Of a stretch of 64,000 nucleotides of DNA, positions 1 through 64,000 are shown piece after piece (position 1 is the stretch's first letter; the number at the start of each line of letters is the position of its first letter). The notes under the pieces were generated by a model. The model saw nothing but the letters and a program-made list of their open reading frames with translations, was not told the origin of the DNA and did no database searches. This DNA is from an uncultured Acidimicrobiaceae bacterium. GTDB taxonomy: Bacteria; Actinomycetota; Acidimicrobiia; Spongiisociales; SHLN01. The position numbers and the translations under genes are program-made. The stretch lies in contig CAMYMH010000011.1 of assembly GCA_947259275.1 (NCBI GenBank), forward strand, positions 481 through 64,480, in the 5' to 3' direction.

Positions 1-111
1 AACCGGGTCCTCGACCACACCCGGCCGGTCGATTATTCCGCTTTGGTAGGGGAGCAGCGGGGCGATAGGCCGGGAGAAGGTACGACCGTCGACACCGACT
101 TCTCCCGGTAA
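1..111 (+). CDS. Probable 3' end of a CDS entering from the left edge (product unknown)
   Basis: Frame 1 is open from base 1 to TAA at 109-111 (NRVLDHTRPVDYSALVGEQRGDRPGEGTTVDTDFSR*), convergent with the next gene. Confidence 0.35.
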   Translation, partial: NRVLDHTRPVDYSALVGEQRGDRPGEGTTVDTDFSR

Positions 112-148
112 ACGGTCTTCGAGTGAACGGGTTGACGTTGCCCGGCCT

Positions 149-718
149 CTAGGCCTCGCTGCCGACTTCGTCGCTCTCCTCCGACTCCCGGCCTGCCTGC
201 GCTGACTTGGAGTCTACGTAGAGATCTGCTGCGCCGATGCTCGGAAATGTGATGATCGGAGCCGCGATGACTCCCAATACCGGTACCAGTCTCAGCGCCA
301 CGAGGGTGAAGGTTGCCACCCCAACTATCGCCAAGGAACGGGCCTGCCAGCTGTGATGCACCTCTCGGCGGAGGGCGACAACTCCGCCGGCACCGAAGCC
401 TGCCACCAAGCCGGTGACGGCGTCCCGGGCCAGGGCTGATACCGGTAAGGCGACGGCCACCGCCAACAGCAGGGCGGCCACGGTGGCGCCCCCCAACTCC
501 GGCTGGCGAGAAATGGCTCCCAGCGCCACGAATACAAACGGCATCAGCGCAAGCCCGAAGGCAAGGGCCGGGCCCGGCGGGGGACCGTCTTCGAACTCTG
601 AAGCCACGAAGGCAAAGACAATTGCCCAGTAGCTGGCCAGCATCAGGGTGGTTCCTACCGCGATCGCCCACCATTTTTGGCGCGCCAGCCGTTTGGATTT
701 GGTTTGGTCGGTTGTCAC
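149..718 (-). CDS. Hypothetical integral membrane protein
   Basis: 189 aa with about 5-6 hydrophobic segments; lies directly downstream of the ABC permease on the same strand. Confidence 0.75.
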   Translation of the reverse strand: MTTDQTKSKRLARQKWWAIAVGTTLMLASYWAIVFAFVASEFEDGPPPGPALAFGLALMPFVFVALGAISRQPELGGATVAALLLAVAVALPVSALARDAVTGLVAGFGAGGVVALRREVHHSWQARSLAIVGVATFTLVALRLVPVLGVIAAPIITFPSIGAADLYVDSKSAQAGRESEESDEVGSEA

Positions 719-763
719 GGCAGAGCCAGCGTAGTGCTGAGGAATGCGATTCGGCCGGCCGGA

Positions 764-1711
764 TTACCCCTTGACGCCGCCGGCGGTGAGGCCGCGCACG
801 AAGAAGCGCTGCAACGAGAAGAACACCACCAAGGGCAAGACCATCGAGATGAACGCCCCGGCAGTGAGCAGGTGAAATGCCTCGCCCCGGCCCCCGATCA
901 GATTGGTGAGCGCCTTGGTTATCACTTCTACGTCGGAGTCGCCGCCGAGGAAGATCAGGGCTACCAGCAGGTCGTTCCATGTCCATAGGAACTGGAAGAT
1001 CGCAAAGGAGGCGAGGACCGGGACCGAGAGCGGCACGATCAGTCGGGTGAAGATCTGGAAATGGGTGGCGCCGTCAATCTCAGCCGACTCTATGAGTGAG
1101 CCGGGCAACGACCCCATGTAGTTCCTCAGTAGGTACACCGCCAGGGGTAAACCGAAGCCGGTGTGAGCGAGCCACACCGCCAGAAACGTGCCATTGAGGT
1201 TGAGATCGGGAAAGATCGTGACACCGAGGAAGTGGCCTCCACCCGTGTACAGGCGCAGAATGGGGATGAGTGCCATCTGCAGAGGAACGACCAGCAAGCC
1301 GACGACGATCACGAAGATGAGGTTGCGGGCCGGGAAGTTCATCCAGGAAAAGGCATAGGCGGCAAAAGCGGCCACCGTAATCGGGATCACGGTGGCCGGC
1401 ACCGTCACCGACAGGGTGTTTAGGAAGGCGTTGCCAAATCCGCGCTTATTGAGCACCTCGTCGTAGTTCTCGAGGGTCCAGGAGCCGGAATCGAACAGAT
1501 TTCCGAACACCGTCCACCAGCCGGAGCTGTCGATGTCCGCCCGGGGCCGGAACGAAGTGATCAGCATTCCCAGGGTCGGTACCAGCCAGATCACGATGAT
1601 GGCGAGCACCACCAATTTGACCGGCCACTTGTTCGTCAGTCGCTGCCAGAAACTTGGCTCCGGCGCGGCCTGGACGTCGTGCTCGACGGGAGCGTCCGCG
1701 ATGGCTGTCAT
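764..1711 (-). CDS. Carbohydrate ABC transporter permease (AglG/MalG-like)
   Basis: EAA-like loop 'LIESAEIDGA', 'FLWTWNDLL', C-terminal 'QRFFVRGLTAGGVKG'. Confidence 0.95.
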   Translation of the reverse strand: MTAIADAPVEHDVQAAPEPSFWQRLTNKWPVKLVVLAIIVIWLVPTLGMLITSFRPRADIDSSGWWTVFGNLFDSGSWTLENYDEVLNKRGFGNAFLNTLSVTVPATVIPITVAAFAAYAFSWMNFPARNLIFVIVVGLLVVPLQMALIPILRLYTGGGHFLGVTIFPDLNLNGTFLAVWLAHTGFGLPLAVYLLRNYMGSLPGSLIESAEIDGATHFQIFTRLIVPLSVPVLASFAIFQFLWTWNDLLVALIFLGGDSDVEVITKALTNLIGGRGEAFHLLTAGAFISMVLPLVVFFSLQRFFVRGLTAGGVKG

Positions 1712-2877
1712 CTCAGCTCCTCCTGTGCCCGGAATTGACGCACGTTTATGTACATGATGGGAATCACCGCCAGGAAGAGAACCACCGCCAGGGCGGCCCC
1801 CACCCCGTCATTGCGGAAGGTGAAGAACTCGGTGACCATGCGCTCGGCCACTACCGACGTGTCGTCCTGGCCTCCGGTCATGACGAAGACGATGTCAAAG
1901 ACTTTCCAGACGGTGATGACGATGGTGGTGGTCACCACCACCATCGTCGAGGCGATGGTGGGAAAGATCACCCGCCAGAACACCTGAAACTCGTTGGCAC
2001 CGTCGATGCGCGCGGCCTCGAGGATGTCTTCCGGCACCGCCTTGATGGCCGACGAGAGGATGACCATGGCGAAGCCGGTCTGGAGCCAGATGAGGATCAC
2101 CATGAGATACAGGTTGTTGAACGGCTCCTGTCTGAGCCAGTCGATGGCTTCGAAGCCAATCCCCTCCCAGATGCTGTTGAGCAGGCCGATCTGCTCACCA
2201 AAGCCGGGGGGGCGGAAGCTGTAGACGAACCGCCACACGATGCTGGCGCCTACGAAGGAGATGGCCATCGGCATGAAGATCATCGATTTCGAGAGGCTCT
2301 CCGCTCGGCTGCTCAGTTTGTCGACCAGGACGGCGAAGCCCAGTCCGATGGCAACGGCGAAGAATGGCACCAGGATCACCCACAACACGCTGTTGCGAAT
2401 GGATATCAGGGTGTCGGCGTTGGTGAATATCTCTTGGAAGTTGTCGAATCCGACGAAGCTCTCACCGTCGCGGTCCTTGAAGCTGAGGATGGTGGTGTTG
2501 ATGGCCGGGTACACGAGGTAGACGGACAAGATGACCAGGGCCGGTCCGACGAACACGAAAGGCCGCACCGATTCCCGGACGTGCTCGGGGAGCAGGTTGA
2601 CCACCGTGTCCATGCCGAAGTAGAGAGCAAAGACGCCAAAGACGCCGACGAGAATGGCGACTGCCATCACCAGGAAGCGGTTGGCTTCGGCGTCGCGCAA
2701 GAAGTCGAATGTCACCCACAGGAGGAAGAAAGCCGCGATGGGGATGGCCAGCGCGAAGGCGACCCGGAGGGCATAGACGAGCGGTCCCCGCTGTTGCGCT
2801 TCCTCGGAGAAGGCGCGAGGTCCGCTCGAGCGCGGTTCTTTCGTTGTGACCGGTGGTTCGTGACCCTTGTCGGTCAA
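1708..2877 (-). CDS. Carbohydrate ABC transporter permease (AglF/MalF-like)
   Basis: 'ILEAARIDGA' EAA motif, 'KVFDIVFVMTGG'; ATGA overlap with the next permease. Confidence 0.95.
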   Translation of the reverse strand: MTDKGHEPPVTTKEPRSSGPRAFSEEAQQRGPLVYALRVAFALAIPIAAFFLLWVTFDFLRDAEANRFLVMAVAILVGVFGVFALYFGMDTVVNLLPEHVRESVRPFVFVGPALVILSVYLVYPAINTTILSFKDRDGESFVGFDNFQEIFTNADTLISIRNSVLWVILVPFFAVAIGLGFAVLVDKLSSRAESLSKSMIFMPMAISFVGASIVWRFVYSFRPPGFGEQIGLLNSIWEGIGFEAIDWLRQEPFNNLYLMVILIWLQTGFAMVILSSAIKAVPEDILEAARIDGANEFQVFWRVIFPTIASTMVVVTTTIVITVWKVFDIVFVMTGGQDDTSVVAERMVTEFFTFRNDGVGAALAVVLFLAVIPIMYINVRQFRAQEELR

Positions 2878-2928
2878 AACCCGCCTCCCGACGATCCGCC
2901 GTGCGTGCTACTCGGCGACCCTAGCACG

Positions 2929-2959
2929 CGGAGAGGCGGCCCGTCGGGCCGCCTCTCCG
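2929..2959 (-). terminator. Strong stem-loop after the substrate-binding protein gene (terminator or mRNA stabiliser)
   Basis: Perfect 14-bp stem CGGAGAGGCGGCCC-gtc-GGGCCGCCTCTCCG. Confidence 0.6.
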
Positions 2960-2983
2960 GTAGTTGTTTGTGGTCGCGGAGGC

Positions 2984-4345
2984 TCAGCCGGTTGGCCAGC
3001 CTGCTTCGATTTCGTCGGCTACCTCTTGGGCTGACTTGCCCTCGACCCAGTCGACCATACCCTCCCAGAAGGTGCCTGCACCGACCTCTGAGGGCATCAA
3101 GTCGGAGGCGTCGAACACGAATGTGTTCGAGGCGAGCGCCCCGGTGATCGACGTCGCGATCGCCTTGGCCCCCTCCGTCTCGTAGCAGTCGGGCGAGATG
3201 TCCTTGTGGCCCGGCAGTCGCTCGACGCCCGCCACACCGTGTCCGCCCAGAGCACTGGCGGTCCCGCCACTGGCCGAGGCGAGCACGCATCCCCACTCAG
3301 GAGTGATCCAGTCCTTGATGGCTTGCACGACCTGCGGACTGTCATTGAAGACCATCAGGTTGTCGCCGCCTCCCAGGGCACCGGTGTTGCCACCGATGGT
3401 CGGGAAGGGGAAGAACTTCACGATGTCGGTTCCACCCTCGGGGAAGAAGTTCTGGATGAACGAACCCTGTTTGAGCATGAGGCAGCTGGGCGGGTCGTTG
3501 AACAACGGCAGCGGGCTCTGCTGGAAGCTCACCCCTGCCACGTTATCTGCTCCGCCGAGCACGAAGCCTTCGCCGAACATGATCTCGCCGAAGAGGTCGA
3601 AAGCCTCGATGATCTCGGGGTCGTTGAACGGGATGTCATGCTTGAACCACTGAGCGAAGACCTCACCGCCGGAATTGCGGACGACGATGTCCTCGAGCCA
3701 GTCGGTGCCGGGCCAGCCCGGAGGGCCGGCGTCCTGCCCGAACCCGAAGCACCAGGGTGTCATCCCATCGGCCACGATCTTCTCGCTCAGCGAGACCAGG
3801 TCCTCATAGGTTGCCGGGATCTCATATCCGTTGGCCGTGAAGGTGGGCTCGTGATAGAAGATGATGCTCTTGAAGTTGGGGAACCACGGGATGGCGTAGT
3901 GCTCGCCGTCGGCGGCGATGCCCAGGTCCATCCAGAACTTGCCGTGGTTGGCTTCCATCTCGGCGATGTCGAAGCCCATGTCTTCCAACGATGCCAACTC
4001 GCCCTGGTCGGCGAACTCAACGATCTTGGCCGGCTGTGGCGCGAATGCGACATCAGGCGGATTTCCACCGTCGACCCGGATCACAATCTCCTGCTCAAAC
4101 GCGTCCGAGCCCTCGTACTGGAGCTCCGAACCCATCTCGGTGTTGTAGACATCGAGGAACCCCTGCAAGGCGTCGCCCTCGTCTCCTGTCGGCGCCCCGA
4201 AAAGGGAGAAATCGGCCCCGGCCATTATGCCGTCTCCGTTGCCTCCGCCTCCGCCGCTTGTGGTGTCAGTCGTGTCGTCGTCGCCGCAGGCTGCGGCGAC
4301 CATCGCCAGCGCTAGAAGCAGCGCCAGCCATTTGAAGCGTCTCAC
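2984..4345 (-). CDS. Sugar ABC transporter substrate-binding lipoprotein (AglE-like, alpha-glucoside family)
   Basis: Lipobox 'VAAAC', 'GNPPD', 'GWPGTDWLED', 'FDASDLMP.EVGAGTFW'; RBS GAGGAGG. Confidence 0.93.
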   Translation of the reverse strand: MRRFKWLALLLALAMVAAACGDDDTTDTTSGGGGGNGDGIMAGADFSLFGAPTGDEGDALQGFLDVYNTEMGSELQYEGSDAFEQEIVIRVDGGNPPDVAFAPQPAKIVEFADQGELASLEDMGFDIAEMEANHGKFWMDLGIAADGEHYAIPWFPNFKSIIFYHEPTFTANGYEIPATYEDLVSLSEKIVADGMTPWCFGFGQDAGPPGWPGTDWLEDIVVRNSGGEVFAQWFKHDIPFNDPEIIEAFDLFGEIMFGEGFVLGGADNVAGVSFQQSPLPLFNDPPSCLMLKQGSFIQNFFPEGGTDIVKFFPFPTIGGNTGALGGGDNLMVFNDSPQVVQAIKDWITPEWGCVLASASGGTASALGGHGVAGVERLPGHKDISPDCYETEGAKAIATSITGALASNTFVFDASDLMPSEVGAGTFWEGMVDWVEGKSAQEVADEIEAGWPTG

Positions 4346-4498
4346 TTCGTGTCCTCCTCATTGTTAGGGATCGTCACCCACCCTGCGGGGGACGATCCAT
4401 ACCCGAGGCTAGTGCCCCGTGAGTTTCCTAACCAGTGGGCTTTCGGTCCTAGGCGTCCCAATAATTGCCAGAGGACTCGCGGTCTAGGGTGATGGGCG

Positions 4499-5278
4499 AT
4501 GCGTCATTGCTACGTGGTTCGCGTATTCACCGTGGGGACCGTGGGCGGAAACGCCCTCGGGGTGATCCCCGACTCGACAGGTCTCGACTTGGGCGCCATG
4601 CAGCGGATCGCCGCCGATCTCGGGTTTTCGGAGACCGTGTTCATTGATTGGCCGTCGGGCGAAATGCCGACGCTGCGCATCTTCACGCCGGCGGCCGAGA
4701 TGCCCTTCGCCGGCCACCCGCTGGTGGGAACCGCCTGGGTACTCAACCAGATGGGTCCCGGGGTCGACACGATGTCCATCCAGATCGGCGAGGTCGGCGT
4801 TCGCATGGAGGATGAACTCGTGTGGGTGAGCCCGCCTCCCATCGACCAGCCCACTCGAGAGGCGTCTGTCGATGAGGCCGCAAGCTGCGGCGTCAAAGCC
4901 ACCCGGGCCTGGCGAGTGGCGGTGCCCTCCGACTATCTCGTCGCCGAAGTCGCATCCGAGGCCGACCTGGTCACGACCGAGCCGGATCTCGAGGCGGTAT
5001 CCGAGGCGGCGGACGGCCTCTACGTCTTCCACGGCCATGGCCTGACCCGGTCTCGGTTCTTCGCGCCCCGCCTCGGGGTCGACGAGGACCCGGCCACCGG
5101 TTCGGCGGCGGTGGCGCTGTGCGCGGTCTCCCGCTTGCTGGGTCGGGAATCCGGCGCGGCCCAGATCGTCCAGGGCCTCCCGGGTGCTCTCTCCGAAATC
5201 CACCTGACCTGGGACGGTCTCGCCGTCGAGCTCGGGGGCCGGGTGGTGAAGGACGAGGTGCGGTCGCTCGACCACTGA
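4499..5278 (+). CDS. PhzF family epimerase/isomerase
   Basis: 'GGNALGV', 'FSETVF', 'RIFTPAAEMPFAGHP', 'EDPATGSA'. Confidence 0.93.
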   Translation: MRHCYVVRVFTVGTVGGNALGVIPDSTGLDLGAMQRIAADLGFSETVFIDWPSGEMPTLRIFTPAAEMPFAGHPLVGTAWVLNQMGPGVDTMSIQIGEVGVRMEDELVWVSPPPIDQPTREASVDEAASCGVKATRAWRVAVPSDYLVAEVASEADLVTTEPDLEAVSEAADGLYVFHGHGLTRSRFFAPRLGVDEDPATGSAAVALCAVSRLLGRESGAAQIVQGLPGALSEIHLTWDGLAVELGGRVVKDEVRSLDH

Positions 5279-5296
5279 CGGGGGCGACGCTCTGGG

Positions 5297-6355
5297 TTAC
5301 AAGTCGGATGCAGACCCGAGGAGGTCCCGCTCCACCCGGAGCATCATGCGGGTGGCCCAGCGCCGGGAGAGGGCGGCCGGCAGCGAGGAAAGAACGATGG
5401 CGGTGGTCGTTCCCGGCCCTCGCCACCCGGACATACCAACCTTCTGAGCGCACCAGCTGTAATGCCGGTCGGTGCGGAGGAGCATCAGCACCGCCGAGGC
5501 ACGGGCCGGGCTGAAGCGGCGAGTGGGCAATTGCCCGGCCAGCCGAATGTAGGCGGATACCTGCGGCAGCGCTTGCGCCATCAGGTGTCGGCGGGCCCGG
5601 CGGACGGGGTCCACGGCATCGAGGCGGCCCAAGTGAGGAAGCAAGACGGGGTGATATCCGGCCCCTCGTACGAGGTCCTTCTCGATATCGCGGGTGATAT
5701 TGGCGATTTGGATCAGCTCGCTGGACGCCAGTGCGTCCCGATGCTGATTACCGGTGAGGTCCGTCCCTCCCAGCAGCAGCAAAGTGAAAAGGGCCGGTTC
5801 ACCCATGACATAGTGGCAGTAGCGCCTGACTTGCTCGGCGTCGATCAGCACGCCGCCTTGTTCGGCAAATCGTTGGGAAGCCCAGATCATGCCGTCGGCC
5901 ATCGCCTCGACCAGACCGATGATTCTCTCCCGGTCGACATCGTCCAACGACGCCAACACCGTATCGATCAGGGCGCACCGGTCGATGAGAAGCAAGTGGG
6001 CGCGGTCCCGATCGTCCTGCGGGGTCGGCTTGACGGCGGGGGGAGGCTCCAGGGTTCGCATCCGGGCGGCAAAGGCGGAGAGAGCGGCTTCCCGGTCGGC
6101 CGGGCCGGTCACATCTTCGTAGCTGTCGAGCATCCGGCAGTAGAGATAGGCAACCGCCGCCGTGAGCGCCTGTCGAGACGGGAGCATCAGGATGCTGGTG
6201 GCGAAGCTGCGGGCGGCATGAGGGAGGATCGCCCACACGAAGCGATCCGGGTCCTCAATCGCGCCCAGCTGGGCCAGATCCGGCCGGTCGCGGTCGGTTC
6301 GTGAGCTCTGAATCAGCAGCCAGGGCCGCTGGAGCGCGAAGGGAATCCTCATCAT
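5297..6355 (-). CDS. Squalene/phytoene synthase family protein
   Basis: 'ARSFA', 'YLYCRMLDSYED', 'YCHYVMG', 'QIANITRDIEKD' Asp-rich motifs. Confidence 0.88.
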   Translation of the reverse strand: MMRIPFALQRPWLLIQSSRTDRDRPDLAQLGAIEDPDRFVWAILPHAARSFATSILMLPSRQALTAAVAYLYCRMLDSYEDVTGPADREAALSAFAARMRTLEPPPAVKPTPQDDRDRAHLLLIDRCALIDTVLASLDDVDRERIIGLVEAMADGMIWASQRFAEQGGVLIDAEQVRRYCHYVMGEPALFTLLLLGGTDLTGNQHRDALASSELIQIANITRDIEKDLVRGAGYHPVLLPHLGRLDAVDPVRRARRHLMAQALPQVSAYIRLAGQLPTRRFSPARASAVLMLLRTDRHYSWCAQKVGMSGWRGPGTTTAIVLSSLPAALSRRWATRMMLRVERDLLGSASDL

Positions 6356-6393
6356 CGAAGCAAGATACCCCGGGAGTGTGGGCGAGGAACCGT

Positions 6394-6442
6394 GCCTATC
6401 GCCTACCGCCTACCGCCTACCGCCTACCGCCCACCGCCTAGC
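6394..6442. repeat. Heptamer tandem array (GCCTACC)x~7
   Basis: gcctatc gcctacc x4 gcccacc gcctagc, between divergent genes. Confidence 0.95.
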
Positions 6443-6476
6443 GTGGGTATGGCAATCCGGGATTGGAGGGAGCATC

Positions 6477-7694
6477 GTGAGCCGTATCGAGTCCGATCTC
6501 CGCACGCTGGTGTCGATTCCATCGGTCACGGGCGACGAGGCCGCCTGCCAGGACCATGTTGCCGAATGGCTGTCGGATCGCGGTCTCCGGGTGGAGCGGA
6601 TTGAAACCGATCCGACCTCCCTCATGTCTGATCCTGCCTTTCCCGGCTTTGAGATGCCGCGGACGCGGCTCCCGGTGGTAGCGGGGCATCTCGATACCGG
6701 TCATCCGGGCCCGCGGGTGATCCTGGTCGGTCACGTCGATGTGGTCCCACCGGGTAACGCGGCCGCGTGGTCGCGGCCGGCATTCGAGCCGTGGGTGGAG
6801 GATGGCCGTCTCTACGGCCGGGGTGCCTGCGACATGAAGGGGGGATTGGTCGCCGCCGTCGAGGCCGTGCGGAGGGTGATTGAGGAGGGCGGCCACCTCG
6901 TCGGTGAAGTCATCATCCTGGCGGTTCCGTCAGAGGAGGACGGTGGGGCCGGTTCGCTCTCGGCGATCCGCGCCGGGTACACCGGTGACGCCTGTGTGAT
7001 TACCGAGCCGACCGGGCTGGAGATCGTGGTCGCGCATGCGGGTGCCATCACCTTCACGCTGGAGGTGCCGGGAAAGGCGGCCCATGCCTCGATGCGCCGC
7101 GAAGGGGTTTCGGCCCTCGAGCATCTCCAATACCTGAATGCGGCGCTGTCCGATGACGAGCGAGCCCGCAACCAAGCGGAGACACATCCGCTCATGCGGG
7201 CGATCGGGCTGCCATATCCCACGATCATCGGGCAGGTCGAGGGCGGATCTTGGGCGTCCACTGTCATGGATCGGGTGGTCGCCCACGGGCGCTACGGAGT
7301 CCGTCTCGGTCAGGAATGCGACGGGGCCGCCGAGGAGCTGCGGTCGGTGGTGACGGAGGCCTGGAAGGCCCATCCCTTTCTCGCCGATCGACCGGTCGGG
7401 TTCCGGGTGTGGGGAGCCAGGTTCGACTCGGCTTCGATCGATCCCGACCATGAGTTGCCGATCGGCCTGGCGGCGGCCTTCGAAGCCGTCACGGGACGGG
7501 ACACCGGGAGAGTCGGAGTCCCGTACGGTGCCGACATGCGCCTGTTCATCAACGAGGGGAACACGCCGACCGTCATGTTCGGGCCCGGTGATGTTCGGGT
7601 CGCCCATGCCGCCGACGAGTACGTTCGGCTCGATGAGGTCGAAGCCTGTGCCGCCACGCTCGCTCGGTGGCTGAACGAGGTGTGTGCGGGTTGA
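6477..7694 (+). CDS. ArgE/DapE family M20 deacylase
   Basis: 'GHVDVVP', 'GRGACDMKGG', 'SEEDGG', 'EPT', 'AHAADEY'; GTG start after a GGAGG RBS. Confidence 0.93.
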   Translation: MSRIESDLRTLVSIPSVTGDEAACQDHVAEWLSDRGLRVERIETDPTSLMSDPAFPGFEMPRTRLPVVAGHLDTGHPGPRVILVGHVDVVPPGNAAAWSRPAFEPWVEDGRLYGRGACDMKGGLVAAVEAVRRVIEEGGHLVGEVIILAVPSEEDGGAGSLSAIRAGYTGDACVITEPTGLEIVVAHAGAITFTLEVPGKAAHASMRREGVSALEHLQYLNAALSDDERARNQAETHPLMRAIGLPYPTIIGQVEGGSWASTVMDRVVAHGRYGVRLGQECDGAAEELRSVVTEAWKAHPFLADRPVGFRVWGARFDSASIDPDHELPIGLAAAFEAVTGRDTGRVGVPYGADMRLFINEGNTPTVMFGPGDVRVAHAADEYVRLDEVEACAATLARWLNEVCAG

Positions 7695-7716
7695 CCGCCC
7701 GAGTAGTCGCCAGTCG

Positions 7717-7807
7717 CAAGACCCAAGACCCAAGACCCAAGACCCAAGACCCAAGACCCAAGACCCAAGACCCAAGACCCAAGACCCAAGACCCAAGACC
7801 CAAGACC
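7717..7807. repeat. Perfect heptamer tandem array (CAAGACC)x13
   Basis: 13 exact copies between convergent argE-like and fpg genes, preceded by AGTCGCC AGTCGCA. Confidence 0.98.
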
Positions 7808-7829
7808 CATCAACGGAGGATCTTCCGGT

Positions 7830-8717
7830 TCACTCCAGATCCTCCAATGTCTTGGGCCATTCGTCCTTGAGGATCCGCGATAGGGAGCGGTCGGCGAGGA
7901 TCTTGCCGCCGGTTTGGCAGCCCGGGCAGTAGTTGAGCTCGTTGGCGGTGGCGTAGACGATGCGCTGGATCGGCGATCCACACACCGGGCACTCCTGCTT
8001 GAACTTTCCGTGGACCGCCATCTCGGCGTGGAACGCAGTCACCTTGTCCGGAAAGCCGTCACCCAGTTCATCTCGCAGCCGGTCGGTCCATTCGGTCAAG
8101 ATCTCGACGGCAGCGTCGTAGACGGTCTCGGCCTCCTCCCGGGTCATCTGGCTGGTGAGTTTGAACGGTGACATCTTGGCCCGGTGCAAGATCTCGTCCG
8201 AGTAGGCGTTGCCAATGCCGCTGAACAGGCGCTGATCGGTGAGTGCCCGCTTGACCGTGTGCCGGGCGGCCGTTATCGCCTCGACGAACTCGTCGGTGGT
8301 GGCGGTGAGAACCTCGAGGCCGCCGCGGTCGTGCTCGGCGAGGGCCTCCTCGCCCCGAACCAGGTGGAGGGTGGCCCGTTTCTTGGTGCTCTGTTCGGTC
8401 AGCAAGATGGTGCCGTCCGGGAAGTCAAAAGCAGCCAGGCCGACCCGCTTGGGTACGGTCGTCCCCTTCGGCTTCCAACGCAGGCGACCCGAGATCATCA
8501 AGTGAAGCACGAGGAAGAGGTCGTCTTCCAGTTGGAACACGATCCGTTTGCCGAGGCGTCGCAGGCCGATCACCGTCTTGCCGTTTGCGGTGTCGATCGG
8601 CGGATCGTATGACCCGAGCAAGGAGATTCCGGCGATGCGGATCCGCTCGAGCTTCTGGCCCATTACGTAGCGATTGAGCGCTTCGAGATAAATCGTGATA
8701 TCCGGAAGTTCAGGCAC
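7830..8717 (-). CDS. Fpg/Nei family DNA glycosylase
   Basis: N-terminal 'PELPD', 'HLMISG', H2TH 'SGIGNAYSDEILH', zinc finger CPVC..CPGC. Confidence 0.95.
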   Translation of the reverse strand: MPELPDITIYLEALNRYVMGQKLERIRIAGISLLGSYDPPIDTANGKTVIGLRRLGKRIVFQLEDDLFLVLHLMISGRLRWKPKGTTVPKRVGLAAFDFPDGTILLTEQSTKKRATLHLVRGEEALAEHDRGGLEVLTATTDEFVEAITAARHTVKRALTDQRLFSGIGNAYSDEILHRAKMSPFKLTSQMTREEAETVYDAAVEILTEWTDRLRDELGDGFPDKVTAFHAEMAVHGKFKQECPVCGSPIQRIVYATANELNYCPGCQTGGKILADRSLSRILKDEWPKTLEDLE

Positions 8718-8790
8718 GATGCTTCATTCTCGCGGCTACCGAGAGCTGAGGTTGAACCAGCAGCTTGCCCCGACCGTAGACTCTCCTTCC

Positions 8791-9705
8791 ATGGCCGGAT
8801 CATCGGAATCACGGACGCTCGTCGTTCTCGCCCTCATCGCCAATATTCTCATCGCGATCATGAAGTTCGTGGCGGCCGCCATCACCGGCTCTGCCGCCAT
8901 GCTGGCCGAGGGGTTTCACTCGACTGCCGATAGCGGCAATCAGCTCTTCCTGCTTCGAGGCGCCGCCGTGTCGCGTTACGGGCCAAACGTGCGTTACCAG
9001 TTCGGGCGTGGCAAGGAGCTGTATTTCTGGTCGTTGATGGTGGCCGTCTTCCTCTTTGTCGGTGGCGCGGTCGTGTCCTTCTTCGAGGGTTACGAGCGGT
9101 TCCGGCACCCGGAAGAGACCTCCCATCTCGCCTGGAGCCTCGGGGTCCTGGCGGCGGCGGGCGTCTTTGAGATCGTTATCGCCTTCTGGCCGGCACTCAA
9201 GGAGTTCAATCACCGGCGGGGGAGCCGCAACGCCTGGCGGGCGATCCGTGAATCAAAGGACCCCGCGCTCATGGTGGTGCTGTTCGAAGACGCCGCCGCC
9301 GTCGCTGGTGTGATGATCGCCGCCTTCGGCATCCTGATGGGTGAGTGGACGGAAAACCCAAGATGGGACGGCGCCGCCTCCATGGCCATCGGCGTGCTGC
9401 TGGCGCTGGTGGCGTTTCTGGTCGCCTACGAGGTCAAGAGCATGCTGGTCGGGGAGAGCGCCAGTCGGCAAGTCCGTTCACAGATCCGCGCCGCGGTCCT
9501 CTCCCACCCGAACGTCGAGAGCATCGGTCGGCTGCTCACCATGCACATGGGACCAACCGACATCGTTGTCAACCTCGACGTCGACTTCCAGGATGGCCTC
9601 TCGGCCAACCAGGTGGAATCCACCATCGATGAAGTCGAGGCGGCCGTGCGCGAAGTGGCCCCACAAGCAACCCAGATCTTCGTGGAGCTCGAGTCGGCGC
9701 GATGA
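8791..9705 (+). CDS. Cation diffusion facilitator (CDF) transporter
   Basis: 'AEGFHSTADSGNQ', 'FGRGKELYFWS', 'LFEDAAA', C-terminal dimerisation domain. Confidence 0.93.
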   Translation: MAGSSESRTLVVLALIANILIAIMKFVAAAITGSAAMLAEGFHSTADSGNQLFLLRGAAVSRYGPNVRYQFGRGKELYFWSLMVAVFLFVGGAVVSFFEGYERFRHPEETSHLAWSLGVLAAAGVFEIVIAFWPALKEFNHRRGSRNAWRAIRESKDPALMVVLFEDAAAVAGVMIAAFGILMGEWTENPRWDGAASMAIGVLLALVAFLVAYEVKSMLVGESASRQVRSQIRAAVLSHPNVESIGRLLTMHMGPTDIVVNLDVDFQDGLSANQVESTIDEVEAAVREVAPQATQIFVELESAR

Positions 9706-10514
9706 ACGCGTCGGCACCAGCGTCGTCTGCCAATCTCGGACCCGGGTTCGACTCGCTGGCGCTGGCGCTCGAACTTCGCTGTCGAGTCGACGTGGCCGAA
9801 GCCGCCAGTTGGGAGATCGCAAACGATCCCGAAGGGTTCGTGCAGGCCGCGGCCACCCGCATCAGCCAAGACCCCCTCCGGATCGAGGTTCGGTCCGAGA
9901 TACCGGTCGGTAAAGGCCTCGGATCGAGTGCGGCGCTGCTGGCCGCGCTCGAGACGGCCGTCCGGCGCCTGTGGGGCAACCCGGTCGAGCATGCAGAAGT
10001 GTTTGACGCCGTGGCAGCCGCCGAGGGACACGCCGACAACGCAGCCGCCGCCGTCTACGGCGGCTTGGTGCTGGCCGGGTCGGGATCGGTGCACCGGATG
10101 GAAATGCATCCTTCGCTTTCCGTGGTGGTCGCCGTTCCCAACCAGACCCTTCCGACCGGCCAAGCGCGGGCTGCCCTGCCCGAAGCAGTGCCATTCGAGG
10201 CAGCGGCCCGGACGAGTGGGCGGGCGATTCGCCTCGTCGAAGGCTTGCGCACCGGCAACCTCGAAGTACTTGGCTCCATCGGGCCCGATGAGATGCACGA
10301 GCCATTTCGAGTGGCGCTCCGTCCCGTGATCGGGCGGCTGCTGAGTGCGGCCGCCGAGGCCGGGGCACCCTTCGCGGCCATCAGCGGGGCCGGCCCGTCG
10401 GTGCTTGCCATCGTGACCGAGCAATCGCGGGAAGCCGTCACCGAAGCGCTCGGCGATGCGGTGGGAGAAGGCACTCTGCTCAGCCCCGCCATCGCGGCGG
10501 AGGGCGTCCTCTAG
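9702..10514 (+). CDS. thrB: Homoserine kinase
   Basis: 'PASSANLGPGFD', GHMP motif 'IPVGKGLGSSAA', 'EGHADN', 'SGAGPS'. Confidence 0.93.
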   Translation: MNASAPASSANLGPGFDSLALALELRCRVDVAEAASWEIANDPEGFVQAAATRISQDPLRIEVRSEIPVGKGLGSSAALLAALETAVRRLWGNPVEHAEVFDAVAAAEGHADNAAAAVYGGLVLAGSGSVHRMEMHPSLSVVVAVPNQTLPTGQARAALPEAVPFEAAARTSGRAIRLVEGLRTGNLEVLGSIGPDEMHEPFRVALRPVIGRLLSAAAEAGAPFAAISGAGPSVLAIVTEQSREAVTEALGDAVGEGTLLSPAIAAEGVL

Positions 10515-11995
10515 AGCAGGCTCCAGGGGACCGCCAGTGTCACCGAGCGGCAGCCGGCCGGGGTGTCAATGGTGTTGGGTAGGAACGAAGAACCGAAGTG
10601 GGCTCCGGTGACTGCGTTATCGACGAAGCAGTACCAGCGGCCGCTCGCGCTCTGAGTAACCACATGTACTTCCTGGCCGCCGTCGACGTAGGCGAAGGTG
10701 CCAACGCCGGCCTGGTCGGGCGTGCCGACGAAGTCGAGCGCGTCGTCGATGAAGATGGCGTTGAGGGTGGAGGTGGGGATGTCATAGTCGCCGGCTCCGG
10801 CGTACAAGTCGCGAGCCACCAGCAGGATCTCCTCCATGAAGCCGACCGCCTGCTCGTTGGCGGTTCCAGCTTCGCCGGCGTTGAGCACCCACTTGCAGGG
10901 ATGGACAGCCGCATACCAGGTGCCGCCCCATTCCCACACGCCGAAGTCGGTGATGGTGAGCGTCTCACCGCTGTCGAGGTAGGTGACGTCGAAGGTGGCG
11001 AACGCCTCATCGCTGTGGCCGACGTTGCCCCGAATCATTTCAAACGGTCCGAAGGTGACACCGGTCGGGCTCCAGGGGAACGGGTCGAGCGCAAGCGAGG
11101 CATCTGCCGGGGTGCAGGCGAACAGCGGCGGCACCGCGGCGTGGAGCGAAACGTAGTCCTGGGTCGCCTCGGCGACGATGAACTGCTGGATCACGGCTTC
11201 GATCTCGATCTCCTCGGCGGCCGAGAGCGGAATCGGGGGCAGTGTGGTCGTCGTCGTGGTGGTCCCTCCGATGGGGGGCGGGCCAAGGATGTCGGGGACG
11301 GTGGTGGTCGTGCTTGCGTCGGGTTCCGGGAGGGTAATGGCAGGGTCAATCGGCGCCTCGAGCGAGGGAGTATCGGCGGCGCCGTCGGCATCGGGCGATA
11401 TCTCAGCCACCGCGGTGGTGGTGGTGAGCACGACCGGATAGCTGAAGTCGCCACTGGCAACCCGCCCGGCAACGTCGCACGGGTCGAGTGCCATGCGCCA
11501 ACCGTCGGGCTCCCAATAGGCGAGCAGGCCTTCCACCCGCAATGAGCCCTCATCGTCGGACACCTCAAATGAGCCGGTTGCGAAATCCCCCACCACCTGG
11601 ATGTCGGTGGTTCCGAACGTGAGCTCGACCGGCTCGACCGCGGTGGATGTGACGGTTGAGAATTCCTCGGGGGTACAGGTGTCTTTGAATTCGACGGCAG
11701 AGGCATCGTATACAGCGTCCCATTGACCGGCGGCCGCCGCCTGGAAGTAGGTCTTGGTGAGATCCGAGACAAACGCCTCTGCGACCACTCGCTCTTCGGG
11801 GGTGGTGGTTGAGGTAGTTGGGGGCTTCTGGAACAGCATGTCGAACAGGGCGTCGCCGACCGCGTCGGGAAGCTCGGCGGCGGGTGCGGCTGTGATCGGC
11901 GTGGTTGCGGCCTCCTCGCCACCACCAGAGCAGGCTGAGGCAACCAGGGCCAGTCCAAGCAACACGACGGTCGCGTGGCGATTGACGGTGCGCAT
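10511..11995 (-). CDS. Hypothetical multidomain lipoprotein (two NTF2-like repeats plus a C-terminal pilin-head-like module)
   Basis: Lipobox 'LVASAC', Thr/Pro linkers, repeated 'W...(D/H)PC' modules, 'QSASGRWYC'. Confidence 0.75.
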   Translation of the reverse strand: MRTVNRHATVVLLGLALVASACSGGGEEAATTPITAAPAAELPDAVGDALFDMLFQKPPTTSTTTPEERVVAEAFVSDLTKTYFQAAAAGQWDAVYDASAVEFKDTCTPEEFSTVTSTAVEPVELTFGTTDIQVVGDFATGSFEVSDDEGSLRVEGLLAYWEPDGWRMALDPCDVAGRVASGDFSYPVVLTTTTAVAEISPDADGAADTPSLEAPIDPAITLPEPDASTTTTVPDILGPPPIGGTTTTTTTLPPIPLSAAEEIEIEAVIQQFIVAEATQDYVSLHAAVPPLFACTPADASLALDPFPWSPTGVTFGPFEMIRGNVGHSDEAFATFDVTYLDSGETLTITDFGVWEWGGTWYAAVHPCKWVLNAGEAGTANEQAVGFMEEILLVARDLYAGAGDYDIPTSTLNAIFIDDALDFVGTPDQAGVGTFAYVDGGQEVHVVTQSASGRWYCFVDNAVTGAHFGSSFLPNTIDTPAGCRSVTLAVPWSLL

Positions 11996-12028
11996 GGTGA
12001 GGGATATCGACCCTCGCCCGAGCCGCCT

Positions 12029-12766
12029 TTAGCGGTTCGCCCCCCGGGCGGCGGCGATCAACTCGTCGAACAAAGTGCGGGCGGCCGGCTCGGTCTCCAC
12101 CAGGTTTTCGGGATGCCATTGCACCGCCAGCAGCGGCCACGACGGGTCCTCAGGCTCAACTGCCTCGATGACGCCGTCCTCGCTCCAGGCGACCGGCCGG
12201 AGCCCGGGTGCCGGCGTGGCAATCGCCTGGTGGTGCAACGAGTTCACTTTCAAAGAAGACGTGCCAAACAGCCGTGCCAGTCCGCAGGTCTCCTCTAGTT
12301 CGATAGCCTGATGGGCCTCGGTAGCCGCCCCGTCGCCGGTAACGAAGTGCTCGAAGCCTCCATCCACTTGGCTCGGGATGTCGGCGATGAGGTCTCCGCC
12401 CAGCGCCACGTTGAGGATCTGAATGCCCCGGCAAATTGCCAGGACCGGCATCTTCTTTTCGGCCGCATAACGGGCGATCGCCAATTCCGACTGATCGCGC
12501 GGGTCGTGCACTCCATACACCGCCTCATGACCGGCACCGCCGTAGAGGCCGGGTGACACGTCGCCACCGCCGGTCAGCACCAGGCCGTCGAGCCGGTCGA
12601 GAGCGTGAGGGACCGTGGCCGGATCGAGAATCGGAAGCAGCAGGGGAACCCCGCCGGCGGCGGCGACTGCATCCGAGTATGACCGAGTTACCGTCATGGC
12701 GGGCTGAGCGCCATAGCTGGTGGCGACGTCTCGTTGCTGGGCGGTGATGCCGATTACGGGTGTCAT
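12029..12766 (-). CDS. Gamma-glutamyl-gamma-aminobutyrate hydrolase family (peptidase C26, PuuD-like)
   Basis: 'PVIGIT', 'LTGGGDV', 'ICRGIQ', 'VNSLHHQA', 'VQWHPE'; start trimmed to the ATG at 12766. Confidence 0.92.
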   Translation of the reverse strand: MTPVIGITAQQRDVATSYGAQPAMTVTRSYSDAVAAAGGVPLLLPILDPATVPHALDRLDGLVLTGGGDVSPGLYGGAGHEAVYGVHDPRDQSELAIARYAAEKKMPVLAICRGIQILNVALGGDLIADIPSQVDGGFEHFVTGDGAATEAHQAIELEETCGLARLFGTSSLKVNSLHHQAIATPAPGLRPVAWSEDGVIEAVEPEDPSWPLLAVQWHPENLVETEPAARTLFDELIAAARGANR

Positions 12767-12827
12767 TGTCCAAGAGACTCTAGATGGGCGTTTGCGTAGC
12801 CGGGCCCCGCGGGCCAAGCTGTACCCA

Positions 12828-12920
12828 ATGGGATCACTGATAAAGAAGCGGCGCAAGAAGATGTCGAAGCACAAATACCGCAAACGACTCCGCGCCAATC
12901 GCCACAAGCGCAAGAAGTAG
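12828..12920 (+). CDS. 30S ribosomal protein bS22 / AURKAIP1-COX24 family small basic protein
   Basis: MGSLIKKRRKKMSKHKYRKRLRANRHKRKK matches the actinobacterial bS22 pattern. Confidence 0.93.
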   Translation: MGSLIKKRRKKMSKHKYRKRLRANRHKRKK

Positions 12921-12944
12921 AGAACGCCTTCGGCGTTCCGCAGA

Positions 12945-13006
12945 CCGCCCACCGGTCACCGCCCACTGCGTCCGCCATGTGCGTCCGGTGGGCGGTTCAC
13001 GGTGGG
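12945..13006. repeat. Inverted pair of short heptamer arrays (CCGCCCA)x3 ... (CGGTGGG)x3
   Basis: ccgccca ccggtca ccgccca, about 20 bp, then cggtggg cggttca cggtggg, between convergent genes. Confidence 0.8.
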
Positions 13007-13013
13007 CCCAGGG

Positions 13014-13688
13014 TCAGCCGATTGCTTTGCTCCACTCCTCGGGTGGATACTTCTTGGCGCGATCAGCCTGGAGGCGGGCGGCGTAGGCGGCGGCCTCGCT
13101 TCGCCTGCTCATCTCGAGCTTGGAGAGCAGGTTCGACACGTAGTTCTTGACCGTTTTTTCGGCCAGGAACAGTTCTTCGGCGATCTGACGGTTCGTCTTT
13201 CCCTCGGCAATCAGGTCGAGGATCTTCCGTTCCTGAGGCGAGAGCCGGGCGAGCAGCGGATCGTCCGGCTCGTCTCCCCGAATGCGGGCGAACAATCGAT
13301 CGGTGAGGTTGGGGTCGAGCAGGGACTCACCGTTACCGACCCGCCGCACGGCATCGACCAGATCACCTGAGTCGATCCGCTTGAGAACGTAGCCGGAAGC
13401 CCCGGCCATGATGGAGGAAACCAGGGCCTCTTCGTCGGCATACGACGTCAGCATCAGCACTCTGACTTCTGGCCAGCGCGATCGGATCTCCCGACACGCC
13501 TCCACACCGGTGCCGTCCGGTAGGCGCACATCCATGACCACCACGTCCGGTGAGTGGTAGCCCACCTGACGGATGGCGTTGTCGACGTCGCCGGCCTCAC
13601 CAACCACCTCGAGATCTTCCTGGCTGTCCACCAGGGTCTTGAGACCCTGTCGGACTACCTCATGATCGTCTACCAGCACAACCTTCAT
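13014..13688 (-). CDS. LuxR/NarL family response regulator, DevR/DosR-like
   Basis: 'VDDHEVVR', 'DVRLPDGTG', 'SIMAGASGYVLK', 'TNRQIAEELFLAEKTVKNYVSNLLSKL'. Confidence 0.93.
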   Translation of the reverse strand: MKVVLVDDHEVVRQGLKTLVDSQEDLEVVGEAGDVDNAIRQVGYHSPDVVVMDVRLPDGTGVEACREIRSRWPEVRVLMLTSYADEEALVSSIMAGASGYVLKRIDSGDLVDAVRRVGNGESLLDPNLTDRLFARIRGDEPDDPLLARLSPQERKILDLIAEGKTNRQIAEELFLAEKTVKNYVSNLLSKLEMSRRSEAAAYAARLQADRAKKYPPEEWSKAIG

Positions 13689-13854
13689 CCACAGCTCCCA
13701 GCAGGTCGTGCCAGCGTATCGCACCCCCAACCCCTGAATGCAGCGGCCACTTGGCCCAAATGTTGTGGGCAAGAAGTCACAGCCGAAAAAACCGCCAAGC
13801 ATCTGCCTCGCTAGTCACACAGCCGACCGGCGTCACCGGGGTTAGCCTCTTTGC

Positions 13855-14970
13855 ATGGACGATTCCCGCTTCACCCCGGCCGACGTGGCCCGCCTGGTCG
13901 GCGCTGCCGCCGCGGTGGCCGGTGCTGCCGAGCTAACCGGCACCCTCGAGGCCATCGTCAAGAAGGGGATGGAGCTGACCGGAGCGCGGTATGGTGCGCT
14001 TGGAGTCCTCGGATCGCATGGTTTCTTGACCGAGTTCATTCACATGGGCCTGGACGGGGACGTCGCCGAGCGGATCGGGGCCCCGCCCGCCGGGCATGGC
14101 CTGCTCGGGACCATCACCCGGATTGGGGGAGGAGTGCGGAGCGAGAACATCGCCGAGCACACCGACGCGGTCGGGTTTCCCGAGCATCATCCGTCGATGC
14201 GTTCCTTTCTGGGCGTCCCGATTCGGGTGGCGGACGCGGTGTACGGCAACCTCTACCTGACCGACAAGGAGGGGGGTTTCCAGGACGAGGACGAGGCCCT
14301 GATCGAGGCTCTGGCCACCATCGGTGGATCGGCAATTGCCACTGCTCGTATGTCCCGGCGACTGCGCACCGTGGCCATCGTCGAAGATCGAGAACGAATC
14401 GCCCGCGACCTCCACGACGGCATCATTCAGGACATCTTCGCGGTCGGACTCTGTCTGCAATCGGCTTCCTCGCGCGTGGTCGACTCGGACCTCTCCGACG
14501 AGCTGCGGGACGCGGCCACCCGCCTCGATGAGACGATCACCTCGCTGCGGCGTTTCATCTTCGACCTGCGTCCGCCGGTTTGGGCCCAGCGGCGAATTCG
14601 TGAGGAGCTCGTCGATCTGGCCGATACGCTGGCCGAGCCACACAATGTGGCCGTCGAGGTCCTGTTTCGCGGCGAAGTAGACGACCTCCCGGACCGGCTG
14701 GTCGACGAGGTTCTGCCGATCGTGCGCGAATCGCTCAGCAACGCCCTTCGCCACGCCGATGCGACCCACGTGAGCGTGATGGTGAATCGTCGATCCGACC
14801 ATCTGGTTATCCGCACCATCGACGACGGAGTGGGGTTTGATGTCGAGGCGGCTACCCACGGTCTCGGCCTCGAAAACCTGCGCACCCGCGCCTCCGGCCT
14901 TGGTGGCTACACCGACATCACCTCGGCAAGCGGGCACGGCACCACGGTCGAGGTCTTGCTGCCGCTGTAA
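13855..14970 (+). CDS. GAF-domain sensor histidine kinase, DevS/DosT-like (single GAF)
   Basis: 'ARYGALGV', 'GFPEHHPSMRSFLGVPI', 'GNLYLTDK', HisKA_3 'ERIARDLHD', 'DDGVGF'. Confidence 0.93.
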   Translation: MDDSRFTPADVARLVGAAAAVAGAAELTGTLEAIVKKGMELTGARYGALGVLGSHGFLTEFIHMGLDGDVAERIGAPPAGHGLLGTITRIGGGVRSENIAEHTDAVGFPEHHPSMRSFLGVPIRVADAVYGNLYLTDKEGGFQDEDEALIEALATIGGSAIATARMSRRLRTVAIVEDRERIARDLHDGIIQDIFAVGLCLQSASSRVVDSDLSDELRDAATRLDETITSLRRFIFDLRPPVWAQRRIREELVDLADTLAEPHNVAVEVLFRGEVDDLPDRLVDEVLPIVRESLSNALRHADATHVSVMVNRRSDHLVIRTIDDGVGFDVEAATHGLGLENLRTRASGLGGYTDITSASGHGTTVEVLLPL

Positions 14971-15121
14971 TCGGCTGCCGGCGGTCACTGATGAGCCTCG
15001 TGCCCAATGGCGGGTAGCCGATTGGCCAAACGCCTCTAGGTTCCGGGTCCATGGGCGGTTTGCTAGGAGGGAGGCGATGACCACCCACCCAACGCTTCGG
15101 GCTAGCCCTGACCTGCGTTGC

Positions 15122-16084
15122 TCAGGCCAGCAATACTGGGTAGAGGGCGGTGTAGGCCACCAGTAGCCCCAAGCCGGTGGCCCAGGTGTGATGTCGCCGG
15201 CGGGCCAGCACGATGGTCAACACCGCCACGATGGCCGCCGCGGCTAGGGCGCTGCGAACTACCAGGTCACCGTCCACCACCAGCGGGACGATTACCGGAC
15301 CGAGTCCCAGCACCAGAGTGGCGTCGATCAGTGAGGACCCGAAAATGTCGCCGATGGCGATGTCCTTCTCGCCCCTGCGAATTGCAGTCACGTCCACGAC
15401 CAGCTCCGGAAGCGATGTACCGATGGAGGCGGCAAAGAAACTGAGCAGGAATACGGGCACGTCGAGCGCTTCTGCGATTTCGATGAAGGCAGTGACGGCT
15501 GCCGTTGCCCCCACTCCTACGAACACCAGCGACACCAGTGTGCCGAACAGCGCTTGCGCAGGTCTGAGTTCCGGTATCACCATTGTGGGGACTCCGGCGG
15601 TCGGCGTCTGCCGGTACAAGAGGAATCCCGAGATGACCCAAAAGCCGACCAGTACGAGCCCTTCGGTTCGGCTGAGAGAGTCATCGGCCCCGAACCATGC
15701 GCCCAGGAGCAGAGCAACGACCATCAGGCTACCGGGCAACACGATCCGGTCAGCACTGGTGGGTATGGATGTTGCCGTGAACGGGCGACTGGCAGCGATC
15801 GCGATCCCCGCGAACGGAAGAAGGCCGAGCACGAGCGTCATCTGGGTGATGGTCGATCCGATGGCGTTTCCTGCGGCCAAGTCCCCATAGCCGGAGAGGG
15901 CGCTAATCAAGCTGTGGGCAATTTCGGGTAAGTCGGTACCGATCCCTACCACGATGGCCCCGACGACGAATGGGGGAACGTTGAAGCCGAAGGCAAGATC
16001 GGAGGCGTACCCAACCGCCCGGCCACTGGCAATGATGGCCATCGCCAGACCGACGACCACCACGACGAGCCAGACAGCGATCAT
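15122..16084 (-). CDS. Sodium:calcium exchanger (CaCA/YrbG-like)
   Basis: Alpha repeats 'GTDLPE' and 'GTSLPE', 'GNAIGS', 'GDIFGSS'; many TM helices. Confidence 0.9.
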   Translation of the reverse strand: MIAVWLVVVVVGLAMAIIASGRAVGYASDLAFGFNVPPFVVGAIVVGIGTDLPEIAHSLISALSGYGDLAAGNAIGSTITQMTLVLGLLPFAGIAIAASRPFTATSIPTSADRIVLPGSLMVVALLLGAWFGADDSLSRTEGLVLVGFWVISGFLLYRQTPTAGVPTMVIPELRPAQALFGTLVSLVFVGVGATAAVTAFIEIAEALDVPVFLLSFFAASIGTSLPELVVDVTAIRRGEKDIAIGDIFGSSLIDATLVLGLGPVIVPLVVDGDLVVRSALAAAAIVAVLTIVLARRRHHTWATGLGLLVAYTALYPVLLA

Positions 16085-16190
16085 CAGCCGACCACCCTCC
16101 GACCGATTATCCTCGCGGTTTCATCGCCGGGCTCACTGGTCGTGCGCGAGCGCAATTCGCCGAGCAAGTCGGGGAGGCGACAGGACGGTT

Positions 16191-16523
16191 TCACCGGCGC
16201 GTCCATAGTTCTTCATAACGGTGCTCGACGCGTTGTGCGAGCGCCTGACGTAGCTCAGCTCCGCCGAGCCGTCGCTGGGAGAGCTTGCGCGGGTGCATGG
16301 ATAGGACCTCGTCGCCTATCGCTCCGGCTACCCACGTGGCGGGGTCGCCTCGCGGACCGTGATAGTCGAGGCTGGTGTCTGGCGCGGCGGGCAGACAGGC
16401 CAGGAACTCGAAAACGCTGGCGGCCTCGGTGCTAATGGACGTCGACGGTGCCAGATCCTCAGCGCCTGAATCAGCCGGCACGATGGAATTCTCCGCAAGT
16501 GCTCGTGGCGGTAACGACTCCAT
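16191..16523 (-). CDS. Hypothetical protein
   Basis: 110-aa ORF starting 6 bp after the USP stop and filling the gap in a co-directional run; no motif recognised. Confidence 0.4.
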   Translation of the reverse strand: MESLPPRALAENSIVPADSGAEDLAPSTSISTEAASVFEFLACLPAAPDTSLDYHGPRGDPATWVAGAIGDEVLSMHPRKLSQRRLGGAELRQALAQRVEHRYEELWTRR

Positions 16524-16529
16524 GCTGGT

Positions 16530-17489
16530 TCAGTCCGACCGCCGCTGAGGTTTGACTGGAGTGTGGAACCCTTGGGGTTTCACCGCTAACACCGAGCAGC
16601 GAACCGACCGCAGGATGGTCTCGGCAGTGTTGCCCATGATCAGACCCCTCAGTCCGGTACGGCCGACGGTGCCCATGACGATGAGACCGATGTTGAGACG
16701 GTCCGCCAAGCCGGGCAACACCTCAGCTGGTTCACCCGCCACCATGTGGATCGCACCGCCTAGTTCCCCCACGTGGTGGCGGCCAGTCAGCGCGTCGAGC
16801 TGGTCACGATGCACGGCCTCGGCGTCCTGGACCATGACATCGACCATAGGACCGGGCAGCTCCAAGTAGGGAGAGGAACGCAGGGTGGATTCGCCGAACA
16901 GATGCCAGGCGTGTCCCACGTGCAGTTCCCCGCCTTCACGACGGGTCAGCGAGGTTGCCAGCTCCATGACCAGGTCGTCGAGGTCGTCATGAACCGGATC
17001 ACCAGAACCCGGGTCAATCAACGCCATAATCCGCAGTTTGCGGGCCCGGGATGGGCGCATCACCCACACTGGGACCGGGCACTTGCGCAGTACATGCATC
17101 ACCCCGCTGCTGAGATGAGCGTCGGTACCCCGCTCAGCGACAGGCTCTCCCACCATGACAAGGTCATGGCCATAGTCGAGGACATGCCGGATCACCTCGA
17201 GGAACGGCTCACCCTGGGTGACAATCACCTTCGTGTCCGGTCCGCCCTGAGTGTTCTCGATCAGATGCCGGATTCGCTCCTCCCGGTCGCGCAGCAGCGC
17301 GGCTTCGACATCGACGACCCGGCCCTCCACATTTGTCTTCTTTCGCCACCCCGGCAGCGGCACAAGCACGTCCAAGACGGTCAGATGCGCATTGTTGGCG
17401 TCCGCGAGCTTGACAGCCGCGCGGAGGGTGACCAGCTCCAGATGCCCCGGAGACGCCGCCACCAAGATGCTCTTGAACCTATCCATCAC
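16530..17489 (-). CDS. Tandem-domain universal stress protein (UspE-like)
   Basis: 'FKSILVA', 'LRKCPVPVWV', 'VMGTVGRTGLRGLIMGNTAETIL..VRCSVLAVKP'. Confidence 0.93.
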   Translation of the reverse strand: MMDRFKSILVAASPGHLELVTLRAAVKLADANNAHLTVLDVLVPLPGWRKKTNVEGRVVDVEAALLRDREERIRHLIENTQGGPDTKVIVTQGEPFLEVIRHVLDYGHDLVMVGEPVAERGTDAHLSSGVMHVLRKCPVPVWVMRPSRARKLRIMALIDPGSGDPVHDDLDDLVMELATSLTRREGGELHVGHAWHLFGESTLRSSPYLELPGPMVDVMVQDAEAVHRDQLDALTGRHHVGELGGAIHMVAGEPAEVLPGLADRLNIGLIVMGTVGRTGLRGLIMGNTAETILRSVRCSVLAVKPQGFHTPVKPQRRSD

Positions 17490-17501
17490 ATCACCCTTTC
17501 C

Positions 17502-17657
17502 TCAATCGACCGGTTGGTAACCGGTGTCTTCGTTGTTGTTTGCGAATCCCGGTTCACAGAGCTGATAGGCCCCTATCGCCGGCGGCGAGATTGTCTCCCG
17601 CCGGACCACCACAGCCGCGGTGACGGCGAAGGTGCCGAGAGCGATATCGAGGGTCAT
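17502..17657 (-). CDS. Small hypothetical protein (51 aa)
   Basis: ATG overlaps the ATPase stop (ATGA) with a GAAGGA RBS; ends 12 bp before the USP start. Confidence 0.4.
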   Translation of the reverse strand: MTLDIALGTFAVTAAVVVRRETISPPAIGAYQLCEPGFANNNEDTGYQPVD

Positions 17658-20386
17658 CGACGGTTCCTTCCCGCCCGGCCGGCGAAGCGGCGGCGCATGC
17701 TCTTCTCGAGCTCGACTGCCCACAAGGCGCCGGTGGACGCCACGAGGACGATTCCGAGTTCCATGAAGGTGAGGCTCTCGATGCTGAGGAGTTCCTGAGT
17801 GGCCGGCCAGTACATAACGGCCAGCTGCAGCGCCATGGTCCCGGCGACGGCCAGAAGCAGAGGACGGTTGGAGCCGACACCGAGAGTGCGAAGCGAGTCG
17901 ATGTCGGAACGGACGGCGAGGGCGTGGCCCAGTTGGAGTAGAGCCAACGATGCGAACACCATCGTCTGCCACGGGCGGCCGGTGGCGTTTCCCCAGAGTC
18001 CCAGTCCGAGCGGGATGAGGCCCATCAGCAGCCCGACCACGACCACATGCTGCCAAAGGCCGCGAGCAAACACGCTCTCGGTGGGCGGACGGGGCGGCCG
18101 CTTCATGACGTCGCGTTCGGCGGGTTCGACACCGAGAGCGAGGCCGGGCAGGCCGTCCGTGACGAGGTTGATCCACAGGATGTGGACGGGAAGCAACGGC
18201 AAGGGGAGACCCACGAACGGCCCCAGGAACATGACCCAGATCTCCCCTGAATTGGACGTGAGTGTGTAGCGGACGAAGCGACGGATGTTGTCGTAAATGC
18301 GTCGGCCTTCCCCGACGGCGGTGACGATCGTGGCGAAGTTGTCGTCGGTGAGCACCATGTCGGCGGCTTCTTTGGCGACCTCCGTGCCGGCGACTCCCAT
18401 GGCGACGCCAATGTCGGCGGTTCGTAACGCCGGCGCATCGTTCACGCCATCTCCGGTCATGGCAACGATGTCGCCCCGGGCTTTCCAGGCTTGGACGATA
18501 TCGAGCTTCTGCTCTGGGGACGTGCGGGCGTAGACCGCAATCCGGTCGACGTGGCTGGCCAGGCCCTCGGCATGCTCCTCGGCCAAAGCGGTACCGGTCA
18601 TAATCTGCTTGCCGTCGAGGATGCCCAGCCGGGTGGCGATTGCCTGGCCCGTGGCCGGATGGTCGCCGGTGATCAGGACCGGCGTGATCCCGGCGGCGCG
18701 GCAGGAAGACACCGCGAGTGCGGATTCAGGCCGGGCTGGGTCGGCCATGGCAGCGAGCCCGTAGAGGGTGAGATCTCGTTCGGCCGCGACCAGGTCGTCG
18801 AGCTGACCGTCGGTGATCACACGTCCCGCGATGGCGAGCACCCGATAACCGCCGGCTGCATAGGTCGTGGCTTGCTCGACGAAGCGGGCGCGAACGGCTT
18901 CGGACAAGTCGTAGTCACCGCCAGAGGCAGCGACGGTGCTGGTTGTCTCGAGTACCGCTTCGATCGCACCCTTGGTGGCGATGAGCGCGGAAGCGCCGTC
19001 TCGGCTCCGGTGGAAGGTCGTCATGGCCTTCCGGTCGGAGTCGAAGGCAATCTCAGCGATGCGGGGGAACTGGTCGCAGAGGGTATCGGGCTCGAAGCCG
19101 GCCTTCGCCGCCAGAGTGAGCAACGCTCCTTCGGTAGGGTCACCTACGATCGACCACTCCCCGTCTGCTTCGGTGGGTGCGATGAGCGCGGCGTCGTTAC
19201 ACAGTCCCGCACCGGTGAGGAGCCGGGCAACCGGGCTGCCTGCGGCTACGTCAACCGACTGCCCACCGACGGTGAGGTCTCCCGCCGGTTCGTATCCCCA
19301 GCCGGCTATTTCGACCTCACCGTCGAGCGTCCACAACCGTTCGACCAGCATCGCCCCTTGGGTCAACGTGCCGGTCTTGTCGCTGCAGATGACGGTGACC
19401 GACCCGAGCGTCTCGACCGCCGGGAGCTTGCGGATCAGCGCGTGGTTATGGACCATGCGCTGTGCGCCGAGTGCGAGCGCGATCGTCACCACGGCGGGGA
19501 GAGCCTCGGGGATGGCAGCTACAGCCAGGCTCACTGCTGTGAGGAACATCAGGTTCACGTCCTCTCCACGCAGCACCCCGACCGTGAACACGACGATGCA
19601 GACCCCGATCGCGGCGGCGGCGAGGCGTCTGCCGAGAACTGCCAGTCGTCGCTGCAGTGGGGTACGCGGCGCCTGGTGGGACTTGAGCAGTCCGGCGATT
19701 CGCCCCAACGCGGTGCGCATGCCGGTGACGACCACCACGGCGCGGGCGCGGCCGTAGACGACCGCGGTGCCTTTGAACACCATGTTGCGTCGATCACCGA
19801 TCAGTTCGCCGACGTCTTCGGGAAGCGACTCGGTTGTCTTGTCGACCGGGACGGATTCGCCGGTGAGGGCAGCTTCGTTGACCCGCAAGTTGGGGCATTC
19901 GACAAGTCGGGCATCGGCGGGGACCACAGTGCCGGCCTCGAGAATGATCATGTCACCGGGTACTAGCTCAACCGCGGAGAGGGTCGATTCGACTCCTCCC
20001 CTCACCGCCCGCGCGTTCGGGGCTGTCATGGTTCGCAAGGCGGCCATCGCCTGCTCAGCTCGGTGTTCCTGTACGAACCCGATTGCTGCGTTGAGTACCA
20101 CGATGGCGCCGATCACGAAGGCGTCTTTGAGGTCGCCGATTACCACCGTTACACCGGCCGCGATGAGCAACACGACGATCATGGTGTTGGCGAACTGTGC
20201 CCCGAAGATGAGCAGCGGAGCCCGGACCGGTTCTTCCGCGAGCTCGTTGGGACCTGACTCGACCAACCGTCTGCGGGCTTCGGCGTTGGAGAGCCCCTGG
20301 GTGATGTCGGTGCCGAGTTCACCGACCACCTGGTCGGCATCTTGAGTCCACCAGGCTTCCTCTCGAGTCGATACGGTGCTCGTCAT
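17654..20386 (-). CDS. Cation-translocating P-type ATPase (type II, CtpF/PacL-like)
   Basis: 'TGES', 'IPEALP', 'DKTGTLT', 'TGDH', '[12 protein letters not shown]'. Confidence 0.96.
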   Translation of the reverse strand: MTSTVSTREEAWWTQDADQVVGELGTDITQGLSNAEARRRLVESGPNELAEEPVRAPLLIFGAQFANTMIVVLLIAAGVTVVIGDLKDAFVIGAIVVLNAAIGFVQEHRAEQAMAALRTMTAPNARAVRGGVESTLSAVELVPGDMIILEAGTVVPADARLVECPNLRVNEAALTGESVPVDKTTESLPEDVGELIGDRRNMVFKGTAVVYGRARAVVVVTGMRTALGRIAGLLKSHQAPRTPLQRRLAVLGRRLAAAAIGVCIVVFTVGVLRGEDVNLMFLTAVSLAVAAIPEALPAVVTIALALGAQRMVHNHALIRKLPAVETLGSVTVICSDKTGTLTQGAMLVERLWTLDGEVEIAGWGYEPAGDLTVGGQSVDVAAGSPVARLLTGAGLCNDAALIAPTEADGEWSIVGDPTEGALLTLAAKAGFEPDTLCDQFPRIAEIAFDSDRKAMTTFHRSRDGASALIATKGAIEAVLETTSTVAASGGDYDLSEAVRARFVEQATTYAAGGYRVLAIAGRVITDGQLDDLVAAERDLTLYGLAAMADPARPESALAVSSCRAAGITPVLITGDHPATGQAIATRLGILDGKQIMTGTALAEEHAEGLASHVDRIAVYARTSPEQKLDIVQAWKARGDIVAMTGDGVNDAPALRTADIGVAMGVAGTEVAKEAADMVLTDDNFATIVTAVGEGRRIYDNIRRFVRYTLTSNSGEIWVMFLGPFVGLPLPLLPVHILWINLVTDGLPGLALGVEPAERDVMKRPPRPPTESVFARGLWQHVVVVGLLMGLIPLGLGLWGNATGRPWQTMVFASLALLQLGHALAVRSDIDSLRTLGVGSNRPLLLAVAGTMALQLAVMYWPATQELLSIESLTFMELGIVLVASTGALWAVELEKSMRRRFAGRAGRNRR

Positions 20387-20589
20387 AGCAACTCGGTGAA
20401 CCTGGCAGCCTCGCTGGCGGTCAAGTCGACGAACGACGCCGTCAGGTCCGGCTTGGGATGGCTGATCGCATCTGCGGCCTCAATGCGCAAGGCATCGGCA
20501 GACCGCGCCACCGACTCTCGGCGGGCCGGCGAAAGGTCAACGAGGCTGGTGAGGGTATTCGGTGCGAAACGGGCAGTTGTAGCGACCAT
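20383..20589 (-). CDS. Small hypothetical protein (68 aa)
   Basis: Stop overlaps the ATPase ATG (ATGA); no recognisable motif. Confidence 0.3.
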   Translation of the reverse strand: MVATTARFAPNTLTSLVDLSPARRESVARSADALRIEAADAISHPKPDLTASFVDLTASEAARFTELL

Positions 20590-20597
20590 TGGTCCTA
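20580..20597. promoter_or_regulatory. Candidate DosR/DevR box
   Basis: Near-palindrome TAGCGACCATTGGTCCTA resembling the mycobacterial DosR consensus TSGGGACTWWAGTCCCSA, upstream of the ATPase-USP unit. Confidence 0.35.
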
Positions 20598-20873
20598 CTG
20601 AGAACGTCGACTTTCACGGTCACCTTGTCGTGAAGGTCTCTCCCGCCCCAGGAGGGGCCAGCGCCGCCGGGCCTGACGGCCGTATTGACGACTGCGCTCG
20701 TTTGAGGATACTCCCCTATCACTACCAAGGATATCACGACAATTAGCCCTGGCGGCTCCAGATTCCGCGAGCGAGGTCTCGATGCCAGCGGACGATTCCA
20801 ACGAGAAGACCATCGGCGACGACCACTGCCGCGGCTGTGTCGCGGACGCCCGTCGAAGGCGTAGGCTGCGGCG

Positions 20874-21257
20874 ATGGACAATGAGCGATCGGTCGACGTA
20901 CCACTGATGATCGCGGCCACCATCGACTGCGCTGATCTGGCCAGCATGACCCGGTTCTGGGGGCAACTGCTCGATGTCGAGTTCACCACCGTCGAGCAGT
21001 TCGGGTTTCTGGCGCATGCCTCCGACCGGAAAGTCACCATCTGGCTCCAGCAAGTACCCGAAGAGAAGGCCGGTAAGAACCGGGTGCACCTGGATTTCGT
21101 CGTGGCCGACCTCGACGCCGCCCTCGAGCGAGTTCGGTCACTGGGGGGAGGTGTCGGAGACCGGCAGCAGTGGCATGACTTCGAGTGGAACACCTGCACC
21201 GATCCCGAGGGCAACGTCTTCGACATCATGCAGGCGCAGCAAACCGCCGGCCAATAA
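20874..21257 (+). CDS. VOC/glyoxalase-like protein
   Basis: 'TIDCAD', 'KNRVHLDF', 'DPEGNVFD'. Confidence 0.92.
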   Translation: MDNERSVDVPLMIAATIDCADLASMTRFWGQLLDVEFTTVEQFGFLAHASDRKVTIWLQQVPEEKAGKNRVHLDFVVADLDAALERVRSLGGGVGDRQQWHDFEWNTCTDPEGNVFDIMQAQQTAGQ

Positions 21258-21302
21258 GGCCTATTCAGCAATCGATGTCGATTGGCCCCGGGGCAACTCG
21301 TC

Positions 21303-21764
21303 TTAGAGCCGGCCCGGGCGAGTGCGCGGGGTGAATCCGGCGCCGGATGATCTTCCGCTCATCTCCTCGATGGGGATCTTGATCACCACCTCCTTGGGAG
21401 CGAGTGGGGTGGGACGGGAGAAGGCGAGCGCCGAGCCGAACACGTTTCGGTACTTGACCAGCAGCAATCCGATAGCGTCGGCTTCCTCGCCCGAATCTTC
21501 GACCACCTTCGGCGTTCCCCACACCAGGACGCTCTCCCAGTCGCCTTGCTCGTTTGAGTACCGGCTCACCTCGATGCAACAGCGACCGCCCTCGAAAAGA
21601 GCCGACATGCGTCGACCGGGGCCGGTACGGATGTAGATGGCGTCGTTCATGTGAACGAATGAGATAGGTGTGACGTAGGGCTCCTCGCCTGCGATGACGG
21701 CGAGGTGGCCAACCGGCTCCTCGGCAAGCAGGCGATGGCACTGGGCGTTGGTGATCGGTTCCAC
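21303..21764 (-). CDS. Pyridoxamine 5'-phosphate oxidase family (NimA-like flavin-binding) protein
   Basis: 'CHRLL....VGHLA', 'PYVTPISF', 'WESVLVWG'. Confidence 0.88.
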   Translation of the reverse strand: MEPITNAQCHRLLAEEPVGHLAVIAGEEPYVTPISFVHMNDAIYIRTGPGRRMSALFEGGRCCIEVSRYSNEQGDWESVLVWGTPKVVEDSGEEADAIGLLLVKYRNVFGSALAFSRPTPLAPKEVVIKIPIEEMSGRSSGAGFTPRTRPGRL

Positions 21765-21922
21765 AATCCAAGATTGCTAGACGAAGTAACGCTGAGCCTA
21801 GGGGATTAGGGCATTACTTCTTTTCGATTTCTCCGCCGCGTTCTCAGCACCTTTGCGTCAATGGCGGAGAAATGCGAGTGCTGCCGCCGGACGGCTAGCT
21901 GATCGACGGCCGGCGCCGCCGG

Positions 21923-22110
21923 CGCCAGGCCTAGGGAAACCACTCTTTCTTGGGAGGTTGCAGTTGCGTAGCAACTGCCAAGCTGCCCGTAGAGCAGCCG
22001 CCAGGCTTAGGCAAACCACTCTTTCTTGGGAGGTTGCAGTTGCGTAGCAACTGCCAAGCTGCCCGTAGAGCAGCCGCCAGGCCTAGGCAAACCACTCTTT
22101 GTTGGGAGGT
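21923..22110. repeat. 76-bp tandem direct repeat (about 2.5 copies) with an internal palindrome
   Basis: Units start at 21923, 21999 and 22075; each full unit contains GCAGTTGCGTAGCAACTGC and CTGCCCGTAGAGCAG. Confidence 0.95.
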
Positions 22111-22122
22111 AGGGGGTTCTCT

Positions 22123-22150
22123 CAGCTGGTAGCTGGTAGCCGGCAGCTGG
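22123..22150. repeat. Heptamer array (YAGCTGG)x4
   Basis: cagctgg tagctgg tagccgg cagctgg, upstream of the PAC2 gene. Confidence 0.8.
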
Positions 22151-22199
22151 TGCGGGCTACGGCCAGCGCTAGGCGGTCGGCTCTTGGTACTCTGAACTC

Positions 22200-23048
22200 A
22201 TGGATCCTGTCCTTCGCCTGTCCGAGCCCGACCTTCACAAGCCGGTTGCACTGGTGGCGTTCGAGGGCTGGAACGATGCGAGCGACGCCGCCTCGGGAAC
22301 CATCGCCTACATCATCGGTCAGTTCGACGCCGAGCCCTTCCTGATCATCGACCCGGAGGAATTCATCGATTTCCACGAGACCCGGCCCATCATCAAAGTG
22401 GAAGATGGCGCCACCGAGGAGCTCGCCTGGCCCGCCACCCGGATGTATGGAGTCCATCTCGACGAGGGAGAGCACGACCTCGTCCTGGTCCTCGGAGACG
22501 AGCCGCAGCTGCGCTGGCAAACCTATGGTGGCCTCCTCATCGACGAGCTCCGCCGGATCGGCGTCGAGCAGGTTGTGCTGTTGGGAGCGTTTCTCGGCCA
22601 GGTACCACACACTGCGCCCGTGCCGGTCATCGGGACTGCGGCATCGGCCGACGAGCTGATTGCGCTCGGACTGGCCGGGGCCAACTACACGGGCCCGACC
22701 GGGATCGTCGGGGTGCTGTCTCACCTGTTCCGTGAGGAGGGCCTGTCAACTCTCAGCCTGTGGGCTGCCACTTCTCATTACCTCGGCACCAACCCGAACC
22801 CGAAAGCCATGCTGGCGCTCCTGGAGCGGGCGGCCAGGATCCTCGACATTTCGGTCGACGCCACCGAGCTCGCCGAAGAAGCCGGCGAATTCGAGTCCCG
22901 CGTGGACGCAGCCATGGCGGCATCGGAGGAGTTTTCGGAGTACGTGCGGCGCCTCGAATCGTTGGCCGGCGAGGCCGCTACCGAGTTCAGCCGCTCGGAT
23001 GCCGCCGAGCTGATCACCGAGGTCGAGGACTTCCTGAAGGGGAACTGA
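22200..23048 (+). CDS. PAC2 family (proteasome assembly chaperone-like) protein
   Basis: 'AFEGWNDASDAAS', 'IDPEEFIDF', 'EPQLRW', 'YTGPTGIVGVL', 'PNPKA'. Confidence 0.92.
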   Translation: MDPVLRLSEPDLHKPVALVAFEGWNDASDAASGTIAYIIGQFDAEPFLIIDPEEFIDFHETRPIIKVEDGATEELAWPATRMYGVHLDEGEHDLVLVLGDEPQLRWQTYGGLLIDELRRIGVEQVVLLGAFLGQVPHTAPVPVIGTAASADELIALGLAGANYTGPTGIVGVLSHLFREEGLSTLSLWAATSHYLGTNPNPKAMLALLERAARILDISVDATELAEEAGEFESRVDAAMAASEEFSEYVRRLESLAGEAATEFSRSDAAELITEVEDFLKGN

Positions 23049-23066
23049 ACCGGGCCCGCGGCGGGG

Positions 23067-25253
23067 CTATCGCCCGAAGCGCTTGAGCCGGACGCTGTTG
23101 GCCACAACGCTCACGCTCGAGAAAGCCATGGCGAGTGCGGCGACGCTCGGGTCGAGTTGGCCGAGCGCTGCCAGCGGAATTGCCGCCGCGTTGTAGAAGA
23201 ACGCCCAGAACAGGTTCTGGCTGATGGTGCGGTGCGTGCGGCGGGCGAGGTGCACGGCGGTGACGACCAGCTTGGGGTCACCAGACAGCAACACCACATC
23301 GCCCGCTTCAATCGCGATGTCGGTGCCGGAACCGACCGCCAATCCGAGATCTGCCTGAGTTAGAGCAGGGGCATCGTTCACTCCATCGCCCACGAAGGCA
23401 ACGATCTCTCCTTTTTGCTGGAGGGCTTCGACGGCGGCAGCCTTCTCGGCCGGCCTCACCTGGTCGAGGACCCGTTGGATACCGACCTCTTCGGCCACCG
23501 CGTTGGCGGTCACCGGGTTGTCGCCGGTCACCATCACCAGGTCGATGTCCATCTCGGCCAGTTCACGGATGGCAGCCCGGACCTCGGGTCGCGGGGCATC
23601 CACAACCGCCACGATTCCCCGGACTGCTCCGTTCCAGGCGGCGGCAAAGACGGTGCGCCCTTTACTTTCCATCTCGCTCACCCGTGCGCGAACTTCCGGG
23701 GCCAACTCCAGATCAGCCGATGCCATCAAGGCGGTGCTCCCAACGATCAACCCGGTCTGGTCGACCGTGCCGCGGATGCCGCCGCCCGGAAGCTCTTCAA
23801 CCTCGGACGGAGTGGTCAGCTCGAGACCCTTCTCCTCGGCGGCCAGGGTGAGCGCCCGAGCCACCGGATGTCCGCTCGCCGACTCCAGCGAGGCGACGAG
23901 GGTCAGGAAGCGGTCGGAATCGACGGTGGTCTCCAGCGCATCGAGCGTCATGCGGCCGCTGGTGATGGTCCCGGTCTTGTCGAAGGCAATGGTGTCGACG
24001 GTCCGGGTCCGCTCGAACACCTCGGCCGTCTTGAACAGAATCCCGAGTTCAGCCCCTCGACCAGAGCCGGCCATGATGGCCGTCGGTGTCGCCAGCCCGA
24101 GCGCGCACGGACAGGCGATGATGAGCACTGCCACCGCGTTGCGCCACGCGGTCTCAACCTCACCGCTCACCGCCAGCCACACCAGGCCGGTGCCGACGGC
24201 CACCAGGATCACGATGGGGACGAACACCGACGACACCCGATCGGCGAGACGCTGGGCGGGTGCTTTGCTGGCTTGGGCGGCCTCTACCATGCGCGCGATC
24301 TGGGCGAGGGCAGTGTCTGAACCCACGGCGGTTGCCTCGACAATCACCCGCCCCTGATGATTGACGGTCGCCCCGTACACGATGTCGTCGGGGCCTTTGT
24401 CGACCGGCAGTGATTCGCCGGTCAGGAGGCTCTCGTTGAAGGACGACCTCCCGGCGTTGATACGCCCGTCGGTGGGGACTTTCTCGCCGGGGTTCACGAC
24501 CATCAGGTCGCCGGGGCGGACGGTGTCGGCCGGCACCCGGGTTTCCACGCCGTTGCGCAGGATGCGGGCCTCTTTGGCCCCCAGCTCCAGCAGCCTGCTA
24601 ATTGCCTGGGAGGCGCTTCCCTTGGCACGGGCTTCGAAGAACCTGCCGAGCAGGATGAAGGTGATGATGAGCGCCGCAGTCTCGAAGAAGACCTTCTCCC
24701 TGGCGAATACCGCCCACACCGAGTACCCGTAGGCCGCCAGGGTGCCCATGGAGACCAGCGTGTCCATGCTGGTGCCGAAGGAACGGAGTCTCAGCAGGGC
24801 ATTGCGGTGGAACTGCCATCCGAAGACAAATACCACCGGAGTGGCCAGCACCCACATGGCCACCTTGGCACCGTTGCCGTCGTCCCCCAGCAGCATTATG
24901 AGGATCAGTGGGATGGTGAAGGCCGCGGCCCAGGCAAGATTCCGCCTTTGGAAAAGAAATTCGCGCTCATAACGATGGGTTGGGGTTTCGCGAGCCTCGT
25001 CCGGAGTGATCTCGGTGAGGTGGTAGCCGAGTTTCTCGATGGCAGCGGTGAGCGTGCCGACGTTGGACCCGGGGTCGAGTTGGACCACTGCCTCCGCACC
25101 GGCGTAGTTGACCACCGCGGACTCAACCCCCGCTTGCTTGCCGAGGACGCGCTCGATGCGCACTGCACACGATGCACAGGTCATGCCGTCGACCTCGAAG
25201 GAGACTGCGACCGGCTCGGTCGGTGTTTCTACTCCAGCGGGAGTTTCGATCAT
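23067..25253 (-). CDS. copA: Copper-translocating P1B-type ATPase
   Basis: HMA 'GMTCASC', '[10 protein letters not shown]', 'DKTGT', 'GHP', 'YN...P' and 'MAFSS'. Confidence 0.94.
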
Positions 25254-25459
25254 TGGGCTACTTCGTAGCCCTGCTCCTCGATGGCCGAGACGATCTGCTC
25301 GAGATCAACCTTTTCGGCCTCGTAGGTGACGGTGACCGTCTTGCCCGGAATGTCCACGGAAGAGTTGTCGACGCCGTTCAGGTCGCCGGTGGCTCCTTCA
25401 ATCGACATCTTGCAGTGGTCGCAGGAGATATCGGGAACTGAGATTGTTTTGGTTTCCAT
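25250..25459 (-). CDS. copZ: Copper chaperone
   Basis: 69-aa HMA domain 'ISCDHC', 'AIEEQGY'; coupled to copA. Confidence 0.92.
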
Positions 25460-25518
25460 GTCTGAGATGATATCCCCGTCCCGGTCGTTCCTATTCCCGC
25501 TTCGTAGACTCGCCGAGT

Positions 25519-26478
25519 ATGGATATCCGGCCCAGTATCCTCGATACGATCGGAAACACGCCGCTGGTTCGGCTTGCCCGGCTTCATCCGCACGGCAACC
25601 TGGTGGCCAAGATCGAGTACGTGAACCCGGGCGGATCGATCAAAGACCGGATCGGCCTCATAATGATCGAGGCCGCCGAGCGGGACGGATCGCTGCAGCC
25701 GGGGGGAACGATCGTCGAGCCGACCAGCGGCAACACGGGTGTCGGTTTGGCCATCGCGGCAGCCATCAAGGGTTACCGGCTGGTGTGCGTGATGCCGGAC
25801 AAGATGTCACTCGAGAAGATCAACGGCTTGCGGGCCTACGGGGCAGAAGTGCACGTGACCCCGACCGATGTCGAGCCCGAAGACCCGCGGTCCTACTACT
25901 CGGTGGCGGCCCGGCTGGTCGAAGAGATTCCCGGGGCGTTCAGCCCCGACCAGTATTCCAACCCGGCCAACCCCGCCGCTCACTACCAAACCACCGGTCC
26001 CGAGATTTGGGACCAGACCGATGGCAGCATCGATGTGCTGGTACTCGGGGTGGGGACCGGGGGCACGGCGACGGGCACAGCGCAGTACCTGAAGGAGCAG
26101 GACCCGAGTGTCCAGGTGGTCGGGGTCGATCCGATCGGTTCCATTTACACCGCTCAGTCGGATGATGAGGTTCACACGTACCTGACGGAGGGGGTTGGCG
26201 AGGATTTCTGGCCGGAGACGTTCGATCCAACTCTGGTCGACCGCTTCATCCAGGTGTCCGATGCGGACGCCTATGGCATGGCCCGTCGCCTGGCCACCAC
26301 CGAAGGGATTCTGGTGGGGTCTTCGGGCGGCATGGCAGTGGTCGGTGCGCTGCAAGCTGCTTCCGAGTCTCCCGACGCGCTGGTGGTGGTGATTCTTCCC
26401 GATTCGGGCCGGAGCTATGTCTCCAAGGTGTTCAGCGACGAGTGGATGATCGAACACGGGTTCTTGGAGGCCAAGTGA
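25519..26478 (+). CDS. PLP-dependent cysteine synthase family protein (cystathionine beta-synthase-like, no CBS domains)
   Basis: 'IGNTPLV', 'NPGGSIKDR', 'EPTSGNTG', 'GVGTGGT', 'PDSGRSYVSK'. Confidence 0.92.
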   Translation: MDIRPSILDTIGNTPLVRLARLHPHGNLVAKIEYVNPGGSIKDRIGLIMIEAAERDGSLQPGGTIVEPTSGNTGVGLAIAAAIKGYRLVCVMPDKMSLEKINGLRAYGAEVHVTPTDVEPEDPRSYYSVAARLVEEIPGAFSPDQYSNPANPAAHYQTTGPEIWDQTDGSIDVLVLGVGTGGTATGTAQYLKEQDPSVQVVGVDPIGSIYTAQSDDEVHTYLTEGVGEDFWPETFDPTLVDRFIQVSDADAYGMARRLATTEGILVGSSGGMAVVGALQAASESPDALVVVILPDSGRSYVSKVFSDEWMIEHGFLEAK

Positions 26479-26546
26479 AGGAACCCGACCAAACGCTCTC
26501 CGATTAATCCAGACCAAGCGGAGCCACCTCCGTATTCTGTCGTGCC

Positions 26547-27011
26547 ATGAGCGGGTTCGTACAGCGCGGTGGCATCTGGGTGGCGGCGCAGTTCGTCCTC
26601 ATCGTCGGCATCGTCGGGATCGGTCGGCTCGATGTTGCCGCGTTCTCATTCGGCGGCCGCCGCTTCTTGGCATGGTCACTCATCGGTCTCGCCCTCGTGA
26701 TGGGCGTCGCCGCTTCAATGTCCCTGGGTGGCAGCCTCACTCCGTACCCGAAGCCGTTGGCATCCGGCACGATGGTCGAGCACGGCCTCTACCGGGTGGT
26801 GCGCCATCCCATCTACACCGCCGTCATCATTGGCATGGTGGGGATTGCGGTCCGGAGCGGAGAGTGGTTGAGCCTGGGGTTGGCGCTCGGGCTGGTGCCG
26901 TTCTTCTATGCCAAAAGCACCTTTGAGGAGCGCCACCTGGCCGAGCAATACGACGGGTACCGGGAGTATCAGTTGCGCGTCACCAAGCGGTTGCTTCCCG
27001 GAGTTCTCTAG
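26547..27011 (+). CDS. Isoprenylcysteine carboxylmethyltransferase family membrane protein
   Basis: 'GLYRVVRHPIY', 'EERHL', 'YREYQ'. Confidence 0.9.
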   Translation: MSGFVQRGGIWVAAQFVLIVGIVGIGRLDVAAFSFGGRRFLAWSLIGLALVMGVAASMSLGGSLTPYPKPLASGTMVEHGLYRVVRHPIYTAVIIGMVGIAVRSGEWLSLGLALGLVPFFYAKSTFEERHLAEQYDGYREYQLRVTKRLLPGVL

Positions 27012-27023
27012 GGGCGGGAGCGT

Positions 27024-27410
27024 TCAATGGGCGACGATCGTCTCCACCTCGATGACGTAGATGACGCGCACCATCCCGGGCGTTCCCCATGGATAGTCGG
27101 ATCCGAGGTATTTGTTGGCGAGCGCGTCGATGTGGGCGTCCGCCCCGTCATGTTGTTTTTCGATCACCCGCCCCTGGATGGCGTACGCCTCGTACGGATC
27201 GTCGGCGTTGTAGATGGACACCGCCACCCTGGGGTCTCGATCCAGGTTGCGTGGCTTCGTCCGGCCTTCCGCAGTGTTGAACCGAATCAGGTCGCCGTCA
27301 CGGTCGACCCACATGGTGGTGGCCTGGGGCGAGCCATCGGGCATCACGGTTGCCAGCGTGGCGAAGTTCTTGCCGTCGAGCAGCGCTTTGAGCCCGTCGG
27401 GTAATTCCAT
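27024..27410 (-). CDS. PPOX class F420-dependent oxidoreductase
   Basis: 'FATLATVMPDGSPQ', 'K.RNLDRDPRVAVS', 'HIDALANKYLG'; RBS AGGAG before the ATG at 27410. Confidence 0.92.
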   Translation of the reverse strand: MELPDGLKALLDGKNFATLATVMPDGSPQATTMWVDRDGDLIRFNTAEGRTKPRNLDRDPRVAVSIYNADDPYEAYAIQGRVIEKQHDGADAHIDALANKYLGSDYPWGTPGMVRVIYVIEVETIVAH

Positions 27411-27487
27411 GAATGTCTCCTGTTGGTAGCGAGTAGCCGTGACGATAGGTGCGTCGCGGTCGCTGAGGCCATCGACCGGGCGACTAC

Positions 27488-28678
27488 CTACGGTGTGGCG
27501 TGCGACTTGCACTTCGCAACCGTGTCGACCTCGCCGATCGCCGAACCCTCGCCGTACACGGTGGTCGCAAAAGTCGACTCGACCGCACAGTAGAACCGAT
27601 CCGGATCGGCCGCGGTGATCAGGAGGCCCTCGGTCGGAGTGCCCTGGTAAACCAGAGTTCCGAAGGTGATCTCCTCGCTCGGAACCAGAACGAGATCGGC
27701 GTCGAGCTCTGCCAGAACCCGGGGCGCAAACGAAAAGGTGGTCCGGGCCACGTAGATGCTTCGCACTGCGAACAGGCCGCGCTCGAGTGTTTCGCGAGCT
27801 GCCGCTACTGCCCGATCAGTCGCCACCTCACCGAACCGCCGGCACGGATCGGAGTTGTTGAACCACTTGGATCCTCGCTTGACCAGTGGCCAGGCGGTGT
27901 CCGAGACCGGGCCAAACGACACGACCGCGGTGGCCCTCTCCCCGACAACCGAAATGTGCTCGAGTTCGAATTCGTCGTCGTTGGCGGCGAGAGCAACGCC
28001 GTCCGGCCACACCGCATGCAACTCCGCGAGCGAGCACGAGGTCTGTTGATCGAAGGTGGCGTGAGCGGCCGCACCATCGCCACCGGCAACCGCGCCCGCC
28101 AATGCCCGGAGGAGTGCCGAGATGGCTGCCTCGTCGGATCCGGTGGGCGAAAACACGTCCCCCCAGCCGCCCGCCTGCAGCCCATCGGTACAAGATTCCA
28201 ACGCCTGCTCGAAACTGTCCCCCACTCCGTGGTCTTCTCCCGCGTCGGTCACGTCGATGCAAAACCAGCGCCCGCTGGCGCTTTGTCGATGCAGCGTGAG
28301 CCGCTGATCATGGGAGTCATAGGCCACCGCGTCGTGGAGGGCTGCCTGCTCGAGAGCAACGACATTGACGCCGGCGGCCAGCTCGGAGACGGTCCCGAGG
28401 TCTGCGTCATAGGTGCCCCGCTCGGCGAAGATCTCCTCGGCAGCCGCCAACACGGCTCGTACCTGCGTCCGCGCCAGCTGGTCGGCCTCGGTGGGGCTCA
28501 GTGAAGGCTGGCTGGTGGTGGTAGTGGCCGGTTCGGGCGCGGCCGTTTCGGCTGCAGGCAGGAGAGCCCGGGTGACCTCTGAGCCGGCCCCATCGCTGGC
28601 GTCGGCACAGGCCGACAAGACGAGCACGAGTGACACGAGGGCAGCGGGGATGCGAAGCGGCGCCATGGACCTTGCCAT
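27488..28678 (-). CDS. Hypothetical multidomain lipoprotein (pilin-head-like / NTF2-like / pilin-head-like)
   Basis: Lipobox 'LVLSAC', 'QSASGRWFC', 'KWFNNSDPC'; paralogous to 10511-11995. Confidence 0.75.
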   Translation of the reverse strand: MARSMAPLRIPAALVSLVLVLSACADASDGAGSEVTRALLPAAETAAPEPATTTTSQPSLSPTEADQLARTQVRAVLAAAEEIFAERGTYDADLGTVSELAAGVNVVALEQAALHDAVAYDSHDQRLTLHRQSASGRWFCIDVTDAGEDHGVGDSFEQALESCTDGLQAGGWGDVFSPTGSDEAAISALLRALAGAVAGGDGAAAHATFDQQTSCSLAELHAVWPDGVALAANDDEFELEHISVVGERATAVVSFGPVSDTAWPLVKRGSKWFNNSDPCRRFGEVATDRAVAAARETLERGLFAVRSIYVARTTFSFAPRVLAELDADLVLVPSEEITFGTLVYQGTPTEGLLITAADPDRFYCAVESTFATTVYGEGSAIGEVDTVAKCKSHATP

Positions 28679-28699
28679 CGACCCGGCGGGGACCTGTCT

Positions 28700-29494
28700 T
28701 CAGCGGTTTTCGGGCCAGCCTTTCGGCAGCGCGGAGCCCACGACGCCGCGTAGTTCCTCCTGCAGAGCAGGAGCTCCGGCCACATACAACGAGTCGAAGA
28801 CGGTGCTCGGTGTCCCGAGGTGATTGGTCACGATTCCTCCCGCCTCCTGCACCAGCACCATGGCGGCCGCAATGTCCCAGGGTCCGAGGCCGAACTCCCA
28901 GTAGCCGTCCAGGCGACCGGATGCCACCCAAGCGAGGTCGAGGGCGGCGGACCCGAAGCGGCGAATGCCTCGGACGCGCTCGAGCACGGTCCCCACGATG
29001 GCCGCGTAGGCGGCGCCACGGTCCCGGCGGTCGTAAGGGAATCCGGTGGCGATCACGCCTTCGCCGAGAGGACGGTCCGATACCGATATTGAATGCCCAT
29101 TCAAGGTGGCACCCGACCCGGCCTGGGCGACGAACTCCTCATGGCGGATGGGGTCGATGACAACGCCGATCCGCGGTTGGCCGTCTTCGTAGAGAGCGAC
29201 CGCCACCGCCACCTGGGGGATTCCGTGGAGGAAATTGACGGTCCCGTCGAGGGGATCAACTATCCAATGCCGTCCACGCAGGTCGCGGGAGCCTCCGCCC
29301 TCCTCGGCGAGAACCGCGTCGCGCGGGCGTTGGGCTCCGAGCAGTCCGAGGACGGCCCTTTCCGATTGATGGTCGATCTCGGTGACCGGATCGACCACTC
29401 CCTTGAACTCAGCCGTCTGAATGTTCCCGAATGAATCGGCGATGATGTCGGCGCCCGCTCGGGCCGCAGTGAGTGCCACGTCGAGATCATCCAT
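28700..29494 (-). CDS. Inositol monophosphatase family protein (SuhB-like)
   Basis: 'WIVDPLDGTVNF', 'RRFGSAALDL', 'WDIAA'. Confidence 0.94.
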   Translation of the reverse strand: MDDLDVALTAARAGADIIADSFGNIQTAEFKGVVDPVTEIDHQSERAVLGLLGAQRPRDAVLAEEGGGSRDLRGRHWIVDPLDGTVNFLHGIPQVAVAVALYEDGQPRIGVVIDPIRHEEFVAQAGSGATLNGHSISVSDRPLGEGVIATGFPYDRRDRGAAYAAIVGTVLERVRGIRRFGSAALDLAWVASGRLDGYWEFGLGPWDIAAAMVLVQEAGGIVTNHLGTPSTVFDSLYVAGAPALQEELRGVVGSALPKGWPENR

Positions 29495-29544
29495 AGGCGA
29501 ACCCTAGATCGGCATCTCGAGTCCCCGGGGCCCGTTTCAGAGGT

Positions 29545-29572
29545 GCGGTCGGCGGTGGGCGGTGGGCGGTGG
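29545..29572. repeat. Heptamer array (GCGGTGG)x4
   Basis: gcggtcg gcggtgg x3, just upstream of lnt. Confidence 0.88.
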
Positions 29573-29591
29573 GCTGAGTACTCTCTCACCG

Positions 29592-31091
29592 ATGCTGATA
29601 GAGCTCGCGCCGTTGCTCTCCGCCTTCCTCATGTGGGCAGCCTTCCCCCCACTTGGCTGGGGAGTGCTGGCCGTGGTTGCCCCCACCCCGCTGCTGGCGG
29701 CGCTGCGGCGGGTCGAGACTCGCCGGGGAGCCGCCGCCATCGGGTTCGCCTATGGGGTGGCCTTCTATTCGATGCTGCTGTTCTGGGTGAAAGCGACCGG
29801 CTACCTGTCCGTCATCGCCCTGGTTCTACTTCTGTCCGCATATTCCACCCTCTACGCGCTGGTGGTTTTCCGGGCCCGCCGCTGGGGCAGCACTGCCTGG
29901 TGGCTTACCGCTATCGGCGCCTGGGCCCTGATCGAGTTGGTGCGGCTTCATGTTCCCTTCGGGGGCTTCTCGTGGGGGCTGCTCGGCTATCCGGCGGGAG
30001 AGTACGACTGGACCCGTGGCGCAACCCAGCTGATCGGGACCACCGGCTGGTCGGTCGGGTTCGTGTCCATCGCCGCCGGGCTGGCGCTTTTCGTCACCGA
30101 CCGGCGCCGACCGGCCCGCTGGCTGGTGCTCTCACTGGCGGTGGTGACCGTGCTTTCGATTGCCGGCGCGGTGGCACCCCCGAGTGCCGATGGCGAGGCG
30201 GTGCGGGTCGCCATCATTCAGGGGAACAGTCCGTGTCCGGGCGAGCATTGTCCTGCCGAGAACGTTCAGATCTTCGATTCCCACCTCGAGCTCACCCGAA
30301 CGCTTACCCCGGGACAGGCCCGGCTGGTGGTTTGGCCGGAGAGCTCGGCCGGGAGCTCGGTCGAGCTGGCGACGCATCCCGATCGTCTCGCCCAGGTGGC
30401 TGCGGAGGCTCGGCGGCTCGATGCCTGGTTCCTGGTTGGTTCGCAGCGCACACTGGATGACGAATCGTTCACCAACCTCAACCTCGTCCTCGACTCCGAG
30501 GGCGAGATCGTCGGCGAGTATAGGAAGAAGCACCCGGTCCCGTTCGGTGAGTACGTTCCGCTTCGGCCCCTGTTCGATTGGATCCCGGCGCTCGACCAGG
30601 TGCCTAGAGACCTGGTCCGTGGGACGGAGGACACAGTCTTCGAGCTTCCGCAGGGAACGCTTGGATCAATCATTTCATTCGAGGGGGCTTTCCCCCGGTC
30701 CACCCGTCCGCTGGTCGAGGCGGGCGCCGGGCTACTGGTGGTTGCGACCAACAAGGCCAGCTTCGGTGATTCGCCGGTGTCCGATCAATTCATCGCTATG
30801 ACCCGCATGCGAGCGGCCGAGCTCGGCACGCCGGTGGTGCACGCAGCTATCACCGGGCGTTCGGCGTTCATCGGCGCAGATGGAGAGGTCGAATCGCGCA
30901 CCGAGGCCTTCGAGGCCGACATCCTGCTCGGCACCGCCAATTATCGGACCTCAGGCCTCACACCCTACGCCCGCTTCGGTGACTGGCTCCAGTATCTGGC
31001 CATCGCCGCAGGGGGGGCGGTGGTGACCGCGGAGTGGCTGCAGAGGCGGCGGGATAGATCCGCGGCTTCCGAAACCGAGGTGGACGCCTAG
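29592..31091 (+). CDS. lnt: Apolipoprotein N-acyltransferase
   Basis: 'PFGGFSW', 'IIQGN', 'VVWPES', 'KKHPVPFGEYVP', 'ISFE', 'RMRAAELG'. Confidence 0.94.
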   Translation: MLIELAPLLSAFLMWAAFPPLGWGVLAVVAPTPLLAALRRVETRRGAAAIGFAYGVAFYSMLLFWVKATGYLSVIALVLLLSAYSTLYALVVFRARRWGSTAWWLTAIGAWALIELVRLHVPFGGFSWGLLGYPAGEYDWTRGATQLIGTTGWSVGFVSIAAGLALFVTDRRRPARWLVLSLAVVTVLSIAGAVAPPSADGEAVRVAIIQGNSPCPGEHCPAENVQIFDSHLELTRTLTPGQARLVVWPESSAGSSVELATHPDRLAQVAAEARRLDAWFLVGSQRTLDDESFTNLNLVLDSEGEIVGEYRKKHPVPFGEYVPLRPLFDWIPALDQVPRDLVRGTEDTVFELPQGTLGSIISFEGAFPRSTRPLVEAGAGLLVVATNKASFGDSPVSDQFIAMTRMRAAELGTPVVHAAITGRSAFIGADGEVESRTEAFEADILLGTANYRTSGLTPYARFGDWLQYLAIAAGGAVVTAEWLQRRRDRSAASETEVDA

Positions 31092-31127
31092 CCGGACGAA
31101 TTGTCCGAGACCGACATCAAGCCTCTG

Positions 31128-32399
31128 CTAGCGGCTCTCCCAGGCGCCGACGGCATCGTCGATGAGCGCTACCCCGCGGTCGAGATCATCGGCCGAGATC
31201 ACCAGCGGTGGGATGAAGCGGATGATGTTGTGATCGGGCCCACAAGGGTGGAAGATGAGGCCGGTTTCCAACAGGTGGGAGCGCACGAACTCGAGTGCGT
31301 TGGCGTCGGGAAGTCCTTCGCCGTTTACCAGTTCCACCCCAATCATCAGGCCGAGGCCGCGCACGTCTCCCACGGTGGGATGTTTTGCCTGCACGCCTCG
31401 GAGAGCAGCGAAGGCCTGCTCTGACAGCGCGGGAACCGATGGCAAGGCCTGATTCACCACATTGACCACCTCAACCGCCGCCGCACACGCGACTGCGTTG
31501 CCGCCGAAGGTGGTGCCGTGAACCCCCGGCGGCCACTTGCCAAACAGATCCTTGGAGGACCCGACCGCCGATAGCGGGAGGCCGTTGGCGATTGCCTTGC
31601 CGATCGCGATGATGTCCGGCCGGAGGTCGTAGTGATCGACGCCCCACCAGGCGCCGGTTCTCCCGAAGCCGGTTTGGACCTCGTCGGCGATGATGAGGAT
31701 TCCGTGCCGGTCGGCGACGTCGCGAAGCTCGTCCAGGAACGCGGCCGGTGCCGGGTAGTAGCCACCTTCGCCCTGGACCGGCTCAATCAGGAAGCAGGCG
31801 ATGTCCCCGGGTGCGACGACGTGTCGCAAGGTTTCCCGGAGCTCATGGAGTGCCCGGCTCGTGGACTCCTCCTCGCTGAGGCCCTCGCGAAACGGATGGG
31901 GGAACGGCGCCACAAATACCGACGGAAGCAACGGGTGGTAGCCGGTGCGGTACTTCACGGAGGAAGTCGTGTAGGAAACCGACCCCATCGTCCGTCCGTG
32001 GAAACCTCCGCGGAACACCACCACCCCCTGGCGACCGGTGGTGTGACGGGCCAGCTTGACGGCTGCTTCCACGGCCTCGGCGCCCGAGTTCATGAAGAAG
32101 AACATGTCGATTGGCTCAGGAGCCACCGACACCAGCTGCTCGGCGGCGCTGACATAGGAGTCGTACCGGAATGTGCCCCCGCCGTGCCACACCCGGTCGA
32201 TCTGCTCGTGGGCGGCGGCGACGATGCGGGGATGGTTGTGTCCGCAGTTGGTCACCGAAATGCCGGTGCCGAAGTCGAGATACTGCTTTCCGGTCGCGTC
32301 GGTCAGCCAAGCGCCCCGAGCTTCGACCATCTCGAGGCCGTTGTCGAAGCCGATCACCGGTGCGACGACGTCGACGAAGCGGTCGATGAATTCGCTCAC
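31128..32399 (-). CDS. Class III aminotransferase (GabT-like)
   Basis: 'NSGAEAVEAA', 'FHGRT', 'EPVQGEGG', 'DEVQTGFGRTG', 'GKAIANG'; GTG start overlaps the upstream stop. Confidence 0.94.
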   Translation of the reverse strand: MSEFIDRFVDVVAPVIGFDNGLEMVEARGAWLTDATGKQYLDFGTGISVTNCGHNHPRIVAAAHEQIDRVWHGGGTFRYDSYVSAAEQLVSVAPEPIDMFFFMNSGAEAVEAAVKLARHTTGRQGVVVFRGGFHGRTMGSVSYTTSSVKYRTGYHPLLPSVFVAPFPHPFREGLSEEESTSRALHELRETLRHVVAPGDIACFLIEPVQGEGGYYPAPAAFLDELRDVADRHGILIIADEVQTGFGRTGAWWGVDHYDLRPDIIAIGKAIANGLPLSAVGSSKDLFGKWPPGVHGTTFGGNAVACAAAVEVVNVVNQALPSVPALSEQAFAALRGVQAKHPTVGDVRGLGLMIGVELVNGEGLPDANALEFVRSHLLETGLIFHPCGPDHNIIRFIPPLVISADDLDRGVALIDDAVGAWESR

Positions 32400-32593
32400 G
32401 CCAGTGCTGCTTCCCACTCCGATTGTGGCATCTCCTCGGCTTCCTCCACCAGCATGACGGGGATACCGTCACGGATCGGATACCGAAGCCGGGTTGCTGG
32501 ATCGGTTGACACGAGCCAGTCTCCAACCTCACGCAGCGGCGCGTGGCTGACCGGGCACACCATGATGCTCAGGAGCTGAGGGTCAATCGCCAT
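32396..32593 (-). CDS. Trm112 family protein
   Basis: 'LLSIMVCPV...PL', 'YPIRDGIPVMLVEEA'. Confidence 0.93.
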   Translation of the reverse strand: MAIDPQLLSIMVCPVSHAPLREVGDWLVSTDPATRLRYPIRDGIPVMLVEEAEEMPQSEWEAALA

Positions 32594-32631
32594 GCTGGGA
32601 GGCTAACTGATGATGGAGGCCTTCGGCCTCC

Positions 32632-32776
32632 AGTCCCAAGTCCCAAGTCCAGAGTCCCAAGTCCCAAGCCAGAACGCGTGATCCTCGCTTGGGTCTTGGG
32701 TCTTGGGTCTTGGGTCTTGGGTCTTGGGTCTTGGGTCTTGGGTCTTGGGTCTTGGGTCTTGGGTCTTGGGTCTTGG
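32632..32776. repeat. Inward-facing pair of heptamer arrays (AGTCCCA)x5 ... (CTTGGGT)x12
   Basis: Left array 32632-32666, right array 32688-32771 plus a partial unit abutting the purB stop; the right array is the reverse complement of the 7717 array. Confidence 0.97.
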
Positions 32777-35379
<2,603 letters not shown>

Positions 35380-35440
35380 TTACGACCATCGGCGTGACTA
35401 TCGTTGCCGGGATTTCCTAACTGTTCGAGGACCCAGACCC

Positions 35441-35959
35441 GTGGAAGAAACCACCCGGAGGGCGACGCAGCGCCCGGTAGCCACCGTAGCCGTGCTCGCC
35501 GCTACCCCTGAAGCCGGCATCCTCACTGAAGTCATGCACTTCGACACGGCGGCTGCCAACGAGTTTCTAGATCTGACCGAAGATGTTCGTGAACATGTCG
35601 AGCGCTCGGGGATTCGACACGGCCAGGTGACGGTGTTGAGCCCGCATACGACCACCGCAGTTGCGATCAACGAATCCGAAACTGGCTTCCTGAATGACTT
35701 CCGTCGCGCCGTCGGCGAGATGGTCCCGGTGGAGGGTTACTACGAGCACGACGACCACGAGGTACGCACCGAGAACCTCCAGGAAGACGAGTACATCAAT
35801 GGCCATGCCCATGTTCGCCAGATGCTCGTCGGTGCCACCACGCTGACGGTTCCGATAGTCGAAGGCGAGCTCGTGCTCGGCCAGTGGCAGCGGATCCTGT
35901 TCCTCGAGCTCGACCAGCCTCGGGCGCGTCGAACCGTGTTGCACACGCAGGGCGCCTAG
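35441..35959 (+). CDS. yjbQ: YjbQ/UPF0047 family protein (copy 1)
   Basis: 'PHTTTAVAINE', 'NGHAH', 'LGQWQRILFLELD'. Confidence 0.9.
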   Translation: MEETTRRATQRPVATVAVLAATPEAGILTEVMHFDTAAANEFLDLTEDVREHVERSGIRHGQVTVLSPHTTTAVAINESETGFLNDFRRAVGEMVPVEGYYEHDDHEVRTENLQEDEYINGHAHVRQMLVGATTLTVPIVEGELVLGQWQRILFLELDQPRARRTVLHTQGA

Positions 35960-36225
35960 CCCGGGTTCCCGAATTGAGTTCAGTCGTCTGAAGCTGCCGC
36001 CCATCGCCTGCTTCTACCGATGGGATTGGCGGTCTGACGTGGGTGACTTGGCGACCGACGACCTCGCCGCCCCAACCCTGGCATCACTTTCAGCGCGATG
36101 GGTCGCGCAGAGAGTAGTTTCAGTTGCCGCCATCGTCGAAAGCCGATTATGTTGGACGCCATGAATGGGGGGCTGCCCCCTTTTCCCATACATGTGAATC
36201 GGATCACAAAGGCTGGAGGAGATTT

Positions 36226-37356
36226 ATGGTTAGACGATTGTTCGTACTCCTGGTAGCACTCGCTCTCGTGGCGGCTGCTTGTGGAGACGACAGCACGAGT
36301 GACACTACCGAGCCGGGCGCCGCCACCACGACGACGGCCGGCGGTGGCGGCGGCGCAACTGCCACAACTACCGGCGGCGACGGTGGGCAGGGTGGCGGCA
36401 CCCTGGCTGAAGTCAGGGCACGCGGCGTGCTCAACTGTGGAGTGAGTGAGGGTGCTGCCGGGTTCACCAACATCGATGGCAGCGATTTCTCAGGAATCGA
36501 CGTCGACTACTGCCGGGCAGTGGCCGCCGCCATCTTTGGTGACTCAAACAAGGTCGAGTTCTTCCCGGTGAGCTCGCAGGTTCGTTTCGACAACCTGAAG
36601 GCCGGTCAGTACGACGTGCTCTTCCGTAACACGACCTGGACCGCCAGCCGTGACACGGACGTGGGCATGAACTTCGGTCCGACCACCTACTTCGACGGCC
36701 AGGGCGTCATGGGCCCGATTTCCAAGGGCTTCAGCGCCGATTCCGAGCCGGAAGACGTAGACGGCTTGCTGCTGTGCACCAGTGCCGGAACCACGAGTGA
36801 GAAGAATGTGGCCGAATGGGCCTCGCTGGGTGGGGCGACCATCCGACTCGAGACCCTCGAGACCAACGAGGACGTGTATACCGCCTTCATCGACGGTAGC
36901 TGCGACATGGTCACGACCGACGCCTCCAACCTGGTTGGCGAGCGGTTCACCCGTGGATTCCTCGACGAGTGGGTCATCTTCCCGCCGACCAACATCTCCA
37001 AGGAGCCCCTCGGTCCTGCCTACCGTGAGGGCGACGACGAGTGGGCGGACATCATCGACTGGACGGTGTTCGTCACCTTCATCGCTGCCGAGAAGGGCGT
37101 GACATCGGCCACCATCGATGCTGCGATCGCAGCGGGTGATGATCCGGAGTTGCTGCGGATTGCTGGCTTGGAGAGTTCCGAGATCGTTGCCGACCTCGGA
37201 ATCGCGACCGATGGCTTCTTGCAGGTCATCAAGCAGATCGGGAACTACAACGAGATCTATGAGCGCAACCTGGCGCCGCTTGGTCTCGTTCAGGCAGGTT
37301 CCTTGAACGCACTGTTCACCGAAGGTGGGCTGATCTACGCCCCTCCATTCCGGTAA
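36226..37356 (+). CDS. Amino acid ABC transporter substrate-binding lipoprotein (AapJ/BztA-like)
   Basis: Lipobox 'VAAAC', 'RGVLNCGV', 'DVDYCRAVAAA', 'TTWTASRD', 'SKEPLGP', 'GNYNEIYERN'; RBS GGAGGA. Confidence 0.95.
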   Translation: MVRRLFVLLVALALVAAACGDDSTSDTTEPGAATTTTAGGGGGATATTTGGDGGQGGGTLAEVRARGVLNCGVSEGAAGFTNIDGSDFSGIDVDYCRAVAAAIFGDSNKVEFFPVSSQVRFDNLKAGQYDVLFRNTTWTASRDTDVGMNFGPTTYFDGQGVMGPISKGFSADSEPEDVDGLLLCTSAGTTSEKNVAEWASLGGATIRLETLETNEDVYTAFIDGSCDMVTTDASNLVGERFTRGFLDEWVIFPPTNISKEPLGPAYREGDDEWADIIDWTVFVTFIAAEKGVTSATIDAAIAAGDDPELLRIAGLESSEIVADLGIATDGFLQVIKQIGNYNEIYERNLAPLGLVQAGSLNALFTEGGLIYAPPFR

Positions 37357-37377
37357 ACCGACCCGATAACTAGTGAG

Positions 37378-37411
37378 AAAGAGGGGCGCCCGAGCGGCGC
37401 CCCTCTTTTTC
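37378..37411 (+). terminator. Intrinsic terminator / stem-loop after aapJ-like gene
   Basis: AAAGAGGGGCGCC-cgagc-GGCGCCCCTCTTTTT. Confidence 0.8.
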
Positions 37412-37441
37412 GTTTAGAGTCAACCGCCAGTCGGGTGGCCG

Positions 37442-39382
37442 ATGGTGCCCCCGACCGGGTTGAAAGGGAGGCAGCGGAACTTGGCCGTAATCGTTCGCAA
37501 GCAGGAACGCCCGCCGTTCTGGCGGAATGCCACCATTCTGAAATGGGCGGCGCAGCTTTCATTCCTGTTTGGGTTCATAGCCATCGCCGCGGTCGTCATT
37601 CCGCAGGTTCAGGACAATCTCGAGGGACAGAACCTCACCTTCGGATGGGATTGGCTGCGGGGCCGCCTCGGCTTTCTCATTCGAGAGGGCATCGACACTG
37701 ATCCCGATACCGGCGCCCGCACCATCCTGACCGGAGCCGTCAACACGTTGCGGGTGACCATTTCGGGCGTCATTGCCGCCACCCTCCTCGGAACGATCAT
37801 CGGCATCGGCCGCCTCTCGAGCAACTGGCTCGTCAACAGGCTCGCGTCCCTATACATCGAGACGATCCGCAACATCCCCCTCCTGCTGTGGATGTTCTTC
37901 TGGATCGCCGTGGTCGCTTTCTTCAACATCATCGACCCGACCCTCGAAGGCAGCGTCGAGGCGGGAAGCTACTTCCTGACCTTCACCCGCAAAGGCATCG
38001 GTTCCGCCTGGATCCAGCCCTGGGGCGGCTTCTATCAGTGGGCCATCTGGCTCCTGATTGGTGCCGTGGCGGGGTATTTCGTTCACAAGCGCCAGTTCCG
38101 GATCAAGGAAACGACCGGCCAGGAGACGTACCCCAACCTCTCAGCACTTGGCGTCCTGCTCGTCTTCGCAGTCATCGGCTGGTTCGCCCACCCGGTCTTC
38201 AGCTTTGTCGGCCACGGTGCCGAGTTCATCGCCACCATCATCGGCGCCATACCGACGATTGGGCTGCAGATCGCCCTGGCGGCTGCAGCGATCTTCCTCG
38301 GGTATTGGTGGATCAACCGCTTCCTGGATGAGCGGCGGACCCCGGCAGGGCTCGCCAAGCTGACCGACGACGATTGGTTCCGGATGATCACCGCCGCCCT
38401 GTTGGCGCTCGTATTCGCCGCCTTCTTCCTCATGTTCAGCGGACTGGCTCGGGGCGCCCTCGACGTGAGCGAGGACTTCTTCGGCCGGTGGCTGGCACCC
38501 AAGTTCGACTCGACCACCAACGTGGTCGACCTCCCGATCAGTGAGATCGAGGCACAGCTAGCGTCCGGGCTCCTGCTGGAGGACATCGCCGCCGAGCAAG
38601 AGCTGCTCCTCAACGCAGAGCTCTTGAACCTGTCCCGGGCGGACATCGACGCGGCTCTGGCCTCGGGTCTGACCGCGAGGCGGATCTACGAAGCCGAGAT
38701 CAACAACCCGGACGGGACTCGGAAGGATACGAATCCTTGGGGAGAACGGCTGGTATTCGTTCCGCCCAAGAAGCTCGTGGATGGTCTTACCGCCGGCGTG
38801 GCGGTTGAGATCGACGAGGCACTCGGCGACGGATTGATTACCCCCGCCGAGGCGGGCGCCGAACTGCAGAAGATCAAGGACCGGGCCAACGCTCCGCTCC
38901 GCTGGTCGAAGGCAGAGGTTTTCGCCCCGCGGGACGGCTTCCTCGATCTGTCGCCCACCAGTGGCATCGTAATCACGCGCGGCTTCTTTGCCGTGTGGAT
39001 CGCAGTCACTCTTTACACGGCGTCGTTCATCGCCGAGATCGTGCGGGCTGGAATCCTGGCGGTTTCCAAGGGCCAGACCGAAGCTGCCAGCTCGCTCGGG
39101 CTTTCCCGGTCACAATCCCTCCGGTTCATCGTGCTTCCCCAGGCCTTCCGGATCATCTTCCCGCCGCTGGGGAACCAGTACCTCAACTTGTTCAAGAACA
39201 CATCGCTTGGCCTGGCGGTGGCCTTCCCCGATATCGTCGCCGTCGGCCAGACCATCACCAACCAGACCGGCCAGACCGTCCCGGTGATCCTCATCTGGAT
39301 GGGTTTCTTCCTCGGGGGCAGCCTGATCCTCTCCTCGATCGTCAACTTCTATAACCGTCGCCTGCAGTTGGTGGAACGATGA
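37442..39382 (+). CDS. Amino acid ABC transporter permease (AapQ/BztB-like), unusually long
   Basis: 'RLSSNWL', 'RNIPLLL', 'FIAEIVRAGI.AVSKGQTEAA', 'NQTGQ'; the start may instead be the TTG at 37481. Confidence 0.92.
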   Translation: MVPPTGLKGRQRNLAVIVRKQERPPFWRNATILKWAAQLSFLFGFIAIAAVVIPQVQDNLEGQNLTFGWDWLRGRLGFLIREGIDTDPDTGARTILTGAVNTLRVTISGVIAATLLGTIIGIGRLSSNWLVNRLASLYIETIRNIPLLLWMFFWIAVVAFFNIIDPTLEGSVEAGSYFLTFTRKGIGSAWIQPWGGFYQWAIWLLIGAVAGYFVHKRQFRIKETTGQETYPNLSALGVLLVFAVIGWFAHPVFSFVGHGAEFIATIIGAIPTIGLQIALAAAAIFLGYWWINRFLDERRTPAGLAKLTDDDWFRMITAALLALVFAAFFLMFSGLARGALDVSEDFFGRWLAPKFDSTTNVVDLPISEIEAQLASGLLLEDIAAEQELLLNAELLNLSRADIDAALASGLTARRIYEAEINNPDGTRKDTNPWGERLVFVPPKKLVDGLTAGVAVEIDEALGDGLITPAEAGAELQKIKDRANAPLRWSKAEVFAPRDGFLDLSPTSGIVITRGFFAVWIAVTLYTASFIAEIVRAGILAVSKGQTEAASSLGLSRSQSLRFIVLPQAFRIIFPPLGNQYLNLFKNTSLGLAVAFPDIVAVGQTITNQTGQTVPVILIWMGFFLGGSLILSSIVNFYNRRLQLVER

Positions 39383-49455: not shown

Positions 49456-50910
49456 TTAGGCAGCAACCGCCCGGTCGGAGGCCCAGGCTCGGAGGGCGAG
49501 CACGTCCTCGGAGCGCGAAATGGACAGGGGGACCGTGGCGGCCATCTCGGCTTCGATGTCCGAGCCGGCGATTGGGCGATCGGCTCCGAAGGCCCGGTAA
49601 ACCGCGCCGACCACCGCGGACTCGATTTCGGCTCCGGAGAACCCGTCACTGTTCTTGACCAAACGGGCCAGCTCGTGCTCGGTCAGCTCGATGTCCCGCT
49701 TGGCGAGATGTAGGGCGAAGATCGCCCGACGCGCCGCGGTGTCTGGCAGATCGACGAAGAAAGTCTCGTCGAAGCGACCCTTGCGGAGCAGTTCGGGCGG
49801 AAGCTGGGAGACGTCGTTGGCGGTTGCGACCAGGAAGACTCCGGGCTTGCGTTCCTGCATCCACCGCAGAAACGTGCCCAGCAACCGTTGACTTACGCCA
49901 GAGTCACTCATCCCACCGGCCGCGAAGCCCTTCTCGATTTCGTCGATCCACAGCACGGCGGGGGCGAGGGCGTCGATGCTGCGCAACGACTCTTGCAGCC
50001 GCTGCTCGGTTTCTCCTATGTAGGGGCGATACAGCCGGGACGGATCGAGCAGTACCAGCGGGAGATCCCAGGATCGGGCCAGTGTCTTGGCGACGAACGA
50101 CTTGCCGCAGCCGGGGATGCCGGTCAGCAGGATGCCGCGGGCCGGCTCCATTCCTCCGTCCTCGTGGGCCGCCCGGCGCACTCTGAGCCATTGCTTGAGC
50201 CCGTCGAGGCCGCCGACCTCGTCAAGGGTGCCAACCTCGGCCTCGACCAGCTCGAGGATTCCGTCCGACGAGAGCAACTCGGCCTTGGCCCGGCGGACGT
50301 CGGCGATGTCCTCGCCGGTGAGCTGCCCGTCGCGGAAGGCAGCCTGCTGCAGGAGGTGCTCTGCTTCGCGCAGGCTGAGCCCGCGTACCGCGACGACCAG
50401 GCGGTCGACGTCGGAGTCGTCGAGGTCCACCGTGAAGCGGCGTTCGGTGAGGTCTTCCAGGGTTCGGTGGATGAGCCGATGGAGCTCGTCCTCGCCGGGG
50501 GGGCTCAGATTCCACGGTAGCGCCAGCCCGTTCAACTCGGCCGGGATGGTGCGATTGGGGGCAGTCAGGACGATGGTCTGCCCCTCCCGGGCATCCTGGG
50601 CCAATTCCTTGACGGCGCGCACTACCTGAGGGTTGTCGAGGTGGGGATGGATGTCGGCAAACACGAAGACGGCCGGTTGGTCGAGGTATTTGATCCATTC
50701 GAATGCGCGGGAGGGGTCCCGGGTCCCATACTGGGGGTCCTTCTCGTCGCGGGCCAGCCCCTTGGTTGCAGTCCACGTCCACACGGGCAGGTCGAGGTCC
50801 CAGGCAGCATCGCGCAGCAGCACAAGAAACCGCTCCTCGTCCTGGGTCTCCACGAAGAGCAGTGGGTGGCGAGATCCAAGCAGGACGCGGAGGTCTGACG
50901 TGTTGTCCAC
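49456..50910 (-). CDS. AAA family ATPase (Ycf46-like)
   Basis: 'VGGLDGLKQWL', Walker A 'GIPGCGKS', 'WIDEIEK', 'PPELLRKGRFDE', C-terminal 'LRAWA..RAV'. Confidence 0.92.
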   Translation of the reverse strand: MDNTSDLRVLLGSRHPLLFVETQDEERFLVLLRDAAWDLDLPVWTWTATKGLARDEKDPQYGTRDPSRAFEWIKYLDQPAVFVFADIHPHLDNPQVVRAVKELAQDAREGQTIVLTAPNRTIPAELNGLALPWNLSPPGEDELHRLIHRTLEDLTERRFTVDLDDSDVDRLVVAVRGLSLREAEHLLQQAAFRDGQLTGEDIADVRRAKAELLSSDGILELVEAEVGTLDEVGGLDGLKQWLRVRRAAHEDGGMEPARGILLTGIPGCGKSFVAKTLARSWDLPLVLLDPSRLYRPYIGETEQRLQESLRSIDALAPAVLWIDEIEKGFAAGGMSDSGVSQRLLGTFLRWMQERKPGVFLVATANDVSQLPPELLRKGRFDETFFVDLPDTAARRAIFALHLAKRDIELTEHELARLVKNSDGFSGAEIESAVVGAVYRAFGADRPIAGSDIEAEMAATVPLSISRSEDVLALRAWASDRAVAA

Positions 50911-51022
50911 AGGTTGTTATCGCCTGTTCCTGCGTTCCGACTTAGCCAAGAACGCGAAACTATTTGCAACCCTTAGTGTCGAATTCCTAGCATTTGAAGG
51001 AACTCTGCATCGAGGAGGATGT

Positions 51023-51397
51023 GTGCTCAAGGAATTCAAGGAATTTGCCTTTGGTGGCAATCTCGTAGAAATCGCCGTTGGCTTGGTGATGGCTTTGGCG
51101 TTGGTGAATCTCGTCGGGGCGCTCATCGACAACGTGCTGATGCCGATCATCGGAATCATCTTCGGACAGCCCAGCTTCGATGAAGTACTGGATCCGGCCA
51201 TCAACGACTCGGTCATCCGGTTCGGATCATTCTTGACCGCGCTCGTGACGTTCATCGCCATTGCCCTCGCGGTGTTCTTGTTCGTGGTCAAGCCGTACCA
51301 GTCTTACAAGGCCCGGGTCGAGGCCGGTTCCGAGGAGGCGGCACCGCCTCCGGAGGACATCACGTTGCTCCGCGAGATCGCGGCCAACACCAGGTAA
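51023..51397 (+). CDS. mscL: Large-conductance mechanosensitive channel
   Basis: 'LKEFKEFA.GGNLVEIAVG', 'FGSFL', 'LLREI'; GTG start after GAGGAGG. Confidence 0.94.
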   Translation: MLKEFKEFAFGGNLVEIAVGLVMALALVNLVGALIDNVLMPIIGIIFGQPSFDEVLDPAINDSVIRFGSFLTALVTFIAIALAVFLFVVKPYQSYKARVEAGSEEAAPPPEDITLLREIAANTR

Positions 51398-51418
51398 CCG
51401 ACCCCAGCCCACGCACAG

Positions 51419-51440
51419 CGCCCCCCTTCGGGGGCGTTTT
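51419..51440 (+). terminator. Intrinsic terminator after mscL
   Basis: CGCCCCC-cttc-GGGGGCG followed by TTTT. Confidence 0.8.
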
Positions 51441-51481
51441 GCTATGGAGCGTCCGGCTGTCGCCTTCCCCGGCGTTGGACC

Positions 51482-51937
51482 TCAGTGCAGCAGATTTGGT
51501 GGCGGAAACGCCTTCGCAAACGTGAAGGCCTCCGAGGTTGGGCCGTGTTCTCGCACGTGCACGAGGCGTTGCTCAGCTTCCGGCACGGTTGGCAGTGCGT
51601 TCGCCGGCATCCACCACAGCGCCAGATGCGGCTGGTCCATTCGTTCAAACCATTCGCCGCGTCGGCGCATGATGGCGGTGTGGTCGCTGCGGAATGCATA
51701 GGCCTTGAGAGCGTCGATGCTCTTCCACACCGAGAGGTTGACCAGCAAGCCGGGGTCGTCGAAGACGTGAATCGAGGTGGCGTCACCCTGATCCGTTTGC
51801 AGGCGCCATACGAAACCAGCGCTGGTGTCGGCCAGCCGGTTCACTCGCTCCAGAGCGGCGAAAAAGGTCGCGGCGTCTGCTGATTGCGGGTCGACCTTCC
51901 ACCGAGCGATGTTCACCTGCGCCAGGTGGTACTCCAT
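51482..51937 (-). CDS. DUF3291 domain protein
   Basis: 'HLAQVNIA', 'GFVWRLQ', 'VNLSVW', 'RRGEWF', 'HGPT.EAFTF'. Confidence 0.9.
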   Translation of the reverse strand: MEYHLAQVNIARWKVDPQSADAATFFAALERVNRLADTSAGFVWRLQTDQGDATSIHVFDDPGLLVNLSVWKSIDALKAYAFRSDHTAIMRRRGEWFERMDQPHLALWWMPANALPTVPEAEQRLVHVREHGPTSEAFTFAKAFPPPNLLH

Positions 51938-52005
51938 GAAAGCACCATAGCCGGGGAACAATCCCGGCTCTCAGCGGTTGTATCGACTGCAGGATCACTC
52001 AGGAG

Positions 52006-52329
52006 ATGGCAATGCCCCAGGCAGTATTCAACGGCGTCGTCATTGCAGAAGCCGACGAGACGGTGGTAATCGAGGGCAATCACTACTTCCCGCCCGAGTC
52101 GATCAATCAGGAGTTCCTTTCCGAGACTCCCGGCTACAACACCACCTGTCCGTGGAAGGGGCTCGCCAGCTACTACGACGTCGAGGTCGAGGGTGAGCGA
52201 GCCCAAGCGGTGGCTTGGACCTATAAGGACCCGAGCGATCGAGCCTCGATGATCAAGGATTACGTCGCCTTCTATCCGAAAGTGCGAGTCGAAGGCGCTT
52301 CCAAGCGCGGTTTGTTCAGCCGTCGCTGA
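52006..52329 (+). CDS. DUF427 domain protein
   Basis: 'EGNHYFP', 'CPWKGLASYY', 'AWTY', 'YVAFY'. Confidence 0.92.
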   Translation: MAMPQAVFNGVVIAEADETVVIEGNHYFPPESINQEFLSETPGYNTTCPWKGLASYYDVEVEGERAQAVAWTYKDPSDRASMIKDYVAFYPKVRVEGASKRGLFSRR

Positions 52330-52411
52330 GCACCCCTACCTTTGGCCTCAATCCGCGGTTGCTGCCGCGGGGAAATCAGCTCATACCCGTGCTTTGGGAA
52401 TCTTGACTCGC

Positions 52412-52611
52412 TCTTCCTTCCCCTCGAGGGGAAGGTGGACGGGAACGCTACGCGTTCCTTAAGCGAAGCTTCGAGGACGGATGGGGGGAGGGCCGGGCTT
52501 CGTAACTCCATCAGGTAGGCAGTTGCGTAGCAACTGCCTCGCAACCCGCAGGGTTGCCCCCACCCCGACCTCGCTAACGCTCGGCCACCCCGCGCTCGAG
52601 GACGGGGAGGA
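52412..52611. repeat. Palindromic composite intergenic element, copy 2
   Basis: First 27 bp identical to copy 1; shares GACGGATGGGGG and the CCCCACCCCG..GGGG right arm; contains GGCAGTTGCGTAGCAACTGCC. Confidence 0.85.
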
Positions 52612-52735
52612 AAGCACGCCAACTGCTCACCCAACAACCACGGATCCAGGTCAAGGGCGTGGCTGGGGGAGGGCCGGGCTTCGCCCGGCTAAGGAGTTGG
52701 GTTGCCAAGCACGTTCCCGTGCTCTCGGGAGAGCA

Positions 52736-54139
52736 CTACCCCGATGCCGGCGGTTGCAGCGCGTAGAGCCACTGTCCGCTTCCGCTGATCCCGATGCGGT
52801 AGCCCGCGTAGCTGTCGTAGAGCACGAACATTTCGTCGAGGTCTTCGATCGGGTAGATGCTCAGGAGCTTGGCGTATTCCTCAGACGAGAGTCCGGTTCC
52901 ATCGGCCGACTTCAGGAGAGGGAATGCCGAGGGCCAGGTGTACTGGCTCTCATCTCCGGCAAGCGCGATGTAATCGAGGTTCAGATGCTGCACCATACGA
53001 AGCAGTACCCCGTCTCCGCTCCTTTCTGCGTCATACCACTGGACCAGTGGGGGATCGCTGCTTTCGAAGCTGCTCGAGAAGCCGTCCGGTCCGTTGGTCA
53101 TGGCGGCCAGTACCGCCACATCGCAATCCATGGCAGCTTCAAAGATGGCTCGACGAGTCTCGGCAACCGGCTCGGGAAGTTCGGGTTGCGGCTCGAGCAC
53201 GATATCGAGGCCGGTCGTCGAGCAATTCTTCAGATCCTCGATCGGCTCCCGCAAGCCTTCGATCGAGTAGCTCACTTCCTCGTCGGCGGCGTTGGCAATC
53301 CAGTCGATGTAGACGTTGGCTGGGTATCCGAGCCGGGGGTGATATTCGGCGGTGAAGCTGTCGGCCTCTCGGAGGGCTCGCTCGACTTCGTCGAACAACG
53401 CGGGGACGGTCTTGATGATCTCGTCGTAACGTCCGATTTCGAGCATCTCGACGTCGAAGAGGTCGATTCCCTTGAAGGATGCGCGCACGATCTCGCCGAC
53501 GCGGACGGCTACCTGGTAGGGCCCGATCCACTCCTCAGGACAGAAGCATCCACGGGTGAACGTGTAGTCGTAGTCGGCGAGGCCGGCGTCCTCCCAGCGA
53601 GCGAGCGCCTCTTCAAACGCCTGGCGCGCGGCGGGGTCGCCGGGCGACGGATTCGCTTCGAATGCAGTTACGGTGAGGATGAAGCCGCCGTCCACCGGCA
53701 GCTCCGGCTCGTTGAAGATGTAGGAGCGGGGATAGCCAAAGTCCTGGTCGTATTCGACGTCGACGGGGAACTCGTCCTGCGCGATCGTGGCCTCGATCTC
53801 GTCGAAGATGGCGTCGATGGACGGGTAGGGCGCCTCGCCGCCGACCTCGGGACCTATGCGGCCAGAGGCGACGATCTCAGTGCCGTCCACCCGTGCGAAC
53901 CAGGGACCGCCGTCGCATTCGCAGGCGAGCGAGTAGGTGACCTCGTACGAATCGGGCCGGTTGGCCTTCCACACCAGCCGGGCCTCTGCCAGCAGCTCTT
54001 GCTGAGTGGCCCCCGGGAGGGTCGTGGTGCTTGTGGTGGTCGTCACGGCCGGCCCTGCGGTGGTGGCCGGTCCGCTCGTATCCTCTGCGCCACACGCAGC
54101 GACCAGGACGAAAAGGGCGGCAGCCAGCGATCGCTTCAT
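52736..54139 (-). CDS. Lipoprotein with tandem DUF6174-like domains
   Basis: 'MKRSLAAALFVLVAAC' lipobox; two repeats of W..(x)Y...C.C ... FD ... Y...GYP. Confidence 0.8.
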   Translation of the reverse strand: MKRSLAAALFVLVAACGAEDTSGPATTAGPAVTTTTSTTTLPGATQQELLAEARLVWKANRPDSYEVTYSLACECDGGPWFARVDGTEIVASGRIGPEVGGEAPYPSIDAIFDEIEATIAQDEFPVDVEYDQDFGYPRSYIFNEPELPVDGGFILTVTAFEANPSPGDPAARQAFEEALARWEDAGLADYDYTFTRGCFCPEEWIGPYQVAVRVGEIVRASFKGIDLFDVEMLEIGRYDEIIKTVPALFDEVERALREADSFTAEYHPRLGYPANVYIDWIANAADEEVSYSIEGLREPIEDLKNCSTTGLDIVLEPQPELPEPVAETRRAIFEAAMDCDVAVLAAMTNGPDGFSSSFESSDPPLVQWYDAERSGDGVLLRMVQHLNLDYIALAGDESQYTWPSAFPLLKSADGTGLSSEEYAKLLSIYPIEDLDEMFVLYDSYAGYRIGISGSGQWLYALQPPASG

Positions 54140-54185
54140 TGCGGTCTGACGGTAGAGAGTGCTGGGCCGGTTCCCGCGCCTTGGG

Positions 54186-54551
54186 CTATTCCTCGAGCAT
54201 CTGCTGGATGGTGGGTCGCAGAATGTCGGGGAGGCTCGAGAGTGACTCGGCGGCGTCTGCCCTGGCGGCTGCCAGCTGCTTCTTGATCTGATCGAGCTGG
54301 CCCTGCAGAGCTTCGACCGCGCCTTCCAGCTGGAGGATGCGCTTGACCCCTTCCAGGTTGATTCCGGCGGCCGTGAGTGCCTGGATGGCACTCAATCGCT
54401 CGAGGTCTTCTTCGGAGTAGCGGCGGGTACCGCCCGGCGTCCGGTAGGGGCTGAGCAGGCCACGGCGTTCGTAGATGCGGAGCGTCTGGGGATGGATTCC
54501 CGCTAGCTCGGCGGCTACGGAAATGATGTAGACCGCTTCTTCTTTGCTCAT
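54186..54551 (-). CDS. hspR: MerR-family heat shock repressor HspR
   Basis: 'YIISVAAELAGIHPQTLRIYER', 'GINLEGVKRI'; last gene of the dnaK operon. Confidence 0.95.
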   Translation of the reverse strand: MSKEEAVYIISVAAELAGIHPQTLRIYERRGLLSPYRTPGGTRRYSEEDLERLSAIQALTAAGINLEGVKRILQLEGAVEALQGQLDQIKKQLAAARADAAESLSSLPDILRPTIQQMLEE

Positions 54552-55663
54552 GACGTGACTTCCAAGTGAGAGCGTACGTTGGCAGGTTCGCGCGTCTTCA
54601 GTTGCTCGAGGAGGCTTCGGGTGTCGTCGTCCAGCTCGTCGGGCACCGCCACTTCAATGGTGGCGAGCAGGTCCCCCCGGCCGCCCTTGGCGCTCGGAAC
54701 TCCCTTGCCCTTGATGCGGAAGGTCTTGCCGCTGTCACTTCCGGCCGGAACCCGCAGCGTCACCTTGCCGTCGAGGGTGGGTACGACGATGTCGGCTCCC
54801 AGCGCGGCTTCGGTGAATGTGACCGGCACCGTGATGCGGAGGTTGTTCTTGCGACGAGTGAACAAGGGGTGGCGCCCAACGTGGACCCGGACATGCAAAT
54901 CTCCGGCCGGCCCGCCGTTGCGGCCGGGTGCCCCCTTGCCGGCTACCCGGATGGTGGCGCCGTTCTTGATGCCGGCCGGGATGCGAACCTTGATCGAGCG
55001 CACCCGGTGCTGGGTGCCATTGCCGCCACAGGTATGGCATGGGGTTGTGACGGTCCTCCCGGTCCCATGGCACACGTCGCAGGTCTGGCTGATGGAGAAT
55101 CGCCCCTGCCCGAGGGCGATCGAACCGGAGCCGCCGCAGCGGGGGCAGGTGGTCATGGCGGTGCCCGGCTCGGCGCCGGAGCCCGAGCAAGTGCGACACA
55201 CGCTCGGACCATCGACTGCCACGGTGGCAGTGGTGCCCGAGATCGCCTCGGTGAAGGCAAGATTGACGGTGCTGTACAGGTGCTCACCCGGGATGGGGCC
55301 GGCGCCCTGGCGTCGTCCGCCGAACAGGTCGCCGAGTCCGCCAAATCCTCCGAGCAGATCACCGAGGTCCTCGACCTGGAAGCCGCTGCCGCCGAATCCA
55401 CCTGTCCCCGGCCCGAACCCGCCGCCGGAGGCGTACAACTCCTTGGCCTGGTCGTATTGCTGGCGGGTTTCCTTGTCCGACAGCACCGAGTAGGCGTGGG
55501 AGACTTCCTTGAATCTCTCTTCGGCGGCGGTGTTGCCGGGGTTGGCGTCCGGATGGTATTCCTGGGCGAGCTTACGGTAGGCCTTCTTGATTTCACCGGC
55601 CGAGGCGGTCTTGGGAACGCCGAGGATGGCGTAGAAATCCTTCTCGAACCACTCCCTATCCAT
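54548..55663 (-). CDS. dnaJ: Chaperone DnaJ
   Basis: J domain HPD, G/F region, four CxxCxGxG repeats. Confidence 0.97.
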   Translation of the reverse strand: MDREWFEKDFYAILGVPKTASAGEIKKAYRKLAQEYHPDANPGNTAAEERFKEVSHAYSVLSDKETRQQYDQAKELYASGGGFGPGTGGFGGSGFQVEDLGDLLGGFGGLGDLFGGRRQGAGPIPGEHLYSTVNLAFTEAISGTTATVAVDGPSVCRTCSGSGAEPGTAMTTCPRCGGSGSIALGQGRFSISQTCDVCHGTGRTVTTPCHTCGGNGTQHRVRSIKVRIPAGIKNGATIRVAGKGAPGRNGGPAGDLHVRVHVGRHPLFTRRKNNLRITVPVTFTEAALGADIVVPTLDGKVTLRVPAGSDSGKTFRIKGKGVPSAKGGRGDLLATIEVAVPDELDDDTRSLLEQLKTREPANVRSHLEVTS

Positions 55664-56323
55664 CGTCGGCAGCTTCGCTCTCGGCCAGCGGGTCCTCCCC
55701 GACCGCGACCAGAGCGGCCCGGATCACCCGGCCGTGGAGGGTGTATCCGCGCCGAATCTCGCCGACGACCACCGGGTGCTCGGGCGTGCCCTCCATGGTG
55801 ACCGCCTCGTGCACTGCGGGATCGAACAGTTCGCCGACGGAGGGAATCACCTCCAGGCCCTCCCGGGTCAGGGCGTCGAGCAGCTGCTGGCGGGTCCCGT
55901 TGACGCCGCCGAGCAGCTTGGCCTCGCTGTCCGTTTCCGGCTCATGTGCTACGGCAAGGTCGAAGCTGTCGAGCACTGGCAGGAGGCCCGCCACTACCCG
56001 CTGGCTGGCTCGTTCGACGTTCTCGGCCATTTCCCGCTGGGTGCGCTTGCGGTAGTTGTCGAAGTCGGCGGCCACCCGTTTGAGGTCGTCCAGATACTGC
56101 TGCGCCTCGTCTTGAGCCACGGCATTGGCACGAAAGTCCTCGAAGTCGGCGCTCACCTGCCTGAGGTCATCCAGATAGCTCTGGGCTTCCCCCCGGGCGA
56201 CGGTCAGCTCGGCCAGCAGCACATCCCGAGCCGCCTCCGGGTCATCGGGCAGGCTGAGCGACAGCTCAGCGGCCTCTGCTTCGGCCACCGGAGTCGAGTC
56301 GGTGGGTCGGGTCTCGTCTGGCA

Positions 56324-56324
<1 letters not shown>
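55656..56324 (-). CDS. grpE: Nucleotide exchange factor GrpE
   Basis: 'ADFDNYRKR', 'LLPVLD', 'FDP.VHEA', 'GY.L.GRVIR.A.V.V'. Confidence 0.96.
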
Positions 56325-58162
<1,838 letters not shown>

Positions 58163-58187
58163 GTGCTTGCTTCTCCTTCTCAGAACT

Positions 58188-58232
58188 CTTTAGTCGATTC
58201 GTGAAGTATAACCTGAGTGAGGTATTGTCATA
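58188..58232 (-). promoter_or_regulatory. dnaK promoter with HAIR-like half sites
   Basis: Minus strand: TATGACA-N7-ACTCAGG-t-TATACT..ACTAAAG; AT-rich; same layout as the clpB promoter. Confidence 0.45.
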
Positions 58233-58239
58233 TTCCGTA

Positions 58240-58260
58240 CCCTCCCGTGAAACGGGAGGG
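58240..58260. terminator. Stem-loop upstream of the dnaK promoter (likely terminator of the upstream unit)
   Basis: CCCTCCCG-tgaaa-CGGGAGGG. Confidence 0.5.
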
Positions 58261-58385
58261 GCCCGCTGCCCGGCAGCAGGGGTGGAGTTCACGGGAACGA
58301 AGCCGCGGGCGCTGAACCCACGCATACACGTTGACATGGCGTTGGGCAATCCTCACGCGCGAAAAGCTGAGGCGTTCGCTTCAAC

Positions 58386-58853
58386 TCAACCGAGTTCAGC
58401 CAGCCCCGTCCTCACGTCATGGAGATGGTGCTGCGGATCGTGAATGAGGTAGCGGGCGAACGACTCGATAGTGAAGGCGGCGCCGTCGCCCCGAAATCCG
58501 GTTCGGTCCCACCTGCTCCCCGATCGGCGTTGGCGGCCAGTTCGGCCGCGACGTCGACGGGATCCGACTCGCCGTATCGCTTCTCGATGGCCGTCTCGTC
58601 CTGATTCCAGTTGGCGTAGCGGGGACCATCCTTGGTAAGCATCAGTTCCAACCGCTGGTCGTACAGGGCAAACACGTCGCGAACATGGCAGGCATATTCG
58701 AGGGCCGACCACCGATCCGGCCGCGGTCGCTGGCGAAGGGTCGCCTGTTCGCCGGCCAGGATGTCGGCCCACTCGGCGGCGGCCGCCCGGGTCATGGCCG
58801 AGATGTGGTCGCGAGGGAAAGCGCGGACGTCGAATCGGCACTGGGAGCATGTA
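58386..58853 (-). pseudogene. DinB family protein pseudogene (N-terminus missing, internal frameshift)
   Basis: 'CSQCRFD..WSALEYACHVRDV..NWNQDETA..AANADR' in one frame continues as 'WDRTGFRGDGAAFTIESFARYLIHDPQHHLHDV' in another. Confidence 0.8.
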
Positions 58854-59916
58854 CCGTGATACGGCACCCGCTCGGATCGGCATTGGCGGCCGAGATGCTG
58901 CCGCCGTGGAGGTCGACGATCCACCTCGAGATGGCCAGCCCCAGACCCGAGCCGCCGGTGGCGGCAGCCCGGTCCGGGCTTGCACGGTAGAACCGCTCAA
59001 AGACCCGGTCGAGCTCACCCGCCGGGATCCCGGGCCCGCCATCTTCTACGATCACGACGGCCTGGTGACCAGCTGCCTCGATGGCCAGGTGAATCGGCTC
59101 ACCCTCCGGGCTGTGGCGCATGGCGTTGTCCAGCAGGTTGGCCATCACTTGATGGAGTCGTTCGGGGTCGCCATCCATGACGAGCTGCTGGGGAGCTGAA
59201 ACCTCGATCTTGGCCTCCGGGTCCTGTAGCCGCGCCTCCGCCAGCACCTCTTCCATCACCTCGATCAGGTCCAACCGGGTTGCCCGGATCGGCGAAGCGC
59301 CTGCCTCCAGGCGAGACAGATCCATGAGCTGGTCGACCAGGCGGCCCAGGCGCCCGGTTTGTCGCAGCATGGTGGCGAGCGTCTGCGCGCGATCGTCAAC
59401 GACGTCGTCGAGCAGGTTCTCGACGTTGCCGTGCAGGGCGGCGATGGGAGTGCGCAGCTCGTGGCTCACATTGGCGATGAGGTCGCGGCGTTGCCGCTCG
59501 AGATCGGCGATGTGGGCGGCCATGGCGTTGAACGAGCGAGCCAGCTCGCCGACTTCGTCGGCGGCGGTGGCGGTCACCCGCTGGTCGTAGTTGCCGTCGG
59601 CCATGTTGTCGGCGGCTTGCATCATCTCGGTGAGGGGGGCGGTGAGGCCCCGGGCGAGGATCTGAACCAGTACGGTGGCCACGATCACGGCGGCGGCGAC
59701 CCCCCAGACAGCCGGGAGTTCGAGGGAGTAGCCGATGCTGAGCGTGACAATGGTCACTCCGATGGCCGCACCGATCACGATGCTCAGCTTGAGCTTGACC
59801 GACGGGATCCGGTCGAGGGGCCGCCGAGCACTGAACGGAAGAACCCGGTCGATCCATCCGATGAGCCGCTCGAGCCGGGAATTGGTGGTGTCGATCGACT
59901 GTCGCGTCCGGTTCAT
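58792..59916 (-). CDS. HAMP-domain sensor histidine kinase
   Basis: Two TM helices, HAMP 'DEVGELARSFN', 'NVSHELRTP', 'NLLDNA', 'GGSGLGLAI'; start overlaps the regulator stop. Confidence 0.93.
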   Translation of the reverse strand: MNRTRQSIDTTNSRLERLIGWIDRVLPFSARRPLDRIPSVKLKLSIVIGAAIGVTIVTLSIGYSLELPAVWGVAAAVIVATVLVQILARGLTAPLTEMMQAADNMADGNYDQRVTATAADEVGELARSFNAMAAHIADLERQRRDLIANVSHELRTPIAALHGNVENLLDDVVDDRAQTLATMLRQTGRLGRLVDQLMDLSRLEAGASPIRATRLDLIEVMEEVLAEARLQDPEAKIEVSAPQQLVMDGDPERLHQVMANLLDNAMRHSPEGEPIHLAIEAAGHQAVVIVEDGGPGIPAGELDRVFERFYRASPDRAAATGGSGLGLAISRWIVDLHGGSISAANADPSGCRITVHAPSADSTSALSLATTSRP

Positions 59917-60593
59917 GAGGCTTCCTCCGGCAGTGCGATGGCATAGCCGACGGCATGCACGGTGCGGATGACCCCATCGCCCAGCTTGCGCCTGACCGCC
60001 CGGATGTGGCTGTCCACGGTACGGGCGCCCGAGCCATCCCGGTATCCCCATACCCGGCCGAGCAGCTGTTCGCGGGTCAGCACGGCGCCGCCGGCCGCCG
60101 CCAGGGTGTACAGCAGGTCGAATTCGGTCGCGGTCAGGTGAACCGGGCTGCCGTTTCGACTCACCGTCCGGGTTGCCTCGTCGATCTCGACTTCCCCGAC
60201 CGTTAGCCGGGGAGCAGACGGCACTTCGGTGGCAGCTCTGCGAAGCACGGCCTGAACGCGGGCCACGAGTTCCCTCGGGCTGAACGGCTTGGTGATGTAG
60301 TCGTCGGCTCCCACCCCCAGACCAACCAGCATGTCGGTCTCGTCGTCCTTGGCGGTCAGCATGACGACGGGTGTGCGGCGCTCCCGTTGAATCCGGCGGC
60401 ACACCTCGATGCCGTCGAGCTCGGGCAGCATGAGGTCAAGCACCACGAGATCGGGACGCAGTGACAGGCAGCGCTCCACCCCGCTCTGGCCATCGGCACA
60501 GATCTCGGTGGTGAACCCCTCGCTTCGCAGCCGCGCCGCCACCACCTCGGCGATGTCGCGTTCGTCTTCGATGATGAGGATCGTCCCGGCCAT
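59913..60593 (-). CDS. OmpR/PhoB family response regulator
   Basis: 'IIEDE', 'DLMLP', 'GADDYITKPF', winged-helix 'RTVDSHI..VRRKL'. Confidence 0.95.
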   Translation of the reverse strand: MAGTILIIEDERDIAEVVAARLRSEGFTTEICADGQSGVERCLSLRPDLVVLDLMLPELDGIEVCRRIQRERRTPVVMLTAKDDETDMLVGLGVGADDYITKPFSPRELVARVQAVLRRAATEVPSAPRLTVGEVEIDEATRTVSRNGSPVHLTATEFDLLYTLAAAGGAVLTREQLLGRVWGYRDGSGARTVDSHIRAVRRKLGDGVIRTVHAVGYAIALPEEAS

Positions 60594-60659
60594 CGCTGTT
60601 CAGGCTACGGGCAAACTCGGGGAAGTGTCTGGCCGCCGGCGTGAAGATCCTGTGCAGCT

Positions 60660-62102
60660 CTAGGCCGCTTGGCGGTAGATCGGGAGATCTGTCGGTCTCG
60701 GTGGCTCCGGTGCGATCGGATCTTGGTCCTTCCCGGGTGGGTGGGTGCCGGACCCTCCCAGCACGGCTTCGAGAAGTGGGAGGGCCCGATTGACCTGGCG
60801 GGCCGAGATGACCCGGTCCCACAGCCACTCGAATTTCTTCCACCCACCGGCGTATGCCAGGTGCCGAAGCCAGTCGCCGCGGTTGTCGTGGGAGCCGGCG
60901 CTGCGCAGGATGGAGCCCCACCGGTAGAAGTCCCGGTAGGCACCACGGTATCCGCCCAGTAGCTGACCGGGCGTGAGGCCCCGAGGTTGATAAACGACGT
61001 CGCGGGTGGTGTATCGATCCCAATCGTCGGTGAGGATGCGGCGGTCGGCCTGCAGCCGGGTGTGGAGCCTGGTTCCCGGGTAAGGGGTAAGGATATGAAA
61101 GGTGGCCGTCTCGATCCCGGCCGAAACCGCCCACTCCACGGTGCGGTCGAAAACGCCGGCATCGTCGTGGTCGAGGCCGAACACAAAGCTGGCGTTGACC
61201 ATGATGCCGAGGTCGTGAACCCGCTTCACCACCTCGCCATAGTCGCGAGAGAGGTTCTGGGGCTTGTGATGGCCGGCCAGGTTGTCGGCGCTGAGGGTCT
61301 CGAACCCGATGAACACGCTCCGCATGCCGGCCGCCGCCGCCTCCTCCAGGAGACCCGGCCGGAGCACGGCGTCGACCGTGGAGGCGGCCTGCCACAGGCG
61401 GCCCATGCCGCCCATCCCGGCGAACAACTCGCGGGCGAAGCTGGGCTTGCCGAGCAGGTGGTCGTCGAGGAAGTACACGTGGCGCCCCGGCAGCCGTTCG
61501 ATCTCGGCCAGGGCGTCGTCAACCGCCTGGGTGTAGAACCCTTGGCCACCCGTGTAGAAGGCGTCCTTGTAGCAGAAGTCGCAATGGTGGGGGCAGCCGC
61601 GCGATACGACGATCGAGTTGGGGCACAGGTAGAGGTTGCGCTTGATGAGATCTCGTCGTACCGGAGGGATTCCCACCAGGGTGCGCACCGACGACTCGTA
61701 TCGGGGCTTGGGATTCCCGGCCCGGAAGTCCGCCAGGAACTCTGGCCAGGTGGCCTCGCCGGGCCCCAGGAAGATGGAATCGGCGTGGCGGGCAGCCTCG
61801 TCCGGCAAAGAGGTGACGTGGAGCCCGCCCATCGCCACGTGCACACCGCGGTGGCGATAGAGGTCGGCGATCTGGTATGACCGCCGGGCAGAGGTGATGT
61901 ACACCTGAATCACAACCAGGTCCGGCTCGTCGCCCAGGTCGAGCGTCTCAACGTGCTCGTCCTGCAGCACCACCTCGTCGTCGGGGTCGAGGTGGCTCGC
62001 CAGGGTCGCCAAGCCGAGCGGAGGGACCAGCGAGTACTTGATCGGCCGCCAACCCGGGCCGGTCGCTTCGATGAGCGCCGGCAGGATCATCTTCACTCGC
62101 AC
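60660..62102 (-). CDS. B12-binding domain radical SAM protein
   Basis: 'PPLGLATLA', 'GGLHVT', CxxxCxxC 'SRGCPHHCDFC', 'TPYPGT'. Confidence 0.93.
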   Translation of the reverse strand: MRVKMILPALIEATGPGWRPIKYSLVPPLGLATLASHLDPDDEVVLQDEHVETLDLGDEPDLVVIQVYITSARRSYQIADLYRHRGVHVAMGGLHVTSLPDEAARHADSIFLGPGEATWPEFLADFRAGNPKPRYESSVRTLVGIPPVRRDLIKRNLYLCPNSIVVSRGCPHHCDFCYKDAFYTGGQGFYTQAVDDALAEIERLPGRHVYFLDDHLLGKPSFARELFAGMGGMGRLWQAASTVDAVLRPGLLEEAAAAGMRSVFIGFETLSADNLAGHHKPQNLSRDYGEVVKRVHDLGIMVNASFVFGLDHDDAGVFDRTVEWAVSAGIETATFHILTPYPGTRLHTRLQADRRILTDDWDRYTTRDVVYQPRGLTPGQLLGGYRGAYRDFYRWGSILRSAGSHDNRGDWLRHLAYAGGWKKFEWLWDRVISARQVNRALPLLEAVLGGSGTHPPGKDQDPIAPEPPRPTDLPIYRQAA

Positions 62103-62103
62103 G

Positions 62104-62649
62104 TCACACGCCCTGGACGTGAACGAATGCCCGCCGGGCCCTGGCCTGGTCCAGCTCGACGAACATCACCCGTTGCCAGCGACCGAGCAAGGCCTCACCC
62201 TCCACCACCGGGACGATCACGGTTGGGGACCCGACGAGCATGGCCCGGCAATGGGCATGGCCATTCACGAACTCGTCTTCTTGCAGGTTCTCGGTCCGGA
62301 GCTCGTAATCGTCGTGCTCGTAGTAGACGCCGGCCGGGACCTGGGATTCGAGCAGCCGCCGAAAGTCGTTGAGGAACCCCGTTTCCGCCTCGTTCACCAC
62401 GATGCTGGTGGTGGTGTGAGGCGTGTAGATGGTCGCCTGTCCATTGGTCAGTCCCGACCTATCGATCACCTCGTGCACGAGGCGGGTGAGATCCCAGAAC
62501 TCGTTCGGCGCGGTGGTCGAGAAATGGATCACCTCGGTACGGAGAAGGGGATCCGAGGTGGCGGCCAGCACCACGGTCTTTCCGTTCGGCTCTCGAGTCG
62601 TCCAAGGGGAAGTCGTCGCGCAATCCACGGATCTCAATCCGGCCGTCAT
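62104..62649 (-). CDS. yjbQ: YjbQ/UPF0047 family protein (copy 2)
   Basis: 'PHTTTSIVVNE', 'NGHAH', 'LGRWQRVMFVELD'; stop 1 bp before the radical SAM start. Confidence 0.9.
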   Translation of the reverse strand: MTAGLRSVDCATTSPWTTREPNGKTVVLAATSDPLLRTEVIHFSTTAPNEFWDLTRLVHEVIDRSGLTNGQATIYTPHTTTSIVVNEAETGFLNDFRRLLESQVPAGVYYEHDDYELRTENLQEDEFVNGHAHCRAMLVGSPTVIVPVVEGEALLGRWQRVMFVELDQARARRAFVHVQGV

Positions 62650-62768
62650 CTCGGTCTCCTTCGTCGGCGCAGGGTCTCATCACCACCGTACGAATTGGAG
62701 ATGGAGGAGTCTCACCGACCAAGTGAAGATGTCGTGCAGGGGAACACCTTCGGTGTTCCTAGGAGTAC

Positions 62769-62840
62769 GTTGCCGGTTGCCGGTTGCCGGTTGCCGGGTG
62801 CCGGTTGCCGTTGGGCGTGGCCGGTTGGCGGTTGGCAGCT
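62769..62840. repeat. Heptamer array (GTTGCCG)x6 plus degenerate units
   Basis: gttgccg x4 ggtgccg gttgccg ... gccggtt ggcggtt ggcagct, directly downstream of the tpl stop. Confidence 0.92.
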
Positions 62841-62844
62841 CCCG

Positions 62845-64000
62845 CTACGCGGGAGCGATTTCCTCAAACCGCGCCTGGAAGAATCGCAGCTCGTCTGGTT
62901 CGTAGGCGAACTGGAGGCCTTTCACATCGTCCCGGTTCTCGTAGACCCGGGCGATCGATTCGATGGTCACGTCCATGTGGGATTGGGTGTAGACCCGGCG
63001 CGGAACGGCCAGGCGGGTCAGTTCCAGCTTGGGATGGTGGTTCTCGCCCGTCTCCCGGTCACGGCCGGCCGACACGATCCCGCGTTCCATGCCTCGTACC
63101 CCGGCATCCAGATAGATGGCGGCGGTGAGGGCGGCGGCCGGGAAGTGTTCCTGGGGCAGATGGTCGAGGATCGCCCGCGCGTCGAGGAACACCGCGTGAC
63201 CACCGACCGGGCGCACGATCGGGATTGCCCGCTTGATGAGGCCGTCGCCCAGATACTCGACCTGGCCGACCCGCGAACGCACGTGATCGTCCGAGGCGGC
63301 CATCTCTTCGATGCCGCGGGCGAGTGCCTCCATGTCGCGGCCCGACATGCCACCGTAGGTGTGGAGACCTTCGAAGGCCACCAGCAACGAGCGCGCTTTG
63401 CGAGCCAGCTCGGGATCGCGCAGCAGCAGGAGCCCGCCGATGTTGACGAGGTTGTCCTTCTTGGACGACACGGTGGCGCCATCCGAGTACGAGCAGATCT
63501 CCCGCAGAATGTCGTGAATCGAGCGTTCGGCGTAGCCGTGCTCGCGCTGCTGGATGAAGTAGGCGTTCTCCAGCGCCCGGGTGGCGTCGAGCATGACCAG
63601 GATGCCCCGCGCCGAGCAGTACTCGTACACCTCACGCAAGTTCGCCATCGAGGCGGGCTGGCCGCCAGCCAGGTTCACATTGGTCTCGAATGACACGTAG
63701 GGCACCTGCTCGGCGCCGTATTCGTCAACGACGGCTGCCAGCTTGCCGAGGTCGATGTTGCCCTTGAAGGGGTGGAGGTTGCCCGGCTCGTGAGCCTCGT
63801 CGATGATCACATCGAAGAACTTGCCGCCGGCGTACTCCTGGTGAAACCGCGTGGTCGTGAAGTACATGTTGCCGGGAATCGCGTCTCCGGGCTTGATGAG
63901 GATTTGGCTGAGGATGTGCTCGGCGCCCCTGCCCTGATGGGTGGGCACAACCTCCTCATAGCCATAGACGTCATGGACGGCATCGACGAGGTGATAGAAG
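62845..64000 (-). CDS. tpl: Tyrosine phenol-lyase (beta-eliminating lyase, tryptophanase family); 5' end lies beyond the window
   Basis: 'HQGRGAE', 'NMYFTTTRFHQE', PLP lysine 'SSKKD', 'YGGMSGRD', 'PRRVYT', 'LRFFQARF'. Confidence 0.85.
   Translation of the reverse strand, partial: FYHLVDAVHDVYGYEEVVPTHQGRGAEHILSQILIKPGDAIPGNMYFTTTRFHQEYAGGKFFDVIIDEAHEPGNLHPFKGNIDLGKLAAVVDEYGAEQVPYVSFETNVNLAGGQPASMANLREVYEYCSARGILVMLDATRALENAYFIQQREHGYAERSIHDILREICSYSDGATVSSKKDNLVNIGGLLLLRDPELARKARSLLVAFEGLHTYGGMSGRDMEALARGIEEMAASDDHVRSRVGQVEYLGDGLIKRAIPIVRPVGGHAVFLDARAILDHLPQEHFPAAALTAAIYLDAGVRGMERGIVSAGRDRETGENHHPKLELTRLAVPRRVYTQSHMDVTIESIARVYENRDDVKGLQFAYEPDELRFFQARFEEIAPA

Follow-up and report, generated by a model that had tools for sequence, protein, structure and literature searches.

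Heptamer arrays in the window

The window (the whole 64,000-nt stretch of DNA analysed) contains 13 period-7 rows among 51 TRF rows, and all of its arrays are intergenic according to our own crude gene model of the host genome, G000 (3576 genes, 88.6% coding; Table 1). Every array listed in an earlier note on this DNA was recovered except for two degenerate right partners (∼12986 and ∼43974), which TRF scoring misses and which are seen by eye as degenerate complementary units. The neighbouring genes named in that note were confirmed by Pfam as M20 peptidase, LuxR response regulator, PAC2, Lnt, PurB, ABC ATPase and SPFH. Two trivial 2-copy period-7 rows are also located in the window, at 24159 and 61078.

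Table 1. Heptamer arrays, paired elements and the gene-bearing cassette of the window
Feature	Position	Strand or skew	Context	Basis
GCCTACC ×6.7 array	6394-6440	C-rich on +	divergent gap, squalene/phytoene-synthase-like gene (-) / M20 peptidase gene (+)	TRF, Pfam
CAAGACC (= ACCCAAG) ×13.3 array, 100% matches	7717-7809		convergent gap	TRF, Pfam
Imperfect hairpin pair	12944-13010	ACCGCCC-type C-rich arm 12944-12966; degenerate GGTGGGCGGT-type G-rich arm ∼12986-13010		TRF, sequence
AGCTGGT ×4 array	22124-22151	G-rich	upstream of PAC2 gene	TRF, Pfam
GCGGTGG ×4.3 array	29545-29574	G-rich	ends 7 nt ahead of conserved TACTCT box of lnt	TRF, Pfam
Palindromic element	32632-32776	(AGTCCCA)n arm, semi-conserved loop CCAGAACGCGTGATCCTCG, (CTTGGGT)×12.7 arm		TRF, sequence
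Heptamer-armed cassette, complete	42088-42557	+	C-rich arm 42088-42119, PF05635 gene, G-rich arm 42528-42557	
119-aa PF05635 (23S_rRNA_IVP, Avd-like four-helix-bundle) gene	42161-42520	+		E 3.5e-38, 130.5 bits, cut-off 33.8
GCCCACC ×3.1 array and degenerate partner	43905-43998 (TRF row 43905-43926; partner ∼43974-43998)	C-rich array, G-rich partner	next to SPFH gene stop	
GTTGCCG ×9.6 array	62769-62834		right end of gap	TRF, gene model

The CAAGACC array lies 22 nt past the stop of the M20 gene and 20 nt from the stop of an Fpg-like gene. The hairpin pair at 12944-13010 is flanked by the stops of a small + strand ORF and the LuxR response-regulator gene (Pfam). The AGCTGGT array is located upstream of a TACTCT -10-like box, which is found 6-7 nt before the PAC2 ATG at 22200, and the lnt gene at the GCGGTGG array looks leaderless. 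The palindromic element comprises two TRF rows (32632-32668 and 32688-32776, the latter with 100% matches). Its CTTGGGT arm directly adjoins the purB stop codon, and the element is predicted to form a long hairpin with one U·U or A·A mismatch per 7 nt (z -6.15). A GC hairpin lies between the GTTGCCG array and the stop of a - strand gene at 62845.

One pair of arms encloses a gene. The PF05635 cassette is positioned between the ABC ATPase gene and an unnamed gene, and not in 23S rRNA (Pfam). The TRF row for its C-rich arm begins at 42095 (42095-42119), and the two arms pair in the predicted fold (z -3.65). The nearest solved structure to the encoded protein is 2GSC (E 3.2e-19).

Period 7 dominates the intergenic repeats of the genome

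An excess of period 7 in intergenic DNA, which the earlier note had set beforehand as the test of its reading, was upheld against the neighbouring periods. Genome-wide, TRF rows with a score of at least 50 number 92 for period 7, 7 for period 6, 2 for period 8 and 12 for period 9. De-duplicated rows scoring at least 40 divide into 125 intergenic and 10 coding for period 7, 3 and 1 for period 8, and 3 and 7 for period 10. Exact periodic intergenic runs of at least 2.5 copies were found 129 times for period 7, 20 times for period 5, seven times for period 6 and three times for period 8.

The unit table shows a few units that recur at dozens of loci. The units are not the unrelated sequences described earlier but a few families, 1-2 changes apart, that return at many loci. 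The proposed ACC-N4 phasing on the C-rich strand applies to most window units and breaks down genome-wide, where AAGTCCC, AACGGGC, ACTGGCG and ATCCGGC have no ACC on that strand.

A GGG/CCC tract plus 4 nt is present in 143 of the 218 period-7 rows in G000 (counted from the unit table), as would suit G-quadruplex or i-motif elements of the kind proposed for GGGAATC (Xanthomonas) and GGGGAYT (Nostoc); such units form quadruplexes in vitro according to the parts of Rehm 2015 (PMC4692102) drawn on here. However, the exact-run copy number declines monotonically, with no preferred length and no peak at four units, and G-tract repeats of shorter period are not enriched in the exact-run survey. Moreover, congeners use units without G-tracts (GGCATCA, GGTCGCC, CAGCGGA and CTTAGTA) at matching places and as cassette arms, and their arrays behave no differently. 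Quadruplex or i-motif formation is therefore a very remote explanation of the arrays.

Polarity follows the gap and not the direction of transcription

The genome contains 199 intergenic arrays, of which 29 are skew-neutral and 170 are skewed. C-rich arrays occupy the left half of the gap in 68 cases and the right half in 19, and G-rich arrays the left half in 12 and the right half in 71. Orientation, whose randomness the earlier note had named as grounds against its claim, is fixed: 139 of the 170 skewed arrays obey the C-rich-left/G-rich-right order, across all four gene-orientation classes. Totalled per unit family, the ratio is 106:22. Neighbouring arrays less than 1.5 kb apart run C then G in 34 cases and G then C in 4. 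Convergent gaps (20 C, 19 G) and divergent gaps (23 C, 13 G) exhibit the same polarity, with mean relative gap positions of 0.29-0.35 for C arrays and 0.70-0.74 for G arrays, which ties the polarity to the gap rather than to transcription direction. Gaps without arrays are skewed in the same direction but only slightly (∼0.03), so background composition does not account for the polarity. The period counts and left/right counts agree with the view of the arrays as one genome-wide family of fixed period and polarity.

Relative to the neighbouring genes, 72 arrays have the C-rich strand after a stop codon, at a median distance of 5 bp, and 24 have the G-rich strand there; before starts, the G-rich strand is found in 66 and the C-rich strand in 8. 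Arrays are densest in convergent gaps (0.65 per kb, versus 0.34 per kb in divergent gaps). These distributions bear on a further suggestion of the earlier note, C-rich Rho-loading sites. The arrays would then be selected transcription insulators: whichever polymerase leaves a gene for the gap would produce C-rich, G-poor RNA that loads Rho, and the hairpin of a paired array would serve in addition as a terminator or stabiliser. The composition and place of the 72 arrays after stops fit this role, as do the crowding in convergent gaps, the strong predicted hairpins and the Rho gene of the host genome. The fit does not extend beyond arrays after stops, however. G-rich arrays before starts are about as frequent, and divergent gaps show the polarity to an equal degree. 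In addition, the array-free congener G004 also encodes Rho, the unit shared with other phyla runs the other way there, so that the RNA after stops is G-rich, and the period of 7 is left unaccounted for. As a general explanation, Rho insulation is quite improbable.

Hairpin partners and gene-bearing cassettes

On their inward side, 21-26% of the arrays have a complementary partner no more than 150 nt away; the share is 0% on the outward side and 3-4% in the control, and about three quarters of the arrays have no recognisable partner. A count of near-matches to the complementary unit around 88 single arrays gave 531 on the inward side, 348 in the control and 267 on the outward side. AAGTCCC/AAGACCC pairs share a common semi-conserved loop, in both orientations, at at least seven loci; no gene-bearing copy of this AAGWCCC family was found in G000. 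Neither target-site duplications nor fresh insertions were observed for the arrays. The dedicated generating mechanism postulated in the earlier note did not gain an enzyme: the Y1 (RAYT) transposase PF01797 and the reverse transcriptase RVT_1, which telomerase-like or retroelement-made repeats would call for, were each found in none of the eight genus genomes (completeness 72-95%).

Inverted repeat arms bracket the PF05635 gene at all 12 loci examined. Period-7 arrays were identified by TRF on both sides in 10 of them; the other two, and the G005 locus with one TRF arm, also show inverted arms. The window gene is at a conserved position in five species, which indicates no recent move. In other phyla, two of the three PF05635-like ORFs found in 558 kb are flanked by AAGACCC arms. 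G000 contains two PF05635 genes versus more than 200 arrays, and its second gene copy lacks arrays. One metagenome contig, in reads placed at 85% likeness, joins the window arms via 19 other letters at the gene site and is weak evidence for the PF05635 link.

The arm units vary by species yet remain mutually complementary. The unit of a cassette arm recurs exactly in other arrays of its own genome in five of nine genomes, compared with 6 of 111 cross-genome pairs, and each genome, host or relative, has its own few dominant units. Both features would be expected of putative multivalent binding sites of a protein (for example a cold-shock-domain, S1 or PF05635 protein) whose footprint on nucleic acid is 7 nt, with units co-evolving per species; S1, Csp and CsrA were proposed for TAACTGA repeats in the portion of MacGregor 2015 (PMC4679880) used here. 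Such sites nevertheless seem improbable, given that several unrelated units share one genome, even adjoining in compound arrays, and that PF05635 proteins are alike across species while the arm units differ completely.

Patchy occurrence and unit turnover among relatives

Period-7 TRF rows scoring at least 40 number 22 in 187 kb of G005 and 0 in 419 kb of its congener G004; none occur in 200 kb of G010 or 140 kb of G008. Relatives hold arrays at corresponding gaps but with other units. In the divergent gap 29495-29591, both -10 boxes are kept in six species; arrays of different units are present in G000, G006, G005 and G003 and absent from G001 and G004.

The PF05635 family is encoded in 16 of 41 relatives and, within the genus, in all except G004. 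The correlation with four-helix-bundle genes that the earlier note proposed to check is positive at the level of presence and absence: arrays occur in 12 of 13 PF05635-positive and 3 of 10 negative sampled genomes (Fisher p = 0.006, uncorrected for kinship, the kin not being independent; 10-419 kb sampled per genome, genomes 72-100% complete). Arrays without a PF05635 match are found in G023 (10 in 84 kb), G029 (2 in 53 kb) and G009 (3 in 77 kb), and G007 has a PF05635 gene with no array in 50 kb.

Unit drift between species at fixed places, the monotonic fall in copy number and the occurrence of arrays of the same unit in many phyla are consistent with neutral microsatellites, generated because the replicative polymerase prefers 7-nt slips (an idea attributed to Mrazek 2007) and building up in every place that selection tolerates, with the PF05635 link as a by-product. 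Heptamers also lead the long SSRs of many bacteria, as stated in the parts of PMC4679880 and PMC4692102 drawn on here. However, a general polymerase trait does not account for the difference between G005 and G004, nor for the 106:22 polarity, the return of a few units at dozens of loci or the conserved loops. Neutral slippage alone is thus an unlikely source of the arrays.

Comparison with known repeat systems

Cyanobacterial STRR repeats are heptamers. The likeness to them drawn in the earlier note is apt: tandem 7-nt units, a period-7 intergenic excess and variation of unit and copy number between relatives are all observed. The kind is already published, as STRR-type heptanucleotide long SSRs (Mrazek 2007 as summarised in PMC4679880; Rehm 2015, PMC4692102), and so is a polarity independent of gene direction (PMC4692102, which also cites STRR heptamers for Calothrix PCC 7601). 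Rehm 2015 (PMC4692102) describes, in its consulted sections, the G-rich heptamers GGGAATC (Xanthomonas) and GGGGA(C/T)T (Nostoc PCC 7120). Like those repeats, the arrays are intergenic tandem 7-nt units, hundreds per genome, that lie close to one flanking ORF regardless of its orientation, are fewer between divergent genes, include inverted pairs and differ in length and sequence in the same gaps of close relatives. Unlike them, they comprise many coexisting unit families, with congener units that lack G-tracts, and do not show the preference for four units (four G-tracts). In those sections, the G-rich strand follows stops and the C-rich strand precedes starts, whereas the reverse is observed here. 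Arrays in other phyla follow the published sign (32:10), and the polarity reversed against both the published rule and the same unit in other phyla is new here.

Mrazek, Guo & Shah 2007, as summarised in PMC4679880 and PMC4692102, found period 7 to be the commonest long-SSR class, in high-G+C non-pathogens including Actinobacteria. The arrays share this dominance of period 7 and a sporadic occurrence among species; polarity, hairpin pairing and an associated gene, present here, do not feature in those summaries. MacGregor 2015 (PMC4679880, in the portion used) describes TAACTGA direct repeats in marine Beggiatoaceae, Cyanobacteria and Bacteroidetes, which are likewise heptamers at gene boundaries, with a unit shared by distant phyla and no evident mobility mechanism. 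Those repeats have a single unit, mostly a few nt upstream of starts, whereas many units occur here on both sides of the gap, and the upstream arrays precede leaderless-type -10 boxes. The patchy distribution, the turnover of units in the same gap and the PF05635 link are new here.

REPIN-RAYT systems consist of short palindromic doublets and decayed singlets at gene ends, with a single-copy, repeat-flanked associated gene. The arrays resemble them in their species-specific sequence classes, patchy presence in relatives, doublets and singlets at gene ends and repeat-flanked gene. They differ in the lack of a Y1 transposase in eight of eight genus genomes and in arms that are tandem repeats instead of a fixed 20-40-nt palindrome. 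ORF-bearing 23S rRNA intervening sequences encode a PF05635/S23p protein. The cassette matches them in its small PF05635 gene within inverted arms able to form a long stem; those sequences sit in a 23S rRNA helix and RNase III removes them from the transcript, whereas the cassette lies between protein-coding genes and its arms are heptamer arrays. PMC10053308, in the part used, places the genes of some members of the family in large 23S rRNA intervening sequences and notes a resemblance of these members to DGR Avd.

A proposed hairpin-element origin of the arrays

The arrays are tentatively explained, at somewhat below even confidence, as STRR-type heptanucleotide long SSRs that here form the arms of hairpin elements tied to PF05635 cassettes. 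In the intergenic gaps of this lineage, they would represent small hairpin-forming elements, either as their two arms or as the one arm that is left. The full element would be a PF05635 gene between two complementary heptamer arrays, as at 42088-42557, and the far commoner gene-less arrays and pairs would be derivatives or landing sites of cassettes within the same system. In any one genome, a small number of unit families would spread across many loci and be held alike; between species, units would turn over while period and place persist, as is consistent with slippage during replication together with exchange between arrays. Arrays are proposed to abut stop codons and -10 boxes because they survive only outside coding sequence and the core promoter. 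The polarity would come from a fixed order of the hairpin arms (5' C-rich, 3' G-rich), which is the other way round in other phyla.

The hairpin-element explanation leaves both the period of 7 and the reversal of polarity unaccounted for. The descent of the arrays from PF05635 cassettes, or their dependence on them, and the mode of spread are our inference from these patterns, and the direction may be the opposite, with cassettes landing in, or being retained by, array hairpins already there. Effects on transcripts would also be conceivable: the arrays might form hairpins where transcripts end, or RNase III sites like those of rRNA intervening sequences.

More broadly, and doubtfully, the bacterial heptamer excess (STRR, long SSRs) might trace back to a single, domain-wide family of tiny hairpin elements. 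The heptamer-armed PF05635 cassette would be its autonomous form, and the Avd-like protein would make, spread or maintain the repeat hairpins as RAYTs do REPINs. An excess of heptamer repeats in bacteria was noticed decades ago. If such a family exists, this genus would offer a natural experiment on it, with congeners that have and lack both the gene and the repeats and with an arm polarity opposite to the one seen in other phyla.

Heptanucleotide arrays in the genome

The genome to which the window belongs (contig C11, positions 481-64480; assembly of 3.85 Mb, 97 contigs, 64.7% G+C) was annotated with a purpose-written codon-usage caller, which yielded 3576 genes (88.6% coding), misses genes below 40 codons and places stops exactly and starts approximately. 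Tandem Repeats Finder (TRF) recovered every array that the earlier note had claimed in the window, and Pfam agrees with the names given there to the flanking genes. The two strongest arrays are perfect, and two right-hand partners are too degenerate for TRF detection and are readable in the sequence.

Genome-wide, TRF rows with a score of at least 50 number 92 at period 7 and 7, 2 and 12 at periods 6, 8 and 9, respectively (2657 rows in total). With overlaps removed and a score of at least 40, the intergenic and coding counts are 125 and 10 for period 7, 3 and 1 for period 8, and 3 and 7 for period 10; periods 14 and 21 contribute 39 and 17 further intergenic rows. Exact periodic intergenic runs of at least 2.5 copies show the same excess (129 at period 7; 20, 7, 3 and 1 at periods 5, 6, 8 and 9). 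Period-7 counts lie far above those of neighbouring periods, and the earlier note's expectation of a genome-wide enrichment is therefore borne out. Copy numbers exhibit no preference for four copies. The arrays are securely classed as heptanucleotide long simple sequence repeats of the STRR type.

A total of 43 canonical units occur among the 218 period-7 rows with a score of at least 36, and a few of them dominate (ACCGCCC, 58 rows; AAGACCC, 28; AAGTCCC, 18; AACCGCC, 12; AACGGGC, 12; ACTGGCG, 9). Many units are only one or two changes apart and therefore are not the unrelated sequences that they had been taken for. Among 41 related genomes, three consecutive copies of ACCGCCC are found only in this genome, in G006 and, once, in G003.

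Records of heptamer repeats go back to about 1990; we know of no accepted reason for the period of 7, for array polarity or for an array role. Mrazek (2007), as relayed in PMC4679880 and PMC4692102, showed an excess of heptamers, which are more frequent than any other long microsatellite in many bacteria and have a sporadic distribution that includes Actinobacteria, and proposed polymerase slippage for them. PMC4692102 describes an orientation-independent polarity, rarity in divergent gaps and variation between relatives. Our literature search returned nothing on heptamer arrays in Acidimicrobiia or on GGGTCTT/AAGACCC as repeats.

Positions of arrays and associated features (window positions unless a contig of the same genome is named)
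Feature	Position	Remarks
CAAGACC x13.3	7717-7809	perfect; one of the two strongest (TRF)
CTTGGGT x12.7	32688-32776	perfect; one of the two strongest (TRF)
Right-hand partner arrays	~12986, ~43974	below TRF detection
PF05635 gene	42161-42520	between arrays 42088 and 42528
Interval compared with metagenome contig	42110-42531	between cassette arms
Second PF05635 copy	C74:6746-7000	profile positions 22-106 only; 95-aa frame
Divergent gap	29495-29591	-10 boxes on both sides
TACTCT/TACCCT boxes	22186-22191, 29579-29584	6-8 nt 5' of ATG
CAGAA/CCAGAA flanks (examples)	C12:76585, C7:92728, C6:49532, window 32673	inner end of C-rich arrays
TTCG-loop hairpins	12921-12937, 32617-32633, 62751-62769	between gene end and array
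76-bp unit	21923-22110	2.5 tandem copies
76-bp unit copies near arrays (examples)	C61:3594, C5:89284, C4:133574	
Small ORF	12880-12920	+ strand
Gene wrongly extended over the small ORF	12029-12952	- strand

Polarity of the arrays

Polarity was analyzed with 199 intergenic arrays that have genes on both sides, 29 of which are skew-neutral. Of the C-rich arrays, 68 are in the left half of their gap and 19 in the right half; of the G-rich arrays, 12 are on the left and 71 on the right. This fixed orientation, as had been proposed, is common to tandem, convergent and divergent gaps, and it is found within each main unit family (106:22 in total). Neighbouring arrays run C then G in 34 cases and G then C in 4. 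Read along the nearest gene, the sense strand is C-rich in 72 and G-rich in 24 arrays after stops (median distance 5 bp), and G-rich in 66 and C-rich in 8 arrays before starts (median distance 46 bp). Many arrays begin with the stop codon itself (e.g. TAG-ACCCAAG...). The polarity is indifferent to the way in which genes run and is therefore a property of the gap, not of the direction of transcription. Background composition is ruled out as the cause of polarity, as array-free gaps have a skew of like sign but of only ∼0.03, and the arrays are therefore not simply amplified local composition.

Short GC-rich hairpins with a TTCG loop, resembling terminator stems without a T-tract, are positioned directly between gene end and array at three sites in the window. 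A very small ORF with a Lys/Arg-rich tail, a putative bS22 in the earlier note, ends just 5' of an array; it was missed by the caller, which wrongly extended an opposite-strand gene over it. A 76-bp unit containing two small GC hairpins is repeated in tandem in the window and has ∼25 partial copies across the genome, several of which adjoin heptamer arrays.

A search of species-representative genomes for four tandem copies of AAGACCC returned at least 115 stretches. The matches listed come from Planctomycetota, Acidobacteriota, Verrucomicrobiota, Bacteroidota (down to 33% G+C), Actinomycetota and others, and 80 loci among them (558 kb) contain 142 period-7 rows, against 1, 2, 16 and 2 at periods 5, 6, 8 and 10, respectively. 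In these 80 loci among the matches listed, the arrays agree with the polarity in print: it is the G-rich strand that comes after stops, and the C-rich one extends as far as the Shine-Dalgarno sequence (AAGACCC, 32 versus 10; other skewed units, 18 versus 9). An identical simple caller applied to AAGACCC in the genome studied here gives 13 versus 6 in the opposite direction. Two PF05635 cassettes with AAGACCC arms among the matches listed have the G-arm first, whereas the cassette of the window has the C-arm first. The literature search, confined to full texts (the supplements of PMC4692102 may include per-locus tables relevant to polarity), returned nothing on reversed polarity. Reversed polarity is a constraint for any explanation that rests on the G-rich strand alone.

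Hairpins and dispersal

A complementary partner is located within 150 nt inward of 21–26% of arrays (control, 3–4%) and outward of none. A hairpin is thus ruled out as a universal array feature, given that a clear partner exists for only this fraction. Single arrays have 531 complementary near-units inward versus 348 in the control. The AAGTCCC and AAGACCC families combine into a composite palindrome, (CCCAAGT)n-CCAGAAcgcgYgatcttcG-(TCTTGGG)m, with a semi-conserved loop and one position that is always mismatched between the arms. The palindrome is found at several loci in both orientations, which points to copies of a single element, not to independent births. The window copy has a predicted fold with a z value of -6.15.

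CAGAA or CCAGAA follows the inner end of C-rich arrays from several unit families, in ∼15 of 222 flanks. Compared by eye, the cassette of the window and the loops of pairs without a gene have no conserved inner flanks in common. Judged by their first residues only, genes between distant array pairs seem to be ordinary neighbours (one probably encodes an RNA-binding-domain-like protein), and cargo of a kind other than PF05635 was provisionally rejected.

The PF05635 cassette

A profile search identified the window ORF enclosed by arrays as a PF05635 four-helix-bundle protein. Its closest solved structure is XCC0516 from Xanthomonas campestris, an organism whose heptamer repeats are the subject of Rehm et al. 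(PMC4692102). The gene is located exactly between two arrays that pair with each other in the predicted fold. Inverted arms bracket all 12 PF05635 loci obtained by profile search, that of the window included; at 10 of them TRF reports a period-7 array on either side, and the other two show inverted arms. The G005 locus has a single TRF arm, and its inverted arms are visible on closer inspection. Arm sequences are entirely different from species to species but remain complementary (e.g. CCTGGTT/AACCAGG, GCAATTC/GCGAATT and CTTAGTA/CTAAGTA). In 5 of 9 genomes the exact arm unit is also used by further arrays of that genome, versus 6 of 111 cross-genome comparisons. No paper on heptamer arrays that flank PF05635 genes emerged from the literature search. 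The PF05635 link and the reversed polarity are thus possibly new.

PF05635 is present in 16 of the 41 relatives, including every genome of the genus except G004, and in none of 6 genomes from the other genera of the family. Period-7 rows in sampled stretches number 10, 7 and 9 in 100 kb of the PF05635-positive G025, G020 and G022, 3 in 60 kb of G019, 8 in 10 kb of G038 and 2 in 20 kb of G018. PF05635-negative genomes have 1 row in 100 kb (G037) or none (G027, 100 kb; G036, 86 kb; G030, 45 kb), yet two of them bear arrays (G023, 10 in 84 kb; G029, 2 in 53 kb). The arrays of G023, which belongs to the same order, are long (e.g. CACTGAC x12.6 and GACCACT x15.3). With array-positive genomes defined by at least two period-7 rows per 100 kb, arrays are found in 12 of 13 PF05635-positive versus 3 of 10 PF05635-negative genomes (Fisher p = 0.006, from small samples of related genomes). 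With such sampling, the link between PF05635 and arrays is an association and no proof.

A second copy of PF05635 in this genome has no flanking arrays and is possibly decayed. A search of sequencing runs gave one DNA metagenome run, with a small share of matching words, and no RNA run; contigs from the DNA run represent relatives only. On a sediment metagenome contig, to which reads align at 85% likeness, 19 other letters replace the PF05635 gene between the cassette arms, a weak hint of a relative without the gene.

Turnover among relatives

Within the genus, gene order is kept at a DNA identity of ∼70–80%, and corresponding gaps carry period-7 arrays with other units. Presence is patchy by period-7 TRF rows with a score of at least 40 in sampled stretches: 22 in 187 kb of G005 and 8 in 24 kb of G006, and none in 419 kb of G004, which belongs to the genus, or in 50 kb of G007. 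Other genera of the family have 0 in 200 kb (G010), 0 in 140 kb (G008) and 3 in 77 kb (G009). In the divergent gap of the table, six species keep both leaderless-type -10 boxes. Between the boxes, four species have arrays, with units that differ, and G001 and G004 have none. The TACTCT/TACCCT boxes are kept in six species, as is a TAGGGT box on the opposite strand that would serve the divergent neighbour. This arrangement suggests leaderless transcripts with arrays occupying the -35 region.

Two possible sources were rejected: RAYT transposases, as PF01797 was found in none of the 8 genus genomes searched, and a telomerase-like or retroelement origin, as no RVT_1 reverse transcriptase was found in the genus. 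No other mobility enzyme was found either.

Interpretation

A tentative reading, to which we give slightly less than an even chance, is that each array represents an arm, or what is left of an arm, of a small hairpin element belonging with PF05635 cassettes. Slippage would lengthen and shorten the arrays; within a genome, a few unit families would spread and be homogenized, and between species they would be replaced; and arrays would persist only where neither coding sequence nor core promoter is harmed. Pure slippage, Rho-loading insulators, quadruplexes and protein-binding sites were weighed as alternatives to this reading.

Since close relatives with and without arrays have a common gene order, gain and loss are traceable gap by gap. 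The tie to the Avd-like PF05635 protein is reproducible, in that such arrays clamp each of the 12 loci from the profile search. If this tie is not causal, the arrays are, for all their prominence, ordinary representatives of a repeat class already described. If it is causal, it would join two old puzzles, heptamer repeats and the ORF-bearing intervening sequences of rRNA.
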